From assembly GCA_964202905.1 (NCBI GenBank), contig CAXNJO010000013.1, forward strand, positions 75,839 through 139,838: 64,000 bases of DNA. The letters are read 5' to 3'. The position numbers and the translations under genes are program-made. This DNA comes from Polyangiales bacterium (GTDB taxonomy: Bacteria > Myxococcota_A > Polyangia > Polyangiales > JADJQN01). This document shows, in pieces, positions 1-64,000 of this stretch; the first letter of the stretch is position 1; each line of letters starts with the position of its first letter. The notes below the pieces were generated by a model. The model did no database searches, was not told the DNA's origin, and saw nothing but the letters and a program-made list of their open reading frames with translations.

Positions 1-693
1 CGCATCGAGGACGGCGGCTTCGTCGTCGCGCTCGCCGGGATGATCGCCCGGGCCGACACGGGGCTGCTGCTCTGCGAGCAGGGTGGTGTCCGCAAAGAGG
101 TCTACGTGCTTCGCGGCGCGCCGACGTACGTCCGCTCGAACCTTGCCAGCGAGTTGCTCGGTGAGTTCCTCGTCGCGCGCGGCGTGCTCTCGCGAGGCGA
201 ACTCGACATGGCGCTCGCGGTGCTGCCCCGCTTCGAGGGGCGCCTCGGCGACACGCTCACGGCGCTCGGGCTCGTCGAGCCGGTGAGTCTGTTCCGGCAC
301 ATCGCCGCGCAGGTCCGCGAGAAATTGCTCGACCTCTTCGGATGGGTCGGTGGGCGCGCGACGCTGTGGCGCGGCGCCGACGTCCCAGAGAGCGCCTTCC
401 CCCTCGGGCTCGATGCGGGGTCGATCCTCGAAGACGGCGTCGCGCGCCGCCTCGCGCAGGGACTCGACGAGGGCTTGCTCGGCGGCGGCCCCGACGTCTG
501 CCTCTCACGCGTCGAGCCGGCGCCGGCGGGCCTCGACCCCGCGCGACTCCCGGTCAATGCACGAGCCTGGCTCGCGCGCCTCGCGGTGCCCATCCCGATG
601 CGCACGCTCGGTTCGGGAAACGGCGACCCGGCGGGCGACGCGCGGGTCGCGGCGATCCTGCTGGTGCGCCTCGGACTCGCCCGAATCGCTTGA
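1..693 (+). CDS. C-terminal part of a myxobacterial DUF4388-like domain protein (5' end outside window)
   Basis: Open frame from the window edge; motifs 'KEVYVLRGAPTYVRSN..SELLGEFLV.RG' and 'GRLGDTL..LGL' resemble DUF4388/GspE-N-like myxobacterial modules. Confidence 0.55.
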   Translation, partial: RIEDGGFVVALAGMIARADTGLLLCEQGGVRKEVYVLRGAPTYVRSNLASELLGEFLVARGVLSRGELDMALAVLPRFEGRLGDTLTALGLVEPVSLFRHIAAQVREKLLDLFGWVGGRATLWRGADVPESAFPLGLDAGSILEDGVARRLAQGLDEGLLGGGPDVCLSRVEPAPAGLDPARLPVNARAWLARLAVPIPMRTLGSGNGDPAGDARVAAILLVRLGLARIA

Positions 694-728
694 CCGCGGG
701 CGCTCGCCGGTGCTACCCGCGCTCGGCT

Positions 729-2036
729 GTGAGCGACCCCCCGCGCCGCCGCCTCGCTCCGCTCGCTCCGCCCTCGGGGATGCGCGACCTGCTGCATCCT
801 TCGAGCGCCGATCGCCGGGCGCTCAGTGCCCGGCTCCTGCGAACATTTTCGCTTCACGGTTACGATCTGGTCACCACCCCCCCCTTCGAGCACGCCGAGG
901 TGCTCGAACGCGGGCTCGCGACGGTCGATCGACGCGATTTGCTGCGCTTCGTCGAGCCCGAGACGGGCGAGGTCGCGCTGCTGCGTCCGGACATCACCCC
1001 GCAGATCGCGCGCATCGTGGCGACGCGCCTCGCCGACCGGCCCGCGCCCTGGCGTCTCTGCTACGACGGCACCGTGATCCGGCGGCGACGCGGCCGCGCC
1101 CGGCGTCAGCGTCAGATCGCGCAGTGCGGCGTCGAGTGCATCGGCGTCGACGGACCGGACGGCGACGCGGAGGTCATCGCGCTCGCAGCGGTCGCCTGCC
1201 GCGCGGTCGGCCTCGTCGACTTCCGGATCGAGCTCGGGCAGGTCGTGCCCGGGCGCGCCGCCCTCGATGCGGTTCCCGCGGGTGTGCGCGACGCGGCCGC
1301 CGACGCCCTCGCCCGCAAGGACGGCGCCGCCCTCGACGCGCTTCTCCGGGCGAATGGCGTCCGCGAGGATGCGCGCGCACGCCTCGACGCGCTGATCTAC
1401 CTCGACGGCGCGGCCGCCCCGACGATCGCTCGCGCCCGTGCGATCTTCGCGGATGACGCGTCCCAGCGCGCGCTCAACGAGCTCGCGGCCGTCGCAGCGC
1501 GGCTCTCGCTCCTCGGACTCGGCGACGACCTCGTCGGTGTGGATCTCGGCGACGTCCGCGGCTCCGCGTACTACACGGGCGTTCGCTTCACGCTCCTCGC
1601 GGAGGGCCCGGGCGAGGCGGTCGGCGCAGGCGGTCGATATGACAACCTCCTTGCGCAGTTCGACGCTCCCGCGCCTGCGACGGGCTTCGCGCTCGACCTC
1701 GATCACCTCGAGTGGGCGCTCGCCCACGCAGGGCGCCGTTTCGCCGCCGAGCGCCCCCTGCGGATCGCGCTCGCTGCCGCAGAGCCGGCCCGGCGCACCG
1801 CGATCGCCGACGCGCTCCGCGCGGCGGGGCTTTCCGTCGCGATCGCGCCGGGCCCCGGGGCGACAGAGGCCCTCGCCTACGCCCGCGCCTGGGGCCACGA
1901 CGCCGCGCTGCTCGCGGAGGGCACCGGGACCCACCTCCTGGCCGTCGCGGACGGCGCCGCGGTCGAGGTCGATCCGCTCGACGCGACGCGCGTCGAGGCG
2001 CTCGTCCGCCGTGCTATGAGCGGGCGCGAAACTTAA
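729..2036 (+). CDS. hisZ: ATP phosphoribosyltransferase regulatory subunit
   Basis: PSGMRD, LRPDITPQIAR, QCGVECIG, YYTG and GGRYD HisRS-paralog motifs; directly upstream of purA; GTG start chosen at 729. Confidence 0.9.
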   Translation: MSDPPRRRLAPLAPPSGMRDLLHPSSADRRALSARLLRTFSLHGYDLVTTPPFEHAEVLERGLATVDRRDLLRFVEPETGEVALLRPDITPQIARIVATRLADRPAPWRLCYDGTVIRRRRGRARRQRQIAQCGVECIGVDGPDGDAEVIALAAVACRAVGLVDFRIELGQVVPGRAALDAVPAGVRDAAADALARKDGAALDALLRANGVREDARARLDALIYLDGAAAPTIARARAIFADDASQRALNELAAVAARLSLLGLGDDLVGVDLGDVRGSAYYTGVRFTLLAEGPGEAVGAGGRYDNLLAQFDAPAPATGFALDLDHLEWALAHAGRRFAAERPLRIALAAAEPARRTAIADALRAAGLSVAIAPGPGATEALAYARAWGHDAALLAEGTGTHLLAVADGAAVEVDPLDATRVEALVRRAMSGRET

Positions 2037-2079
2037 GGTCTCCGGGGCAGCGCCCGCGGGCGCGAAGGACGGTCGAGCC

Positions 2080-3369
2080 ATGGCAGTCGTGGTGGTCGTG
2101 GGCGCCCAGTGGGGCGACGAAGGCAAAGGCAAGATCGTCGACCTCTACACGCAGGACGCCGACGTCGTCGTGCGTTACGGGGGCGGCGCGAACGCGGGTC
2201 ACACCCTCGTGGTCGGCGGCGAGAAGGTGGTGCTCCACCTCGTCCCATCCGGCGTGTTGCACGCGCGCACGCGGTGCGTGCTGGCGCAGGGCACCGTCGT
2301 CGATCCCGCCGTGCTGCTCCGCGAGATGGACGAGATCGCGAGCCGCGGTCTTCTCGCGCCGGGCGCGGCGCAGGAGCGCCTCGCCATCAGCGATCGCGCG
2401 CACGTCGTGTTGCCGCACCATCCGATCATCGATCGCCTGCGCGAGGCCGAGGCGGGCGCGGGCGCGATCGGCACGACGAAGCGGGGCATCGGCCCGGCGT
2501 ACGAAGACAAGGCCGCGCGCCGCGGCGTGCGCCTCGGGGATCTCCTAGACCGGGCCCGCTTCCAGCCGCGCCTCGAGGCCAACCTCGCGGCCTGGGCGCC
2601 CATCGCGCACGCGCTCGGCGGCACGCTGCCGACGGTGTCCGACGTGCTCGACGTCTACCTCGCCTACGGCGATCGGCTGCGGCCGTACGTGTGCGACACC
2701 GCTCGCATCGTCGCGGAGGCCGTCGGCCGCGGACAGAACGTCCTGCTGGAGGGCGCGCAGGGGACGATGCTCGACGTCGACCACGGCACGTATCCGTTCG
2801 TGACGAGTTCGAGCACGACGGCAGGCGGCGCCTGCGCAGGCGCTGGAATCGGGCCGACCGCGATCACCCGCGTCATCGGCATCACCAAGGCGTACGCGAC
2901 CCGCGTGGGCGGCGGCCCCTTCCCAACGGAGCTTCACGGTCCGGAGGGCGAGCGGCTTCGCGCGGTGGGGGGCGAGTTCGGCGCGACGACAGGGCGCCCG
3001 CGCCGCTGCGGCTGGCTCGACATCCCAGCGCTGCGCTACGCGGTGCGCATCAACGGCACCAGCGCCCTCGCCATGACGAAGCTCGACGTGCTCAGCGGGC
3101 TCGACGAGGTGCGCGTGTGCGTTGCCTACGAGCGCCGCGGCGAGACGCTCCACGATCTGCCGTACGACGATCTCGAGAGCCTCGTGCCGATCTACGAGAC
3201 GCTCCCCGGATGGCGCGAGCCGCTCTCGCACTGCCGCTCGCTCGACGCACTCCCGCCCGCCGCGCGCGCGTACGTGCAGCGCATCGAAGCGCTCGCGGGC
3301 TGCCCGGTCGGACTCGTCTCGGTGGGCGCCGATCGCGCGGAGACAATCCAGCTCGTTCCGCCTTTCTGA
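2080..3369 (+). CDS. purA: Adenylosuccinate synthetase
   Basis: GAQWGDEGKGK, GGANAGHT, EGAQG, GTYPFVTSS and TTGRPRRCGW motifs. Confidence 0.98.
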   Translation: MAVVVVVGAQWGDEGKGKIVDLYTQDADVVVRYGGGANAGHTLVVGGEKVVLHLVPSGVLHARTRCVLAQGTVVDPAVLLREMDEIASRGLLAPGAAQERLAISDRAHVVLPHHPIIDRLREAEAGAGAIGTTKRGIGPAYEDKAARRGVRLGDLLDRARFQPRLEANLAAWAPIAHALGGTLPTVSDVLDVYLAYGDRLRPYVCDTARIVAEAVGRGQNVLLEGAQGTMLDVDHGTYPFVTSSSTTAGGACAGAGIGPTAITRVIGITKAYATRVGGGPFPTELHGPEGERLRAVGGEFGATTGRPRRCGWLDIPALRYAVRINGTSALAMTKLDVLSGLDEVRVCVAYERRGETLHDLPYDDLESLVPIYETLPGWREPLSHCRSLDALPPAARAYVQRIEALAGCPVGLVSVGADRAETIQLVPPF

Positions 3370-3504
3370 CGGGGCGCCCCGAGCGCCACCGGGCACGCAG
3401 ACCTGTACGGGCGCCTCGCGGCGCCCGCGCAGGGTACGTCAGAACCGGTGAAGCCCAACAGGCGCCTCGACGTTGCGCGGCGCGCGCGGTGGGCAAGGAC
3501 GCGC

Positions 3505-3699
3505 TCAGCGGAGCTCGAAGTCCTTGCAGAACACGAGCAGCGACGTGCGCTCATTGTGCGCGCGACGATGCTCGGCCGTTGGGAAGCCATGCGCGCAGCG
3601 CTCGTTCGCCTCGTCGAAGAGCGCGCAGTCCTCGCACGACCAGCGGAGGGCGTGTGCCTTCGCCTCCGCATCGAACGCGGCGTCGCGCGGGATCTTCAC
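3505..3699 (-). CDS. Small Cys/His-containing hypothetical protein (~64 aa)
   Basis: CEDC...CAHGFP...FCKDFEL; follows fabF on the same strand; GTG start inferred. Confidence 0.6.
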   Translation of the reverse strand: MKIPRDAAFDAEAKAHALRWSCEDCALFDEANERCAHGFPTAEHRRAHNERTSLLVFCKDFELR

Positions 3700-3769
3700 G
3701 CCCGGCCCCGCGCACACAGACGGCGTCGGCCCGGCTTCACGCTGCGCGCGCGGCGACGCCCACGCAGGC

Positions 3770-5023
3770 TCACGTCGGCCGCGCGAAGGCGAGCGTGACG
3801 TTCGTCCCACCGAAGCCGAAGCTGTTCGAGAGCGCGACGTCGATCGCGTGATCACGCGCCGTGTGCGGGACGAGATCGAAGCCCGCGGCCTCAGCGTCCG
3901 GGTCGTCGAGGTTGATCGTGGGCGGGAGGACGCGGTCACGGATGGCCAACACCGAGAGCGCGGCCTCGAGCGCGCCCGCGGCGCCGAGCAGGTGGCCTGT
4001 CATGCTCTTGGTGCTCGACACGCAGAGCCCGCCGCCGATGGCCCGATCGCCGAACACGGCGCGGATCGCCTTGAGTTCGTTGATGTCGCCCGTCGGCGTA
4101 CTCGTGCCGTGCGCGTTGATGTAGTCGACACGGTCCAGGTCGATGCCGGCGTCGCGAATCGCCATGCGCATCGCGCGCTGCGCCCCCTCGCCCTCGGGCG
4201 CGGGCTGCGTGAGGTGGTAGGCGTCCGCAGAGGTGCCATAGCCCACGATCTCCGCGAGGATCGTGGCGCCGCGGCGGAGCGCGTCCTCGCGATCCTCGAG
4301 GATGAGCATCGCGGCGCCCTCGCCCATCACGAACCCATCACGGCCCTTGTCGTAAGGACGACTCGCGCGCTCCGGCTCGTCGTTGCGCGTGGACAGCGCA
4401 CGCATCGCCGTGAACCCCGCGACGCCGAGCGGCGTGACGGTCGCCTCGGCCCCACCCGCGACCGCAGCCCGCAGCGCCCCGCGTTGGATCCACTTGAAAG
4501 CCTCGCCGATGGAGTGTCCGCTCGAGGAGCAGGCGCTCGTCGTCGTGTAGCTCGGACCGCGCAAGTTCCAGCGCATGCTGATCTGGCCCGGAGCGAGGTT
4601 CGCGATCGTCGCAGGGATGAAATAGGGACTGATCTTCTTCGGGCCCTTCGCCGCGAGCGCGTGGACGTTGCGCTCCAACGTCTCGAGGCCGCAAAGCCCA
4701 ACACCGACGAATGTTCCCGTCTCGTCGCGCAGCGCGTCGTCGGGGGCGAAACCGGCGTTCTCGATCGCCATCTGCGCCGCCGAAAGCGCGAGGTGAATGA
4801 ACCGGTCCATCTCACGGACGCGCTTCTTCTCGACCCACTTCTCGGCGTCGAAGCCCTTGGCCTCACCCGCGATCCGGCAGGGATGCTCGCTTGCGTCGAA
4901 GAGCGTGATCGGCGCAATGCCGCTCCGCCCGGCGGTCACGTTCTCCCAGGTGGTCGCGGCGTCGAGCCCGCAGGGACTCGTGATGCCGACTCCGGTGATG
5001 ACGACGCGACGGGACGTGGACAT
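3770..5023 (-). CDS. fabF: 3-oxoacyl-ACP synthase II
   Basis: RRVVITG, TSACSS (catalytic Cys), NAHGTST, KSMTGHLLGA and SNSFGFGGTN motifs. Confidence 0.97.
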   Translation of the reverse strand: MSTSRRVVITGVGITSPCGLDAATTWENVTAGRSGIAPITLFDASEHPCRIAGEAKGFDAEKWVEKKRVREMDRFIHLALSAAQMAIENAGFAPDDALRDETGTFVGVGLCGLETLERNVHALAAKGPKKISPYFIPATIANLAPGQISMRWNLRGPSYTTTSACSSSGHSIGEAFKWIQRGALRAAVAGGAEATVTPLGVAGFTAMRALSTRNDEPERASRPYDKGRDGFVMGEGAAMLILEDREDALRRGATILAEIVGYGTSADAYHLTQPAPEGEGAQRAMRMAIRDAGIDLDRVDYINAHGTSTPTGDINELKAIRAVFGDRAIGGGLCVSSTKSMTGHLLGAAGALEAALSVLAIRDRVLPPTINLDDPDAEAAGFDLVPHTARDHAIDVALSNSFGFGGTNVTLAFARPT

Positions 5024-5291
5024 GACTCGCCTCTCACGGTGAAACGACCGAAAGACACTCCGTCATCAACGACGCGCAAAGGCCCGCACGACGTGGGTGC
5101 CGGAAGCCTGTGCAGGTTGTTGGAGACGCGCATGAGCGAAAGGCACGGGCGCCCGCCATGCCGAGGGCACCCACGCCCAAGGAGGCCTGCGCCCATGCCC
5201 CGCTACAGCCAACCGCCTGTCCTCTGACCGCCACGCCACGACGCGCGGCGACGATCCTCCGGGTGTCGTACCTGCGCCTCCCGGCGTGGCG

Positions 5292-5531
5292 TCACTTGAC
5301 CGTTGTGCGGCTCGAGATGTACGTCACCGCGTCGCCGACGGTGCGGATCTTCTCGGTGTCCTCGTCCGGGATGTCGATCTCGAACTGCTCCTCGAAGGCG
5401 AGCACGAGCTCGACGATCGCGAGGGAGTCGGCGCCGAGGTCATCGATGAAGGCGGAGCCTTCCTTGACCTCGTTCACGTCGACGTCGAGCTGCTGCGAGA
5501 CGATCTCCTTGACCTTCTGTCCGATGTCCAT
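5292..5531 (-). CDS. acpP: Acyl carrier protein
   Basis: DLGADSL phosphopantetheine motif; [11 protein letters not shown]. Confidence 0.97.
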
Positions 5532-5572
5532 CCGAGTCTCTCCGGGGTAGGCGCCCACACCGCGCTCGCCGT

Positions 5573-6319
5573 TTAAACGTACATTCCGCCGTTCACGCGC
5601 AGGACCTGCCCCGTCACGTAGCTGGCCTCATCGCTCGCGAGGTACAGCACCGCCGCGGCGACCTCTTCAGGACGCCCAGTGCGTCCTGCGGGGGTCTGCG
5701 CGAGGATCGACTTCTTCGCGTCGTCCGGCAAGCCCGCTGTCATATCCGTCTCGATGAAGCCGGGCGCGACGACGTTGACCGTCACGCCGCGCGAGGCGTA
5801 CTCCCGCGCGAGGGTCTTCGTCAACCCGATGAGCGCGGCTTTCGAAGCGGCGTATACCGCCTGCCCGGGGTTGCCCGACTCGGCGACGACGCTCGAGAGG
5901 TGGATGATGCGCCCGGTCTTCTGCCGCATCATGAAACGCATCGCGCTCTTCGCGCACCAGATCGCGCCGGAGACGTTGGTCGCGAAGGTCCGCTCGACCT
6001 CCTCGGGCTTCACGCGAATCAGCAACTGGTCGAGCGCGATGCCGGCGTTGCTCACGAGGATGTCGAGGCGCCCGAGGCGCTTCTGCACTTCGGTAATCGC
6101 TGCATCGACGGCCGCCGCGTCGGCGACGTCGAACTGCTTCGCCTCGGCCCGACCGCCGGCCTCGATGATCGCGGCGACCACCGCCTGCGCGGCGGCTTCG
6201 TTGCCCGCGTAGTTCACCACGACGTGCGCGCCGGCGCGCGCGAGCGTCTCGGAAACTGCGCGGCCGATGCCGCGCGAGCCCCCGGTGACGATCGCGACCT
6301 TGCCGCGGAGATCGAACAT
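5573..6319 (-). CDS. fabG: 3-oxoacyl-ACP reductase
   Basis: [26 protein letters not shown] and VNGGMY motifs; fab cluster context. Confidence 0.95.
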
Positions 6320-6348
6320 GCGCGACGCCTCGGCCACTGGCGCGGCGC

Positions 6349-6549
6349 TCAGCTCTCGGAGGCGCCGGCGGTGGCCTTCTTGGTCACGGCGCGGCCCTTG
6401 TAGTGGCCGCACGCCGGACACACGCGGTGCGAGACCATCACCTCGCCGCAGTTCGGGCAGGGGATAAGATTCGGCGCGACCACTTTGTCATGGTTGGCGC
6501 GGCGCATGTTGCGCTTGCTGCGGGTCGTTCTGCGCTTGGGTACCGCCAC
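6349..6549 (-). CDS. rpmF: 50S ribosomal protein L32
   Basis: [17 protein letters not shown]...CPNCGE...[12 protein letters not shown]. Confidence 0.97.
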
Positions 6550-6577
6550 GGGGACACTCCTTCTTACTGACTTCGGC

Positions 6578-7225
6578 TTACTTCTTCGTCTCGAGCTTCG
6601 TGAGGGCGGCACGAAGCGCACCTCCCCCCGACTCTTCTTCGCCAAAATTCGCGGGGCCGCGAATGTGCTCCGGGATCGCGATCCCAGGACAGTCCTCGCG
6701 GCAGAGCGGCTGCATCGGGACCTCGAGGATGACGTGTTCGCGCACCAGGGCGTCAAGCACGATCGCGTCCCCGACGAACATCTCGCGCTCGAGTTCGTCC
6801 GACGCGAGGTCGTCGGCGTCGTCGTCCTCGGGCGGGGACGGGTGTTTGCCTTTGCCGGGCGCGCGCGCCGGCCGGCCGACCGCGTCGGCTCGCCCGCCCC
6901 CCTCGGAGCGTCCACCCGTCTCCACGCGTGCAGGGCTCGCGGGCGCACACAGCGCAGTCAGCGAAGCCTCGACGGGACAGACGACGTCTTCGAGGCAGCG
7001 GTAACAGTCGGAGACGAGCGTCGCACGCACGCGACCACGCACGAGATACTCACTGCCCGACCGCTGGGCGTGGACCTCGAGGAGGCCGTCGGCCACGCCG
7101 GGCGGGGGCGGTCGCACGCCGGGGCAGCCCTCGAGCTCATGCGCGAGCCACGACGCCCTCACGGGGAAGGAGTAGTCCTTCCCCAGGTCGTCGAGATCAT
7201 TCACATCGAGACTGAACTCAGCCAT
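6578..7225 (-). CDS. yceD: YceD/DUF177 family protein
   Basis: CYRCL...[22 protein letters not shown]; upstream of rpmF. Confidence 0.9.
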
Positions 7226-7261
7226 GGCGCGTTCCCCGGCCCGAGGGCTCGAAGGGCGCGA

Positions 7262-7289
7262 ACTATAGAAGAGCGGGTCAGGGAGTCAA
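7262..7289 (-). promoter_or_regulatory. Putative sigma70 promoter for the yceD-rpmF-fab operon
   Basis: Minus strand TTGACT-16 nt-TATAGT, about 36 bp upstream of the yceD ATG. Confidence 0.6.
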
Positions 7290-7357
7290 GGCACGAGTCT
7301 GCCCTGTTTTCCACGGTTTTTCGGGGTACCGACTCGCCATAAGTGCGCTGCGCCACG

Positions 7358-8305
7358 TCAAGGTCGGGCCGACTCGGTCGCGGCGGTGAGTCCGGTGGGG
7401 CCGAGCGTCAGCCAGAGCGCCCCCGTTCCTGCGCGGCCGCCCTCCGACGTCCGCGCAGCGAAGCCCGCGAGCGGCGGCACGACGCGGCGGAGTCCGGCAC
7501 CGGGGAGCGCACGACCAGCCTGCTCGCGCGGCCACGCGGCTACGGCGTCCCGTGCCCCGATGCGCGACGCGAAGCGCGCGAGGCCCGCGTCCCCGGCCTC
7601 CGCGCCATCGACGCCGGCAGCGGGTGCAGCCGCCGCCCAACTGACGAGCACGCGCCGCGCCGTGTTGCCCGCTTCACCGAGCGCTGCCGCCCGCTCGTCG
7701 AGGTCCGCCGCGACATGTCCGCACGCGTCGGCGCTCCGTGCGTAGCGCCCACCCGGAGCGCCTGCGATCGGCACGAGTTCCGCCTCGCCGAACGCCACGC
7801 GCTCGAGCGAGGAGACGTCGAGCACGCGGTCGCGCGCATCCGGATCGAGCGCAGCGAGCGCGGCCGCGACCACGTCCGGGGCGTCGCGACCGCCCGCGAG
7901 AAAGAGCGCGAGTCGCCCGGTGTCTGCGAGCGCGCGGGCCATGTGCTCGGCTGACGCGCGATCGTCGCCGAGGCCGCCGAGCACGAGGAGCACGTCCGCA
8001 TGGCCCGCGACGAGCGCGCGCAGCGCGGGAGACGTGTCCCGCACCACCGGCGCGGGGCCCGTGAAGGCCGCAATCCGCAAGGTCCCGCGGGACGCGCGCA
8101 GCGTGAGCGAGCGGCCGCGGAGGTCGAGTGAGAGGTCGCCGACCGCCCACGCGCGAGACTCGGGCGCGGGCAGTGCGAGACAGCGGACGAACCCTGTCGC
8201 GCCGCCGACGCGCAGCGCATCGGGCACCCCGGTTTCACACCCGAACGCAGCGAGCAGCGCGGCGACGCCGAGCGCGGAGGCCAGGTTCCGTGGCGGGCGA
8301 CGCAT
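7358..8305 (-). CDS. Putative lipoprotein with a degenerate metallophosphoesterase-like fold
   Basis: Lipobox-like AAFGC; DVLLVLGGLG and FLAGGRD resemble eroded calcineurin-like motifs. Confidence 0.45.
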   Translation of the reverse strand: MRRPPRNLASALGVAALLAAFGCETGVPDALRVGGATGFVRCLALPAPESRAWAVGDLSLDLRGRSLTLRASRGTLRIAAFTGPAPVVRDTSPALRALVAGHADVLLVLGGLGDDRASAEHMARALADTGRLALFLAGGRDAPDVVAAALAALDPDARDRVLDVSSLERVAFGEAELVPIAGAPGGRYARSADACGHVAADLDERAAALGEAGNTARRVLVSWAAAAPAAGVDGAEAGDAGLARFASRIGARDAVAAWPREQAGRALPGAGLRRVVPPLAGFAARTSEGGRAGTGALWLTLGPTGLTAATESARP

Positions 8306-8506
8306 CGCGGAGCGCGAGGGTAGCAGATCGCGCCCGCACGGCGCCGTCCTCGACGCCCGGCGCGCCCCCACGCGCGGTCGGTTCCGCCGCGTGCGCCCTC
8401 CCCCCGCGGTGTTAGAGTCGAGGCGCTCGCCGCGCGGGCGTCCGGCCCGACGCGTGCCACAGCGGGCGCCCCGAGCGCGACACCCGAACGATCACGAGAC
8501 CCGCGC

Positions 8507-9346
8507 ATGAGCCAGTTCCAGCGCTTCCAGGGCACCGAGAGCTACCTGACCAGCGAGGCCCTCGAGTCGGCCGTCAACTGCGCGCTCGTCCTCGAGCGCC
8601 CCCTGCTCGTGAAGGGCGAGCCCGGCACCGGCAAGACGCTCCTCGCGGAGTCGCTCGCGGCCGCGCTGGGCGCGCGGCTGCTGCGCTGGCACGTGAAGTC
8701 GACGACCCGCGCGCAGGATGGCCTGTACGTGTACGACACCGTGCAGCGGCTCTACGATTCGCGCTTCGGCGACGGCGACGTGAAGGACATCCGCCGCTAC
8801 ATCCGCCTCGGGCCACTCGGCGAGGCGATGGCGAGCCCCGAGCGCGTCGTGCTGCTCATCGACGAGGTCGACAAGGCGGACATCGAGTTCCCAAACGACC
8901 TCCTGCACGAGCTCGATCGCATGCGCTTCGTCATCCCGGAGACGGGCGACGAGGTCGTCGCGAAGCAGCGGCCCGTCGTCGTCATCACGAGCAACAACGA
9001 GAAGGAGCTGCCGGACGCGTTTCTCCGGCGCTGCGTGTTCCACTTCATCGACTTCCCCGACGCCGATCTGATGCGGCGCATCGTGGCCGTGCACCATCCG
9101 CGGCTCGACGAGGCGCTGCTCGAGCAGGCGCTCGCCGCGTTTTACGAGTTGCGGGAGATGAAGCGCCTGCGCAAACGCCCGAGCACGAGCGAGCTCATCG
9201 ACTGGATCGCGGTTTTGAAGGCCGCAGGGCTCACCGCGGTGAAGCTCGAGGGGGCGGTGCCCTTCCTCGGCACGCTGCTGAAGAAGGAGCAGGATCTCGC
9301 CTCCCTCGCGGACCAGCTCTCAGGCGGCCGCCGATACCGCAGCTGA
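8507..9346 (+). CDS. MoxR/CoxD-type AAA+ ATPase
   Basis: GEPGTGKT Walker A, LLIDEVDKAD Walker B, ITSNNEKELPDAFLRRC. Confidence 0.93.
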   Translation: MSQFQRFQGTESYLTSEALESAVNCALVLERPLLVKGEPGTGKTLLAESLAAALGARLLRWHVKSTTRAQDGLYVYDTVQRLYDSRFGDGDVKDIRRYIRLGPLGEAMASPERVVLLIDEVDKADIEFPNDLLHELDRMRFVIPETGDEVVAKQRPVVVITSNNEKELPDAFLRRCVFHFIDFPDADLMRRIVAVHHPRLDEALLEQALAAFYELREMKRLRKRPSTSELIDWIAVLKAAGLTAVKLEGAVPFLGTLLKKEQDLASLADQLSGGRRYRS

Positions 9347-9400
9347 GGCGGCGTGTCCGCGCGCATCCGCGGCGACGGGAGGCGTAGTACGCTCGATGCC

Positions 9401-10363
9401 ATGAAGGGCTCCTTCTCCCTCCGGGTCGCGCGCGCGGTCCTGTGCGTCGCGCTCACCCTGCCCCCGCTCGGCTGCGCAGCGGGCAGCGACACTCCGCTCG
9501 ACCTCGGCCGCGACGCGCGGATTCCCGCATCGCCCGACCTCGGCGCAGCGGACCTCGGCGCAGCGGACTTCGGCGCGGGCGACGCAGGCCCGGGCGACCT
9601 CGGCGCAGCGGACCTCGGTGCGGCAGACCTCGGCGCCAACGACGCCGGCCCGGACGACCTCGGCGCGGCAGACCTCGGCGCGGAGGACGCGGGCCTGCGC
9701 GATCTCGGCGCGGCCGATGCGGGCGCGATCGACCTCGGCGCTCGGGATTTGGGCGCGGCGTCCGGCTATCGGCACACCATCGCCATCGATGGTGTCGACG
9801 ACTTCGACCCGGCCGACCGGTTCGCGACGACGACGACGGGCTACGGCGCGCGCTTGAGCTGGGACGCGACGTCGCTCTACGTCGGGATGTCGGGGCCCGA
9901 CATCGGCTCCGGGAGCGCGACGCGGTGGCTCGTCGTGTACCTCGACACGAACGGCGTGCTCGGCGGGACGCGGACGGGCGTCACGTACAACACGCAGACC
10001 CCGCTGCTCCCCGCCGGTTTCCTGGCCGACTACGCCTTCCGCTGGAAGGCGGACAACAGCTTCCAGAGCGTGCAGCGCTGGAGCGGCAGCGCGTGGGAAG
10101 AGGCCGCGATCACGCCTTCGACGTTCCAGTCGGGGACGTTCGTGGAGACGCGCATCTCGTTCTCCGACCTCGGCACGCCTGCGGTCGTCGGCGTCTCGAT
10201 GCTCATGCTCAACGAGGCCGCGGGCGGCGAGTTCACCTACGCCGGCGCACCCGCTGGCACCTTCTCCGATGGCTACTACGGAACGATCCCGGTGACGCGC
10301 TGGATCGCCGCGGACCGCGCCCTCTCCGCGCCGCCCAACGACGCGAGCCGCGTGCGCCCCTGA
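9401..10363 (+). CDS. Lipoprotein with a DLGAA-repeat linker and a C-terminal DOMON-like/carbohydrate-binding domain
   Basis: Lipobox LGC; repeated DLGAA/DAGP; beta-rich C-terminus (HTIAIDG..DF, LSWDATSLYVG, VYLDT). Confidence 0.6.
   Translation: MKGSFSLRVARAVLCVALTLPPLGCAAGSDTPLDLGRDARIPASPDLGAADLGAADFGAGDAGPGDLGAADLGAADLGANDAGPDDLGAADLGAEDAGLRDLGAADAGAIDLGARDLGAASGYRHTIAIDGVDDFDPADRFATTTTGYGARLSWDATSLYVGMSGPDIGSGSATRWLVVYLDTNGVLGGTRTGVTYNTQTPLLPAGFLADYAFRWKADNSFQSVQRWSGSAWEEAAITPSTFQSGTFVETRISFSDLGTPAVVGVSMLMLNEAAGGEFTYAGAPAGTFSDGYYGTIPVTRWIAADRALSAPPNDASRVRP
9536..9760 (+). repeat. Imperfect 15-bp coding repeat (gacctcggcgcagcg, DLGAA)
   Basis: Seen directly in the sequence. Confidence 0.85.
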
Positions 10364-10485
10364 GCCCCTGAGCCCGCTGGCGCGCGCACCGAGCGCGCGT
10401 CGCCGGCCGTTCGTCCCAGCGCGCGCCGCGGCCTTCCGATCACGCACCGATGGGCGCCGTACTGTGCGGCGCCTACGTGCAGCGC

Positions 10486-12474
10486 ATGGCGGTTTTCGAC
10501 CGGGACTCCGAGCGCAGGGAGATGGTCCGTGTGCAGCTCGTCGGGCGCGGGATCGCCGACGACGCCGTCCTCGCCGCGATGCGCGAGGTGCCGCGCGAGG
10601 TGTTCGTGCCCCCGGCGCTCGCGGCGCGCGCGTACGAGGACGGGCCGCTGCCGATCGCAGCCGGACAGACCATCTCCCAGCCGTTCATCGTGGCCGCGAT
10701 GGTGGAGGCGGCCCGCGTCACCCGCGACAGCCGCGTGCTCGAGATCGGCGCGGGCTCGGGCTACGCGGCGGCCGTCCTCTCGCGCATCGCGGCCGAGGTG
10801 TTCGCGATCGAGCGACACGAGGTCCTCGCCGAGGCGGCCACAGCGCGCCTTGCCGGACTCGGATACGACAACACCCTCCTCCGCTGCGCGGACGGCACGC
10901 GTGGGTGGCCGGAGCACGCCCCCTTCGACGCGATCATCGTCTCGGCCGGAGGCCCGACGGTGCCGACGGCCCTGATGGAGCAACTCGCGGTGAGCGGGCG
11001 CATTGTCATCGCCGTCGGCCCGACGCGCGACGAACAGCGACTCGTGCGCGTGGTGAAGCTCGGTCCCGGGCAACACGCGCAGGAGGACCTCGGCGCGGTG
11101 CATTTCGTGCCGCTCATCGGCGTCGGCGGCTGGCCCGCGTCCCTCGCGCCGGGCGGCGAGCGGCCTGCGGCGCAGCGCGGCGTCGCGCAGCTGATCCGCG
11201 AAAGCGCCGAGCCGCTCGACGACATCGACGAGGCCTCGCTCGGCGCGCTGCTCTCACGCATCGGAGACGCGCGCGTCGTGCTGCTCGGCGAGGCGACGCA
11301 CGGGACCTCCGAGTTCTACCGGATGCGCGCGCGGATCACGCGCGAGCTGATCCTGCGGCGTGGCTTCCGGATCGTCGCGGTCGAGGCGGACTGGCCTGAC
11401 GCGGCGGTGGTCGCTCGGCACGTGCGTCAGCTCCCGAGCGCGCCGCGCAGCTGGTCGGCGTTCAGCCGGTTTCCCACTTGGATGTGGCGAAACGCAGAGA
11501 CGCGCGAGCTGATCACATGGATTCGAGAATACAATTATGAACACAAGACATCGAGTGAAAGAGTCGGATTCTACGGCCTCGATCTCTACAGTCTCTACAC
11601 CTCGATCTCCGAGGTCGTCGGCTGGCTCGACCGCGTCGATCCCGCTGCAGCGCGGCGCGCGCGCGAGCGCTACGGCTGCCTCGCGACCTGGGCCGAGGAC
11701 CCGGCAGCCTACGGGCAGGCCGCACGCTCGCGGTTCGCGCGGATCTGCGAGCGGGAGGTCACGCAGATGCTGCGCGACCTGCTCGAGCGGCGCGTCGCGT
11801 GGGCGGGCGCGAACGGCGACGCCTTCCTCGACGCGCTCCAGAACGCGCGCCTCGTCGCCGACGCCGAGCGCTACTACCGCGTGATGAACGAGGGGGCCAC
11901 GGCGTCGTGGAACCTCCGCGATCAGCACATGTTCGACACGCTCGAGGCGGTGCTCGCCTTCCGCGGGCCGGGCGCGCGCGCCGTCGTGTGGGAGCACAAC
12001 TCGCACGTCGGCGACGCCACGGCGACGGACATGGGCGCACGCGGCGAGCACAACGTCGGGAGCCTCCGCCGGGCGCGCTTCGGCGAGGACGTCTACATCC
12101 TCGGCTTCGGCACGGATCGCGGCACGGTCGCGGCGGCGTCGGGCTGGGACCAGCCGGTGGAGATCATGCGCGTGCGGCCCGCGCGCGACGACAGCTACGA
12201 GGGCCTCTTCCACCGCGCCGGGCTCACCGCGGGCCTGCTGCATCTGCGCCGACCGCGGCGCGCGTCGGTGCGTGACGAGCTGCTCGTGCCGCGGCTCGAG
12301 CGCGCGATCGGCGTCGTCTTCCGGCCCGAGACCGAGCGCGCGAGCCACTGCTTCCAGGCGGTGTTGCCGCTGCAATTCGACGAGTACGCGTTCTTCGACG
12401 AGACGCACGCCGTCACACCGCTCCCCGCGGAGCAGCCGCACGGGATGCCTGACACCTGGCCGTTCGGGCTCTAG
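10486..12474 (+). CDS. pcm: Protein-L-isoaspartate O-methyltransferase fused to an erythromycin esterase-family domain
   Basis: GQTISQP, VLEIGAGSGY and APFDAI motifs, then LLGEATHGTSEFY, VEADWPD, WNLRDQHM, WEHNSH and ERAIGV. Confidence 0.92.
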   Translation: MAVFDRDSERREMVRVQLVGRGIADDAVLAAMREVPREVFVPPALAARAYEDGPLPIAAGQTISQPFIVAAMVEAARVTRDSRVLEIGAGSGYAAAVLSRIAAEVFAIERHEVLAEAATARLAGLGYDNTLLRCADGTRGWPEHAPFDAIIVSAGGPTVPTALMEQLAVSGRIVIAVGPTRDEQRLVRVVKLGPGQHAQEDLGAVHFVPLIGVGGWPASLAPGGERPAAQRGVAQLIRESAEPLDDIDEASLGALLSRIGDARVVLLGEATHGTSEFYRMRARITRELILRRGFRIVAVEADWPDAAVVARHVRQLPSAPRSWSAFSRFPTWMWRNAETRELITWIREYNYEHKTSSERVGFYGLDLYSLYTSISEVVGWLDRVDPAAARRARERYGCLATWAEDPAAYGQAARSRFARICEREVTQMLRDLLERRVAWAGANGDAFLDALQNARLVADAERYYRVMNEGATASWNLRDQHMFDTLEAVLAFRGPGARAVVWEHNSHVGDATATDMGARGEHNVGSLRRARFGEDVYILGFGTDRGTVAAASGWDQPVEIMRVRPARDDSYEGLFHRAGLTAGLLHLRRPRRASVRDELLVPRLERAIGVVFRPETERASHCFQAVLPLQFDEYAFFDETHAVTPLPAEQPHGMPDTWPFGL

Positions 12475-12501
12475 GCCGGCGCCCACCGAGGAGCTGCGCG
12501 C

Positions 12502-13674
12502 ATGACCAGCCACACCCGGCTCTGCTTCGGCGACGACGCGCGGGCGCGCGTGCTGACGGGCGCGACGGCCCTCGCCGATGCGATCCGCATCACGCTCGGC
12601 CCGCGCTCACGCAGCGTCCTCATCGGCGCGCGTTGGGGGACGCCGACTGTGTGCGACGACGGCGTGACCATCGCGCGGCAGCTGCACCTGAAGGAGCCCG
12701 AGGAGGACCTCGGCGTGCAGATGCTGCGCCAGGCCGCCGTCCGCACGGACGACGCGGTGGGCGACGCGGTGGGCGACGGCACGAGCACGTCGGCGGTGCT
12801 GGCGCACGCGCTCTTCGCCGACGGGCTCCGCAACGTGGTCGCGGGCGCGAGCGCGACGGAGCTGCGGCGCGGGATGACGCTCGCGTCGGCGGCCGTGAGC
12901 GACGCGCTCCGAGGCATGGCGCGCCCGGTGTCGTCGCGGAGCGAGAAGGTGCAGGTCGCGACCGTGTCCGCGCACGGCGACGCCACGCTCGGCGAGCTCG
13001 TGGGCGACGCGGTGCATCGTGTCGGCGGCGACGGAGTCGTCACCGTCGAAGAAGCGCGGGCGACCGAGACGAACATCGAGATCGTCGAGGGGATGCGCTT
13101 CGATCGGGGCTGTTTGTCGCCCTATTTCGTGACGTCGACCGAGCGCATGGAGTGCTCGCTCGACCACCCCTACGTGCTCGTGACCGACCGCCGCGTCGGC
13201 GCGCCGTCCGAGCGCGAGCTCAAGCAGCGCAAGGAGGCCGTCGAGGACGCGATCCGCTCGACGCAGGCCGCCGTCGCGGAGGGCATCGTGCCGGGCGGCG
13301 GCGGCGCGCTCGCACGCGCGGGGGCGGCGGTGATCGAGGTCGAACGCGGGCTCGAGGGTGATCGGCTCACGGGCGCGCGGATCCTGAGGACCGCCCTCGT
13401 CGCGCCGCTGCGGCAGATCGCGACGAACTCCGGGGCCGATCCCGGCGTCGTCCTCGAGCACGTGCTCGCGGGGAGCGGGGCCTTCGGCTTCGACGCGGCG
13501 ACCGGGCGCTACGGCGACCTCATCGAGGCGGGCATCGTCGATCCGGTGCAGGTCGTGCGGATCGCCCCCGAAAATGCGGTGTCCGTCGCCGGCACGCTGC
13601 TCCTCGCGGAGGCGACCATGACCGAGCGCGAGGACGACGCGGAGAACCCCGCCGCCCCCGACGGAGAGACCTGA
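12502..13674 (+). pseudogene. groL: GroEL-family chaperonin with an in-frame deletion of most of the apical domain (probable pseudogene)
   Basis: TLGP, DGVTIA, GDGTST and EGMRFDRG motifs; PYVLVTDR runs straight into RVGAPSE..KEAVEDA; only 390 aa. Confidence 0.75.
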
Positions 13675-13734
13675 GCGTCCGGATCGAACGCGTCGCTTCC
13701 GCGGCGCGGCGGCCGGCCCACGAGGAGACAACGC

Positions 13735-14154
13735 ATGCGAGCCGACGAGATCATGACCGACGAGGTGATCACCATCCGCGCGACCCAGACGGTCGCGGAC
13801 GCGCTCGACGTGTTCTCCGAGCGGCGCGTGCGTCATCTGCCGGTGCTCGGCGACGCGGGCCAGCTCGTCGGCATGCTGAGCGACCGCGACGTGCGCTCGC
13901 TCGGCGTGACGCATCCCCTCGACGAGCGCAGCCTCCAGCGGCTGCACGAGCGGCTGCGCGCGAGCGTGTCGAGCGCGATGCAGGGTGACGTCGCGACGGT
14001 CGGTCCCGACACGGAGCTGCGCGAGCTCATCGACACGATGCTCGAGGCGGGCGTCGGCGCGCTGCCCGTCGTCGACGAGGACACGGACTCGCTCGTCGGC
14101 ATCGTGAGTTACGTGGACGTGCTGCGCGCGGTCTCCTCGGCGCCCGAGGCCTGA
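13735..14154 (+). CDS. CBS-domain pair protein
   Basis: VRHLPV..GQLVGMLSDRD and GALPVVD..LVGIVSYVD. Confidence 0.9.
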   Translation: MRADEIMTDEVITIRATQTVADALDVFSERRVRHLPVLGDAGQLVGMLSDRDVRSLGVTHPLDERSLQRLHERLRASVSSAMQGDVATVGPDTELRELIDTMLEAGVGALPVVDEDTDSLVGIVSYVDVLRAVSSAPEA

Positions 14155-14200
14155 CGGGCCGAGTCCGTCGCGGGCGGCGCGGGCTGCTACCCTCGCGCAC

Positions 14201-15400
14201 ATGTTCGTCGCGTTTCTCTACGAGCTGCGCAAGCGCAAGGTCCCCGTCGGCACCACCGAGGCCGTGCAGCTCGCCCGCGCGCTCGGCGCGGGGCTGCACG
14301 GCTCGTCGCTCGACGGTTTCTACCACGTCGCGCGCGCCATCCTCGTGCACTCCGAGGCGCACCTCGACGCGTTCGACGAGGCGTTCGCCGCGCACTTTCG
14401 CGGGGTCGCGGCGGATGCCCTGAAGGTGCACGAGGAGCTGCTCGAGTGGCTCCGCGAGGCCCAGAAGCTCGAGCGGCCGCTCACCGAGGAGGAGGCCGCG
14501 CTCGGCGAGGCGCTCGACCTCGAGGAGTTGCGCCGCCTGTTCGAGGAGCGTCTCCGCGAGCAGAAGGAGCGCCACGACGGCGGCAACAAGTGGATCGGCA
14601 CGGGCGGCACCTCGCCGTTCGGGCACTCGGGGCGCGCGCATCAGCCGGGCGTGCGCGTCGGCGGGCCGGGCGGCGGCCGCAGCGCCGTGCAGATCGCCGA
14701 CGCCCGCAAGTATCGACCGTACCGCAGCGATCTCTCGCTCGACGTGCGGCAGATGCAGGTCGCGCTCCGCAAGCTGCGCGCCTTCGAGCGCGAAGGCGGC
14801 GAGCAGGAGCTCGACCTCGAGGGTACCATCGACGCGACGGCGAAGAACGCCGGCGAGCTCGACGTCGTGACGCGCCCACCTCGGCGCCCGAGCACGCGCG
14901 TCGTGCTGCTGATGGACGTCGGCGGCTCGATGGACCCGTACATCCACACGGTGTCGCGCCTCTTCAGCGCTGCGAGCAAAGCCTCGCATTTCAAGGATTT
15001 TCGCGCGTACTACTTCCACAACTGCGTGTACGGACGCGTCTACCGCACCGACCGCTTCGACGACCCGGTGCTCGTGCGCGACCTGCTCGCCGAGTGCGGC
15101 AAGCACTACAAGCTCATCGTGGTGGGCGACGCGCTCATGGCCCCCTACGAGTTGATGTCGCCGGGCGGCACGATCGACCCGAGCGAGGGCGAGCGCCTCG
15201 AGGGGATCCGCTGGCTCCAGCGCCTCGCCGATCACTTCGAGAAGAGCGCCTGGCTCAACCCGGAGGCGCCGCACTACTGGGCGGGCAACACGATCGAGGT
15301 CATCCGTCAGGTGTTCCCGATGTTCCCGCTCACGCTCGAGGGCCTCGGCGAGGCGGTCACGCACCTCGTTCGCGGCCGGGGCGCGCGGCGCGCAGCGTGA
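14201..15400 (+). CDS. VWA-domain (CoxE-like) partner of the MoxR ATPase
   Basis: HDGGNKWIGTGGTSPFG, MIDAS LLMDVGGSMDP, YYFHNC, VGDALMAPYEL, WLNPE. Confidence 0.9.
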   Translation: MFVAFLYELRKRKVPVGTTEAVQLARALGAGLHGSSLDGFYHVARAILVHSEAHLDAFDEAFAAHFRGVAADALKVHEELLEWLREAQKLERPLTEEEAALGEALDLEELRRLFEERLREQKERHDGGNKWIGTGGTSPFGHSGRAHQPGVRVGGPGGGRSAVQIADARKYRPYRSDLSLDVRQMQVALRKLRAFEREGGEQELDLEGTIDATAKNAGELDVVTRPPRRPSTRVVLLMDVGGSMDPYIHTVSRLFSAASKASHFKDFRAYYFHNCVYGRVYRTDRFDDPVLVRDLLAECGKHYKLIVVGDALMAPYELMSPGGTIDPSEGERLEGIRWLQRLADHFEKSAWLNPEAPHYWAGNTIEVIRQVFPMFPLTLEGLGEAVTHLVRGRGARRAA

Positions 15401-15495
15401 GCACGGCGCCGCGCCGAGGACATCCGGCGCGAAGGGCGTGAGCCGCGCATCGCGTGTGCGGTGCGGGCGCGCCCCCTCACGCGCTGAATGGCGAT

Positions 15496-16095
15496 TCAGT
15501 ACGCGCTGAGCAGCGCCTCGGTCGAGGCCGAGAGGCACACGCGCGTCGAGACGATGCCCGTCGGCGCGCGCACGTAGGCGAGCTCGCAGGCGAGCCCCGC
15601 GGGGCAGGACTCGTCACTCGTGCAGAGGTCCACGCAGAGGCCGAGCGAGCGCTCGCAGAACTGGCTGTTGCAGTCGCCGTTCTGCGTGCAGGCGGCGCCC
15701 GCCTGCCGGTTGTGCAGGCCCGCGCCCGTGTCCTGGAGACACACGGGGACCGTCTCGATGGCGGTCATCCCGGTGATGGCCGCCGGCGAGCCGGCGCCGA
15801 AGGTGCCCACGGTGAGCGCGTTGCCGCGCAGCGAGCAGTGCGTGCCGCTCGGGCACTGGCTGTTGAGGGCGCACGGCTGCGCGCACACGCCGCTCACGCA
15901 GCTCTGCGTGCCCCAGCGGCACGCGGGCGTGCCGGTCGCCGAGCACGCCGAGCCCGTCGCCGCCGTGCCGTTGTCGTCGAGCGCGCAGCGGGCATACATC
16001 GCGGGCGAGGTCCCGGTGATGCGGAGGATCTCGCAGACCGTGCCCGTCGCGCAGCTCCCGTTATCGCCAGGCGCGTGGTGCGAGCAGAAGTCCAC
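15496..16095 (-). CDS. Cys-rich repeat protein, probably a C-terminal remnant
   Basis: Repeated CxxxxxCxSxxC..C motifs; no signal peptide or convincing start. Confidence 0.55.
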   Translation of the reverse strand: MDFCSHHAPGDNGSCATGTVCEILRITGTSPAMYARCALDDNGTAATGSACSATGTPACRWGTQSCVSGVCAQPCALNSQCPSGTHCSLRGNALTVGTFGAGSPAAITGMTAIETVPVCLQDTGAGLHNRQAGAACTQNGDCNSQFCERSLGLCVDLCTSDESCPAGLACELAYVRAPTGIVSTRVCLSASTEALLSAY

Positions 16096-16215
16096 GCGAA
16101 ACGTGGCAGCGCGAACGCAGCGCGCCGGGCGACGCGCACGCGTGACGCTCGCCCGAGTTCCTCGCGATTTCAGGGAGATCGACGACGCCCCGCGGCGCGC
16201 TCGCCCGCCGAGGCG

Positions 16216-17097
16216 TCAGGGCGCGCGGAGGTTGTTCCCGCAGAGGTCGGTGTCGGGGTCCGCGTCGCACACGGGGTCCGTGCACGTCGGCGTGCCGAAG
16301 CAGCCCGCGCCGCCGCACGACTGGCAGCAGCGCGTGCCGCCCCCGCAGCGCGCGGGACCCTCGCACGACTCGCCGCGCGTGCGCTCGACGCAGCGACGTC
16401 CGACCACGCAGCCGCGCACCGGGTCGAAGATCTCGAGCGGGCCGCAGGTGCAGGCCATCGCCGCGCAGTCGAGCTCGCACGCCACGCCGCACACCGAGTT
16501 GCAGCAGGTGGCCGCCCACGTGCCGTCCGTCCGCGCGCAGAGCAGCTCGGGCGGGAGCGGATCCACGACGGCGCACATCGGATCGGCGACGCAACCCGCG
16601 TCGGCGTCGTAGTTGCGACCGCTGCCGCAGTTGCAGGCGGGGGCGCCGACCAGACAGACCTGCGGAGGCGGGAGGCCGCAGCGGTAGTCGCCGCATTCCT
16701 CCGCCCACCACGCCCACTCTCCGCCCGTCGCGCGGCAGCGCTGCGGTTTGCACGCGGCGTGCGCCGCCTCGCACGCAGCGAGGCTGTTGGCCCCGGTGGT
16801 CGCGCAGTCCGCGCCGACACACGCCCCGCAGTCGATCTCGGCGCACGCCTCGCCGTCCCAGTGCCAGCGCGAAGGGCCGTCACACAGCGCCACGGGACAC
16901 GGATCGCGGCGCGCGTCCTCGGGATCGCAGAGGTCCCGCGGCCCGGCATCGAGGACGTCGCCGTCGACCGGGGCGGCATCGGGCAGCGCCGCATCGGGCA
17001 GCGCGGCGTTGGGTGCGGTGTGCGTCGCGCTGCATGCCGCAGCGCCGAGCGCGAGCAGCAGGGACGTCGTGCGTGCCAGGGTGTGCCGAGTCGTCAT
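16216..17097 (-). CDS. Cys-rich secreted lipoprotein
   Basis: Lipobox AAAC, DAALP linker, many Cys. Confidence 0.75.
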   Translation of the reverse strand: MTTRHTLARTTSLLLALGAAACSATHTAPNAALPDAALPDAAPVDGDVLDAGPRDLCDPEDARRDPCPVALCDGPSRWHWDGEACAEIDCGACVGADCATTGANSLAACEAAHAACKPQRCRATGGEWAWWAEECGDYRCGLPPPQVCLVGAPACNCGSGRNYDADAGCVADPMCAVVDPLPPELLCARTDGTWAATCCNSVCGVACELDCAAMACTCGPLEIFDPVRGCVVGRRCVERTRGESCEGPARCGGGTRCCQSCGGAGCFGTPTCTDPVCDADPDTDLCGNNLRAP

Positions 17098-17203
17098 GAT
17101 CGCAGGAGCGATGCACGCGGCGTGCCCGCCTGCGCGACCTGCGCGATCGGCGCGACCCGGTCGTCCTTGACGCTGCGGTGCCGTCCCGGTCTGATGCGGC
17201 GCG

Positions 17204-19198
17204 ATGACGACCCCCCGGGAGAACGTGCGCCGCAGCGGCGAAGACGGCGATGCGCGCGACGCTTCCGGCGAAACCGAAGAGGCCCTGCGCGCGCGGATCG
17301 CGCACCTCGAGCGCGAGCTCGCCGCGACGCGCGCGGAGCGCGACTTCCTCTACGCCGCGCTCGAACACGTCCCGGTCGGCCTCGAGCTCTACGACCACGA
17401 GGGAGTCGCGCTCTGGCTCAACCGCGCGATGGTGGAGTTCACGGGGCTGCCCTCCGCCGAGATCGCGGTGGGGCGCTTCAACATCCTCACGGATCCGTTC
17501 TCCGTCGTGACGGGCATGGTGGACCTCTTCCGCCGCGCCTACGCCGGAGAGGTCGTCCACACGCGCGAGTTCGCGATCGACCTGCAGCTCGCCGCCATCG
17601 ACTGGGGCGCATCCGGCAAGCAGATCCGCTTTCGCATGGTGCTCTGCCCGCAGCGCGACGAGGCGGGGCGCGTGCTGCGCGTCCTCGCCGTGATGTTCGA
17701 GGTCACGCAGCACCACGTCGCGCGGCGCGTCGCCGAGCGGCTGCTCGCGACCGCGAGCGACGAGGAGGCCTCGCAGCTCGTCGTCCAAGAACTCGCCGGG
17801 GAGCTCGACATCGTCGGCGCGCGCGTCTGGCGCACGACGAACGCCACCGGCCCGGGCCTCGCGCTCGTCGCGCAACACGAACGTCACCGCGACGAGGGCG
17901 CACCGGCGCCGCCCGCGGACTTCGCGGAGCGCACGCGCGACGCGGCGCGCACGCAGGCCGTGCTGCGCGACGAGGGCGACGCGACGCGCTGGGAGGTCGC
18001 GCTCGGTGCGGCGGGGGCCCACGCCGACGCGCTCGGCGTGCACGCCCTCGTCGCGGCGCCCATCGCGGCGCCGCACGGCGTCATCGGCGTCATCGAGGTG
18101 GGCACCTCCTCGCGCTACCTCGCGACACAGGCGCTGCCCGCGATGGTCGAGCGGCTCGCGGAGCTCTACGCGGAGTTCGTCGAGCGCTCGCGCGCGCAGC
18201 GTCGCTTCGAGGCGCTGTTCGAGCGCTCGCCCGATCCCACGCTCGTCATCGACGCGGACGGCGCGGTGCGCGCGGCGAACGAGCGCGCGCGGGCCCTCCT
18301 CGGCGCGACGCCGACCTCGCTCACGACGACCTTCGAGGGATTCGCGGGGCTCGACCCGCGACACGCGGCGGTCTTCGACGGAGACGAGGCCGCGGGGGCG
18401 CCAGCCACCTGGATCGAGCGGACGATCGTCGATGCCCGCGGCGAGGCGATCCCCACGGAGACGGCCGTCTCCCTGCTCGACGCCGACCTCCACGGCGGCA
18501 CGAAGACGGCGCTCCTCGTGCTGCGCGATCTGCGCGAGCGCCTGCGCCTCGAGGCGGCGCTGCGCGGCTCGCTCGCCGAGAAGGACACGCTCCTCCGTGA
18601 GGTCCACCACCGCGTGAAGAACAACCTGCAGATCGTCTCGAGCCTCGTGAACATGCAGGCCGATCGGCTCACGGACACCGCCGCGCGCGAGGCGCTCGTC
18701 GAGTGTTCGGACCGCGTCCGCGCGATGTCGCTCGTGCACCAGGTGCTCTACGGCGGCGACGAGCTCGGCAGCGTCCCGCTCGACGCGTACACGCGCTCGC
18801 TCGCGCATCATCTGCAGGGCTCGCTCGATCCGCACTGCGCGATCACGTTCCGGCTCGCGCCGGTGCGCGTGTCGCTCGAGGACGCGGTGCCCTGCGGGCT
18901 CATCCTGAACGAGCTGGTCACGAACGCGATCAAGCACGGGCGGTCGCCCGATGGCGGCTGCGCCCTCGAGATCGCGCTCACGCTGCGCGACGAGGGCTTC
19001 GAGCTGTGCGTCCTCGACGACGGCCCCGGCTTCACCCTCCCCGTCCCGCGCGGCTCACTCGGCGTGCAGCTGATCCACGCGCTCGCGCGGCAGCTCGGCG
19101 GCGCGCTCACGACCTCCCCGCGGACGGACGCAGAGCGCGCCTCGGCACGCGTGAGCGTCCGCCGGCGCTTGCACGACGACGCGACGCCCGCGCACTGA
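17204..19198 (+). CDS. PAS/GAF sensor histidine kinase (HisKA_2 type)
   Basis: EVHHRVKNNLQ H-box; NELVTNAIKH, DDGPG, SLG..LI. Confidence 0.9.
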   Translation: MTTPRENVRRSGEDGDARDASGETEEALRARIAHLERELAATRAERDFLYAALEHVPVGLELYDHEGVALWLNRAMVEFTGLPSAEIAVGRFNILTDPFSVVTGMVDLFRRAYAGEVVHTREFAIDLQLAAIDWGASGKQIRFRMVLCPQRDEAGRVLRVLAVMFEVTQHHVARRVAERLLATASDEEASQLVVQELAGELDIVGARVWRTTNATGPGLALVAQHERHRDEGAPAPPADFAERTRDAARTQAVLRDEGDATRWEVALGAAGAHADALGVHALVAAPIAAPHGVIGVIEVGTSSRYLATQALPAMVERLAELYAEFVERSRAQRRFEALFERSPDPTLVIDADGAVRAANERARALLGATPTSLTTTFEGFAGLDPRHAAVFDGDEAAGAPATWIERTIVDARGEAIPTETAVSLLDADLHGGTKTALLVLRDLRERLRLEAALRGSLAEKDTLLREVHHRVKNNLQIVSSLVNMQADRLTDTAAREALVECSDRVRAMSLVHQVLYGGDELGSVPLDAYTRSLAHHLQGSLDPHCAITFRLAPVRVSLEDAVPCGLILNELVTNAIKHGRSPDGGCALEIALTLRDEGFELCVLDDGPGFTLPVPRGSLGVQLIHALARQLGGALTTSPRTDAERASARVSVRRRLHDDATPAH

Positions 19199-19206
19199 AC
19201 CGCGAT

Positions 19207-20607
19207 TCAGCGCTCGTCCGCGCCGAGGTCCGGGGCCCCGTCGTCGCGCGGGTCCCCGTCGAGATCGCGCGTCGCCTCCGCGACGGGGACCCCCTGATCG
19301 ATGGCCGCGGACGCCGAGGCGGCCAGGTGGAGATCCCCGCCCGCCGCGTCGACGAAGAGCGAGGGGTCGATCGACTCGAGGTTGTGGTCCGCCGTCGACG
19401 TGCCGCTCCGCACCGTGATCCGCCGCGCGAGGTTGTTCCGCACGGTCGTGATCGCGTTGTCGAAGCGCGTGTCGATGGACGAGAAAGAGCCCGTCGCCCC
19501 CGGCAGCTCGAGGATGGTGTTGTGGACGACGACCGCGCCGCGCGCCTGCGCGAGCTCGATGCCGGTGTCGTACCAGGGCACGTCCGCGACGATCACGTTG
19601 TTGCGGATGACCCCGCCGTAGTGGCCGACGAAGAGCCCCGGCGCGGGGTCGTCGGGGTACGCGCGCGAGGGTCCGGATTCGACGAGCCCGAAGCCGACGC
19701 CGCGCGCGCAGTCGACGATGCGGTTGCGCTCGACGACGGTGTCGCGCGAGCCGATCCAGAAGTGGATCGCGTGCTCCGCGAGGCCCTCGCCCGCGCAGTA
19801 CAGGCCGCGGAAGTCGTTGTCGCGGACCTGCCACCCGCGCGCCGCGTGCACGTCGATGCCGCCCGTGTAGCAGCCGCCGGGCGAGCGCTCGATGTACGGA
19901 CGGCCCGCGTCCGTGAGCTCGAAGTCCGAGCAGCTCACGGTGCCCTCGTCGACGAAGGCGCTGCGCGCCGTGTTCGGATTCACCTTGAGGAACTGCTCGC
20001 CGCAGTCGCGCAGCCGCACGCCGTGCATCGTGAAGCCGCGCACGTCGGCGCCGCCGTCAGGCGGGGTCACGTGCACGCAGTGGTCGACCGCGTGCGTGAT
20101 CGTGAGCTCCGCGACCGTGACGCGCGACGCGACCACGGAGAGGACCTCGAACGTCGTGTATTCGCCGTCGATCACGACGGCAGCGGCGTCGCCCGAGGCC
20201 GATCGGAGCGTGACGCCGTCGGCGCGCACGACGATGCGCCGCTCCGACTCGCCGCCCGTCATGCGGTAGACGCCGTCCGCGAGCAGGAACGTGGTGTCCG
20301 GGGCGGCGTCCCGCACGAGCGCCGGGAGCGACGCCGCCATGCCCGGATCGACGCGCACGATCGCGCCCGCGGGGGCGGGCAGCGGCGCGCACGCGGCGAC
20401 AGGCCCGGGCGGGGGGCCGCCCCCGTCGGTCGCAGGGACCGCGGCGTCCGCGGGGCCCGCATCGCCGGTCGGCGTCGCGCCATCGGTGGGCGGCGCCGCA
20501 TCGCGGAGGGCCGCGTCGGGGTCGGCTGCGTCGCCGCAGCCGGCGAGTGCGAGGAGCACGAGGTGCGGGAGGATTCCGCGCAGCGTCGGACCGGAAACAC
20601 GCGTCAT
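19207..20607 (-). CDS. Lipoprotein with a right-handed parallel beta-helix and a choice-of-anchor Q-like C-terminus
   Basis: LAGC lipobox; LADGVY; repeated NN/ERN beta-helix turns; GDLHL...SAAIDQG...DLDG..R...PDLGADE. Confidence 0.75.
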   Translation of the reverse strand: MTRVSGPTLRGILPHLVLLALAGCGDAADPDAALRDAAPPTDGATPTGDAGPADAAVPATDGGGPPPGPVAACAPLPAPAGAIVRVDPGMAASLPALVRDAAPDTTFLLADGVYRMTGGESERRIVVRADGVTLRSASGDAAAVVIDGEYTTFEVLSVVASRVTVAELTITHAVDHCVHVTPPDGGADVRGFTMHGVRLRDCGEQFLKVNPNTARSAFVDEGTVSCSDFELTDAGRPYIERSPGGCYTGGIDVHAARGWQVRDNDFRGLYCAGEGLAEHAIHFWIGSRDTVVERNRIVDCARGVGFGLVESGPSRAYPDDPAPGLFVGHYGGVIRNNVIVADVPWYDTGIELAQARGAVVVHNTILELPGATGSFSSIDTRFDNAITTVRNNLARRITVRSGTSTADHNLESIDPSLFVDAAGGDLHLAASASAAIDQGVPVAEATRDLDGDPRDDGAPDLGADER

Positions 20608-20834
20608 CGTCGGTCGCCTTTCGTGAGAGGGGGCCGAGGCGAGACGTTGCACGCCCAGCCCGCCGGACACCAGCGGGATCGGGCGACCAGCGGGACCGCT
20701 GGGCTGCCGCGCGACCCGCGTGGCACGCAAGGCCGCGTCACCGCGGGCGCGGCGCGCACTGAACCACGATTCAGCGCCGTGCGGAGCGCGGCGGGAACTG
20801 GACCCGCGCGGCTGCGGCGTGCGACACGCCCCCC

Positions 20835-21545
20835 ATGGCGGCACGCAAGCGAGCTTCGGCCCCAACGCTGGGCGACGCGATCGCGCAGGCGGCGCGCGCG
20901 GCGCACGAGGGCGACGTCGTCGTCGGCGATCGGGCCAAGCGGCTGCATCGCGTGACGCTTCGCCTCGGCCGCATCGTCGGCGTGCAGATCGCGGGGCGAT
21001 TCGACCCGCTGCTCGACCACCTGCGGCGCGCAGGCGCGCTCGACGAGGCCGGCTCGTACGCGGTGCTCGAGGCGCTCGCCCGCTCGGGGCGGCGCGTCGG
21101 CGAGCTCGCGGAGGAGGTCGCCGGGATCTCCCGCGAGGCCGTGCGCGCAGCGATCCACGCGCAGCTGCGCGGACGCCTCACGCAGCTGCTCGCGCTCGCC
21201 GCACGCGAGGGCAGCGCGCCGCGCCTCGAGGCCCGTGAGGTCGAGCCGAACGAGCGCCACGGCGAGCTCCCCTGGCGCGAGGCGCTGCACGGCGCGCCGC
21301 GCGCACGCGACCTCAACGACGCCGAGCGCCCCGCGCCCGTCCGCGCGCTGAAGGGGCGCGGCAGCGCCGAGGCGCTCGCCGAGCGCAGCGCGGTGCACGC
21401 GGTCGCGAGCCGCGAGGAGTTGAGGCGCCTCGCGCTGCAGTGTCACCCCGATCTCACGCGGCACCTCCCGCCTGCGGAGCAGGACGCGCGCGCCGCGCTC
21501 CTCGCCCGCGCGACGGCCGCATTTCACGGCCTTCGCCAGCCCTAA
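20835..21545 (+). CDS. Myxobacterial protein with a C-terminal J-domain-like segment
   Basis: LRRLALQCHPD near the C-terminus. Confidence 0.55.
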   Translation: MAARKRASAPTLGDAIAQAARAAHEGDVVVGDRAKRLHRVTLRLGRIVGVQIAGRFDPLLDHLRRAGALDEAGSYAVLEALARSGRRVGELAEEVAGISREAVRAAIHAQLRGRLTQLLALAAREGSAPRLEAREVEPNERHGELPWREALHGAPRARDLNDAERPAPVRALKGRGSAEALAERSAVHAVASREELRRLALQCHPDLTRHLPPAEQDARAALLARATAAFHGLRQP

Positions 21546-21620
21546 CCCACGCTTGCGCCCCCCGGGGGCAACGTGTATGCAGCGACCGCCCTCGGGCCCC
21601 ACACCCGGGCGCAGGGGATC

Positions 21621-22907
21621 ATGACACTGCTGCAGGCCGTCAAGGGGATGAACGATCTGCTGCCCGCGGAATTCGGCCGCTGGCAGCGCCTCGAGCGACG
21701 TTTCCGCGAGGTCACGGCGCGCTACGGCTACCGCGAGGTGCGCACGCCCATCGTCGAGCCGACGCAGCTCTTCGTGCGCTCGATCGGCGAGGCCACCGAC
21801 GTCGTCGAGAAGGAGATGTACACCTTCGTCGACAAGGGCGACGACTCGCTCACGTTGCGCCCCGAGGGCACCGCGGGCGCCGTGCGTGCGTACCTCGAGC
21901 ACGCGGTGTACGGACAGGAGCCCGTCACGAAGTGGATCTACGTCGGCCCGATGTACCGCCGCGAGCGCCCCGCGAAGGGCCGCTACCGGCAGTTTCATCA
22001 GGCCGGCGCCGAGCTCTACGGCGATGCGGGGCCGTACGTGGACGCCGAGATGATCGACATGCTCGCGACCTTCCTGCGCGAGGTGGGCGTGCTCGACGTC
22101 GAGGTGCTCGTGAACTCGCTCGGCGGCCCCGCGACGCGCGTGCGCTACCGCGAGGCGCTCGTCGCGCACTTCACGCCCCTGCGCGAGCAGCTCAGCGAGG
22201 AGAGCCGCCGCCGCCTCGAGACGAACCCGCTCCGCATCCTCGACAGCAAGGCCGAGGCCGACAAGGCCGCCTCGCTCGGGGCGCCGAGCCTCCTCGACTA
22301 CCTCGACGACGCCGACCGCGCGCACTTCGACGGGCTGCGGCGCACGCTCGATGCGCTCGGCACCGCGTACCGCGTCGAGCCGCGCCTCGTGCGCGGGCTG
22401 GACTACTACACGCGGACGCTCTTCGAGATCCAGGGGCGCGGCGGCGGGCTCGGCGCACAGAGCACCATCTGCGGCGGCGGCCGCTACGACAACCTCGTCC
22501 AGCAGCTCGGCGGGCCGGCGACGCCCGCCATCGGCTTCGCCTTCGGCATCGAGCGCGTGTTGCTCGCCGGGCAGGAGGAGCCGGAGGCCCCGCGCTGCGA
22601 CGTCCTCGTCGTCGCCGCCTCGCCCGCGGAGCTCGGCGAGGCCGTGCTCGCGGCGCGCGATCTGCGGGCGCGCGGGCTCGTGGTCGAGGCCGACCTCCGC
22701 GGCCAATCGCTGAAGAACCAGCTGCGCCGCGCCGACAAGCTCGGCGCGCGCCTCGCGGTGCTGATCGGCGGCGCCGAGTTCGAGCGCGGCGTCGTGCAGC
22801 TCAAGGACCTCGCTGCCCGCGCACAGCGCGAGGTGCCGCGCGGCGAGCTCGTCGCGAGCGTCCTCGCGCAGCTCGCCGCCCTCCCCCCGGCGGGCTTGCC
22901 CGGATGA
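21621..22907 (+). CDS. hisS: Histidyl-tRNA synthetase
   Basis: KGMND, EKEMY, LRPEGTA, RERP..GRYRQFHQ, LVRGLDYY and GGGRYD motifs. Confidence 0.98.
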   Translation: MTLLQAVKGMNDLLPAEFGRWQRLERRFREVTARYGYREVRTPIVEPTQLFVRSIGEATDVVEKEMYTFVDKGDDSLTLRPEGTAGAVRAYLEHAVYGQEPVTKWIYVGPMYRRERPAKGRYRQFHQAGAELYGDAGPYVDAEMIDMLATFLREVGVLDVEVLVNSLGGPATRVRYREALVAHFTPLREQLSEESRRRLETNPLRILDSKAEADKAASLGAPSLLDYLDDADRAHFDGLRRTLDALGTAYRVEPRLVRGLDYYTRTLFEIQGRGGGLGAQSTICGGGRYDNLVQQLGGPATPAIGFAFGIERVLLAGQEEPEAPRCDVLVVAASPAELGEAVLAARDLRARGLVVEADLRGQSLKNQLRRADKLGARLAVLIGGAEFERGVVQLKDLAARAQREVPRGELVASVLAQLAALPPAGLPG

Positions 22908-24757
22908 CCCGCGCCGCACGCCTCGCGATCGCGATCGCCCTCGTGTTCGCCACGATCGGCGCCACCCACACCGTCGCCGCGCAGGTCCGCGAGGTCGCGC
23001 CCACCGGGGCCTCGGACGAGGCGGCCGACGAGGACGCCGACGGCGAGGCAAACGCAACCGGTGATGCAGGTGCAACCGGTGATGCAGGTGCAACCGGTGA
23101 TGCAGATGCAACCGGTGATGCAGATGCAACCGGTGATGCAGATGCAACCGGTGATGCAGATGCAACCGGTGATGCAGATGCAACCGGTGATGCAGATGCA
23201 ACCGGTGATGCAGGTGCGAACGGTGACGAGGCGGGCGACCCCGCGGCCGCCGCCGAGGAGCCCGCCCCGGGGGACGTCGACGACGCGCCCCGCAGCGTGA
23301 CCGTCCCCTACACGTTGGGGCTCCCCGATCCGCGCGACACGTACCGCCTCGTGCTGCCGCCGCTGCTGATCGAGCGGCGCGGCGACGTGCGCACGATCGC
23401 CGTCTTCCCCTTCGTCTACGACCGCCGCACGCCCGACGACCACCAGCTGCTCGCGGGCCCGTACTACCGGCGCCGAGGACGCGAGGGCGCCGCGGACGTC
23501 GTCTTCCCGTTCTTCTGGTCGTTCCGCGGGGCGACGAGCGCCTCGTGGGCGGTGCCCCCCGTGTACTACCGCAGCGCCTCGGACGGCTTCGACTTCGGCG
23601 TCGCGCCGCTCGTGTTCACGGGGCGGAGCGGGCACAAGGTCTACACCGTCCTACCGCCGCTGCTCACGGTCTCGTTCGCGGACGCCGAGCACGCGCACAC
23701 GTTCGCCGGTCCGTTCTGGCGCATCCGGTCGGGGGAGGACGTCGACTGGGGCATCTTCCCGCTCGCGTGGTTCTTCGACAGCGCCGCGCGGACGACCAGC
23801 CTCGTGCCGCCCTTCTTCTTCCGCGTCGAGGACCACGAGGCGGGCAGCGCGCTCACGGTCGTGCCGCCGGTCTACCACCACAGCACCGCGGACTCCGAGT
23901 ACTGGGGCGTCGCGGGGCTCCTGCACCACCACCACGACGCGGACGGGAGCGCGCTCACGATCCCGCCGCTCGCGTTCCACTACGCGCGCGAGACGGACGG
24001 CGACGTGCGCCTGATCACGCCGCTCGGCGGCTACTCGGACGTCGACGGCCAGCAGACGCTCGTCACGCCCGTCTACCAACGGCATCGCGGCGAGACGTGG
24101 TTCGACTCCGTCGCGCCCCTCTTCTTCGCGTGGGGCGACGAGCGCCAGCAGAGTTTCAACCTGCTCATCCCGCCCCTCGTGTTTCACCGTCGCACGCCCG
24201 GCTCCACCGCAACGGCCGTCCTGCCCTTCTACGCGCACATCGGGGAGCGCGGGCGCTTCGACACCTGGCTGACGCCCGTCTTCGGGCACTGGCGGAGCCA
24301 CACGCGCGACGCGTCCAACACCTGGATCTTCCCCACGATCCAGTTCGGACACGACGAGGTCTCGTCGACATTCAACATCCACCCGCTCGTGTACTCGCGG
24401 CGCGGCCGCAGCGGGCGACACCTCGTGATCGCGCCGCTCTACTGGGACTTCGAGGACGCGAACGCGGGCACCCGCGCGACCGTCGGGTTTCCGCTCTACT
24501 GGCGCTTTCGCACCAAGAACAGCGTCAGCCAGGTGGCGCTCAACACGTACTGGCACGAGCGCCGCGAGCGCGGCGTGCGCGCCTGGGAGTTCCACTTCTT
24601 CCCGCTGTTCGCGTTCGGCTCCAGCGCGCCCGGGGATCACTGGTGGAACGTGCTCTACGGGCTCGTCGGCTACGCGCGCACGGGAAGCTACGCCCGCGCG
24701 CAGGTGTTGTGGGCGCCCTTCCAGGTGGACGGACCGGCAGTCGCCCCCGCCCGCTGA
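22904..24757 (+). CDS. Secreted/outer-membrane hypothetical protein with aromatic-Pro repeats
   Basis: Signal peptide, acidic linker, repeated xFPxxW/PPxY beta segments; ATGA overlap with hisS. Confidence 0.75.
   Translation: MTRAARLAIAIALVFATIGATHTVAAQVREVAPTGASDEAADEDADGEANATGDAGATGDAGATGDADATGDADATGDADATGDADATGDADATGDADATGDAGANGDEAGDPAAAAEEPAPGDVDDAPRSVTVPYTLGLPDPRDTYRLVLPPLLIERRGDVRTIAVFPFVYDRRTPDDHQLLAGPYYRRRGREGAADVVFPFFWSFRGATSASWAVPPVYYRSASDGFDFGVAPLVFTGRSGHKVYTVLPPLLTVSFADAEHAHTFAGPFWRIRSGEDVDWGIFPLAWFFDSAARTTSLVPPFFFRVEDHEAGSALTVVPPVYHHSTADSEYWGVAGLLHHHHDADGSALTIPPLAFHYARETDGDVRLITPLGGYSDVDGQQTLVTPVYQRHRGETWFDSVAPLFFAWGDERQQSFNLLIPPLVFHRRTPGSTATAVLPFYAHIGERGRFDTWLTPVFGHWRSHTRDASNTWIFPTIQFGHDEVSSTFNIHPLVYSRRGRSGRHLVIAPLYWDFEDANAGTRATVGFPLYWRFRTKNSVSQVALNTYWHERRERGVRAWEFHFFPLFAFGSSAPGDHWWNVLYGLVGYARTGSYARAQVLWAPFQVDGPAVAPAR
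23054..23215 (+). repeat. 18-bp tandem repeat x9 (gcaaccggtgatgcag[a/g]t, ATGDA[D/G])
   Basis: Seen directly in the sequence. Confidence 0.95.
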
Positions 24758-24820
24758 CGCGCGGAGGTGCACGGCGCACGGGCCGCGGGCGCGTGGCGCG
24801 ACGGCGGAACGCGACGCCTA
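24334..24820 (+). repeat. Left copy of the 487-bp direct repeat bracketing the island
   Basis: Aligns with 51265-51751 at a constant offset of 26931. Confidence 0.92.
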
Positions 24821-24866
24821 ATCGGCGCGGCGTAGCATGGGCCGCGCAGCGCCGTCGCCTGCGGCG

Positions 24867-26579
24867 TTAGCCTCGGCGCGTCCTCCGTCGCAACAGCACG
24901 CCGAGCAGCAGCGCCAGCGCCGCGAACGCGCTGTTCGGCGTAGTATCGCGCGCGCCCGGCACCGCGCAGCCGCAACCGTCGTCGCGCTCCGGCATGGGCA
25001 TGGCCGCGCCCGCATCCGCGCTCCCCGCATCGATGTCGGGCAGTCCCGCATCGCCGGGAACACCCGCGTCCATCGGCTCCACGCACGTCGTCGGCCCCGC
25101 GGCAGCCGACACGCGCCGCTCCGTCCAGCCCTTCGGCTGGAAATACGCGGGATCGTCCGGCGCGCTCTCGTCGTACCCGATCTGCGCGACCGCGAGCACC
25201 TGCACGTCCGTGCCCGCGTCGAGCGTCACGCACGCCTCGAGCGTCGCGCCCGTGCCCCGCGCGACCTCGACGCCATCGACGAAGAGCGCGAGCGCGCTGA
25301 GCGCACGCCCGTCCGGATCCGTCGCGCGCACCGTCACGCGCCGGGCGCCCGCGATCGTGTCGCCGGCCTCGAGCCCCTCGATCGTGACCACCGGGCGCGT
25401 GGCGTAGGGCGCCGTGATCGGATCGCCGAGCACGAGATTCTTCCAATACGTGAAGGGAAGTCGCCGGAAATACGCCTCTGCGAGCGTCGATCCCTCCGCG
25501 TAGTCGGTCACGAAATACCGCGAAGGAAAGCAGTTGCTGAGCGGTTCCTCGACGGTGCCGTGCACGCCCGCGACGCCCTGCGCGACCCAGCGCGCGATCG
25601 ACACCTGCGTCTCGCCCATCGGCTCGAAGTTCAGAGGCACCGCGCCGTAGCTCGTGAGGTTGTCGACGATCGCGCCGGGCACGAAGGTGTTGCCCTCGAT
25701 CGTGCGCCCGATGGCCGCCGTGCCCGTGATGAAGGCCGCGAGCGTCAGCCCCTCGATATTCGCGTCGAAGGGCACGCGCGCTGTGTCGCTCACGCCGACG
25801 GTGCCGAGCCGCCGGATCACCCCGTCATACTCGCGATCGAGCGAGCCGCGCGCGGGATCCGCGCCGTTCATGAAGAGGAAGCGCCCGCCCCCCGTGCGGC
25901 CCGCGCGATCGCCCTCGAGCCCGCTCGTCACGAGCCGCATCGCGTCCGCGTCGCTGCGCCCGTGCAGCATCGTCACGAGCAGCGGCCGCCAGCGCACGCC
26001 GAGCAGCGTCTCGTCGAAGCCCGCCGCAAACACGCGCCGCCGCTCGACGGGATTGCTCCAGCGCGCTGCACGACACGGCGTGCCTCCGCAATCGGCCACC
26101 CGTCCGGGCGGTTGACCGAGCAGCGGCGCGCCCTCGAACTCGGAACGCCAGACCGAGAGCGCAGCGGCGAGCGAGATCGGCTCGTCGACGCCGTCGCCCG
26201 GCACGATCACGCGGAGCGGCACGCCGCGCGTGAGCACGACGGCCTCGATCCGCTCGAGGACGCCCGCGCGCGTCAGGCACTCCGCGAGCGGTGCCTCGAC
26301 CATCGCGCGGTATTCCGCGAGCGAGAGATCGATCTGCACGGGCAGCGCGAGCCGGCAGATCTGCCGCTCGGGAATCGCGCGACCCCGCGCATACGCCTCC
26401 GCGAGCGCCACGCTGCCAGGAACGTTCGCATTCGCGACGACGGCCACCGAGTCGGGCCCGGGTACCGCGCGCGCGGCCGTCGGACCGTGCAACGCCGCGA
26501 CCGTGAGCGCGGCGACGACGAGGCGCGAGACGCGGCGAGTCCCCGCCGAGGCGGAGGTGGAGTGTGCGGCAGACGACAT
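24867..26579 (-). CDS. TIGR03790-like protein with an Ig-like domain and MYXO-CTERM sorting signal
   Basis: VVANAN...SVALAEAYA..R.IP, GAIVDNLTSYG, GTVEEP and GDP motifs; C-terminal DDGCGCAVPG-TM-RRRTRR. Confidence 0.8.
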   Translation of the reverse strand: MSSAAHSTSASAGTRRVSRLVVAALTVAALHGPTAARAVPGPDSVAVVANANVPGSVALAEAYARGRAIPERQICRLALPVQIDLSLAEYRAMVEAPLAECLTRAGVLERIEAVVLTRGVPLRVIVPGDGVDEPISLAAALSVWRSEFEGAPLLGQPPGRVADCGGTPCRAARWSNPVERRRVFAAGFDETLLGVRWRPLLVTMLHGRSDADAMRLVTSGLEGDRAGRTGGGRFLFMNGADPARGSLDREYDGVIRRLGTVGVSDTARVPFDANIEGLTLAAFITGTAAIGRTIEGNTFVPGAIVDNLTSYGAVPLNFEPMGETQVSIARWVAQGVAGVHGTVEEPLSNCFPSRYFVTDYAEGSTLAEAYFRRLPFTYWKNLVLGDPITAPYATRPVVTIEGLEAGDTIAGARRVTVRATDPDGRALSALALFVDGVEVARGTGATLEACVTLDAGTDVQVLAVAQIGYDESAPDDPAYFQPKGWTERRVSAAAGPTTCVEPMDAGVPGDAGLPDIDAGSADAGAAMPMPERDDGCGCAVPGARDTTPNSAFAALALLLGVLLRRRTRRG

Positions 26580-26703
26580 GCGTCCGAACCTATCAAACAG
26601 CCAGGCGGCTGGCTGTCTGCGTCGCGCATCGCCCAAAAAAGCGAGAGGCCCGGGGCATCGCTGCGCCGGGCCTCGCGGTATCGATCAATCCGGCGCGCAG
26701 GCT

Positions 26704-26916
26704 TCAGATGCAGTCGGGGTGGTATCGGCCGAGGTCGCGGATGACCTCGGGGTCCTCACGGAAGAGCTCGGACCAGCGGACCCAGATGTCGGGGATCGCG
26801 AAGTCGCGGAGGTTGGCGATGGCCGCCGGAGCGTCGTCGTTCAGGTCGACGCGCGAGCCGACGACGTCACGCTCGACGACCTCGCGGGGCTGCACAGGCT
26901 CCGTCGGCGTCGTCGT
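26704..26916 (-). pseudogene. 3' fragment of an unknown gene cut at origin module A
   Basis: Open frame runs up to the GAG boundary at 26917. Confidence 0.4.
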
Positions 26917-28345
26917 GAGGGTAACCGATCCAAGCCACCTTTGCTGAAACGGCGTTTGCTCCGGGGTTTGCGAGTCGGCGAGGCAGAGAAGGTCGCGCTG
27001 TTCGCGCCGGAGCTGCTGGGGGCAGAACTGGGCGTTTTCCCGCGCGAAAGACAGAGCGGTGCAGCAGGACGCGCCGAGGAGCGGTCCGTGGAGTCAACGA
27101 GGGGTGTGCGGCTGCGGTGGGCTACGCGGCGTAGTCGTCGGCGGGGTCTCGGGCCTTGGCGAGCGGCGGCGCCTCGGCGGGTCTGCCGAGGTGACGTAGG
27201 AAGCGCCGGACTTGAACTTGGTCGCGGAGCACAGCCATGAGGCGCAGGCGACCGTGGCACTTGGGGCAGTCGAGCACGTCGATATCGTGGCTGCGGCGGA
27301 GCAGGTGGGCCCAGCTCGCGGTGGGTCGGGTCATCAGGAGGGCGCCGTCGAGGAGCCTGCGGAGGTGCTCGTCGGTGAGGATGTACGGTGAGCAGAGCGC
27401 GGAGGGTGGAGGCTCGTCCGGCGCCGCGGTGTCGGCGGCGTAGAGCAGGTCGATGTCGCGGACATCATCGTCGCTCGGCGCGATGTACGCAGCGGGTGCG
27501 ATGCCGCCGATGTCGTGCTCGTGATGCGCGCAGCCTGGCGATGGCTCTCCGTCGCGCTCACCGCACTCAGGCTCGTTCGGTACGCGCGCGGTGATGCGTA
27601 CGAGCTTCGCGCGGAGCCGACGAGGCTTGGGCACCACGAGCCTTCGCCACGAGTAGCCGGGGGCGAAGACTCCGTGATAGCGGAGCAGCGGATGGCGCGG
27701 ACTCGGCACCAGCGCAGCGATGCGCGCCATGAGCTCGGAGCCCGTCATCACGCGATGGGTCCGAGCGCCGCGGCCGTACTTGGTGCGGTAGCTGTAGCGG
27801 CCGTCGGCGAGCTTCTCGAGGCGCTCGAGCGCGATCGCTGGCCTCGCGCAGTAGCGAATCAAACGCTCGCGACCGATATCGTCGCCGGCTGCGATGAACA
27901 CGCGCGCGTCCAAGTCGAAGCCGTCCTCGGTGCAGAAGTGCTTGGAGTGGATGGCCTTGCGCTCGAAGCGCCGCTCGCCCTCGGTGCTCTGCGACTGCGA
28001 CTCCGACTCCGAGGGCAGAGCGACGAGCTGCCCGTATTTCAGCGCGAGCTGCTGGCAGCTTCGTAGGCTGTCGAGCGCGTCGTCTTGCTCGGGCGACGGC
28101 TCACGCTCGCCCAGATATCCGTGACGGCGCAGCCAGCGAAGGATGCTCTTGCGCGCGCGCAGCACGACGCGCTCGACCTCTGCGCGCGTCGGTGGCGGGA
28201 GCGGGATGAAGCGAACGCCTCGTTCGGCGGGGACGAACACCCCGTCTGTCGCGACGACGTGTGGGTGCACGTTGAGGTTGAGCGAGCCGCCGAAATTCTG
28301 CACGAACGTGAGCGCTCCCGGCTCGCTGCCGGGCACGCCGCTGCG
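26917..28345 (-). mobile_element. IS91/ISCR-like module A (oriIS plus the longest transposase fragment)
   Basis: Starts GAGGGTAACCGATCC; right end approximate, at the junction with a recombinase fragment. Confidence 0.88.
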
Positions 28346-28351
28346 ATGCAC
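27122..28351 (-). pseudogene. IS91-family HUH transposase lacking its N-terminal region
   Basis: TFVQNFGGSLNLNVHPHVVATDGVF (HUH), ERLIRYCARP (Tyr), LRYHGVFAP, and the ISCR-type C-terminus WAHLLRR..DIDVL.CPKC.GRLR. Confidence 0.88.
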
Positions 28352-29491
28352 GAGGCTCGTACCCGATCGGCGAGCGCTTCGACGACGAGGGCTACAGCGG
28401 CGCGACCATCGAACGCCCCAGCCTGGAGAGGCTCATCGCGCGCATCCAGGACGGCGACATCCAGCGCGTCATCGTCTACCGGCTCGATCGCCTCACGCGG
28501 AAGCTCACCGACTGGGCGTTGCTCGTGCGGGTGTTCGAGCGGTTCAACGTCGGCCTCACGGTCGTGCACGGCGCCATCGACGCCGAGGCCGGCTCCCTCG
28601 CGCGGCTGCAGCTCAACCTGCTCGCGACCTTCGCCGAGCTGGAGCGCGACATGATCGGCGAGCGTCTGGCCGACGCCCGCGCCACGAAGAAGGCCCGCGG
28701 AGAACGCGCCGCAGGTCGCGTGCCTCTTGGCTACGCCGCGGATCCGAAGACGAAGCAGCTCGTCATCGTCGAGTCGGAGGCGACCGTCGTGCGCTGGTTC
28801 TTCACGGAGGCCGGGAGCGGCAAGTCGACCGCCGAGCTTGTCGCGCGAGCGAACGCTCTCCGGCTCATCGCGAAGAACGGCAAGCGGGGCGAGTGGTCAG
28901 CGCGCTCCGTTCTGCGCCTCCTGCAGAACCCCGTGTACGCCGGTCGTCGCCCCGATGGCGCGGCCGCAGTGCACACCGCGCTCTTGCCTGTGGTCCTCTA
29001 CGAGCGCGTGCAGGCAGCGATCGTCGCACGCAAGACGAGAGCCACCACGACGCGATCGAAGGTCGACGAGCGCGACGATCCTTTCCTCCTTCGCGGCCTG
29101 CTGGTCTGCGAAGGGTGCGGCCGCACGATGACGACCTCGATGAGCACCGCGCTCACCAAGAAGACCGCCCCGAAAGCGCCGCGCTACTACCGAGGCCGCA
29201 CCGACGGCTGCGACGGCGGTCAGATCGCGGCCAGCGCTGTCGAAGGCATGGTCCTCGATGCGCTTCGCCGGCCCCAGTGGAACTGGCCCGACTCGGCAAA
29301 GGAGCGACTCGGCAAAGGAGCGACTCGCGCTGCTCGCCTCGACGTGGGACGTGCTCTGGCCGCAGAACCGGCGCCGCGCGCTCGCCGACGTGTTCGAGAC
29401 GATGACGTGGCGTTCGCGAACGAACCGGCTGCTGGTGCGACTCCGCGTGGCGGCGAGCCACCCCGGCACGGACGAGACCGCCACCGGCTGA
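28346..29491 (+). pseudogene. Large serine recombinase, 5'-truncated and frameshifted
   Basis: ERFDDEGYSGATIERP, VIVYRLDRLTR, FAELERDMIGER, PLGY, LLQNPVYAG and LLRGLLVCEGCG motifs; a 16-bp tandem duplication at 29289-29320 shifts the frame. Confidence 0.85.
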
Positions 29492-29626
29492 GGCTCCGGC
29501 ACCGCGCCGGCGTAGGCCGCAAGGGCCCTGGCGCTCGGGAAGCGGGCGCGCGGTCGATCGCGCGCAGGCCGTTGCCGGGCTCCTGGACGCGCCGTCACAG
29601 CGTCGCGCGTTGACCGCGCACGGATC

Positions 29627-30106
29627 TCAGCCGTGGCTGAACCCATAGACGGCGAGCAGGCCGTAGGCCACAGCCATGAAGGCGCCTGCGAAGCGCAGCA
29701 CGCCCAGCGTCGTGCGAACCTGTGACGGAAGGTGCTGCTGCTGGCAGAACTCGGCGCGGCCCGCGTGGCTCAAGGTGTGATTGAGGGCCACGAAGATCGC
29801 GTGCGCTGCGACGCCGCCCGAGAGCACCGACAGCAGCTTCAGGTTACCCGCACTGAAATAGGTCATCGAGCCCACCAGCACCGCGATACCCAGGCCGAAG
29901 CTCGCCTCCATGCGGTGAAAGATCATGCCAATGCTCGTCCAGCGGAGCGTGTCCTCCGACGGAGAGTTCGCGAGGACGGCCCGCAGCGGATAGCGGAAGA
30001 GAAAGCGGAGCGCCCAGTCGTTGAAGGAAAAGAACGCGCCGAACATCACGAGGTAGTTCAGCGCGAAGAAGTACAAGGCATAGGTGAGGACGGTCTCGAA
30101 CGGCAT
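29627..30106 (-). CDS. Hypothetical membrane protein
   Basis: About four hydrophobic segments. Confidence 0.6.
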   Translation of the reverse strand: MPFETVLTYALYFFALNYLVMFGAFFSFNDWALRFLFRYPLRAVLANSPSEDTLRWTSIGMIFHRMEASFGLGIAVLVGSMTYFSAGNLKLLSVLSGGVAAHAIFVALNHTLSHAGRAEFCQQQHLPSQVRTTLGVLRFAGAFMAVAYGLLAVYGFSHG

Positions 30107-30186
30107 GGGTCGTGGCTCCTGGTCTCTTACGTCGCGCGGTGGTTGAGGTGTGCGGTCGCGTGGTCGTGGGGCCTCGGAGGGCGCGC

Positions 30187-30651
30187 TCAGCTCGCAGCGG
30201 TCTTCGGCCCGCGCACGACGCGCTCCTCGAGTCCCCGAAGGACGATGAGGAACAGTCCGCCCATCATCCGGGACATCATCGTCTTGCCCATCAACCAGCC
30301 GATGGGCCCGAACTTCACCTCGAAGTCCATGCTCATCTTCGCGCACGACCGCCCCGCATCGACGGGCTCCTTGCTGAGAGTGGCGATGGCCTTGTTGAGG
30401 GGAAGCGAGAACTCCGAGAGCTCGGTCCGGTAGAATCGACCGTCTTGCCAGTCGATGACCTTCTCGACCATCGAGGTTCCGTCCTGGAGGTGGCAACGCC
30501 TGCACGCGCCGACGCCCGCGGTGGCGTCGCTGAGCACGCCCATCTTGCTGCCGCGGGGATGGAAGTCGTCGATGTGCATGAAGCGCCCGAGGACTGCCCA
30601 GACCCGGTCAGCGGACGCCTCGATGTCGATGCTGCGTTCGGTCGTGATCAC
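30187..30651 (-). CDS. SRPBCC (polyketide cyclase/dehydrase) family protein
   Basis: RSIDIEASADRVWAVLGRF...GVGA.RRC...E.VIDW. Confidence 0.85.
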   Translation of the reverse strand: MITTERSIDIEASADRVWAVLGRFMHIDDFHPRGSKMGVLSDATAGVGACRRCHLQDGTSMVEKVIDWQDGRFYRTELSEFSLPLNKAIATLSKEPVDAGRSCAKMSMDFEVKFGPIGWLMGKTMMSRMMGGLFLIVLRGLEERVVRGPKTAAS

Positions 30652-30675
30652 GTGGACGTGTCCATGGTTGCCGCG

Positions 30676-30697
30676 AATCTAACCGATCAGTTAGATT
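30676..30697. promoter_or_regulatory. Palindromic operator, likely bound by the divergent TetR
   Basis: aatctaac-cgatca-gttagatt between divergent SRPBCC and TetR genes. Confidence 0.7.
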
Positions 30698-30761
30698 GGC
30701 GTCAAGCGGGCCGACATCGACGTCGGGCGTGTAAGGTCCAGTCAGGAACGAGAGGAACCGC

Positions 30762-31364
30762 GTGGGACGAAAGAAGGGCTACGAACCAGGAGACCTCGTC
30801 GAATCCGCGATGGCGCTGTTCCACGCGCACGGCTTCGCCGGCACCTCGACGCAGATGCTGGTGGAGAAGCTCGGCGTGAACCGCAACAGCATGTACGCGG
30901 AGTTCGGCAGCAAGCAGGCGCTCTTCGACGCGGCTCTGCGGCGGTACGAGCAGCAGTTCATGAACGACGTCTTCGGCCAGCTCGAAGCCGCCGACGCTGG
31001 CCTCGACTCGATCGCCGCGCTGTTCGAGCGCTTCGGCAAGGATGCCGCGGGCCCCGCCTCGGGACTTGGCTGCCTCCTCTGCAATACGGCGGTAGAGCTC
31101 GCGGGCGACGATTCCAGCGGGGAACCCTTCGTCCAGCGATACTTCGGGCGCGTTCAGGCCGCCTTCCAGAATGCCTTGGCCAACGCCCGACGAGCGGGAG
31201 ACCTCCAGCTTGGCGTCGTGGCCGTGGACGAAGCGCGTTTCCTGACGGCAACCGCCCTGGGCATCTTCGTCATGGTGCGTGCGCGCACGGCGCCCATCGT
31301 CGTACAAGGCTCGGCTCGGGTGGTGAAGCGCCATCTCGACGGCCTGCGGGCCAAGAAACCGTGA
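30762..31364 (+). CDS. TetR/AcrR family regulator
   Basis: MGRKKGY...AMALF..HGF.GTS...LGVNRNSMYAEFGSKQALF; GCLLCN. Confidence 0.92.
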   Translation: MGRKKGYEPGDLVESAMALFHAHGFAGTSTQMLVEKLGVNRNSMYAEFGSKQALFDAALRRYEQQFMNDVFGQLEAADAGLDSIAALFERFGKDAAGPASGLGCLLCNTAVELAGDDSSGEPFVQRYFGRVQAAFQNALANARRAGDLQLGVVAVDEARFLTATALGIFVMVRARTAPIVVQGSARVVKRHLDGLRAKKP

Positions 31365-31503
31365 GAGGGCGACGGGCAGGTGAGTCGGCCCGGCCAGCGT
31401 GCGAGGCGCGGTCACGAGGTTGGGCGCGGCGTGATCGGCAGCAGCGCGCTGGCCAGTTAAACGTCAGCGGCTCCGTCCCAGAAAAACGGGCTCCGGAGGG
31501 TAA

Positions 31504-32796
31504 GGCGGCTGATCACAACAAGTTGATCAAGTTCATCGGGGTCGGATCTCATAGTTCCATTCGCCGTGGAAGTTGTTCCTGTGAAGAGCCACCTGATTCA
31601 TTTCGGCCTTCGTGATGACGATCCCGGTGGGATAGCGGCCCTTGTCGAGCTTGGCTTTGACGCGGAGTCCGGCAGACGTTCGCGTGTGACCGATGAGCTC
31701 GACTACCGTTTCGAAGGTGCGCAGCGGCTTCCCGCGCCAGTTCTGCGTGATGTGGCAGAAGAGGCGGTGTTCGATCTTGTTCCACTTGCTGGTGCCCGGA
31801 GGAAAGTGGGAGACACAAACACGGACGCCGAACTCGCTGGCGAAGTTCTGCAGCTCGAACTTCCATGCGCGAAGCCGATAGCCGTTGCTGCCGCCCGCAT
31901 CGGCGGTGATGAAGATCTCGTGTGCATCGGGATACGCGCGCAGGCCCATCGTTCTCCACCACTGGCGGATCGATGCGACGGCAAACGCCGGCGTGTCGTG
32001 GTCGCGGCCGACGCTGACGTACGCCTCATTGCGCGCCATGTCGTAGACGCCGTAGGGGATGGCTTTGCCCAGCGCGTCGTCAGGGAAGTCGTGCACCAGC
32101 ACCTTCTCCGGCGTGCCCTGAGGCTGCCACTCCTTTCCCGCGTTCTTGAAGTCGCCGACGAGTTCCTTCTTCTTCGTGTCCACGGAGATCACCGGCTGTC
32201 GCCGCCCGAGGAAGTTCTCGGCCGTGGCGTTGATGTGCTCGAACTGAGCATTGCGATCGGGATGCACCGCGCCCTCGGTGCTTTTGCGCGCCGACTGGAG
32301 GCTGTAGCCAAGCTCGTGCAGCAAGCGACCCACTGTCGTGGAGCTCACCCTCCAGCCACCCTTCACCATCGCGGCGGCGAGCTGTGCGCGGCTCTTGCAC
32401 GTCCAGCGAAGTGGCGACATCGGGTCGCCGCGCGTCAACGGATCTACCAACGCTTCGAGTGCCGCCTTGAGCCCCGGCTGGATCTGCTCGAGTCGCGGAC
32501 GCCCGCCGCCAGGGCCACGCACTCGTCCAGTCAGTGCGACCCCCAACTCCAATTCCCGACGGCCATTGCGAATCGTCTGCCTCGCAAGGCCAGTCGCTGC
32601 CGACACCAAGGCATCGCCACCGTACCCGATCGCCCGAGACTCCGAAGCCGCCCAGAGACGCCGGGCCCGCTCGTCGAACAACCCGCTGACCGCCACGTAC
32701 TTGGCCACGATGGTCTCTTCGATCGCTGTGTTGCGGCGCATCTCCACCTTAGATCACCACTCGCTCAAGATGGCAAGCTAGATCTGGCCGGGTTCC
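31504..32796 (-). mobile_element. ISAzo13-family IS, copy 1 (1293 bp)
   Basis: Reverse complement of 43697-44989; flanks TAA and TTA do not form a matching duplication. Confidence 0.9.
31533..32747 (-). CDS. ISAzo13-family DDE transposase
   Basis: GDPMSPLRWT.KS, ISVDTKKKELVG, HDF, ADAGGSN, PPGTSKWNKIEHRLF and WNY motifs. Confidence 0.93.
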   Translation of the reverse strand: MEMRRNTAIEETIVAKYVAVSGLFDERARRLWAASESRAIGYGGDALVSAATGLARQTIRNGRRELELGVALTGRVRGPGGGRPRLEQIQPGLKAALEALVDPLTRGDPMSPLRWTCKSRAQLAAAMVKGGWRVSSTTVGRLLHELGYSLQSARKSTEGAVHPDRNAQFEHINATAENFLGRRQPVISVDTKKKELVGDFKNAGKEWQPQGTPEKVLVHDFPDDALGKAIPYGVYDMARNEAYVSVGRDHDTPAFAVASIRQWWRTMGLRAYPDAHEIFITADAGGSNGYRLRAWKFELQNFASEFGVRVCVSHFPPGTSKWNKIEHRLFCHITQNWRGKPLRTFETVVELIGHTRTSAGLRVKAKLDKGRYPTGIVITKAEMNQVALHRNNFHGEWNYEIRPR

Positions 32797-32903
32797 TTAG
32801 AGTCACGCAAGACCCTTCCACGGACAGAATGGACCGTCCAGACGAGGCTTACCGAACCTCGGCGCGGCACAACGTTTGGAGCTCGTGCCCCGACTCGGCC
32901 GGG

Positions 32904-33170
32904 CTACCCCGTCGTCTTCTGGGCTTCGTCGGAATGGGTTGTTTCCGCAGGGGGGAACAAGTGACTCATTGGAACCTTGTAGGCAAGAGCAGTTGCAACC
33001 AAGGAAGCAATGGTCACGTTTGTCTTGCCGTTCTCGACACGCTGTAAACTGGTCCAGTGGATGCCGATGAGCTCGGCTGCTGCTTCACGCGACAGACCCC
33101 GAGCCTTGCGAAGCTCACGAAGACGAGCTGCCAGGCCGCGCCCGCTCTCGCTCGATCGCAGCAACAACCT
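32904..33170 (-). CDS. XRE-family HTH protein (start uncertain)
   Basis: RLRELRKARGLSRE.AAELIGIH...QRVENG..N.T. Confidence 0.75.
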   Translation of the reverse strand, partial: RLLLRSSESGRGLAARLRELRKARGLSREAAAELIGIHWTSLQRVENGKTNVTIASLVATALAYKVPMSHLFPPAETTHSDEAQKTTG

Positions 33171-33216
33171 CGGGACGCTCCCAGACCTCTGAACGGTCGT
33201 GATCGTTGGGGGGCGT

Positions 33217-34151
33217 GAGGGTAACCGATCCAAGCCACCTTTGCTGAAACGGCGTTTGCTCCGGGGTTTGCGAGTCGGCGAGGCAGAGAAGGTCGCGCTG
33301 TTCGCGCCGGAGCTGCTGGGGGCAGAACTGGGCGTTTTCCCGCGCGAAAGACAGAGCGGTGCAGCAGGACGCGCCGAGGAGCGGTCCGTGGAGTCAACGA
33401 GGGGTGTGCGGCTGCGGTGGGCTACGCGGCGTAGTCGTCGGCGGGGTCTCGGGCCTTGGCGAGCGGCGGCGCCTCGGCGGGTCTGCCGAGGTGACGTAGG
33501 AAGCGCCGGACTTGAACTTGGTCGCGGAGCACAGCCATGAGGCGCAGGCGACCGTGGCACTTGGGGCAGTCGAGCACGTCGATATCGTGGCTGCGGCGGA
33601 GCAGGTGGGCCCAGCTCGCGGTGGGTCGGGTCATCAGGAGGGCGCCGTCGAGGAGCCTGCGGAGGTGCTCGTCGGTGAGGATGTACGGTGAGCAGAGCGC
33701 GGAGGGTGGAGGCTCGTCCGGCGCCGCGGTGTCGGCGGCGTAGAGCAGGTCGATGTCGCGGACATCATCGTCGCTCGGCGCGATGTACGCAGCGGGTGCG
33801 ATGCCGCCGATGTCGTGCTCGTGATGCGCGCAGCCTGGCGATGGCTCTCCGTCGCGCTCACCGCACTCAGGCTCGTTCGGTACGCGCGCGGTGATGCGTA
33901 CGAGCTTCGCGCGGAGCCGACGAGGCTTGGGCACCACGAGCCTTCGCCACGAGTGGCCGGGGGCGAAGACTCCGTGATAGCGGAGCAGCGGATGGCGCGG
34001 ACTCGGCACCAGCGCAGCGATGCGCGCCATGAGCTCGGAGCCCGTCATCACGCGATGGGTCCGAGCGCCGCGGCCGTACTTGGTGCGGTAGCTGTAGCGG
34101 CCGTCGGCGAGCTTCTCGAGGCGCTCGAGCGCGATCGCTGGCCTCGCGCAG
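33217..34151 (-). mobile_element. IS91/ISCR-like module B (935 bp)
   Basis: Near-identical to the first 935 bp of module A; ends at ...ctcgcgcag. Confidence 0.93.
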
Positions 34152-34155
34152 GCGG

Positions 34156-34685
34156 ATGAGTCAGACTCTGAGAAGCCGTCCACCGGGCACCATGAAGCTG
34201 ACAAAGCTCCAAGACTATCTGCGATGCGAGCGTCAGGTTCACGTCGCACTGCGTTCCAGTCCGAAGTCAGTCGGCGCAGCCCCCATCGACGATGTCACGG
34301 TGTCCGTGTCGGACGATGGAATCATGAGAATCGCGGATGGGCGCTCAGGACGAAACTCGTTTCGAGTGTTTTTTGCGGGGCGCGTCGAGGACATCGATGG
34401 AATCCCAACATTTGTGGGACACTCTGCAATCGCACCGGAGGTAGATTGGATACAGTGGTTGTTCGCCGTGCCCTTCGTTCTTGCAACGATCGCGATTGTC
34501 TTCGCGCGTGCGACGGGCGAATCGGAAAGCGACCATTCCCCGCTGTGGACTTGGGTTGTCTACGCCGGACTTGGAGTGGTTCCCATTCTCGTGCGAGTGG
34601 CCGCTTGGATAGCTTCGTCAGAAAGCCACGAATACGTCGTGAGCGCTTTGCCAGCGCTGCTTCGCAAGCAGCTGTTCGCGGCCGG
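34156..34685 (+). pseudogene. Two-TM hypothetical protein, lower GC, cut at the GAG of module C
   Basis: The ORF reads into the origin sequence (…GR|VTDPSHLC). Confidence 0.55.
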
Positions 34686-34945
34686 GAGGGTAACCGATCC
34701 AAGCCACCTTTGCTGAAACGGCGTTTGCTCCGGGGTTTGCGAGTCGGCGAGGCAGAGAAGGTCGCGCTGTTCGCGCCGGAGCTGCTGGGGGCAGAACTGG
34801 GCGTTTTCCCGCGCGAAAGACAGAGCGGTGCAGCAGGACGCGCCGAGGAGCGGTCCGTGGAGTCAACGAGGGGTGTGCGGCTGCGGTGGGCTACGCGGCG
34901 TAGTCGTCGGCGGGGTCTCGGGCCTTGGCGAGCGGCGGCGCCTCG
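34686..34945 (-). mobile_element. IS91/ISCR-like module C (260 bp)
   Basis: Matches the first 260 bp of module A. Confidence 0.93.
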
Positions 34946-35709
34946 CCGGGCTCGCCGAACAGGGCGGGGTCATCGGTGCGCTTCCGTCCCTGCGCGTGCA
35001 GCAGCTCGTGCCGGTCAACGAGCGTGAAGCGGTGACGTCGATGCTCGCCGGCCTTGAGCGCGCCGCGGTCGAACACGTTGCTGTACACCGCTCGCGCTCG
35101 CGGCGGAGGCTCGGCGCGGTGGGCTGGCTGGCGCGAGGCCGCAGCTCGTGTGGTCGCAGTTCGACATCCCTGGAGCGCCGAGCACCGCGGCCGTCGCTCG
35201 ACGTCTCTTCGGCGAGGCCGAGCACACCGTGGTGCTGTGCCACGTACTCGATCGGCCACTGGGCGGACGGCGATGAGCCCCCGCAGAACCCCGTCCTCGT
35301 CCCTCTCGCCGAGCGCATGGAGGCGGTGCCCGCCCTGAAGGTCCGCCTCTTCTTGAACGTTGCCCGCCGCAAGGCGCTCGAGGGCGCCCCGTCCACCGAG
35401 GTCGTGCAGGACTTCCGCCGGCGTTTCCTCACGTACGTCTGGCCGGCTGGCGCTCGCCTCCCGGCGATCTACTACGACCCGCGCAGCCTCGAGCGCAGCG
35501 ACGCCGTGCTCCACGCCAAGTGCATCGTCGTCGACGATGCGAAGGCGCTCATCACGTCGGCCAACCTTGCGGAAGCCGCGCAGGAGAACATCGAGGCCGG
35601 CGTGCTGCTCGAGGACCCCGTGTTCGCGAAGGCGCTGCGACAGCAGTTCGACTCGCTGATCGACGCCGGGTTGGTGCGCCTGCTGCCCGACCTGCGGGGC
35701 TCCACGTGA
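34946..35709 (+). pseudogene. DISARM DrmC-like phospholipase D nuclease, 5'-truncated/degraded
   Basis: VRLFLNV, WP..RLP.IYYDPRSL, LHAKCIVVD (HKD), ITSANL and NIEAGV motifs. Confidence 0.72.
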
Positions 35710-36660
35710 CGCAGCCCTCCGACCACTCACTCAGCCAGGAAGTCCTCGCAGCGTACGAACGCTGCATCGCCACGCCTCAACACGAGAGCGAGCGGGGTCT
35801 TGTCGAGGCGCTCGCGACGTTCTTCGAGTTCGCCGGCTCGATGCCCGCGCCGCTGCGAGACACCGGTTCCATCACCAGACCTCGCCGCAGCAGCTCGGTG
35901 CGACCCCGGCGCGGCGCTCTGGACGCTGGCCGTCGAGGCGACATCGTGGGCCCGCGTGTACCTGTACACGAACGTCTACCGAGCGACGCAACTGGCGGGC
36001 GTGCTGGTGACCAGCCTGAACGGACGCGAGTACATCGCCTCCGCGTTCGCGGCGCGAGCGCTCTTGGAGAACGCGGCACTGTTCCGCCTCCAGTCGCCCG
36101 GCGTACAGACGGCGCTGGATGCCCTTGCCAAGGTGCCGCGTGCTCACCTCAAGCACCCGGCTCGCGAAGATCCGACCGCGGTCCACGCAGCAACGACGGC
36201 CGCTCTCGAACTCATTCGCGCTGCGCGGATCACCGCATCCAAGGGGCGGTTCAACTGGACCGCGGGCTATCGTGGCAAGCTCCTCGATGAGTACTCCGAC
36301 AAGCACCTCCCGGAGCAGAACCGCCAGGACCATGTCCTCAAGGCGATCGACAAGATGAAGGTGGTCGGGGCACATCGCGCTGGGGAGACGATTCGTTTCC
36401 ACTACGAGAAGGTGTGCGACTTCGTGCATCCCAACATGAGTTCGTCGATGGCGTTCCTCGAGATCGCTGACCCGCTTGTCGACAACTTGGGCCGCCATGT
36501 GTACGCGCGGCGACCTGGGGCATCCGACCTGCTCGATGCGTTCCTCCCGGCGGTGATCGTCCCGACGCGCGAAGCCCTGACGCAGTTCACTCCGCTCGCC
36601 ACGCGGATGTTCGGCACGTTGTCGGACTTGAAGTACCTCCGGTCGGGAACCGAACGGTAG
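35706..36660 (+). pseudogene. HEPN-like (DUF5677-type) helical protein with a probable frameshift near 35870
   Basis: AARALLE...HYEKVCDFVHPN pattern; the N-terminus lies in another frame. Confidence 0.45.
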
Positions 36661-36680
36661 CGGCGAGACGCCAGTCTCCA

Positions 36681-37415
36681 TCACGGCCGGGCCCGCTCGA
36701 CTCGGTCGGGACAGCGAAGTTCGAGCATCGGCTGCCCCGTTTCGTCGATCACCTCGAGCGCCCCGTCCAACCGCTCCACGCGGGCCTGCCCGTTGTAGAA
36801 AGGCTCGACCATCGCGAAACGACGCTCGTACGCCGATCGGCCATCACGACCGACGTGGTGCCAGCCATCGGCGTCACGGGCACGGGCGTAGCCCTTGTGG
36901 AAGAGGTCGAGGTCGTCGAGCCAGTGCTCGTGGATCGCTCGACCGCGCCCGTCGACGTGCGTAGAGCGGCCGTCGTCGGCCTGCACGACGGCGATCCCCT
37001 CGCGAAAGTCGCCGACGTACTTCCATGTCTCGGCGTAGACGCGGGCCCCGCCCGCAGTGATGTGGAAGTAGCGCCCGTCGCGGGCACGCACGGCGCAGCG
37101 ACCGTCCTGGTAGTTGCCGCACCAGGCGTAGCGAGCGTCGGTGAGCTCGAGCCCGTGGGCCAGGATGTGGTGCCACCCGTCGATCGCGATGACCGCGGCT
37201 CGGCCCTCGTAGAAGCCGAAGGTGCGGACGAACCGGTCTCTGTACGCTGCGCGTCCGTCCGGATGGATGTGCCACGCCTCGCTGCCGCGCCGCACCGCAG
37301 CGACCCCCGGTGCTTGGAACGGCAGCACGTCGTCGAACCGCTCGCTGTACGCGGGGTGGTCGTCACGGATGTGGTGCGTCCCGTCGCGGGACACCGAGAG
37401 CGTCGACCAGCTCAC
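36681..37415 (-). CDS. WG-repeat protein
   Basis: Repeated F.EGRAAV / Y.DGRCAV / FREGIAVV / FHKGYARA / FYNGQARV; GTGA overlap with the upstream gene. Confidence 0.8.
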   Translation of the reverse strand: MSWSTLSVSRDGTHHIRDDHPAYSERFDDVLPFQAPGVAAVRRGSEAWHIHPDGRAAYRDRFVRTFGFYEGRAAVIAIDGWHHILAHGLELTDARYAWCGNYQDGRCAVRARDGRYFHITAGGARVYAETWKYVGDFREGIAVVQADDGRSTHVDGRGRAIHEHWLDDLDLFHKGYARARDADGWHHVGRDGRSAYERRFAMVEPFYNGQARVERLDGALEVIDETGQPMLELRCPDRVERARP

Positions 37416-39762
37416 GACGGAACTCCGGCCGGCCGGCGCATGTTGCAGCCGACGCACAGCGACCGCGTCCGGTACGATCGAACGAGCGACCCGTAGGTGT
37501 CGCCGCGCCAGACCTCCATCAGCGGGAACTCGTGCAGGTTGCCGAGCTCGCCGAGCGTTCTGCGCTGGGCGTCCGGTGCGCAGCACGGATCGAAGCGGCC
37601 TTCGGCGCTCACCCACGCCTCCTGCCCGAGGAACGGGCACGCGCCACCCGGGGCGATGTCGGCTGGCGCGTTCTCGTCGAGCAAGAAGATGTTCTCTACC
37701 GAGACGGTACGGCCGCTCGCGAGGGGATGCTCGTCCACCGCCCGGCGAGCGTCCAGCACGGCGGCGTTCCAGCGGCGCACCGCCTCCGGGCTCCGACGCA
37801 TGGAGAGGTGCTCGATCTCCGCGAAGTGCGCCCAGAGGTGGTGGCCCTTCACCCGGTCGACGCCCAGGGACGCCGCGAGCCGGACGATGTCCGCGAGCTC
37901 GGAAACGTTCGTCTCGAGGAACGTGAGCTGGAACGTGACGCGGCACCGATTGCTCCCCGCCGCGGCGTGAGCGTCGCGGACGCCGATGAACGTCCGCACG
38001 TTCTCGAGAACGGTCTCCCAGCGCGTGCCGACCATGATCTTCTCGTGGGTCTCGGCCGTCGCGCCGTTCCACGAGATCTTCACGTCCGACGTGACGGGCA
38101 CGATGAGCTCGGCAGCCCCGAGCACCGAGGCGCGGGAAGGTCCCGTTCGTCGTCAGGTTCAGCTTCACGTCGTACTCGCGGACGAGCGCAACGATCTCCT
38201 CGAAGTCGTCGTAGAGGAGCGGCTCGCCCATCGTCGAGGGGATGACCTCGCGCAGGCCGTGCGGGGCCGCGTCCGCGATCACCTTCCGGACGAGCTCGAT
38301 AGGCATCACACGGCGCGGCTTCCCTGCTTCCTTGCGGCGGACCTGGAGCAGCGAGTGGTCCGAGTGCTCCTCGCACATGACGCACTTGAGGTTGCAGGTG
38401 TCCGGGTTGGTGTCGAAGGTCACGCGCCACGGGCCAGGCAGCGACGAGATGCGGGCGGAGTTCCGACGCGAGAGCGCGCCCGTGTAGACGCGCTCGATCG
38501 CGGTGGCGTGCGCGCCGATGTCGATGACGTCGCCGCTCATCGACGCCAGATAGCCCCGCGCACCGAGCTGCACCGCCATCATGGGCTCGCTCGCCATGCG
38601 GCCCATCTGTCGAGCGAGCGAGGCGGGATCTCGGAAGTCGAAGAGGAGGCCATTCGCCCCGTGCTGCACGAGCTCGGCCATGCCGCCGACGTTCGCCGTG
38701 ATGACCGGAACGCGAGCCTGGAGCGCCTCGTGGATCACGAGCGGCGAGTTCTCCACCCAGATGGACGGGACGACGATCGCGTCCACGCGCTCGAGGACGT
38801 CGCGAACGACGTGCTCGTTCTCGTACTCCGGCAGCCACTCCACCCGATCTCCGGCGCGGTGCGGGAGGCGATCAGCCAACGCTCGGAGCGCGTCCGTTTC
38901 CTGTCCGCGAGGTCGACCCCAGATCCGCAGCCGTGCGTCGGAGTCGATGCGCCCGAACGCCTCCAGCAAGAGCTGCACGCCCTTCGCGGGGATGTGCGTG
39001 CCGATGTAGCCGAACGTGAACGGCTCGCCTGGTCGCCGCCGTCGGCCCGCGAGCCGAGCTCGGTCGAAGCCGTAGTCCATGTGCACGAGCTTGGCGGGCG
39101 AGGGCGCGGCCGCAGCTCGGTGAGCGTGCCGGCCGGTGCTCGTAGCCGGGCGACGAAGGCGTCGACGAGCTCGGCCATCTCGCGGACGTGCTGCATCCGC
39201 CGGGCGACCCAGCCCTTCCAGTGATCGACGTCCGCGGAGAGCTCGGCGTGGGCGCCCGAGAAGTAGCGGGCGTAGCACCGGCGGGCGCATCTCGCACGAG
39301 AACTGATCGCGTGCACGAGCGAACGGGCTCATCCGTCGTCGGCGTGCATCTGCATGACACCGGTTGACCGCACACAATCCAGCGTCGCAGAACGTCGAGA
39401 CGGATCGGCGAATCACGTGCCGACGCCTCGCGGACGAGCGAGGTCGAGAGGTGGTTGAGGTGCCCGACGTGAACGACGTCGGGGTGCACGCGGTCGAGGA
39501 GCTCCGCGAAGCGCTGGTCGACGCCGGCATGACGGTAGCGGTCGCGTGATCGGGCGACGTTCACGACGTGGAGCGCGACGCGAGGATCTCCTGCGTCGGC
39601 TTCGGTCCTGACCGCGAAGTCGGGCCGGAAGGGGTCTTCCTCGCGCGTGAAGACGTGGACCTCATGCCGTCGTGCGAGCGCACGGCAGAGGTTCTGCGTG
39701 TAGACCTCCGATCCCGCGTTGTAGCGGGGCGGATAGCCGTGGATGACGTGGACGAGGCGCAT
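37412..39762 (-). pseudogene. GT4 glycosyltransferase-radical SAM/SPASM fusion with several frameshifts
   Basis: HGYPP.YNAGSEVY, VPSIW.ENSPLVI.EA, CNLKCVMC, GEPL, TTNGT and a C-terminal C..CC..CxxC, spread across three frames. Confidence 0.8.
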
Positions 39763-39823
39763 GGGGCGGCGATGCCGCGGGGCCGATCCGAAGACCGACC
39801 CCGCGGCGTTCGTTCCGCGACCT

Positions 39824-40030
39824 TCAGTCGTTGTTGCCCAGCGGCCCGAACTGCTCGAAGTCGTCGCCGACGTTGCCGACGCTGCCCGTGACGGTGCCGA
39901 TGGGCTCCTTCGGCTGCGGCTCCCCGCGCGAGGCCCGGTAGACCGGGTCGTGCGGGTTCAGCTGCCTCGACCTGTTGTCGAGTTCAGCCTGCTTCGGGGT
40001 GGAGGGCTTCGATGCGTTGCGATGGCTCAT
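39824..40030 (-). CDS. Small 68-aa protein (DNRSRQLNP..Y..SRG) upstream of the GT-rSAM gene
   Basis: GGAG RBS upstream; co-oriented, about 60 bp before the GT-rSAM start. Confidence 0.6.
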   Translation of the reverse strand: MSHRNASKPSTPKQAELDNRSRQLNPHDPVYRASRGEPQPKEPIGTVTGSVGNVGDDFEQFGPLGNND

Positions 40031-40329
40031 GGTGCTGTCTCCGGTGGGTTGCCGTGGAGCACTCGCGAATCCGATCACCTCGGGGCCGCCGGACCAATGG
40101 CGCACAGGCTCGCGCCTGTGGAACGGATCGTTGAGGAGTCGAGGGTTGAGCTGGCCCGACGCGGTACGTTCCCAACGTGCACGGCTGCGAAACCGTGAAC
40201 GCCCCCGGCGACTCCTCGGGGTGAAGGGAGGTAACGCGTCGATGGAAACGATCGGCTGAACCCCGGCCGACCGTCAAGAGGGGCGCCGCGACAGAGGGCG
40301 CCGCGACACGGAGATGGATGCCTCCGCGC

Positions 40330-41442
40330 CTACGCGCCCTCGCCCTCTGGCGGGGCACCAGAGGCCAGCGGCGCGAAGAGATCCATCAGCTGCACGAGGC
40401 GCTTCCGGACAGCAGCCACCACCGCGGGCTTCTCCTCACCGACGGGGACATCGATTGCGACAGCCGGGAAGTCCATCCAGCCGCTCGCCAGTTGGCATCC
40501 CTGGGCCTCGAGAGGCCGCGCGATGGACCATGCGATTTCCCGCCTGCTCACGAAGTCCGAACCGCGGGAGCCGTGATGAGGGTCGTACCAGATCGGGAAG
40601 GAACCCGACTGCACCCATCGGTTGACATCCAAGCGCAGCGATCCGCTCCAGCCTCGCTCCGTCTTGCAGTACCGGAGGTAGTAGCCCTTGCCCGCGGTGA
40701 GCCGCGTTCCCTTCTGGAGCAGGAGCCGGTCCGCCACCAGCTGCTCGATGACGGCGTCGACCAGATCCGAGAACTCGAGGACGCGCCGGTAGACTGGCGA
40801 CGAGAGCTCCGACCGGGTGACGGGGAGGAACGCCTCGGTGTCCATCCGCTCGCAGAGCCCGTCGAGCTGGGCGAGGTCGGCGACGCGGTCACGCTCCCCG
40901 GTGGCCTCAAGCTCGGCCCGAACGCTCGCGAGGAGCCGACGCCAGGAGATCAGGACGAGTTCGGGCCCACCGGAGGCGCCCCCGACCCAGAGCCCGGGCT
41001 CCGCCGCGCGAGGGTCGCGCAGTGTGTGACCCACGGCCGCGCAACGCTCGCGCAGCTCGCGCCAGAGGACATCGCCACGAATCTCAGGTGCGACGAACGC
41101 GAGGAGACCGCCAACGGCGAGCCGGCCAAGGTAGGTCGCTGGTTGGTTGTCCGTGAGCGCCGCCCAGAACTTGGCCTCGACGACGACGCGCTCTGAACCG
41201 GCCACGTCGATGCCGACGAGGTCCGGACGCTCGCCGTCCTTCCCCGTGCTCTGGGATACGAACCGAAGCTCAGGGAGCTCGACCGCCGCGGGTCGGAACG
41301 CCGCCGCGAAACCCCGGCGCGCCGCTGGCGAGACGCTGAGGAGGAACAGCAACGCTTCGGTAGCCAGGTTCTCGGGCGACTCAGCAAACCGCAGCGCGAG
41401 GTGCCCGAAGAGGGTCGTCGTGCCCGCAGCAGGTACCGTCAT
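40330..41442 (-). CDS. PD-(D/E)XK nuclease-superfamily protein
   Basis: ENLATEAL..., RPDL...VVVEAKF...NQP..Y. Confidence 0.7.
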   Translation of the reverse strand: MTVPAAGTTTLFGHLALRFAESPENLATEALLFLLSVSPAARRGFAAAFRPAAVELPELRFVSQSTGKDGERPDLVGIDVAGSERVVVEAKFWAALTDNQPATYLGRLAVGGLLAFVAPEIRGDVLWRELRERCAAVGHTLRDPRAAEPGLWVGGASGGPELVLISWRRLLASVRAELEATGERDRVADLAQLDGLCERMDTEAFLPVTRSELSSPVYRRVLEFSDLVDAVIEQLVADRLLLQKGTRLTAGKGYYLRYCKTERGWSGSLRLDVNRWVQSGSFPIWYDPHHGSRGSDFVSRREIAWSIARPLEAQGCQLASGWMDFPAVAIDVPVGEEKPAVVAAVRKRLVQLMDLFAPLASGAPPEGEGA

Positions 41443-41579
41443 GATCCAATCCTATGCGATCGGCCGCGTACCGTGAGGACGCATGCGCACGACGGGACGA
41501 GGGCGCGCAAGAACCGCCCACGCTCCTCCTATCAGGAGGGTGAGGCGGACCCGCCTCGTTCACCCCAAGGAGGTTCCAC

Positions 41580-41898
41580 ATGACCGCAGCAGCCCAGGCC
41601 GCGGAGCGCACCGCTCCGTCCATCACCCCGTCGTCCCCGCTTCGCCCTCGCCGAGACCAGCACGAGCGCTGGATCGCGCACACCCACCCGATCGACTTCG
41701 AGGAAGCCGCCCAGCTCGTGCTCGACGCCCACGCCGAGGACGGCGTGCGTGACGACGTTGTCGCCCACGACGTCCGGACCTGGGCCTTCGGCAACGCCGA
41801 GGGCTCGATGGCCATCGCGCCGGTCCCGCTCCCCGGCCGTGAGCCGATGCAGCCGATGCCGCTGCGGGAGCTCGCGTTCTCGCAGCTCTGCCAGCGCA
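41580..41898 (+). pseudogene. N-terminal fragment of a mobile-element protein (DUF932-like), cut at the GAG of module D
   Basis: AGGAGG RBS; ...LRELAFSQLCQR ends at the boundary. Confidence 0.45.
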
Positions 41899-42847
41899 GA
41901 GGGTAACCGATCCAAGCCACCTTTGCTGAAACGGCGTTTGCTCCGGGGTTTGCGAGTCGGCGAGGCAGAGAAGGTCGCGCTGTTCGCGCCGGAGCTGCTG
42001 GGGGCAGAACTGGGCGTTTTCCCGCGCGAAAGACAGAGCGGTGCAGCAGGACGCGCCGAGGAGCGGTCCGCGGAGTCAACGAGGGGTGTGCGGCTGCGGT
42101 GGGCTACGCGGCGTAGTCGTCGGCGGGGTCTCGGGCCTTGGCGAGCGGCGGCGCCTCGGCGGGTCTGCCGAGGTGACGTAGGAAGCGCCGGACTTGAACT
42201 TGGTCGCGGAGCACAGCCATGAGGCGCAGGCGACCGTGGCACTTGGGGCAGTCGAGCACGTCGATATCGTGGCTGCGGCGGAGCAGGTGGGCCCAGCTCG
42301 CGGTGGGTCGGGTCATCAGGAGGGCGCCGTCGAGGAGCCTGCGGAGGTGCTCGTCGGTGAGGATGTACGGTGAGCAGAGCGCGGAGGGTGGAGGCTCGTC
42401 CGGCGCCGCGGTGTCGGCGGCGTAGAGCAGGTCGATGTCGCGGACATCATCGTCGCTCGGCGCGATGTACGCAGCGGGTGCGATGCCGCCGATGTCGTGC
42501 TCGTGATGCGCGCAGCCTGGCGATGGCTCTCCGTCGCGCTCACCGCACTCAGGCTCGTTCGGTACGCGCGCGGTGATGCGTACGAGCTTCGCGCGGAGCC
42601 GACGAGGCTTGGGCACCACGAGCCTTCGCCACGAGTGGCCGGGGGCGAAGACTCCGTGATAGCGGAGCAGCGGATGGCGCGGACTCGGCACCAGCGCAGC
42701 GATGCGCGCCATGAGCTCGGAGCCCGTCATCACGCGATGGGTCCGAGCGCCGCGGCCGTACTTGGTGCGGTAGCTGTAGCGGCCGTCGGCGAGCTTCTCG
42801 AGGCACTCGAGCGCGATCGCTGGCCTCGCGCAGTAGCGAATCAAACG
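41899..42847 (-). mobile_element. IS91/ISCR-like module D (949 bp)
   Basis: Near-identical to the first 949 bp of module A. Confidence 0.93.
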
Positions 42848-42974
42848 GAAAGGCTGTCCACGCGGTCGAAGGATTCACGCCCCCCGACGCCTCGCAACGC
42901 AGGCGCCTCGCGCGGTGAGCCGGCGCGCTCGATTGCAGGATGTGCGACGCGGTCGATGTGGCTACTATGCGGCG

Positions 42975-43433
42975 ATGCTCACCAGCCGGTACTTCGGATC
43001 GATCGCCGCCGACCACGCGAAGACGCAGATCGCGCGCGGCGACGCGCAGCTACGCGTGGACATCAACCTCGCAGATCCGTCGGCATGTACCCAGGCGGCG
43101 ATCGATGCCGTCGATCGCGCGATCGACGAGCTCGATTCTCGCGAGGCCGCCGCACGTGCGGCGATCACTGCGGTGATGGGCGATGACGAGCGACAGCCGG
43201 CGCAGTTCTGGCAGTTCTATCGCGACGAAGTCGACGGATTCGGCGACCTCGCACGGGACGCCTTCGTCTCGACTCTGGTGCTCGTCCGGGTCGGCTTCTA
43301 CCCCGACGAAGTGTCCGACACCGCATCGCACATCGTGCTTGATTTTGCGGTCCGTGGGCCCAACACGGATCAGCTCCTCGTGGCGAAGTTCCACGCCGAC
43401 GGCTCGCTCGGGGAGATTGCCTGGGAGAGCTGA
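42975..43433 (+). CDS. DUF2004-like protein
   Basis: YFG...RVGFYPD...VLDF...TDQLLV.KF...I.WES. Confidence 0.6.
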   Translation: MLTSRYFGSIAADHAKTQIARGDAQLRVDINLADPSACTQAAIDAVDRAIDELDSREAAARAAITAVMGDDERQPAQFWQFYRDEVDGFGDLARDAFVSTLVLVRVGFYPDEVSDTASHIVLDFAVRGPNTDQLLVAKFHADGSLGEIAWES

Positions 43434-43462
43434 CTCGGTCCTCTGTAGGCGTCAACCGACCT

Positions 43463-43688
43463 TCAGTCGTCGGTCTGCAGAAGAGTGCGCATCTGGGCGA
43501 GCACCCCCGGGATTCCTAGGAGCGGAGCCCACACCCACCACCAGAATTGCGAGACGAGCATGCAGACGGCGGACGCACCAAGGCCGATCAACAGCGCCGA
43601 ACCCACCCACCGTGCGATGGACTTCTGAGTTCGCGGTTGACCATAGAACTCTACCCCCTTGAGCACTACCGGCGCGCCGAGGAATAGA
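43463..43688 (-). pseudogene. Small two-TM membrane protein fragment abutting module E
   Basis: Hydrophobic ORF running towards the GAG boundary. Confidence 0.4.
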
Positions 43689-43696
43689 GAGGGTAA

Positions 43697-44989
43697 GGAA
43701 CCCGGCCAGATCTAGCTTGCCATCTTGAGCGAGTGGTGATCTAAGGTGGAGATGCGCCGCAACACAGCGATCGAAGAGACCATCGTGGCCAAGTACGTGG
43801 CGGTCAGCGGGTTGTTCGACGAGCGGGCCCGGCGTCTCTGGGCGGCTTCGGAGTCTCGGGCGATCGGGTACGGTGGCGATGCCTTGGTGTCGGCAGCGAC
43901 TGGCCTTGCGAGGCAGACGATTCGCAATGGCCGTCGGGAATTGGAGTTGGGGGTCGCACTGACTGGACGAGTGCGTGGCCCTGGCGGCGGGCGTCCGCGA
44001 CTCGAGCAGATCCAGCCGGGGCTCAAGGCGGCACTCGAAGCGTTGGTAGATCCGTTGACGCGCGGCGACCCGATGTCGCCACTTCGCTGGACGTGCAAGA
44101 GCCGCGCACAGCTCGCCGCCGCGATGGTGAAGGGTGGCTGGAGGGTGAGCTCCACGACAGTGGGTCGCTTGCTGCACGAGCTTGGCTACAGCCTCCAGTC
44201 GGCGCGCAAAAGCACCGAGGGCGCGGTGCATCCCGATCGCAATGCTCAGTTCGAGCACATCAACGCCACGGCCGAGAACTTCCTCGGGCGGCGACAGCCG
44301 GTGATCTCCGTGGACACGAAGAAGAAGGAACTCGTCGGCGACTTCAAGAACGCGGGAAAGGAGTGGCAGCCTCAGGGCACGCCGGAGAAGGTGCTGGTGC
44401 ACGACTTCCCTGACGACGCGCTGGGCAAAGCCATCCCCTACGGCGTCTACGACATGGCGCGCAATGAGGCGTACGTCAGCGTCGGCCGCGACCACGACAC
44501 GCCGGCGTTTGCCGTCGCATCGATCCGCCAGTGGTGGAGAACGATGGGCCTGCGCGCGTATCCCGATGCACACGAGATCTTCATCACCGCCGATGCGGGC
44601 GGCAGCAACGGCTATCGGCTTCGCGCATGGAAGTTCGAGCTGCAGAACTTCGCCAGCGAGTTCGGCGTCCGTGTTTGTGTCTCCCACTTTCCTCCGGGCA
44701 CCAGCAAGTGGAACAAGATCGAACACCGCCTCTTCTGCCACATCACGCAGAACTGGCGCGGGAAGCCGCTGCGCACCTTCGAAACGGTAGTCGAGCTCAT
44801 CGGTCACACGCGAACGTCTGCCGGACTCCGCGTCAAAGCCAAGCTCGACAAGGGCCGCTATCCCACCGGGATCGTCATCACGAAGGCCGAAATGAATCAG
44901 GTGGCTCTTCACAGGAACAACTTCCACGGCGAATGGAACTATGAGATCCGACCCCGATGAACTTGATCAACTTGTTGTGATCAGCCGCC
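43697..44989 (+). mobile_element. ISAzo13-family IS, copy 2, with a TAA target duplication
   Basis: TAA at 43694-43696 and 44990-44992. Confidence 0.93.
43746..44960 (+). CDS. ISAzo13-family transposase
   Basis: Protein identical to 31533-32747. Confidence 0.93.
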   Translation: MEMRRNTAIEETIVAKYVAVSGLFDERARRLWAASESRAIGYGGDALVSAATGLARQTIRNGRRELELGVALTGRVRGPGGGRPRLEQIQPGLKAALEALVDPLTRGDPMSPLRWTCKSRAQLAAAMVKGGWRVSSTTVGRLLHELGYSLQSARKSTEGAVHPDRNAQFEHINATAENFLGRRQPVISVDTKKKELVGDFKNAGKEWQPQGTPEKVLVHDFPDDALGKAIPYGVYDMARNEAYVSVGRDHDTPAFAVASIRQWWRTMGLRAYPDAHEIFITADAGGSNGYRLRAWKFELQNFASEFGVRVCVSHFPPGTSKWNKIEHRLFCHITQNWRGKPLRTFETVVELIGHTRTSAGLRVKAKLDKGRYPTGIVITKAEMNQVALHRNNFHGEWNYEIRPR

Positions 44990-45948
44990 TAACCGATCCA
45001 AGCCACCTTTGCTGAAACGGCGTTTGCTCCGGGGTTTGCGAGTCGGCGAGGCAGAGAAGGTCGCGCTGTTCGCGCCGGAGCTGCTGGGGGCAGAACTGGG
45101 CGTTTTCCCGCGCGAAAGACAGAGCGGTGCAGCAGGACGCGCCGAGGAGCGGTCCGTGGAGTCAACGAGGGGTGTGCGGCTGCGGTGGGCTACGCGGCGT
45201 AGTCGTCGGCGGGGTCTCGGGCCTTGGCGAGCGGCGGCGCCTCGGCGGGTCTGCCGAGGTGACGTAGGAAGCGCCGGACTTGAACTTGGTCGCGGAGCAC
45301 AGCCATGAGGCGCAGGCGACCGTGGCACTTGGGGCAGTCGAGCACGTCGATATCGTGGCTGCGGCGGAGCAGGTGGGCCCAGCTCGCGGTGGGTCGGGTC
45401 ATCAGGAGGGCGCCGTCGAGGAGCCTGCGGAGGTGCTCGTCGGTGAGGATGTACGGTGAGCAGAGCGCGGAGGGTGGAGGCTCGTCGGGCGCCGCGGTGT
45501 CGGCGGCGTAGAGCAGGTCGATGTCGCGGACATCATCGTCGCTCGGCGCGATGTACGCAGCGGGTGCGATGCCGCCGATGTCGTGCTCGTGATGCGCGCA
45601 GCCTGGCGATGGCTCTCCGTCGCGCTCACCGCACTCAGGCTCGTTCGGTACGCGCGCGGTGATGCGTACGAGCTTCGCGCGGAGCCGACGAGGCTTGGGC
45701 ACCACGAGCCTTCGCCACGAGTGGCCGGGGGCGAAGACTCCGTGATAGCGGAGCAGCGGATGGCGCGGACTCGGCACCAGCGCAGCGATGCGCGCCATGA
45801 GCTCGGAGCCCGTCATCACGCGATGGGTCCGAGCGCCGCGGCCGTACTTGGTGCGGTAGCTGTAGCGGCCGTCGGCGAGCTTCTCGAGGCACTCGAGCGC
45901 GATCGCTGGCCTCGCGCAGCCATCTTCGTGGTCCGGTCAGAGCGCCCG

Positions 45949-45968
45949 ATGTGCTACGAGTAGCACAT
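45949..45968. promoter_or_regulatory. TA autoregulatory operator palindrome
   Basis: atgtgcta-cgag-tagcacat overlapping the antitoxin start. Confidence 0.7.
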
Positions 45969-46242
45969 GAAGTCAGTCGGCGTGCGGGAGCTGCGGCAGC
46001 GGGCGAGTGAACTGCTCCGGCGGGTCGAGGCGGGCGAGTCGATCGAGGTGACGGATCGAGGGCGGGCGGTCGCGGTGCTCGCGCCGCTCGCGACTCGTTC
46101 CGCGCTCGAGCGTCTGCGCGCAGCGGGTGAGACCAGCGGCAAGAGCCGAGGCATGGCGGGGATCGGTAAGCCGCTCGACGTCGCGCCGGGGCAAGAGTCG
46201 GCGTCGAGCGTCCTCGCGCGTCTGCGCAAGAGCGAGCGCTGA
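45967..46242 (+). CDS. Phd/YefM-family antitoxin
   Basis: VGVRELRQRASELLRRVEAGE.IEVTDRGRAVA.L.P. Confidence 0.92.
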   Translation: MKSVGVRELRQRASELLRRVEAGESIEVTDRGRAVAVLAPLATRSALERLRAAGETSGKSRGMAGIGKPLDVAPGQESASSVLARLRKSER

Positions 46243-46243
46243 G

Positions 46244-46633
46244 TTGGCGCTCGCGTATCTGGACTCGTCCGCGCTGGTGAAGCTGGCGGTGCGTGAGCCG
46301 GAATCGGCGGCGCTCGTCCGCTTTCTGCGGGGCAAGACCGAGCTGGTGTCGAGCGCGCTCGCGCGGACCGAGGTCGCGCGAGCGCTGCTGCCGCTCGGCG
46401 CGGCGGCCTCAGCGCGTGGTCGCGAAGTGCTCGATCGCGTCGAGCTCGTCCGCGTGAACGACCGTGTGCTCGCGCTCGCCGGCACGCTCTTGCCGCTCGA
46501 GCTGCGCTCGCTCGACGCGATCCATCTCGCCACCGCCGAGCTCGTCGGCCGCGTGCGCGTCATCGTGACCTACGACGAGCGGATGGCCGCAGCGGCACGC
46601 GCGATGAAGTGGAAGGTGGCGGCTCCGGCGTAG
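46244..46633 (+). CDS. vapC: PIN-domain VapC toxin
   Basis: YLDSSALVKL...E...TE...LRSLDAIHLATA...TYD. Confidence 0.92.
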   Translation: MALAYLDSSALVKLAVREPESAALVRFLRGKTELVSSALARTEVARALLPLGAAASARGREVLDRVELVRVNDRVLALAGTLLPLELRSLDAIHLATAELVGRVRVIVTYDERMAAAARAMKWKVAAPA

Positions 46634-46766
46634 GTTGGGAAGGCATCGCGCAGACCGTCGCGCGTCGCGGGCTGCGCGTGTGCAAGCTGACGCCGCGGGG
46701 AAACCGCCGCGGATGACCCAATACGCACGCCGCCGCGGATCGCCCCGTGAGCGCGCCGCTTGGGGA

Positions 46767-47228
46767 TCACTCTCGGCAGTACGTCTCGATGGTGCCGCGG
46801 ATGCGCACCAGCTGCGCCTGCACCTCGTCGAACCGGCGTCGCAGCGCGTCGGGATACGCGGTCCAGGACTCGTCGCCCTCCGGCGTCTCCACGTAGATGT
46901 TTGGGCAGACCGGCATCTCCGGGGGGATGGTACCGAGCACGCTCGTCGTGGCGTCGACGAGCGCGCTTGCGCTGCGAACCTGCGCCTTGCATTGCGCAAC
47001 GAGGAGGCGGGGGACGGGGTCGCGGTGGGCGAAGAGCTGCCGCACTTGTTCACGCCGCTCCACCTCATCGCGATACTCCTGCAAGATTTGGGCGTCCGGG
47101 GTGTTCTTGAGTAGTTCCGGGAACGCCTCGCGAAACACCGCGCACGCGCCGTGACGCGCGTCGTCGCGGCCGCCGCCGCAGCCACCGAGGAGAACGAGGA
47201 GACACAAGATCATGCTGGTCCGTTTCAT
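46767..47228 (-). CDS. Putative lipoprotein
   Basis: MKR..hydrophobic..LGGC lipobox. Confidence 0.6.
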   Translation of the reverse strand: MKRTSMILCLLVLLGGCGGGRDDARHGACAVFREAFPELLKNTPDAQILQEYRDEVERREQVRQLFAHRDPVPRLLVAQCKAQVRSASALVDATTSVLGTIPPEMPVCPNIYVETPEGDESWTAYPDALRRRFDEVQAQLVRIRGTIETYCRE

Positions 47229-47377
47229 CGCCGGCCTCCGACGTGCAGGCGTAGCGTACATTCATCGTTGCCGTCGAGTCTCGCGCGCGACACCAGTCCG
47301 CGCACAACCCTCGATCGCCTCGCGCGCTCGACACCGCCGGGTGGTGAATAGCAAGCCCGAGCACGCGTCCGACCGCC

Positions 47378-48010
47378 GTGTCCCCGACTGCCACTCTGCT
47401 CTGCGCGTATGTCATCCTCGCGTTCTCGATGCCTGCGGCGGCGCAATCGCTGCGGCCGTGGCAGGAGCGCCCCGAGCGGCGCGAGCTTCGCTATCGCGAG
47501 CAGCGCGCCTTTCGCTCCGTGTCGATCGGCCGCTCTGGTCTCTTCGAGATCGGAGATGCCTGCCGGTCCACCTTTGACGGGGCGGAGCGGGAACAGCTCT
47601 GCGTCGCGACGGTCGTCGCGGCTCGCGTGCGCTACTCCCCGGCGCCGCTCATCCGCGCGTGCGCAAGCGCCTTCTCCGGCGACGACGCCGAGATGGCCTG
47701 CGTCCAGACCGCGCTCGTCTCCCACGCCGAGCCCTCCGCGAGCGTCGCCGCCTGCGATCGCGCGTTCGTCGGTGACGAGAACGCGCTCCGCTGCATCGAG
47801 CGCGTCGCCGCCACCGCCTCCCGTGGTGGGGCCGTCGGCATCGAAGCGATCATCGCATGCGACCGCGCGTTCTCTGGCGACGACAACGCCCTCGCATGCC
47901 TCGAAGCGCTGCCGTGCGGGCCGTACGATCCCGCAGAGTTCGTCGCCTACTGCGACCAGCAGAGCGCGGGCGACCTCGCCGCGCTGAGCTGCCTGCAGAG
48001 CTTTCGCTGA
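47378..48010 (+). CDS. Secreted Cys-repeat protein
   Basis: Signal peptide; about four ACxxAFxGD...C repeats. Confidence 0.65.
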   Translation: MSPTATLLCAYVILAFSMPAAAQSLRPWQERPERRELRYREQRAFRSVSIGRSGLFEIGDACRSTFDGAEREQLCVATVVAARVRYSPAPLIRACASAFSGDDAEMACVQTALVSHAEPSASVAACDRAFVGDENALRCIERVAATASRGGAVGIEAIIACDRAFSGDDNALACLEALPCGPYDPAEFVAYCDQQSAGDLAALSCLQSFR

Positions 48011-48052
48011 CGCGTTCGGAGCGGGGTACGGCGACACACGACGCCGCCGCCA

Positions 48053-48391
48053 TCACCGCCCAGTCTGTACCTCGTTGTCGAGCACGCGGACGCCGCGCGC
48101 GCGCTTGGCCTCTTCCGTGGCCGCGCGCAGCTTCTCGTAGAGCGCCATCACGTCGGTCTTGAGGCCTTCGATGCGCACATCGGGAGTCGAGCGGTCCATC
48201 GCCGTGAGCACGATGTTGCCAGTCCCCGCGAGGCGCTGCGCGAACGGGCGCTCGACGACGAAGTCGTTGATTCGATAGATGTCGATCTGATCCATGCGCT
48301 TCGAGAAGAGGCCCGTCTCGACCACCACGCGCTGCGTGGTGAGCCGGTACTTCACGCTGCGCGCGCGGAACCAGTAGTAGATGAAGCCGCA
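48053..48391 (-). pseudogene. Bacterial PH-domain (bPH_2) membrane protein, N-terminus cut by module F
   Basis: YRLTTQR...GLFS...RI.D...QR..G.GNI; the frame runs to the GAG boundary. Confidence 0.7.
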
Positions 48392-48433
48392 GAGGGTAAC
48401 CGATCCAAGCCACCTTTGCTGAAACGGCGTTTG
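48392..48433 (-). mobile_element. IS91/ISCR-like module F (42-bp origin stub)
   Basis: GAGGGTAACCGATCCAAGCCACCTTTGCTGAAACGGCGTTTG, followed by the IS21 end. Confidence 0.88.
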
Positions 48434-49986
48434 TGCCAGTTTTCACCTTGAAGGGACCACCTTCGGGCTGAGATTTTCAGCCTGAAGGGACCACCTGATT
48501 TTCAGGGTGAAGGGACCATCCCTCGCGGGGGCGTGGCTCTGGATTTTCAGGGTCATGGGACCACCCGATTTTCAGGGTCATGGGACCACCCCGTGTCCGA
48601 GGTCCGAGGTCGTCGCGATCGAACGCCAACCAGAGGAGCCTGCTGCCGCCGACGAGGGCGTCGCACAGGAGGTCCCATTGAGCTTTCGGGAGCTGACCAT
48701 GATCGAAGTGAAGGAAGTGGCGCGGCGCTGTCAGGCACGGCAGGGGCTGCGTGAGATCGCGCGGGAGACGGGACTCGATCGGAAGACGGTGCGTAGGTAC
48801 GCCGAGGCGCTCAAGGCGCTGGAGGTCGGCGCGGACGCGGTGCTCGACGACGCGCTGGTGCACGCGATCGCGCAGTGCGTGCAGGCGCGGCCGGGGACGG
48901 AGCTGAGCCCAGAGCGGGCGACGCTCGGCGCGCATCGCGAGCGCATCGTCGCGTGGCTCAGCGAGAAGCGGCCGCTGCGGCTGACGAAGATCGCGACGCT
49001 GCTCGCGCGCGATCACGGCGTCGAGGTGAGCTACGCGACGCTGCGTCGGTACGCGATGGACGAGCTCGGCTTCGGCCAGATGAAGCCGACGGTGCGTATC
49101 GTGGACGCGCCGCCGGGCGAAGAGGCGCAGGTGGACTTCGGTCTGATGGGCGAGCTGATCGACGCCGAGACGGGCGAGGTGCGCAAGCTGCACGTGCTCG
49201 TCGTCACGCTGAACTTCAGCCGATACCAGTTCGTGTGGCCGACGTACGCGCAGACGACGGAGGCGGTGTGCGAGGGGCTCGACGAGGCGTGGCGCTTCTT
49301 CGGCGGCGTGCTCCAGCGCATCCTGCCCGACAACGCGTCGTCGATGGTGCAGAAGGCCGACCCGCTCGAGCCGCTGATCGTGCCGGCCTTCGCCGACTAC
49401 GTCCAAGCGCGCGGGCTCTTCGTCGATGCAGCGCGCGTGCGACGGCCGAAGGACAAGGGGCGCGTCGAGAATCAGGTCGCGTACGTGCGCGAGAGCTGGT
49501 GGGCGGGAGAGCGCTTCGGCTCGCTCGAGGAGGCGCGCGCGAGCGCGATCCACTGGTGTCGCGAGATCGCCGGCCTGCGTGTGCACGGCACGACGCGCGC
49601 GCGACCGCGGGAGCTCTTCGAGCAGCAGGAGCTCGCGCTCTTGTCGCCCGCGCCGACCGCGCGCTTCGACGTGCCGCACTGGGGCAAAGCGAAGGTGCAT
49701 CCCGATCACCACCTCCAGGTGCTCAAGTCGCTCTACTCGGTGCCGACGAAGTACATCGGCCGCGAAGTACGCGTGCGCGCTGATCGTCGCATCATGCTCG
49801 TCTACCTGGGCACCGAGCTCATCAAGACGCATCCGCGCGTCGCCGTCGGCAAGCGCTCGACGGATCCGAACGACTATCCGAGCGGCGTCGCGCCGTACGC
49901 GATGCGCAGCGTGGACAAGCTGCTCGCGCGAGCGCAGAAGCGCGGCGAGCACGTCGGGCGCTACGCGACGCGCCTGCTCGGCGGTC
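48434..49986 (+). mobile_element. IS21-family element, left end and truncated istA
   Basis: TG start; five subterminal GGGACCA repeats (about 48449-48590). Confidence 0.85.
48678..49986 (+). pseudogene. istA: IS21 transposase IstA, C-terminally truncated
   Basis: GLDRKTVRRY, PGEEAQVDFG, DN, P.DKGRVE and YSVP motifs; AGGAGG RBS. Confidence 0.88.
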
Positions 49987-50017
49987 TGAGCTTGCCCCGG
50001 TTCAGTAGACAGGTTGC

Positions 50018-50887
50018 CTAGCTCGCTGCTGCCTGCTTCGCGGACATGCGCTCGAAGCGCGCGGGGCTCATGTTGCCCAGCGCCGAGTGCCTGCGCTCCT
50101 GGTTGTAGAAGACCTCGATGTAATCGAACAACTTCGTCTTCGCGTCCGCGTGCGAGTCGAAGCGTTCGCCGAGCTCGAACTTCACGGTGGAGAAGAAGCT
50201 CTCCATCACCGCGTTGTCGTAGCAGTTCCCACGGCGACTCATGCTGCACGTCAGCCCGTTGTGGCGCAGCAGTCGTTGATAATCGCCGCTGGCGTACGGG
50301 CTTCCCTGGTCGCTGTGGTGCAGCAGGCCGCCGTGCAGCCGTCGATGCTGCAGCGCCGCACGAAGCGCCCTCATCACGAGGTGACGGTCGTTCACCGCGC
50401 TCGTCGCCCAACCGACGACGAGGCGCGAATGAAGGTCGAGCAGCGCAGCGAGGAAGAGTCTGCCGCCCGGTGTCGTCAGCTCGGTCGTGTCCCCGACCCA
50501 CCGCTGGTTCGGCGCGTCGGCCTCGAACTCGCAGGCGAGAACGTTCGCGGCCACGGGCTGCTCGTTCTCCGGGACGACGTGGACGCGGTAGCGCTTGCGC
50601 TGCCGTGCCACGAGGCCTTGCTCGCGCATGAGCCGAGCGACGCGCTTGCGGCTGACGCGCTCGCCGCCCTCGACCAGCTCCGCGAAGACTCGAGGGCTCC
50701 CGTAGGTGCGTCGGCTCTTCACGTGCGCCGCCTGCACCAGCACCCGCAGCTGCGCGTCGCGCTTGGCGCGCTCCGACTCCGGGCGCGCCTGCCACGCGTA
50801 GTAGCCGGCTCGCGAGACGTTCACGGCGCGGCACAGCATGGTGACCGCGTGGGTCTCCTTCTCCGCCTCGACGAACGCGAACCTCAC
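50018..50887 (-). CDS. IS3 OrfB (DDE integrase)
   Basis: YGSPRV, WVGDTT, HSDQGSPY, GNCYDNA.MESFF and YN..RRHS.LG motifs. Confidence 0.93.
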   Translation of the reverse strand: MRFAFVEAEKETHAVTMLCRAVNVSRAGYYAWQARPESERAKRDAQLRVLVQAAHVKSRRTYGSPRVFAELVEGGERVSRKRVARLMREQGLVARQRKRYRVHVVPENEQPVAANVLACEFEADAPNQRWVGDTTELTTPGGRLFLAALLDLHSRLVVGWATSAVNDRHLVMRALRAALQHRRLHGGLLHHSDQGSPYASGDYQRLLRHNGLTCSMSRRGNCYDNAVMESFFSTVKFELGERFDSHADAKTKLFDYIEVFYNQERRHSALGNMSPARFERMSAKQAAAS

Positions 50888-51246
50888 GTCCGTTCCTTGG
50901 CGAAGAAGGCCGCGGCTTTTTTTAAGATCTCGCGCTCCTCGCGGAGAACACGGTTCTCGCGTCGGAGGCGCGTGAGTTCCTCGCGCTCGTCGCTCGTCAG
51001 CACGCCGGGCTTGCCCTTGCCGGCGTCGGCTCGCGTCCGCTCCACCCAGCCTCGCAGCGCCGAGTCCGTGAGGTCGAGATTCTTCGCGACCTGCGTGACG
51101 GTGCCGCCTTCCTTGAGCACCAGGGCGACCGCCCCGGCCTTGAACTCGTCGCTGAAACTACGCCGCGCGCGACGTGCCTTGCCCGACTTCCCTGACCCGC
51201 TCTCTGCCATCTTCGCCATCGTGCCCACCTCTTCCGAGATGTCCAC
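50884..51246 (-). CDS. IS3 OrfA with an A7G slippery site for -1 frameshifting
   Basis: RRSFSDEFK..AV...EREILKKAAAFF; minus-strand TTAAAAAAAG. Confidence 0.9.
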   Translation of the reverse strand: MDISEEVGTMAKMAESGSGKSGKARRARRSFSDEFKAGAVALVLKEGGTVTQVAKNLDLTDSALRGWVERTRADAGKGKPGVLTSDEREELTRLRRENRVLREEREILKKAAAFFAKERT

Positions 51247-51264
51247 CGAAGCGGGGCAAGCTCA

Positions 51265-51751
51265 CAACATCCAGATCTCGCACGACGAGGTCTCCTCGAC
51301 GTTCAACCTCCACCCGCTCGTCTACGCGACGCGAAGCCGCACGCGGCGTCACCTCGTCGTCGCGCCGCTGGTCTGGGACTTCGAGGACATGCAGGCCGGC
51401 ACGCGCGCGACCGTCGCGTTCCCGCTCTACTGGCGCTTTCGCACCAAGAACACCGTGAGCCAGGTGGCGCTCAACACGTACTGGCACGAGCGTCGCGAGC
51501 GCGGCGTGCGCGCCTGGGAGTTCCACTTCTTCCCGCTGTTCGCGTTCGGCTCGAGCGCGCCCGGGGATCACTGGTGGAACGTGCTCTACGGGCTCGTCGG
51601 CTACGCCCGCACCGGAAGCTACGCCCGCGCGCAGGTGTTGTGGGCGCCCTTCCAGGTGGACGGACCGGCCGTCGCCCCCGCCCGCTGACGCGCGCAGGTG
51701 CACGGCGCATGGGCCGCGGGCGCGTGGCGCGACGGCGGAACGCGACGCCTA
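51265..51751 (+). repeat. Right copy of the direct repeat: 3' remnant of a paralog of 22904-24757 plus downstream DNA
   Basis: Same C-terminal ~140 aa; divergent 5' part, near-identical 3' part. Confidence 0.92.
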
Positions 51752-52457
51752 CTGCGGGACGCGGCGCCCGCCGCCATCGACCGAGGGCGGACGCTCCGGA
51801 TCGACGAACGTACGCGGCCCGGACGCGACCGGCGCGGGGGCCGGCGACGCGGACACGGTGCCCAGCCTGCCCCGCTGCGGGCGCCGGGGGACGCGGAAGC
51901 CACTGGCCCGCGGGGAACTCGACGAAGACGAACGCGTAGCCGTCGGCGCCGACCTCGAGGCTGACGACCGGGGTCACGTCCGCACGGAGGTCGAAGACGA
52001 AGGCCGCGTCGTTCCGGCCGCGTCGTTCGAGACGCGCACCCGTGACCGGCGTCTCGAAGAAGCGCGTGTCGAGCGCGCGCCCCGTCTGCCGGTCGGGGAT
52101 GCGCACGCCGCGCAGGGTCACGACGAAGCGGCCGCGTTCGGCGCGCGCCTCGTAGGTCACGCGCGAGGTCAGCTGCACGAAGAAGCGCGAGGCGCCGTCC
52201 GCGCGCGGCTGGAAGCCCGGCCACGTCACGACCGTGGGGGCCGTGCCCGGACGCCCACGGAGGTGCGTCGGCTGCTGTGCGCGCCCGGGGACGACGCCGC
52301 CGTAGCCGGGTTCGTCGGGCGGGGTCGGCGCGGGCGACGGGGCCGGCGCGGGCGACGGGGCCGGCGCGACGGCCGGCGGAGCGTTGTCCTGCGCGCGCGC
52401 CGACAGCGCGACGCCGGCGAGCGAGAGACAGACCGAGAGCACGAGTGCGCGACGCAT
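51749..52457 (-). CDS. Secreted AMIN-like domain protein (frameshift near 51860-51890)
   Basis: Signal peptide, PAPSP linker, WPGFQ...SRFFVQL...LDTRFF.TPV; the natural-looking C-terminus is in an alternative frame ending at TAG 51749. Confidence 0.6.
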
Positions 52458-52566
52458 GGCCCCGATCGTACGGCGGCCGACCCCGCTCCCGCAAACAAGC
52501 AGCGCGGCGCGCCCGCCGCGCGACGACGCGCTTGTCGGCGGGTCGGCGATGGTAGGCTCGCGCCGG

Positions 52567-54069
52567 ATGTCCCCCGTCGCGGCGGTGACGATCGCCTGGG
52601 CAGGCGTCTACGGCGCACTCGCGATCTACTACGCACTGCTCTACGCGCGGCGCCGCAGCGACCGCGAATACCTCGCGTTCTCCGGCCTCTCGGCAGGCCT
52701 CGCGGTGTTCGCGCTCGGCGCATCGATGAACGCGAACGCGTCCGACGTCGCCGAGAGCACGCGCGCCTGCGTCGTGCAGTGGTGCGGGCTCCCGATCGCC
52801 ATCGCCTGCTACGTCGACTTCGTCCACCACATGCTCGGCTTGCCCGCGCTGCGGCTCGTGCGCGCGGCCTACGCTTGGGCGCTGCTCGGCTTCGGCGCGA
52901 ACCTCGCGGGCGTCTTCTTCGACCCATCGCAGCCCGCGCCCGCGGACACGTGGGGCTTCGAGAGCGCGCCCGCCTACCACGAGCCCGCGGTGCAGCTCCC
53001 CGGCACGATCTGGGCGATCGTCGCCATCGGCATCCTCGCGCAGGCCGTGCACCTGGTCGCGCGCCACGCGCGGCGCGACCCCGACGCGCGCATCCTGCTC
53101 GCCACGAGCGGACTGTGGGTGCTCGGGGGCTGCTACGACGTCGTCGTCCAGCTCACCAGCCTCCGCTCCCTCTACGTGCTCGAGCACATCGGCATCGTCG
53201 CGAGCATCTCGATGAGCTGGATCCTCGTCGGCCGCTTCGTGCGCACGAGCGAGGCGCTCGAAGCGCGCACGCGCGAGCTGAACGCGAGCTACGAAGACCT
53301 CCAGCACACGCAGGCCGAGCTGCTCGCGAAGGAGCAGCTCGCCGCCGTCGGCGAGCTCTCGGCCGTCATCGCGCACGAAGTGCGGAACCCGCTCGCGATC
53401 ATCAAGAACGCGGTGAGCGGCCTGCGCCGCCGGGAGCTCCCCGACGCGGATCGCGCCGTTCTGCATGGGATCCTCGACGAGGAGGCGGGGCGCCTCAACC
53501 GCCTCGTCACCGATCTGCTCGCCTTCGCGCGGCCGGTCACGCCCCAGCGCCGCGAGGTGCCCGTCGCCGACCTGATCACGCGGGCGATCGAGCTCGCGCG
53601 CGCAGGGAGCCGCTCCCCGGCGGACGTGCGAGTCGAGCTCGACGTCGACGTCGACGGCGGCCCCGCGCAGCTCGCCTGCGACCCCGATCTGCTGCGGCAG
53701 GCGCTCGTGAACGTCGCGGAGAACGCGCTCGAGGCGATGCCGCGCGGCGGCACGCTCCGCGTGCGCGTCGAGTCCGCGACGCTCGGCGGCGAGCCCGCCG
53801 TCGCGCTCGTGTTCCGTGACAGCGGCGAGGGCATGGACGCGCTCGTGCGCAGCAAGGCGCGCGATGCGTTCTTCACGACGCGCCCGAGCGGCACGGGGCT
53901 CGGCCTCGCGATCGTGGATCGCATCGCCCGCGCGCACGGCGGGACGGTCGAGATCGAGAGCCGTCACGGGGCGGGCACGACCGTCTCGCTGGTGCTGCCC
54001 GACCTGCGCCCCTCCACCGAGCCGCCCGCGCCGCGCGCGGACGATCAGATGGCGGCGAGCACGTCGTAG
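52567..54069 (+). CDS. Membrane (7TM-like) sensor histidine kinase
   Basis: IAHEVRNPL, N..EA, DSGEGM, FFTT and GTGLGL motifs. Confidence 0.92.
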   Translation: MSPVAAVTIAWAGVYGALAIYYALLYARRRSDREYLAFSGLSAGLAVFALGASMNANASDVAESTRACVVQWCGLPIAIACYVDFVHHMLGLPALRLVRAAYAWALLGFGANLAGVFFDPSQPAPADTWGFESAPAYHEPAVQLPGTIWAIVAIGILAQAVHLVARHARRDPDARILLATSGLWVLGGCYDVVVQLTSLRSLYVLEHIGIVASISMSWILVGRFVRTSEALEARTRELNASYEDLQHTQAELLAKEQLAAVGELSAVIAHEVRNPLAIIKNAVSGLRRRELPDADRAVLHGILDEEAGRLNRLVTDLLAFARPVTPQRREVPVADLITRAIELARAGSRSPADVRVELDVDVDGGPAQLACDPDLLRQALVNVAENALEAMPRGGTLRVRVESATLGGEPAVALVFRDSGEGMDALVRSKARDAFFTTRPSGTGLGLAIVDRIARAHGGTVEIESRHGAGTTVSLVLPDLRPSTEPPAPRADDQMAASTS

Positions 54070-55412
54070 CCGGTGAGGAGGTAGGTGGCGTCAGCGGGGA
54101 AGTCGCGCACGAGCACCGCGGGGCTCTCGGGCGTGATCATGCGCGCGAGCAGCGGGACGGGCGTCTCGATGTCCACGAAGCGATACGGCTTCTGCATGAT
54201 GCTGCGGACGGGCTGCGCGCGGATCGACGGATCGCGCACGATCGCGGCGTAGACGTGGGACTCGCTGAGCGAGCCGACGATGCGCTGCGCGCTCACGACG
54301 GGGGTCTGCGAGAAGTCGTGCGCGCTCATCCGCGCGACCGCCTGCTCGACCGTGTCCGTCTCCTCGACGGAGACGAGCGCCGCGGCCTTCTTGCTCTTCA
54401 CGAGGGAGCGCGCCGTGGCGCCGCCGACCGTCTCGTAACCCATGATGCGCATCCAGTCGGGGTTGAAGATCTTGCGGACGTAGCGCGTGCCGTGGTCGTG
54501 GAAGATGACGACGACCGTCTCGCCCTCGCGGAAGTGCTCCTTGAGTTGAAGGAGGCCGCCGATGGCGGCGCCCGCCGAGTAGCCGGCCCAGATGCCTTCC
54601 TGCCGGACGATCTCGCGCGTGTGGATGGCCGCGTCGCGGTCGGTGACCTTCTCGAAGTGGTCGATCACCGAGAAGTCGACGTTCTGCGGGAGGAAGTCCT
54701 CACCGATGCCCTCGGTCACGTACGGGTAGATCTCGTGTTTGTCGAAGACGCCCGTCTCCTTGTATTTCTTGAAGACGGAGCCGTAGGTGTCGATGCCCCA
54801 CACCTTCACGGAGGGCTTCTTTTCCTTGAGATAACGGCCCGTGCCGGAGATCGTGCCGCCCGTCCCGACACCCACGATCAGGTGATCGACACGGCCCTCG
54901 GTCTGCGCCCAGATCTCCGGGCCCGTGCTCTCGTAGTGCGCCGCCGAGTTGCTCAAGTTGTCGTACTGGTTCGCCTTCCAGCCGTTGGGCGTCTCCTGCA
55001 CGAGGCGAGACGACACGGAGTAGTACGAGCGCGGATCCTCGGGATCGACATCCGTCGGGCACACGATGACCTCGGCGCCGAACGCCCGGAGCGCGTCGAC
55101 CTTCTCGGACGACTGCTTGTCCGTCGTCGTGAAGATGCACTTGTAGCCCTTCACGATCGCGGCGATCGCGAGGCCCATGCCGGTGTTGCCGCTCGTGCCC
55201 TCGATGATCGTCGCGCCCGGCTTGAGGTCGCCGCGCCGCTCGGCGTCCTCGATCATCCGCAGGGCCATGCGGTCCTTGATGCTGTGGCCGGGGTTGAACG
55301 TCTCGACCTTCGCGTACACCGTCGCGGGGACGTCGCGCGCGATGCGGTTGAGCCGCACGAGAGGCGTCTGGCCGATGGTGCCGAGGATGTCGTCGAAGAC
55401 GTTGCGGGACAT
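54045..55412 (-). CDS. Cystathionine beta-synthase-like PLP enzyme with CBS domains
   Basis: NPGHSIKDR, TSGNTG, GVGTGGT and EGIG motifs; C-terminal CBS pair. Confidence 0.9.
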   Translation of the reverse strand: MSRNVFDDILGTIGQTPLVRLNRIARDVPATVYAKVETFNPGHSIKDRMALRMIEDAERRGDLKPGATIIEGTSGNTGMGLAIAAIVKGYKCIFTTTDKQSSEKVDALRAFGAEVIVCPTDVDPEDPRSYYSVSSRLVQETPNGWKANQYDNLSNSAAHYESTGPEIWAQTEGRVDHLIVGVGTGGTISGTGRYLKEKKPSVKVWGIDTYGSVFKKYKETGVFDKHEIYPYVTEGIGEDFLPQNVDFSVIDHFEKVTDRDAAIHTREIVRQEGIWAGYSAGAAIGGLLQLKEHFREGETVVVIFHDHGTRYVRKIFNPDWMRIMGYETVGGATARSLVKSKKAAALVSVEETDTVEQAVARMSAHDFSQTPVVSAQRIVGSLSESHVYAAIVRDPSIRAQPVRSIMQKPYRFVDIETPVPLLARMITPESPAVLVRDFPADATYLLTGYDVLAAI

Positions 55413-55484
55413 GGGGCGCAACAGTGCGCAAGGTTGCCGCGGATCGCAATCGTCACGCGCCGCGCGGCCGCTCGACGCGCGAAT

Positions 55485-57462
55485 TCAGCCCCGCAGGAAC
55501 ACGGGCGAGGACCACGCGAGCTCGCCGTCCTCCTGCTCGACGCGCGCATACGCGAAGGGCCCGCGGACCTCGGCCTCGAGCGTCGCGTCGGCGCCCTGCC
55601 CCGCGACGCACGCGAGCGTGAGTCCGTCGCGCCCGACGAGGCGCAGCGCACGGATCGGCGCGGTGCCGTGCGCGATCACGCGGAGCCGCGCGCGCGGCGC
55701 CTCGAGCGCGGCGCCCATCGGCGCGTCGGTGACGTCGTCCGTCGTCGCGCGCACGTCGAGGAGGATCTTCGCGCCGCTGGTCGCGTAGCAGCGGCGCGCG
55801 CGCAGCGCCTCGAGGATCGCGGCGCGCGTCCGTGACGTGGCCTGCACCGCCGCGAGGCCCGTGCGGAAGGGGTCCCGCTTGCGCGCGACGCCGTGGTGCC
55901 AGAGCAGGCCGTGGCCATCCGAGCTCGCGATGAAGCCGAAGCGGTGCCCGCGCGCGAGGACGGCGTCGACCATCTGATCGCGCAGCTCGCCGCGCTGGCC
56001 GAGCACGTGCGCCGCGTGCTCGTAGCAGCCGTGACAGGAACAGATCTCCCACACCGGCTGCGTGTGCTCGTCGTGCGCGTCCTCGTTCGCGCCCGTCCAG
56101 CCGACGTGGTGCGGCACCGCGAAGCCGCCCTGCGCGCGCACCGCCGCGACGAGCCCCGCGCCCTCGGGCACGTCGTCGCGCGAGACGATCGGCGGCGCCG
56201 GCCTGCGGCAGGTACACGACCTTGTGGCCCGGTCCGGGATGCGCGCGGCCCGTCCACTCGTAGGCGAAGAGCGTCGCGAACGTGCCGGGCGCGTCGTGCG
56301 CCGCGGCGACCGCCTGCAGATACGCCCACTCGCCCGGGCCCACGCGTTTGCCGAGGAACGACTCGTGGTCGCTGAGCGCGCAGAAGTCGTCGCCGTAGAC
56401 CTCGCGCGCGCGCACGAAGGGCTCGTCCGCGGTGCCGCAGCCGTCCGAGTGCGCGCTGTGCTGGTGGATGTCGCCGAAGAGCGTGAGGCGACCGTCGCGC
56501 ACGGCCGGGTCGGTGACGCCGCGCGTGCGGTCGGGGCGCGGTGAGACATCGATGCGCGCGGGCTGCTCGACCCCCGCGGCGCACGGCACGAGCGTCGGTG
56601 CGCCGAGCCCCGCGACGGCGCGCTCGGCGTCGAGATCGCGCGTGACGCAGAGCCCCTCGCGCTCGCGGCGCGCGGTGAGGATCGCGCCCGACGCGAGGCG
56701 CAGCGCCGCGACGCGACGCCCACGGCAGCCCCACGCGCCCTCGGCGAGCGCCGTGCGCGGAGACCAGCCGCCCCGCCCAAGCGTCTGCCGCCAGTACGCG
56801 TGCGAGCCGCGCCCGTAGACCAGCACGCCGCCGTCGGGGAGCGGGACGAGCGCGGGGAACTCGAAGCCCTGCTCCTCGCCCTCGCGGTCGCGGTCGCGGT
56901 CCGCCATCGGGGCCGAAGGCTCGAAGATGCGTCCATGCGCATCGATGAATCGAAGCGCGATCCACTTCGCGACGTCGACCGCGCGCGTGTCTTCGCGGAC
57001 GTCGTGGTGGAAGGCGACCCACACGCCCGGCCCGTGCGTGGGGTGCACGGCCTCAGCGAGCGCGGGCGCGGCCGCGGTCCCACGCGCCTCCCACACGCAG
57101 CGAGGCGCCGCGCCGCCGCGCGAGACGAGCACACGCGACACGCCCGCCGCGCGCGCGACGTGCCCCGCGTACGTGCCTGCGACGGCGCGCTCTTCGTCGT
57201 GCGGGTCGTCGCTCGGCGCGGGGTCCGTGCCCGGCGTCAGCGCGACGATGCGGGCCGCGTGGACGAGCACGCGCTCGGCGACGGGCTGCGCGTCCGCGGC
57301 CACGTCCCACGCGACGAGCGCCTCTCCCTGACCATCCCACGCGATGGCGAAGAGACGCGCGGTGCCCGCGGCGCCGGGTACGAGACGCGGGTTGCGCAGG
57401 TAGCGCTCCCGCCGCTGCGCGAGCAGCGCGCGCGGCGGGATGGGTGGGTCAGGGCTCTCCAC
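55485..57462 (-). CDS. PHP/DUF3604-like metallohydrolase (frameshift near 56195)
   Basis: FGDIHQHSAHSDG, LSDH, YEWT, PHH, EICS.HG, ASSDGH and YATSG motifs, split between two frames. Confidence 0.75.
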
Positions 57463-57497
57463 GGCGTGGGCTCGTCGCGCGCGGGCGCAGGGCGCCC

Positions 57498-59942
57498 TCA
57501 GGGCGCGTCGGGCACGACGCAGCGGCCGTTGACGCAGCGCTGGTTCGCGTTGGGGCAGGGCTCGTCGGCGGTGCATGCCGTCGGCGTGGTGCCGTGCGTG
57601 TCGCCGCCCGCATAGCCGAGCGCGCCGAGCTGCTGCTGGAGCGTCGGATCGATCGCGGTGTTCTCCTGCTGGAGGTTCGCCCCGCGCGCGCTCTGGTCGG
57701 CGTCGAGCCAGCGCAGGCGGTTCTTCGCCCCGAGGAACTGCCCGATCAGGATGCGGCAGTAGCGGAGCGCGATCGGGCGCGCGGTCGTGCCGAGCTCACG
57801 CTGCTCGCCCGGGTCGGCCTGCAGGTCGAAGAACGAAGGGTTGATGCCGCGGAGCACGAGCTTCCAGCGGCCCGCGCGGATGACGCGGCGGTCGTCGAGC
57901 ATGTCGCTGAAGGCGACGGCGGGCATCGCCGGGACCTCGCCGCGGAAGTAGGGCTGGAGCGAGTGGCCCTCGGCGCTCGCCTCGAGCGGCACGCCCGTGC
58001 CCTCGAAGACCGTGGGGCCGATGTCGACCGTGCTCACCGTGTTCGAGACGCGCTGCCCCGCGGGGACGCGGCCCGGCAGGCGGAAGAGCAGCGGCACGTG
58101 GATGAGCTCCTGGTACACGGTGTGACCGTGGCCCCAGGAGCCGTGGTCGTTGAGCTCCTCGCCGTGGTCGGCGGTGATCACGAAGAGCGTGTCGTCGTAG
58201 ACGCCGAGCGACTTGAGGCGATCGACGAACTGGCCGAGCCAGTGATCGTGGTAGCTGACCTCGGCGTCGTAGAGGCCCTCGAGGCGGCGGCGATCGCTCG
58301 CATCGAAGGTGATCACGGGCGGGTTGCGCTTGGCCTTCTCGAGGAGATCGGGCGTCGCGCGCGGCGTGACCTGACCGCCGTACTCGCGCTGGTCGTACAT
58401 GTTCAGGTACTCGCCCGGCGGGTCGTACGGGACGTGCGGGTCGATGGTCTGCACGTAGACGAAGAAGCGCTCGCCCTTGTGCTGCTCGATCCAGTCGCCG
58501 GCCTCCTTGAACACGTTCTCCGCGTGGGTGTCCTTGTTCTCGCGGATGAAGTTCGTGTAGTGGTCCCAGCCCTGCTCGAAGCCGAACGACGTCGAGACGA
58601 AGCCGTTGGCGATGAAGCTCGCCGTCGAGAAGCCCGCCTCCTTGTACGACTCGCTCAGCAGCACCGCGCCCGCGGGGACGCGCGCGGGGTCCGTCTTCGC
58701 TTGATGCGTGGCGGGCCAGAGCGACGTGAGCACCGAGGCGACCGAGGGCTTGGTCCAGTTCTCCGGCGACTGCGCGTTCTCGAAGACGGTGCCCTCGCGC
58801 GCGATCTCCGCGATCTCCGGCGTGCGCACGCGCGTCTGCGCGTTGAAGGGCTGGAGACGATCGGCGCGCTGCGTGTCGATGAGCAGGACGACGACGTTCT
58901 TCGCGGGGGGACGCGCCGCGGGGGGCGCGACGCGCGTGACGAAGATGCCCGGGGTCGCCCAGCCCACGCGCCCGGTGCCGCCCGCGCCCTCGACGCGGAA
59001 GTCGATGCGCACGACCTGCCCGACGAAGGCGTCGAGCGCGACGACCCGATCCTGCCAGCGGCCCGTCACGGCCTGCGAGAAGACCTCGCTCGGCGCGCCG
59101 CCCTCGGGCGTGACGACGACCTTCGCGGTCGCGCCGGGCGCGGGCTCGCCATCGGCGCCGACCGAGAAACCGAGTTTTCCGCCACGGGGGACGTCGACGT
59201 GGAAGCTGAGCGTCGTCGGCGCACGCACCGCGAGCGCGCGGCGCTGGTCGTTGCCGAGCCGCATCTCCGTCGCGAGCTCGCCGAACGTCGGCGCGCTGAA
59301 GCGGCCCGCGGCGGGGGCGGCCTCGCCGGGAATGACGCGGAGCGAGTCCATCGCGACGCTCACGTCACGGCCGTCGAGCGGCGAGGTGCCGCCGAAGCGC
59401 AGCAGCAGGTGGTTCTCGCCGACGACGACGTGCTCGGCGGCGACGCGCACGTCGTAATCGCGGAACTCGGCGCCCTCCTCGAGGCGAACGGACTCGAGGG
59501 AGTGCCCGTTGAGGAAGAGCATCATGTTGCGCGTGCCGACGCCCTTGAGGCGGAAGCGCAGCGTCACGGCACCGGGCCGATCGATCGGGAAATACACGCG
59601 GCCCGTGTTGCCGACGTAGCTGAACGTGACGTTGCTCGCGGTGCGGTCGTCGAGCCAGCCCGAGCGCCAGTTCCCGACCGTGTATTTCGCGCGCGCGGGC
59701 GTGCCGAAGTCGACGTAGAGGCCCTCGTGATCGACGTCCGCGAGATGCGAGAGCGCGACGAGATCGAGGTGCGGCGTCAGATCGCGGAAGACCGCCGGCT
59801 GATCGGCCGGGCGATCGCCGCCGGCTCCTCCGCCCCCCGCTGCGCTGCCCGCGCCCGCGTCGCCTTTGCTCCCGCAGCCCGAACCGAAGAGACCGAAGAG
59901 CGCGAGCACGATCGCGAGCGAGAGCCGGGCACTGCTGGGCAT
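57498..59942 (-). CDS. Sulfatase-family lipoprotein
   Basis: NVVVLLIDTQRAD, WTKPSVAS, DPHVPY, ITADHGE and GHG motifs; lipobox. Confidence 0.88.
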   Translation of the reverse strand: MPSSARLSLAIVLALFGLFGSGCGSKGDAGAGSAAGGGGAGGDRPADQPAVFRDLTPHLDLVALSHLADVDHEGLYVDFGTPARAKYTVGNWRSGWLDDRTASNVTFSYVGNTGRVYFPIDRPGAVTLRFRLKGVGTRNMMLFLNGHSLESVRLEEGAEFRDYDVRVAAEHVVVGENHLLLRFGGTSPLDGRDVSVAMDSLRVIPGEAAPAAGRFSAPTFGELATEMRLGNDQRRALAVRAPTTLSFHVDVPRGGKLGFSVGADGEPAPGATAKVVVTPEGGAPSEVFSQAVTGRWQDRVVALDAFVGQVVRIDFRVEGAGGTGRVGWATPGIFVTRVAPPAARPPAKNVVVLLIDTQRADRLQPFNAQTRVRTPEIAEIAREGTVFENAQSPENWTKPSVASVLTSLWPATHQAKTDPARVPAGAVLLSESYKEAGFSTASFIANGFVSTSFGFEQGWDHYTNFIRENKDTHAENVFKEAGDWIEQHKGERFFVYVQTIDPHVPYDPPGEYLNMYDQREYGGQVTPRATPDLLEKAKRNPPVITFDASDRRRLEGLYDAEVSYHDHWLGQFVDRLKSLGVYDDTLFVITADHGEELNDHGSWGHGHTVYQELIHVPLLFRLPGRVPAGQRVSNTVSTVDIGPTVFEGTGVPLEASAEGHSLQPYFRGEVPAMPAVAFSDMLDDRRVIRAGRWKLVLRGINPSFFDLQADPGEQRELGTTARPIALRYCRILIGQFLGAKNRLRWLDADQSARGANLQQENTAIDPTLQQQLGALGYAGGDTHGTTPTACTADEPCPNANQRCVNGRCVVPDAP

Positions 59943-60061
59943 GACGATTCCTCCGCGCGCCGCGCAGGGCCGCACGTGCGGCTCGGCCGGGCGCGGACGG
60001 CGCTACCACGCGCGATCCGCGGCGGTCAAGGAATCGCGGGGATGCGGCAGCGCAGGGGCGG

Positions 60062-63000
60062 TCAGGGCACCGTGACCGTGTGCGTGTGCGCCGCGCGGAC
60101 GTTGAGGAAGCGGTAGCTCGCCTCTTCGCCCCGCCGGAAGCTCAGCTCGTGCTGCCCGGCCGACACGGCGACGCGCAGCGGCGCGGGGCCGAGCTCGCGG
60201 CCATCGAGGACGACCACGGCGGCGCCGCCCGACCCAGCCTCGACGACGAGCAGCCCTTCGTCCGACCCGACCGTCACGCTGACGTCGCGGATGCCGGGCT
60301 CGACGCGGCCGAAACGAAGCGGATCGACGACGGTTTCGACGGTGGACGGCGCGACCGCCGTGCCCGCGTCGGCGCTGTCCGCGCCGCCCCCGTCAGGCAC
60401 CGTGCTGCGGGACGCGCCCACGGTGGGCACGGCCCGTTCGCCGCCCGCAGGTGCGTCAGCGGGCGGCGGCGCGTCGGCCTCGTAGCCGGGTGGTTCGAGG
60501 CCGAAGAGCCGGGCGACCGTGCCGTCGTACCAGGCGCGGTATCCGAAGAAGCCGAGCACCGCGAGCGAGCCGAGGATGATGAGCCAGGCCGTCCCGCCCG
60601 GCCCAGCCGCGGCTGCGGGCGCCTCGGCGTGCGGCGTGGCCGTCGCATCCTCCGACTCCGCGTCGGCGTCGGCGTCGTGGTCGGCGTCCGCAGCTTCAGC
60701 GGGGCCCTCGTGCGCGTGCGCGCGCTCGTCGACGGTGGACGGACCCGCGGATGCGTCCTCGGCGTCGGCGTCTTCCGCGACCGGGGGGCGCGCCGTCGGG
60801 TACTCCGAGAGGCTCGCGATCGCCGGTTCGAACATGGATGGAGTCTCCGCGGCAACGGCGACCCCGGACGCGGAGGGCGCCGGAAATCCGGACGCGAGAG
60901 CCATCGGGTACTCGGATGCGCTCGTGACGTCCGCGGGATCGGCCAGCGGCTCGACGGGCACCGGCACGTCGCCGGGGCTGGTCGGCAGCTCGTCCTGTTC
61001 GACGAGCGCTGCGGCGGGCGGCGCATCCGGCGGCGCAGCTGGCGCTACCATCTCTGTCGAGGGTGAACCAGCCACGAGCGCGGCCGGGAGCGCGGGCACG
61101 CGGAGCGGGAGCGCAGGCGCCGACGCGGCGGGGAGCCTCGCCCGAGACGCGAGCGGGGTGTCGGGCATCGACGCCCGGGCCGCGAGCGCCTCCGCGACGC
61201 GGTCCTCACCCTGCTGCCCGCGCACGCCGACGAGCGCGCCGCGCCGCGCGAGATCGACGAGCACGGCCTCGACGTCCTGCGGTGCAAGCTCTCCGGAGGC
61301 GACGAGCGCGCGTGGGCTCTCCCCCGCGCGCAGCCGCTCGATCAGCGCGCGCGAGGGCGCCGGCGATGTCCGCGCCAGGAGGGCGAGCACGTCCTCGTCG
61401 AGCTCGACCCGATCGGCGAGCGGCAGACCGGTGCCGCTCACCGCGTCGACCAGCGCGCCGAGCTGCCGCGTGTTGCGGTCGAGCAGCACGGCGAGCGGGT
61501 CACGGAACATCGCGCGCGCCGGCGTGCCGTCGGGCGCGACGACGAAGCGCCCCGCGGTTGCGCCGAGGAGCTGCCGCAGCGCCCCCTCGCCGCGCGCGAA
61601 CGAGCCATCGGTCGCCGTGCGCGTGAGGTGCACGAGCTCACTGCCGCGCAGGTCGACCTCGAAGAGATTCCAGGCGTCGCGCACCGTCACGCGCGCGTCG
61701 CCGCACACCGCCGCGACCGTCCGGAGCAGCGTCTGCGCGCCAATCCGCTCGAGCGAGCCGCGCACCTCTCCGCCCGCCCGCAGCTGGGCCTCGAGGCGGG
61801 CGCGGGGGCGCAGCGCGTCGCGAACGCGCGCGAGGATCTGCGTCGCGCCGGCCTCCTTGCGGAGATAGCCGCTCGCCCCGGCCTGCAGATCGCGCATCCG
61901 CTGGAGGAGGTCCTCCTTCCAGGACAGGAGGATGACCGGGATGCCCTCAAGGGCCGGATCACGCTGGATCTCGCGGCAGAGGCCGAAGCCGTCGAGTTGC
62001 GGCATCACGATGTCGCTCACGACGACGTCCGCGCGCTCCGCCCGCAGCTGCGCGAGCGCCTCGCGCCCGTCGGTCGCCTCGTGCACGGCCGCCCCCGCCT
62101 CGCGGAGCAGCGTGGAGAAGAACCACACGACGGTCGGGTCGTCGTCGACGACCACGATGCGCCGGCCGTCGAGCGACACCTCGGTGGCGTGATCGTCCGC
62201 GAGCGCGTCGTCGCCGTCGGTGAGCGCGAGCACCGCGGGCCCCCCACGTCGCGGCGGATCGCGGAAGCGGACGCGCCCGCCCGAGCGCGCCGCCACGAAC
62301 GCGCGGACCCGCGCGATGGCCGACCACGCGGCGGCGAGCACCTCCGCGCCGTCGCCGAGCGGTACCGGCAGATCCGCGCCCGCCTCCGCCGAACCCGCGA
62401 TCCCCGCCCGCACCTCGTCGGCGAGCCGATCCGCGAGCTGCGCGAGCGTCGCGTCACCGAGCGGACGCACGCCCCCGATGGCGTCGCTGCCGAGCACGCG
62501 CGCGATCGCGCGGACGAGCAGCGGCGGGTCCACGGGCTTGGCGACGACGTCGTCCGCACCGATCCCGCGCGCGGCGATCGGATCCGGCGCCATCCCCGGC
62601 GGCGCGAGCATCACGACGGGGATGAAGTCCGTGAGGAGATCCGCGCGCAGCCGCGCGACGAACTCACCCGCTCCGCGCACCAACGCGGCGCGGTCGACGA
62701 GCACGACGTCGGGCGCGCTCGAGCGCGCGAGCCGCAGCGCCTCCTCCGGCGATGCGGTCCCGAGGATCTCGTACGTCGCCGCGGGCAGCGCCGCGCGGAT
62801 CTGCGCCTGCACGTCGGCCCCGTCGAGCACCAGCACGCTCACGAGCGCGCCCGAGTCGACGTCGGTGTGTGCGATCGCCGCCGGCTCGGCGACGCGCAGC
62901 GCGGCCGTCTCGACCGGGCGCGGCACGACCGGGGGCGCCACCGCCACGGGCGCAGGCGCCTCCCGCACGACGGCGCGCGTCTCCGTCCGGATCCGCGCGA

Positions 63001-63442
63001 GGCTCGCCGGCGTCGGCACCCCGAGCCGCACGATGGGCGCAGGCGCGTCGGCCGCGGGCTCCACGCGGCGCACGGCCGGCGGCGGCGCCGAGGGACGGGG
63101 CGACGACTCGGCCTCCGCGCCGATGCGCGGCAGCGAGACCGCGAGCGACGCGAGCACGTCGAGGTCGTCCTGCGTCAGCGCGCGCCCTTCGTCCCGCGCG
63201 GCGTCGATCCGCACGATGCACGCCTCGAGCGCCTCCGCGAGCGGCCGCATGCGGAACACCTGCGCGGACGCGTAGAGCGCATGCAGGCGGCGGCGCATCT
63301 CCTCGCGGGGCCGCTCCGATTCGGGGCTCGCGACGAGCAGCGCGACGGCCCCCTTGAGCTCCGCGGCCTTCCGCGCCAGGCCCTCGATGAACCGCTCCCT
63401 CGCCACGCCGAGGGCGGTGTGCTTGCGGTGATCGTCGCTCAT
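60062..63442 (-). CDS. Multidomain response regulator (Hpt-like N-terminus, two receivers, TM, PEGA-like C-terminus)
   Basis: RRLHAL.AS, DVVLVD, VVVDDD..VSDIVMPQLDG, TM helix, LDG..LGPAP. Confidence 0.8.
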   Translation of the reverse strand: MSDDHRKHTALGVARERFIEGLARKAAELKGAVALLVASPESERPREEMRRRLHALYASAQVFRMRPLAEALEACIVRIDAARDEGRALTQDDLDVLASLAVSLPRIGAEAESSPRPSAPPPAVRRVEPAADAPAPIVRLGVPTPASLARIRTETRAVVREAPAPVAVAPPVVPRPVETAALRVAEPAAIAHTDVDSGALVSVLVLDGADVQAQIRAALPAATYEILGTASPEEALRLARSSAPDVVLVDRAALVRGAGEFVARLRADLLTDFIPVVMLAPPGMAPDPIAARGIGADDVVAKPVDPPLLVRAIARVLGSDAIGGVRPLGDATLAQLADRLADEVRAGIAGSAEAGADLPVPLGDGAEVLAAAWSAIARVRAFVAARSGGRVRFRDPPRRGGPAVLALTDGDDALADDHATEVSLDGRRIVVVDDDPTVVWFFSTLLREAGAAVHEATDGREALAQLRAERADVVVSDIVMPQLDGFGLCREIQRDPALEGIPVILLSWKEDLLQRMRDLQAGASGYLRKEAGATQILARVRDALRPRARLEAQLRAGGEVRGSLERIGAQTLLRTVAAVCGDARVTVRDAWNLFEVDLRGSELVHLTRTATDGSFARGEGALRQLLGATAGRFVVAPDGTPARAMFRDPLAVLLDRNTRQLGALVDAVSGTGLPLADRVELDEDVLALLARTSPAPSRALIERLRAGESPRALVASGELAPQDVEAVLVDLARRGALVGVRGQQGEDRVAEALAARASMPDTPLASRARLPAASAPALPLRVPALPAALVAGSPSTEMVAPAAPPDAPPAAALVEQDELPTSPGDVPVPVEPLADPADVTSASEYPMALASGFPAPSASGVAVAAETPSMFEPAIASLSEYPTARPPVAEDADAEDASAGPSTVDERAHAHEGPAEAADADHDADADAESEDATATPHAEAPAAAAGPGGTAWLIILGSLAVLGFFGYRAWYDGTVARLFGLEPPGYEADAPPPADAPAGGERAVPTVGASRSTVPDGGGADSADAGTAVAPSTVETVVDPLRFGRVEPGIRDVSVTVGSDEGLLVVEAGSGGAAVVVLDGRELGPAPLRVAVSAGQHELSFRRGEEASYRFLNVRAAHTHTVTVP

Positions 63443-63515
63443 GCCGTCTTGGACTCTAGACGAAGGCCCCGCGCGGCCCCGCATTTCCGGTGACCGCGGC
63501 GCGGCGCCGACAGCC

Positions 63516-63986
63516 CTACGTCGCGCGGACCGGGTTGATGCTCAGCTGCGGGAGCACGGCCGCCGCGAGCCGCGCGGCCTGCTGCACGTCGCGGACGCCC
63601 GCCTCCGGACAGTCGATCGCGAGCACCGCGAGCTTCCCGTCCGCTCCGACGATCGGGCCCTGCTTCGCCGCGGGGCGCGGCCCCGTGGCCTTCGGCGGGA
63701 TCTTGGCGCGGCTCACGTCGAGCGAGTGCTTGGCCGCGAGCGCGTGGATGTCCGCGAGGGTGTCCTCGTAGGAGGCCGGATCGCGGTTGAGCGTCGCGAT
63801 CATGTTGGTGAGCACGGCGGGGATCTTCACCGAAAGGCGCGTGTCGTCCGGGAAGAAGAGCTCCTTGGCCCGGTACTGCTGGTCCGCCATCAGGATCTCG
63901 AGGTTGACCGAGGGGATGAGCGCAGGGTGCGTGAGTTGCTCGAGCGACTTGCCCTCCTCGCTCACAATGAAACCCAAATGCCTCAC
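63516..63986 (-). CDS. Hypothetical protein (may extend past the window edge)
   Basis: Open frame with genome-like codon usage. Confidence 0.5.
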   Translation of the reverse strand: MRHLGFIVSEEGKSLEQLTHPALIPSVNLEILMADQQYRAKELFFPDDTRLSVKIPAVLTNMIATLNRDPASYEDTLADIHALAAKHSLDVSRAKIPPKATGPRPAAKQGPIVGADGKLAVLAIDCPEAGVRDVQQAARLAAAVLPQLSINPVRAT

Positions 63987-64000
63987 TGCACCAACGCACA

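What the first reader, a model, noticed from the sequence alone, without database searches (positions are those of the whole stretch)
26917..48433. Tandem array of non-autonomous IS91/ISCR origin modules, each carrying different cargo (Helitron/integron-like gene-capture locus)
Seen: six same-orientation, near-identical modules begin GAGGGTAACC at 26917, 33217, 34686, 41899, 43689 and 48392. They retain about 1430, 935, 260, 949, 935 (excluding the IS) and 42 bp of the element, and none has a full transposase. Each is followed by unrelated DNA of about 0.5-7 kb. The two flanks of a module do not obviously rejoin into one gene, so these do not look like simple insertions. Known: IS91/ISCR HUH transposases start at oriIS, 3' of the transposase gene, and co-mobilise adjacent DNA when terIS is missed; ISCR1 builds complex integrons this way. 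Inference: ori-cargo circles made in trans were repeatedly added here by recombination or retargeting, building an integrase-free cassette array outside the resistance context.
Basis: partly seen in the sequence, partly recalled or inferred. Interest (0 to 1): 0.9.

Follow-up and report, generated by a model that had tools for sequence, protein, structure and literature searches.

The report
Transposon-end array collecting DNA fragments
A lake myxobacterium carries a row of same-direction start-ends of a rolling-circle jumping gene, each followed by a different cut piece of DNA, and related bacteria show that such rows pile up in front of an intact copy and can hold copied pieces of the host's own chromosome, which suggests an integron-like way of collecting DNA without an integrase.

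Summary
Real. Six co-oriented ISCR-type oriIS stubs are confirmed (M1 is 1438 bp, not 1430), plus a seventh 8-bp remnant at 31496; no copy lies elsewhere in the genome and no module has a whole transposase. They sit in a 26.4-kb insert absent from relatives, bounded by a 498-bp, 91% repeat. Four joints cut sequence whose continuation is missing. Relatives show the rule: in 60 transposase loci, 24 stubs lie on the ori side versus 2 on the ter side; stubs end at a fixed internal site and the cargo starts with G (48 of 56); 7 of 38 tested cargos are 98-100% end-to-end copies of the host's own chromosome (including an internal nuoD piece) whose source carries no element. Best reading: transposase-made ori-stub-cargo units are added at the ori of a resident element; here the likely master (M6) was destroyed, so the array is inert. 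Known: IS801 miniatures, ISCR1/ISCR28 sandwich capture. Not found in 9 literature searches: long polar arrays, clean donors. This scan has noted such arrays before on other DNA. Not shown: spanning reads, circles, activity; M2 may be a plain insertion.

The parts
24338..24832 (+). Left copy of a 498-bp direct repeat (3' end of host gene X, 22904-24757, plus spacer) that bounds the insert
   Evidence: 91% to 51269-51766
24867..26636 (-). Gene Y, TIGR03790-family protein with MYXO-CTERM tail; part of the insert
   Evidence: NCBIfam; not found with this query in 0 of 3 family genomes; not beside X in 15 loci
26704..26916 (-). Gene Z remnant; frame open for 70 codons up to the M1 ori, apparently cut
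   Evidence: no homologue tested, so inferred
26917..28354 (+). M1: oriIS plus 3' part of transposase (ORF 27122-28351, minus strand; HUH motif, one Tyr)
28354..31495 (.). Cargo 1a: 5'-cut large serine recombinase, membrane protein, SRPBCC protein, TetR regulator
   Evidence: Pfam; both ends match one locus C2:515571-519307 at 90-95%; variants in 3 studies
31496..31503 (+). Seventh ori remnant, rest lost at an IS end
31504..32797 (-). ISAzo13-family IS, copy A; flanks TAA and TTA do not form a target repeat (deletion inferred)
32798..33216 (.). Cargo 1b: XRE-type HTH gene, 61% GC
33217..34151 (+). M2: ori stub, 935 bp
34152..34685 (.). Cargo 2: orphan ORF running without a stop into M3, 59% GC
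34686..34945 (+). M3: ori stub, 260 bp
34946..41898 (.). Cargo 3: DrmC-like phospholipase D piece, frameshifted glycosyltransferase/radical-SAM/WG-repeat gene(s), unknown ORFs, and a gene cut after 106 codons by M4
   Evidence: cut gene 93% to C6:225812-225438, which goes on
41899..42847 (+). M4: ori stub, 949 bp
42848..43688 (.). Cargo 4: two ORFs of no known family
43689..45919 (+). M5: ori stub, 935 bp, split by ISAzo13-family copy B (43697-44990, TAA repeat)
45920..48391 (.). Cargo 5: Phd/YefM antitoxin and PIN toxin pair, two unknown ORFs, 5'-cut bacterial PH-domain gene
   Evidence: PH gene 83% to C2:419645-419340, which goes on
48392..48433 (+). M6: 42 bp of ori, probable former master copy
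   Evidence: position last in the ori-to-ter direction (inferred)
48434..49982 (+). IS21-family element, cut
49983..51264 (-). IS3-family element without target repeat (deletion inferred)
51269..51766 (+). Right copy of the boundary repeat; native genes follow

Best explanation
A gene-fragment capture array built by an ISCR-type HUH rolling-circle transposase. Shown: each unit is ori + stub + cargo, in one direction; in relatives such units pile up on the ori side of a full element, the stub ends at a preferred internal site, the cargo begins at a G, and some cargos are copies of distant host DNA whose source is intact. Inferred: the transposase nicks the master ori, copies a stub and stops at an internal terminator; the stub's 3' end is joined to a target cut 5' of a G; the cargo strand is displaced (leaving or restoring the donor) and released at a loosely chosen point; the unit is then added at a resident ori, either by the transposase (the ori is its own cut-before-G site) or as a circle by recombination in the stub. 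In this window the element stops late (260-1438 bp, twice at 934-935). M6 was probably the master until IS21, IS3 and a deletion removed it, so the array is now inert. The 498-bp boundary repeat suggests that the array came in as one circle by a crossover in a captured piece of gene X (weaker inference).
For: Window: 7 of 7 ori sites co-oriented in 21.5 kb, none elsewhere in G000. At 4 of 4 joints with a homologue (M4 left, M6 left, 31496 left, M1 right) the homologue goes on and its continuation is not in the array. Flanks are neighbours in G001, G002, G004. Population: X2 holds a longer element and another ori flank, X1 another stub end at position 813. Survey: 15 of 60 loci have ori-starting stubs on the ori side (24 stubs, 23 co-oriented) against 2 on the ter side, with 464 kb and 436 kb examined. 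G200 has three arrays, each before a full or near-full element; G002, G206, G225, G072, G016 likewise. Stub ends are fixed per genome (100, 103, 101-102, 126, mostly 160 bp) and followed by G in 48 of 56 resolved ends. 7 of 38 cargos tested in 5 relatives are 98-100% end-to-end copies of own-genome loci with no element in the 3-4.5 kb fetched around them. In those donors 6 of 6 stub joints start at G but only 1 of 8 ori joints is followed by G. One G200 block occurs three times with different ends. One stub is fused directly to the next ori in G200 and in G294. The SNP at position 907 is shared only by M4 and M5; stub divergence rises with distance in one G200 array (rho 0.64, p 0.048, n 10).
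Against: No record spans the array; no circle or activity was observed. 31 of 38 cargos in relatives and 7 of 7 in the window have no exact own-genome donor. M2's flanks are alike in GC (0.60, 0.57) and could be one divergent gene pair; no homologue was found to test it (0 of 400). All 5 G206 stubs differ from the adjacent full element at the same 4 sites, and the farthest G200b stub is identical to it, so stubs are not simply copied in order from the neighbour. Opposite-direction stubs exist (G200 one, G002 one) and some stubs lie with no full element in the DNA fetched (G206 C1:70151, C1:1919998, C2:351990; G002 C1, C12). 45 of 60 loci have no ori-side stub. The window's stubs are longer and more varied than the typical 100-160 bp. 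No shared hairpin marks the stub ends. Survey loci were hand-picked and are not independent.
Confidence: 0.68

Rival explanations
1. Miniature ori-end elements insert one by one near their parent (as IS801 miniatures do); recombination between co-oriented copies and IS-driven deletions then remove what lay between, so flanks no longer rejoin. The array is debris in a plastic island, not a collecting device.
For: IS801 gives 229, 360 and 679-nt one-ended products and its authors see fragments mainly as recombination sites (PMC3189936). The G after stub ends fits plain target choice. Two IS deletions are evident in the window. M2 may be a plain insertion. Isolated stubs exist.
Against: Does not give end-to-end copies of distant, intact, element-free loci, such as 454 bp from inside nuoD or 198 bp from a permease. 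Does not explain 24 versus 2 polarity. If ori joints were insertion sites the next donor base should be G; it is in 1 of 8.
Confidence: 0.14
2. The published two-step ISCR route: an element first inserts beside the cargo at the donor, a second insertion or aberrant replication makes a circle, and RecA recombination in the shared ori region puts it into the array. Donors look clean only because those lineages were lost or the circle changed cells.
For: Model as retold in PMC7707992 and the ISCR28 sandwich as retold in PMC12772301. Stubs of 100-1400 bp offer homology. Identical stubs that differ from the master (G206) and a reordered block between G002 C5 and C16 suggest recombination among stubs.
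Against: Needs an insertion inside essential genes such as nuoD; ori joints lack the G rule (1 of 8); recombination alone does not require a full element at the end of the row. It overlaps the best explanation in the integration step, which I could not resolve.
Confidence: 0.15
3. Repeat-induced misassembly.
For: No record spans the array and 32899-33210 is uncovered in 4 of 4 runs; G002 contigs overlap each other around its array.
Against: Copies carry distinct SNPs and distinct ends; both flanks are natural neighbours in 3 relatives; two joints are backed by contigs of other runs; the same design and base rule recur in unrelated assemblies, one of 3 contigs.
Confidence: 0.03

Closest known systems
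ISCR1 complex class 1 integrons (ISCR group, IS91 family)
   Same: HUH transposase with oriIS 3' of the gene; variable genes on the oriIS side (PMC6218425, PMC13393415); repeated units proposed to enter as circles (PMC7707992).
   Different: No integron or 3'-CS; short ori stubs are the repeat; up to about 16 stub hits in one row; cargo is often a gene fragment; no resistance genes recognised; no sigma-70-type outward promoter found.
ISCR28 'sandwich' (remnant ori + gene + intact element), as retold in PMC12772301
   Same: Single unit of the same design.
   Different: Here many units, fixed stub end, G rule, and identified clean donors. The original paper was not available to read.
IS801 miniature right-end derivatives (PMC3189936)
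   Same: Ori-anchored stubs ending at preferred internal sites; read-through carries adjacent DNA.
   Different: Described as simple insertions at a tetranucleotide target; no polar arrays; here only a single G is conserved.
Integrons
   Same: Co-oriented row of unrelated cargo with a repeat at each joint, apparently growing beside the enzyme gene.
   Different: No tyrosine integrase on the contig; repeats are transposon ends, not attC; cargo boundaries ignore gene boundaries.
Helitrons (recalled; search listings only)
   Same: HUH rolling-circle elements that capture host gene fragments.
   Different: Bacterial, no helicase domain seen, cargo stored in a row at one locus.

Membership tests
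IS91 family / ISCR group | HUH transposase (Y2_Tnp domain) | tested here: met
   PF04986 E 1e-19 above cut-off; best NCBIfam hit ISCR clade Ia, below cut-off as a fragment; invariant H29, H31, Y167
IS91 family / ISCR group | oriIS 3' of the gene with an exact end, no terminal inverted repeats | tested here: met
   All copies start at the same base, 205 bp beyond the stop codon; relatives start G.G..TA; no inverted match among the element's self-hits
IS91 family / ISCR group | No target-site duplication | tested here: met
   Flanks of each module unrelated
IS91 family / ISCR group | terIS 5' of the gene | tested here: inconclusive
   5' part absent from G000; fixed internal ends in relatives act like a terminator but share no hairpin
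IS91 sensu stricto (IS91, IS801, IS1294) | Tetranucleotide target (CTTG/GTTC) before ori | tested here: not met
   7 window flanks and 70 flanks in relatives show no such motif; targets as given in PMC13181058
IS91 family / ISCR group | Rolling-circle transposition, ssDNA circles | not testable with these tools
   Needs an assay or raw reads
Integron | IntI tyrosine recombinase beside the array | tested here: not met
   3 PF00589 hits in G000, on C6, C8, C11
Integron | attC sites bounding whole-gene cassettes | tested here: not met
   The repeats are transposon ends and cut genes; no attC model was run
Complex class 1 integron | 3'-CS (qacE-delta1, sul1) repeated with ISCR1 | tested here: not met
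   No such domains among the 50 ORFs scanned
Helitron | Rep-helicase fusion protein | tested here: not met
   Only Y2_Tnp in the fragment, whose C-terminus is complete; family definition recalled

The most novel reading that the evidence does not exclude
ISCR-type elements run an integrase-free, polar capture system: the transposase copies arbitrary pieces of chromosomal or incoming DNA, without leaving an element at the source, and files them in front of its own origin, building cassette-like arrays that can move as circles. It would be a bacterial counterpart of Helitron gene-fragment capture and the general form of what ISCR1 does with resistance genes.
Probability: 0.45. Interest if true: 0.9.

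Novelty: new variant of a known kind. Interest (0 to 1): 0.74.

Why it matters
ISCR elements are known for variable genes on their oriIS side, the side that simple read-through would not carry, and their transposition has not been shown experimentally (PMC6218425, PMC13393415). These arrays supply dozens of natural joints with known donors, a base rule that differs between the two joint types, and apparently intact elements in relatives, so the competing models become testable. If true, many myxobacteria keep a store of captured genes and gene fragments that also offers homology for moving whole islands between species.

Tried and rejected
Exact ori pattern in metagenome contigs: 0 stretches. 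Transposase in metagenome contigs: 3 short loci, not analysed further. Donor search for cargo 3 in 300 phylum genomes: only the conserved glycosyltransferase/radical-SAM part matched (23 of 300), no end-to-end donor. Cargo 2 protein: 0 of 400 genomes, so M2 stays untested. Gene Y: 0 of 3 family genomes. Hairpin at stub ends: 3 of 12 ends in the top 5% of windows, all in G000; rejected as a rule. Outward sigma-70 promoter at ori: none. Inversion between the two ISAzo13 copies: rejected, reversing it gives no target repeat at copy A. Distance gradient: weak in G200a and G002, absent in G200b and G206. G225 (0 of 4), G016 (0 of 2), G200 distal (0 of 9) and G200b (0 of 3) cargos gave no clean donor; only 40 candidates are scored per search, so short donors may be missed. 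Contig depths (17.7 over the stub against about 5 elsewhere in X2) fit several copies but are no copy number and are not used as support. Rows dropped before the 24-versus-2 count: partial matches not starting at ori (L119, L147, one each in L112, L124), flank duplicates (L146, L149), an IS-split full copy (L170), internal transposase pieces (L134, L151, L152, L168) and long or full second copies (L123, L132, L138, L150, L158, L159). 14 of 70 stub ends were unresolved by the anchor and left out of the G count (10 of them G206, where the master itself has G at that place). L233 was left out of the empty-site count as possibly redundant. Not run: Rfam/attC scan, structure prediction, protein database searches. 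Paper supplements were not opened and may hold junction tables that bear on novelty.
Full report
OBSERVATION. The window is G000:C13:75839-139838, 71% GC. The closest named records by gene X are labelled Sandaracinaceae, Polyangiales or Myxococcales, so the host is a myxobacterium (inferred). The six modules are at the stated places and on one strand. M1 ends at 28354, not about 28346. A seventh ori remnant lies at 31496. The stubs hold only the 3' part of an ISCR-like HUH transposase. No copy of this ori occurs elsewhere in the 19 contigs; other IS91-family transposases of G000 are 28-47% identical over partial matches and have other origins. The copies differ at positions 173, 503, 739 and 907; 907A is shared by M4 and M5 only.

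THE LOCUS. In G001, G002 and G004 gene X is followed directly by the genes right of 51766; X and its neighbour W are also adjacent in L235 and L236, and Y or Z lie beside X in 0 of 15 loci. So 24833-51268 is an insert, bounded by a 498-bp repeat at 91%. At the four joints with a homologue in G000 (83-95% identical) the match stops at or within a few bases of the joint, the homologue goes on, and its continuation is not in the array. Contigs of other runs back two of these joints, 28354 and 31495, and show a longer element, another ori flank and a further stub end at position 813. None spans the array. M2 is the exception: both flanks are low in GC and no homologue was found. Two ISAzo13-family copies sit at the same TAA of the ori; IS21 and IS3 destroyed M6. 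No tyrosine integrase is on the contig.

RELATIVES. 166 of 301 class genomes carry the transposase. I fetched 60 loci, chosen from the 150 listed of about 500 matches for reaching the C-terminus on longer contigs, several per genome. 15 of 60 loci (10 genomes) have ori-starting stubs on the ori side, 24 in all, 23 co-oriented; 2 lie on the ter side, one of them fused to another copy's ori; 464 kb and 436 kb were examined (nominal p 1e-5, loci not independent). G200 (3 contigs) has three rows of 17, 9 and 4 stub hits, each ending in a full or near-full element; G002 has seven whole stubs of about 160 bp and two long copies in 30 kb; G004, G016, G072, G206 and G225 have similar rows. Stub length is nearly fixed within a genome, and the first base after it is G in 48 of 56 resolved ends, with 5 more where the last matched base is G. 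In the window 2 of 5 ends are followed by G and the other 3 can be read with a shared G.

DONORS. Of 38 cargos searched against their own genome, 7 are end-to-end copies at 98-100%: G002 4 of 11 (454 bp from inside nuoD, 198 bp of an ABC permease, 1.2 kb FG-GAP, 1.2 kb glycosyltransferase region), G206 1 of 4, G200 2 of 17, G225 0 of 4, G016 0 of 2. The 7 source loci show no trace of the element in the DNA fetched. Five more cargos match an own-genome homologue at 78-83% starting or ending at the joint, as if taken from a related species. In the exact donors the cargo starts at G at 6 of 6 stub joints, while the base after the cargo is G at 1 of 8 ori joints. The base after the fixed stub ends in the masters is likewise mostly C or A. 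So stub joints look like target cuts and ori joints like termination points. One block occurs three times in G200 with different left and right ends.

MECHANISM. Established: IS91-family transposases start at oriIS, often miss terIS, and insert from a single-stranded circle (PMC13181058, passages); IS801 yields ori-anchored miniatures (PMC3189936, passages). Shown here: unit structure, polarity, fixed stub ends, G rule, clean donors. Inferred: a stub is joined to a G-cut target, the cargo strand is displaced and cut loosely, and the unit is added at a resident ori by the transposase or by recombination; I cannot separate these two. Against a strict copy-from-neighbour order: G206 stubs all differ from their neighbour at 4 sites and G200b shows no gradient. 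The window is a long-stub, now masterless example. Its boundary repeat fits entry of the whole array as a circle through a captured piece of gene X, but linear transfer with duplication is not excluded.

WHAT IS KNOWN. ISCR1 carries variable genes on its oriIS side and outward promoters (PMC6218425, passages; PMC13393415, abstract and sections 3 and 7), and both papers say that ISCR transposition is not experimentally shown. The circle-and-recombination model of Toleman and the ISCR28 sandwich of Yuan were seen only as retold (PMC7707992, passages; PMC12772301, passages). IS91-type elements beside catabolic genes, with an observed 11-kb circle, are in PMC5737581 (passages). Nine searches listed no paper on long polar stub arrays or element-free donors; I judged unread hits by title and abstract start, and the library lacks most subscription journals and I opened no supplements. 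Helitron features and the single-tyrosine trait of ISCR transposases are recalled. The scan's own notes list at least six similar arrays in other genomes, read variously as debris or as collecting arrays; I did not re-test their loci.

VERDICT. Real; a member of the IS91 family's ISCR-like branch by transposase and ori, not of IS91 sensu stricto (no tetranucleotide target), not an integron or Helitron, though it works like an integron in layout and like a Helitron in capturing fragments. New variant of a known kind. Interest 0.74; the strongest evidence comes from relatives, and the window itself is an inert example.

Noticed in passing
G000:C3:295174-306485: A second row of another IS91-family element: three co-oriented ori starts (306485, 303902, 300114) plus older pieces; more copies on C2, C5, C17, C18.
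   Followed up: partly
G000:C6:389874-390887 and C15:82055-83068: Two apparently intact IS91-family transposases, 36% identical to the array's, with a different ori; trans action on the array is unknown.
   Followed up: partly
window 31496 and 43689; G002 stub positions 56 and 88-93; G200 stub position 50-61: Other IS elements repeatedly sit at one fixed place inside the ori stubs, in three genomes; either they target the ori or the split stub moves as a unit.
   Followed up: no
G002:C5 versus C16; C16, C17, C4 ends: C5 holds the same array blocks as C16 in another order, and C16 and C17 overlap at both ends as if circular; strain variants or assembly effects.
   Followed up: partly
window 36681-39762: Glycosyltransferase/radical-SAM/SPASM/WG-repeat gene block, frameshifted here, conserved at about 70% in 23 of 300 phylum genomes.
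   Followed up: no
window 28354-31495: Serine-recombinase/TetR/SRPBCC block is present at 90-99% in lake and estuary runs of three studies and has a relative at C2:515571-519307; probably its own mobile element.
   Followed up: partly
L114:9890-10229 (G200): A 340-bp exact copy of C2:3479-3818 lies between two origins facing head to head, joined to an ori on each strand.
   Followed up: partly
window 23041-23226: 18-bp tandem repeat of about ten units in the 5' part of gene X.
   Followed up: no
G294:C2:14809-99385: Five long co-oriented copies of one IS91-family element within 85 kb.
   Followed up: partly
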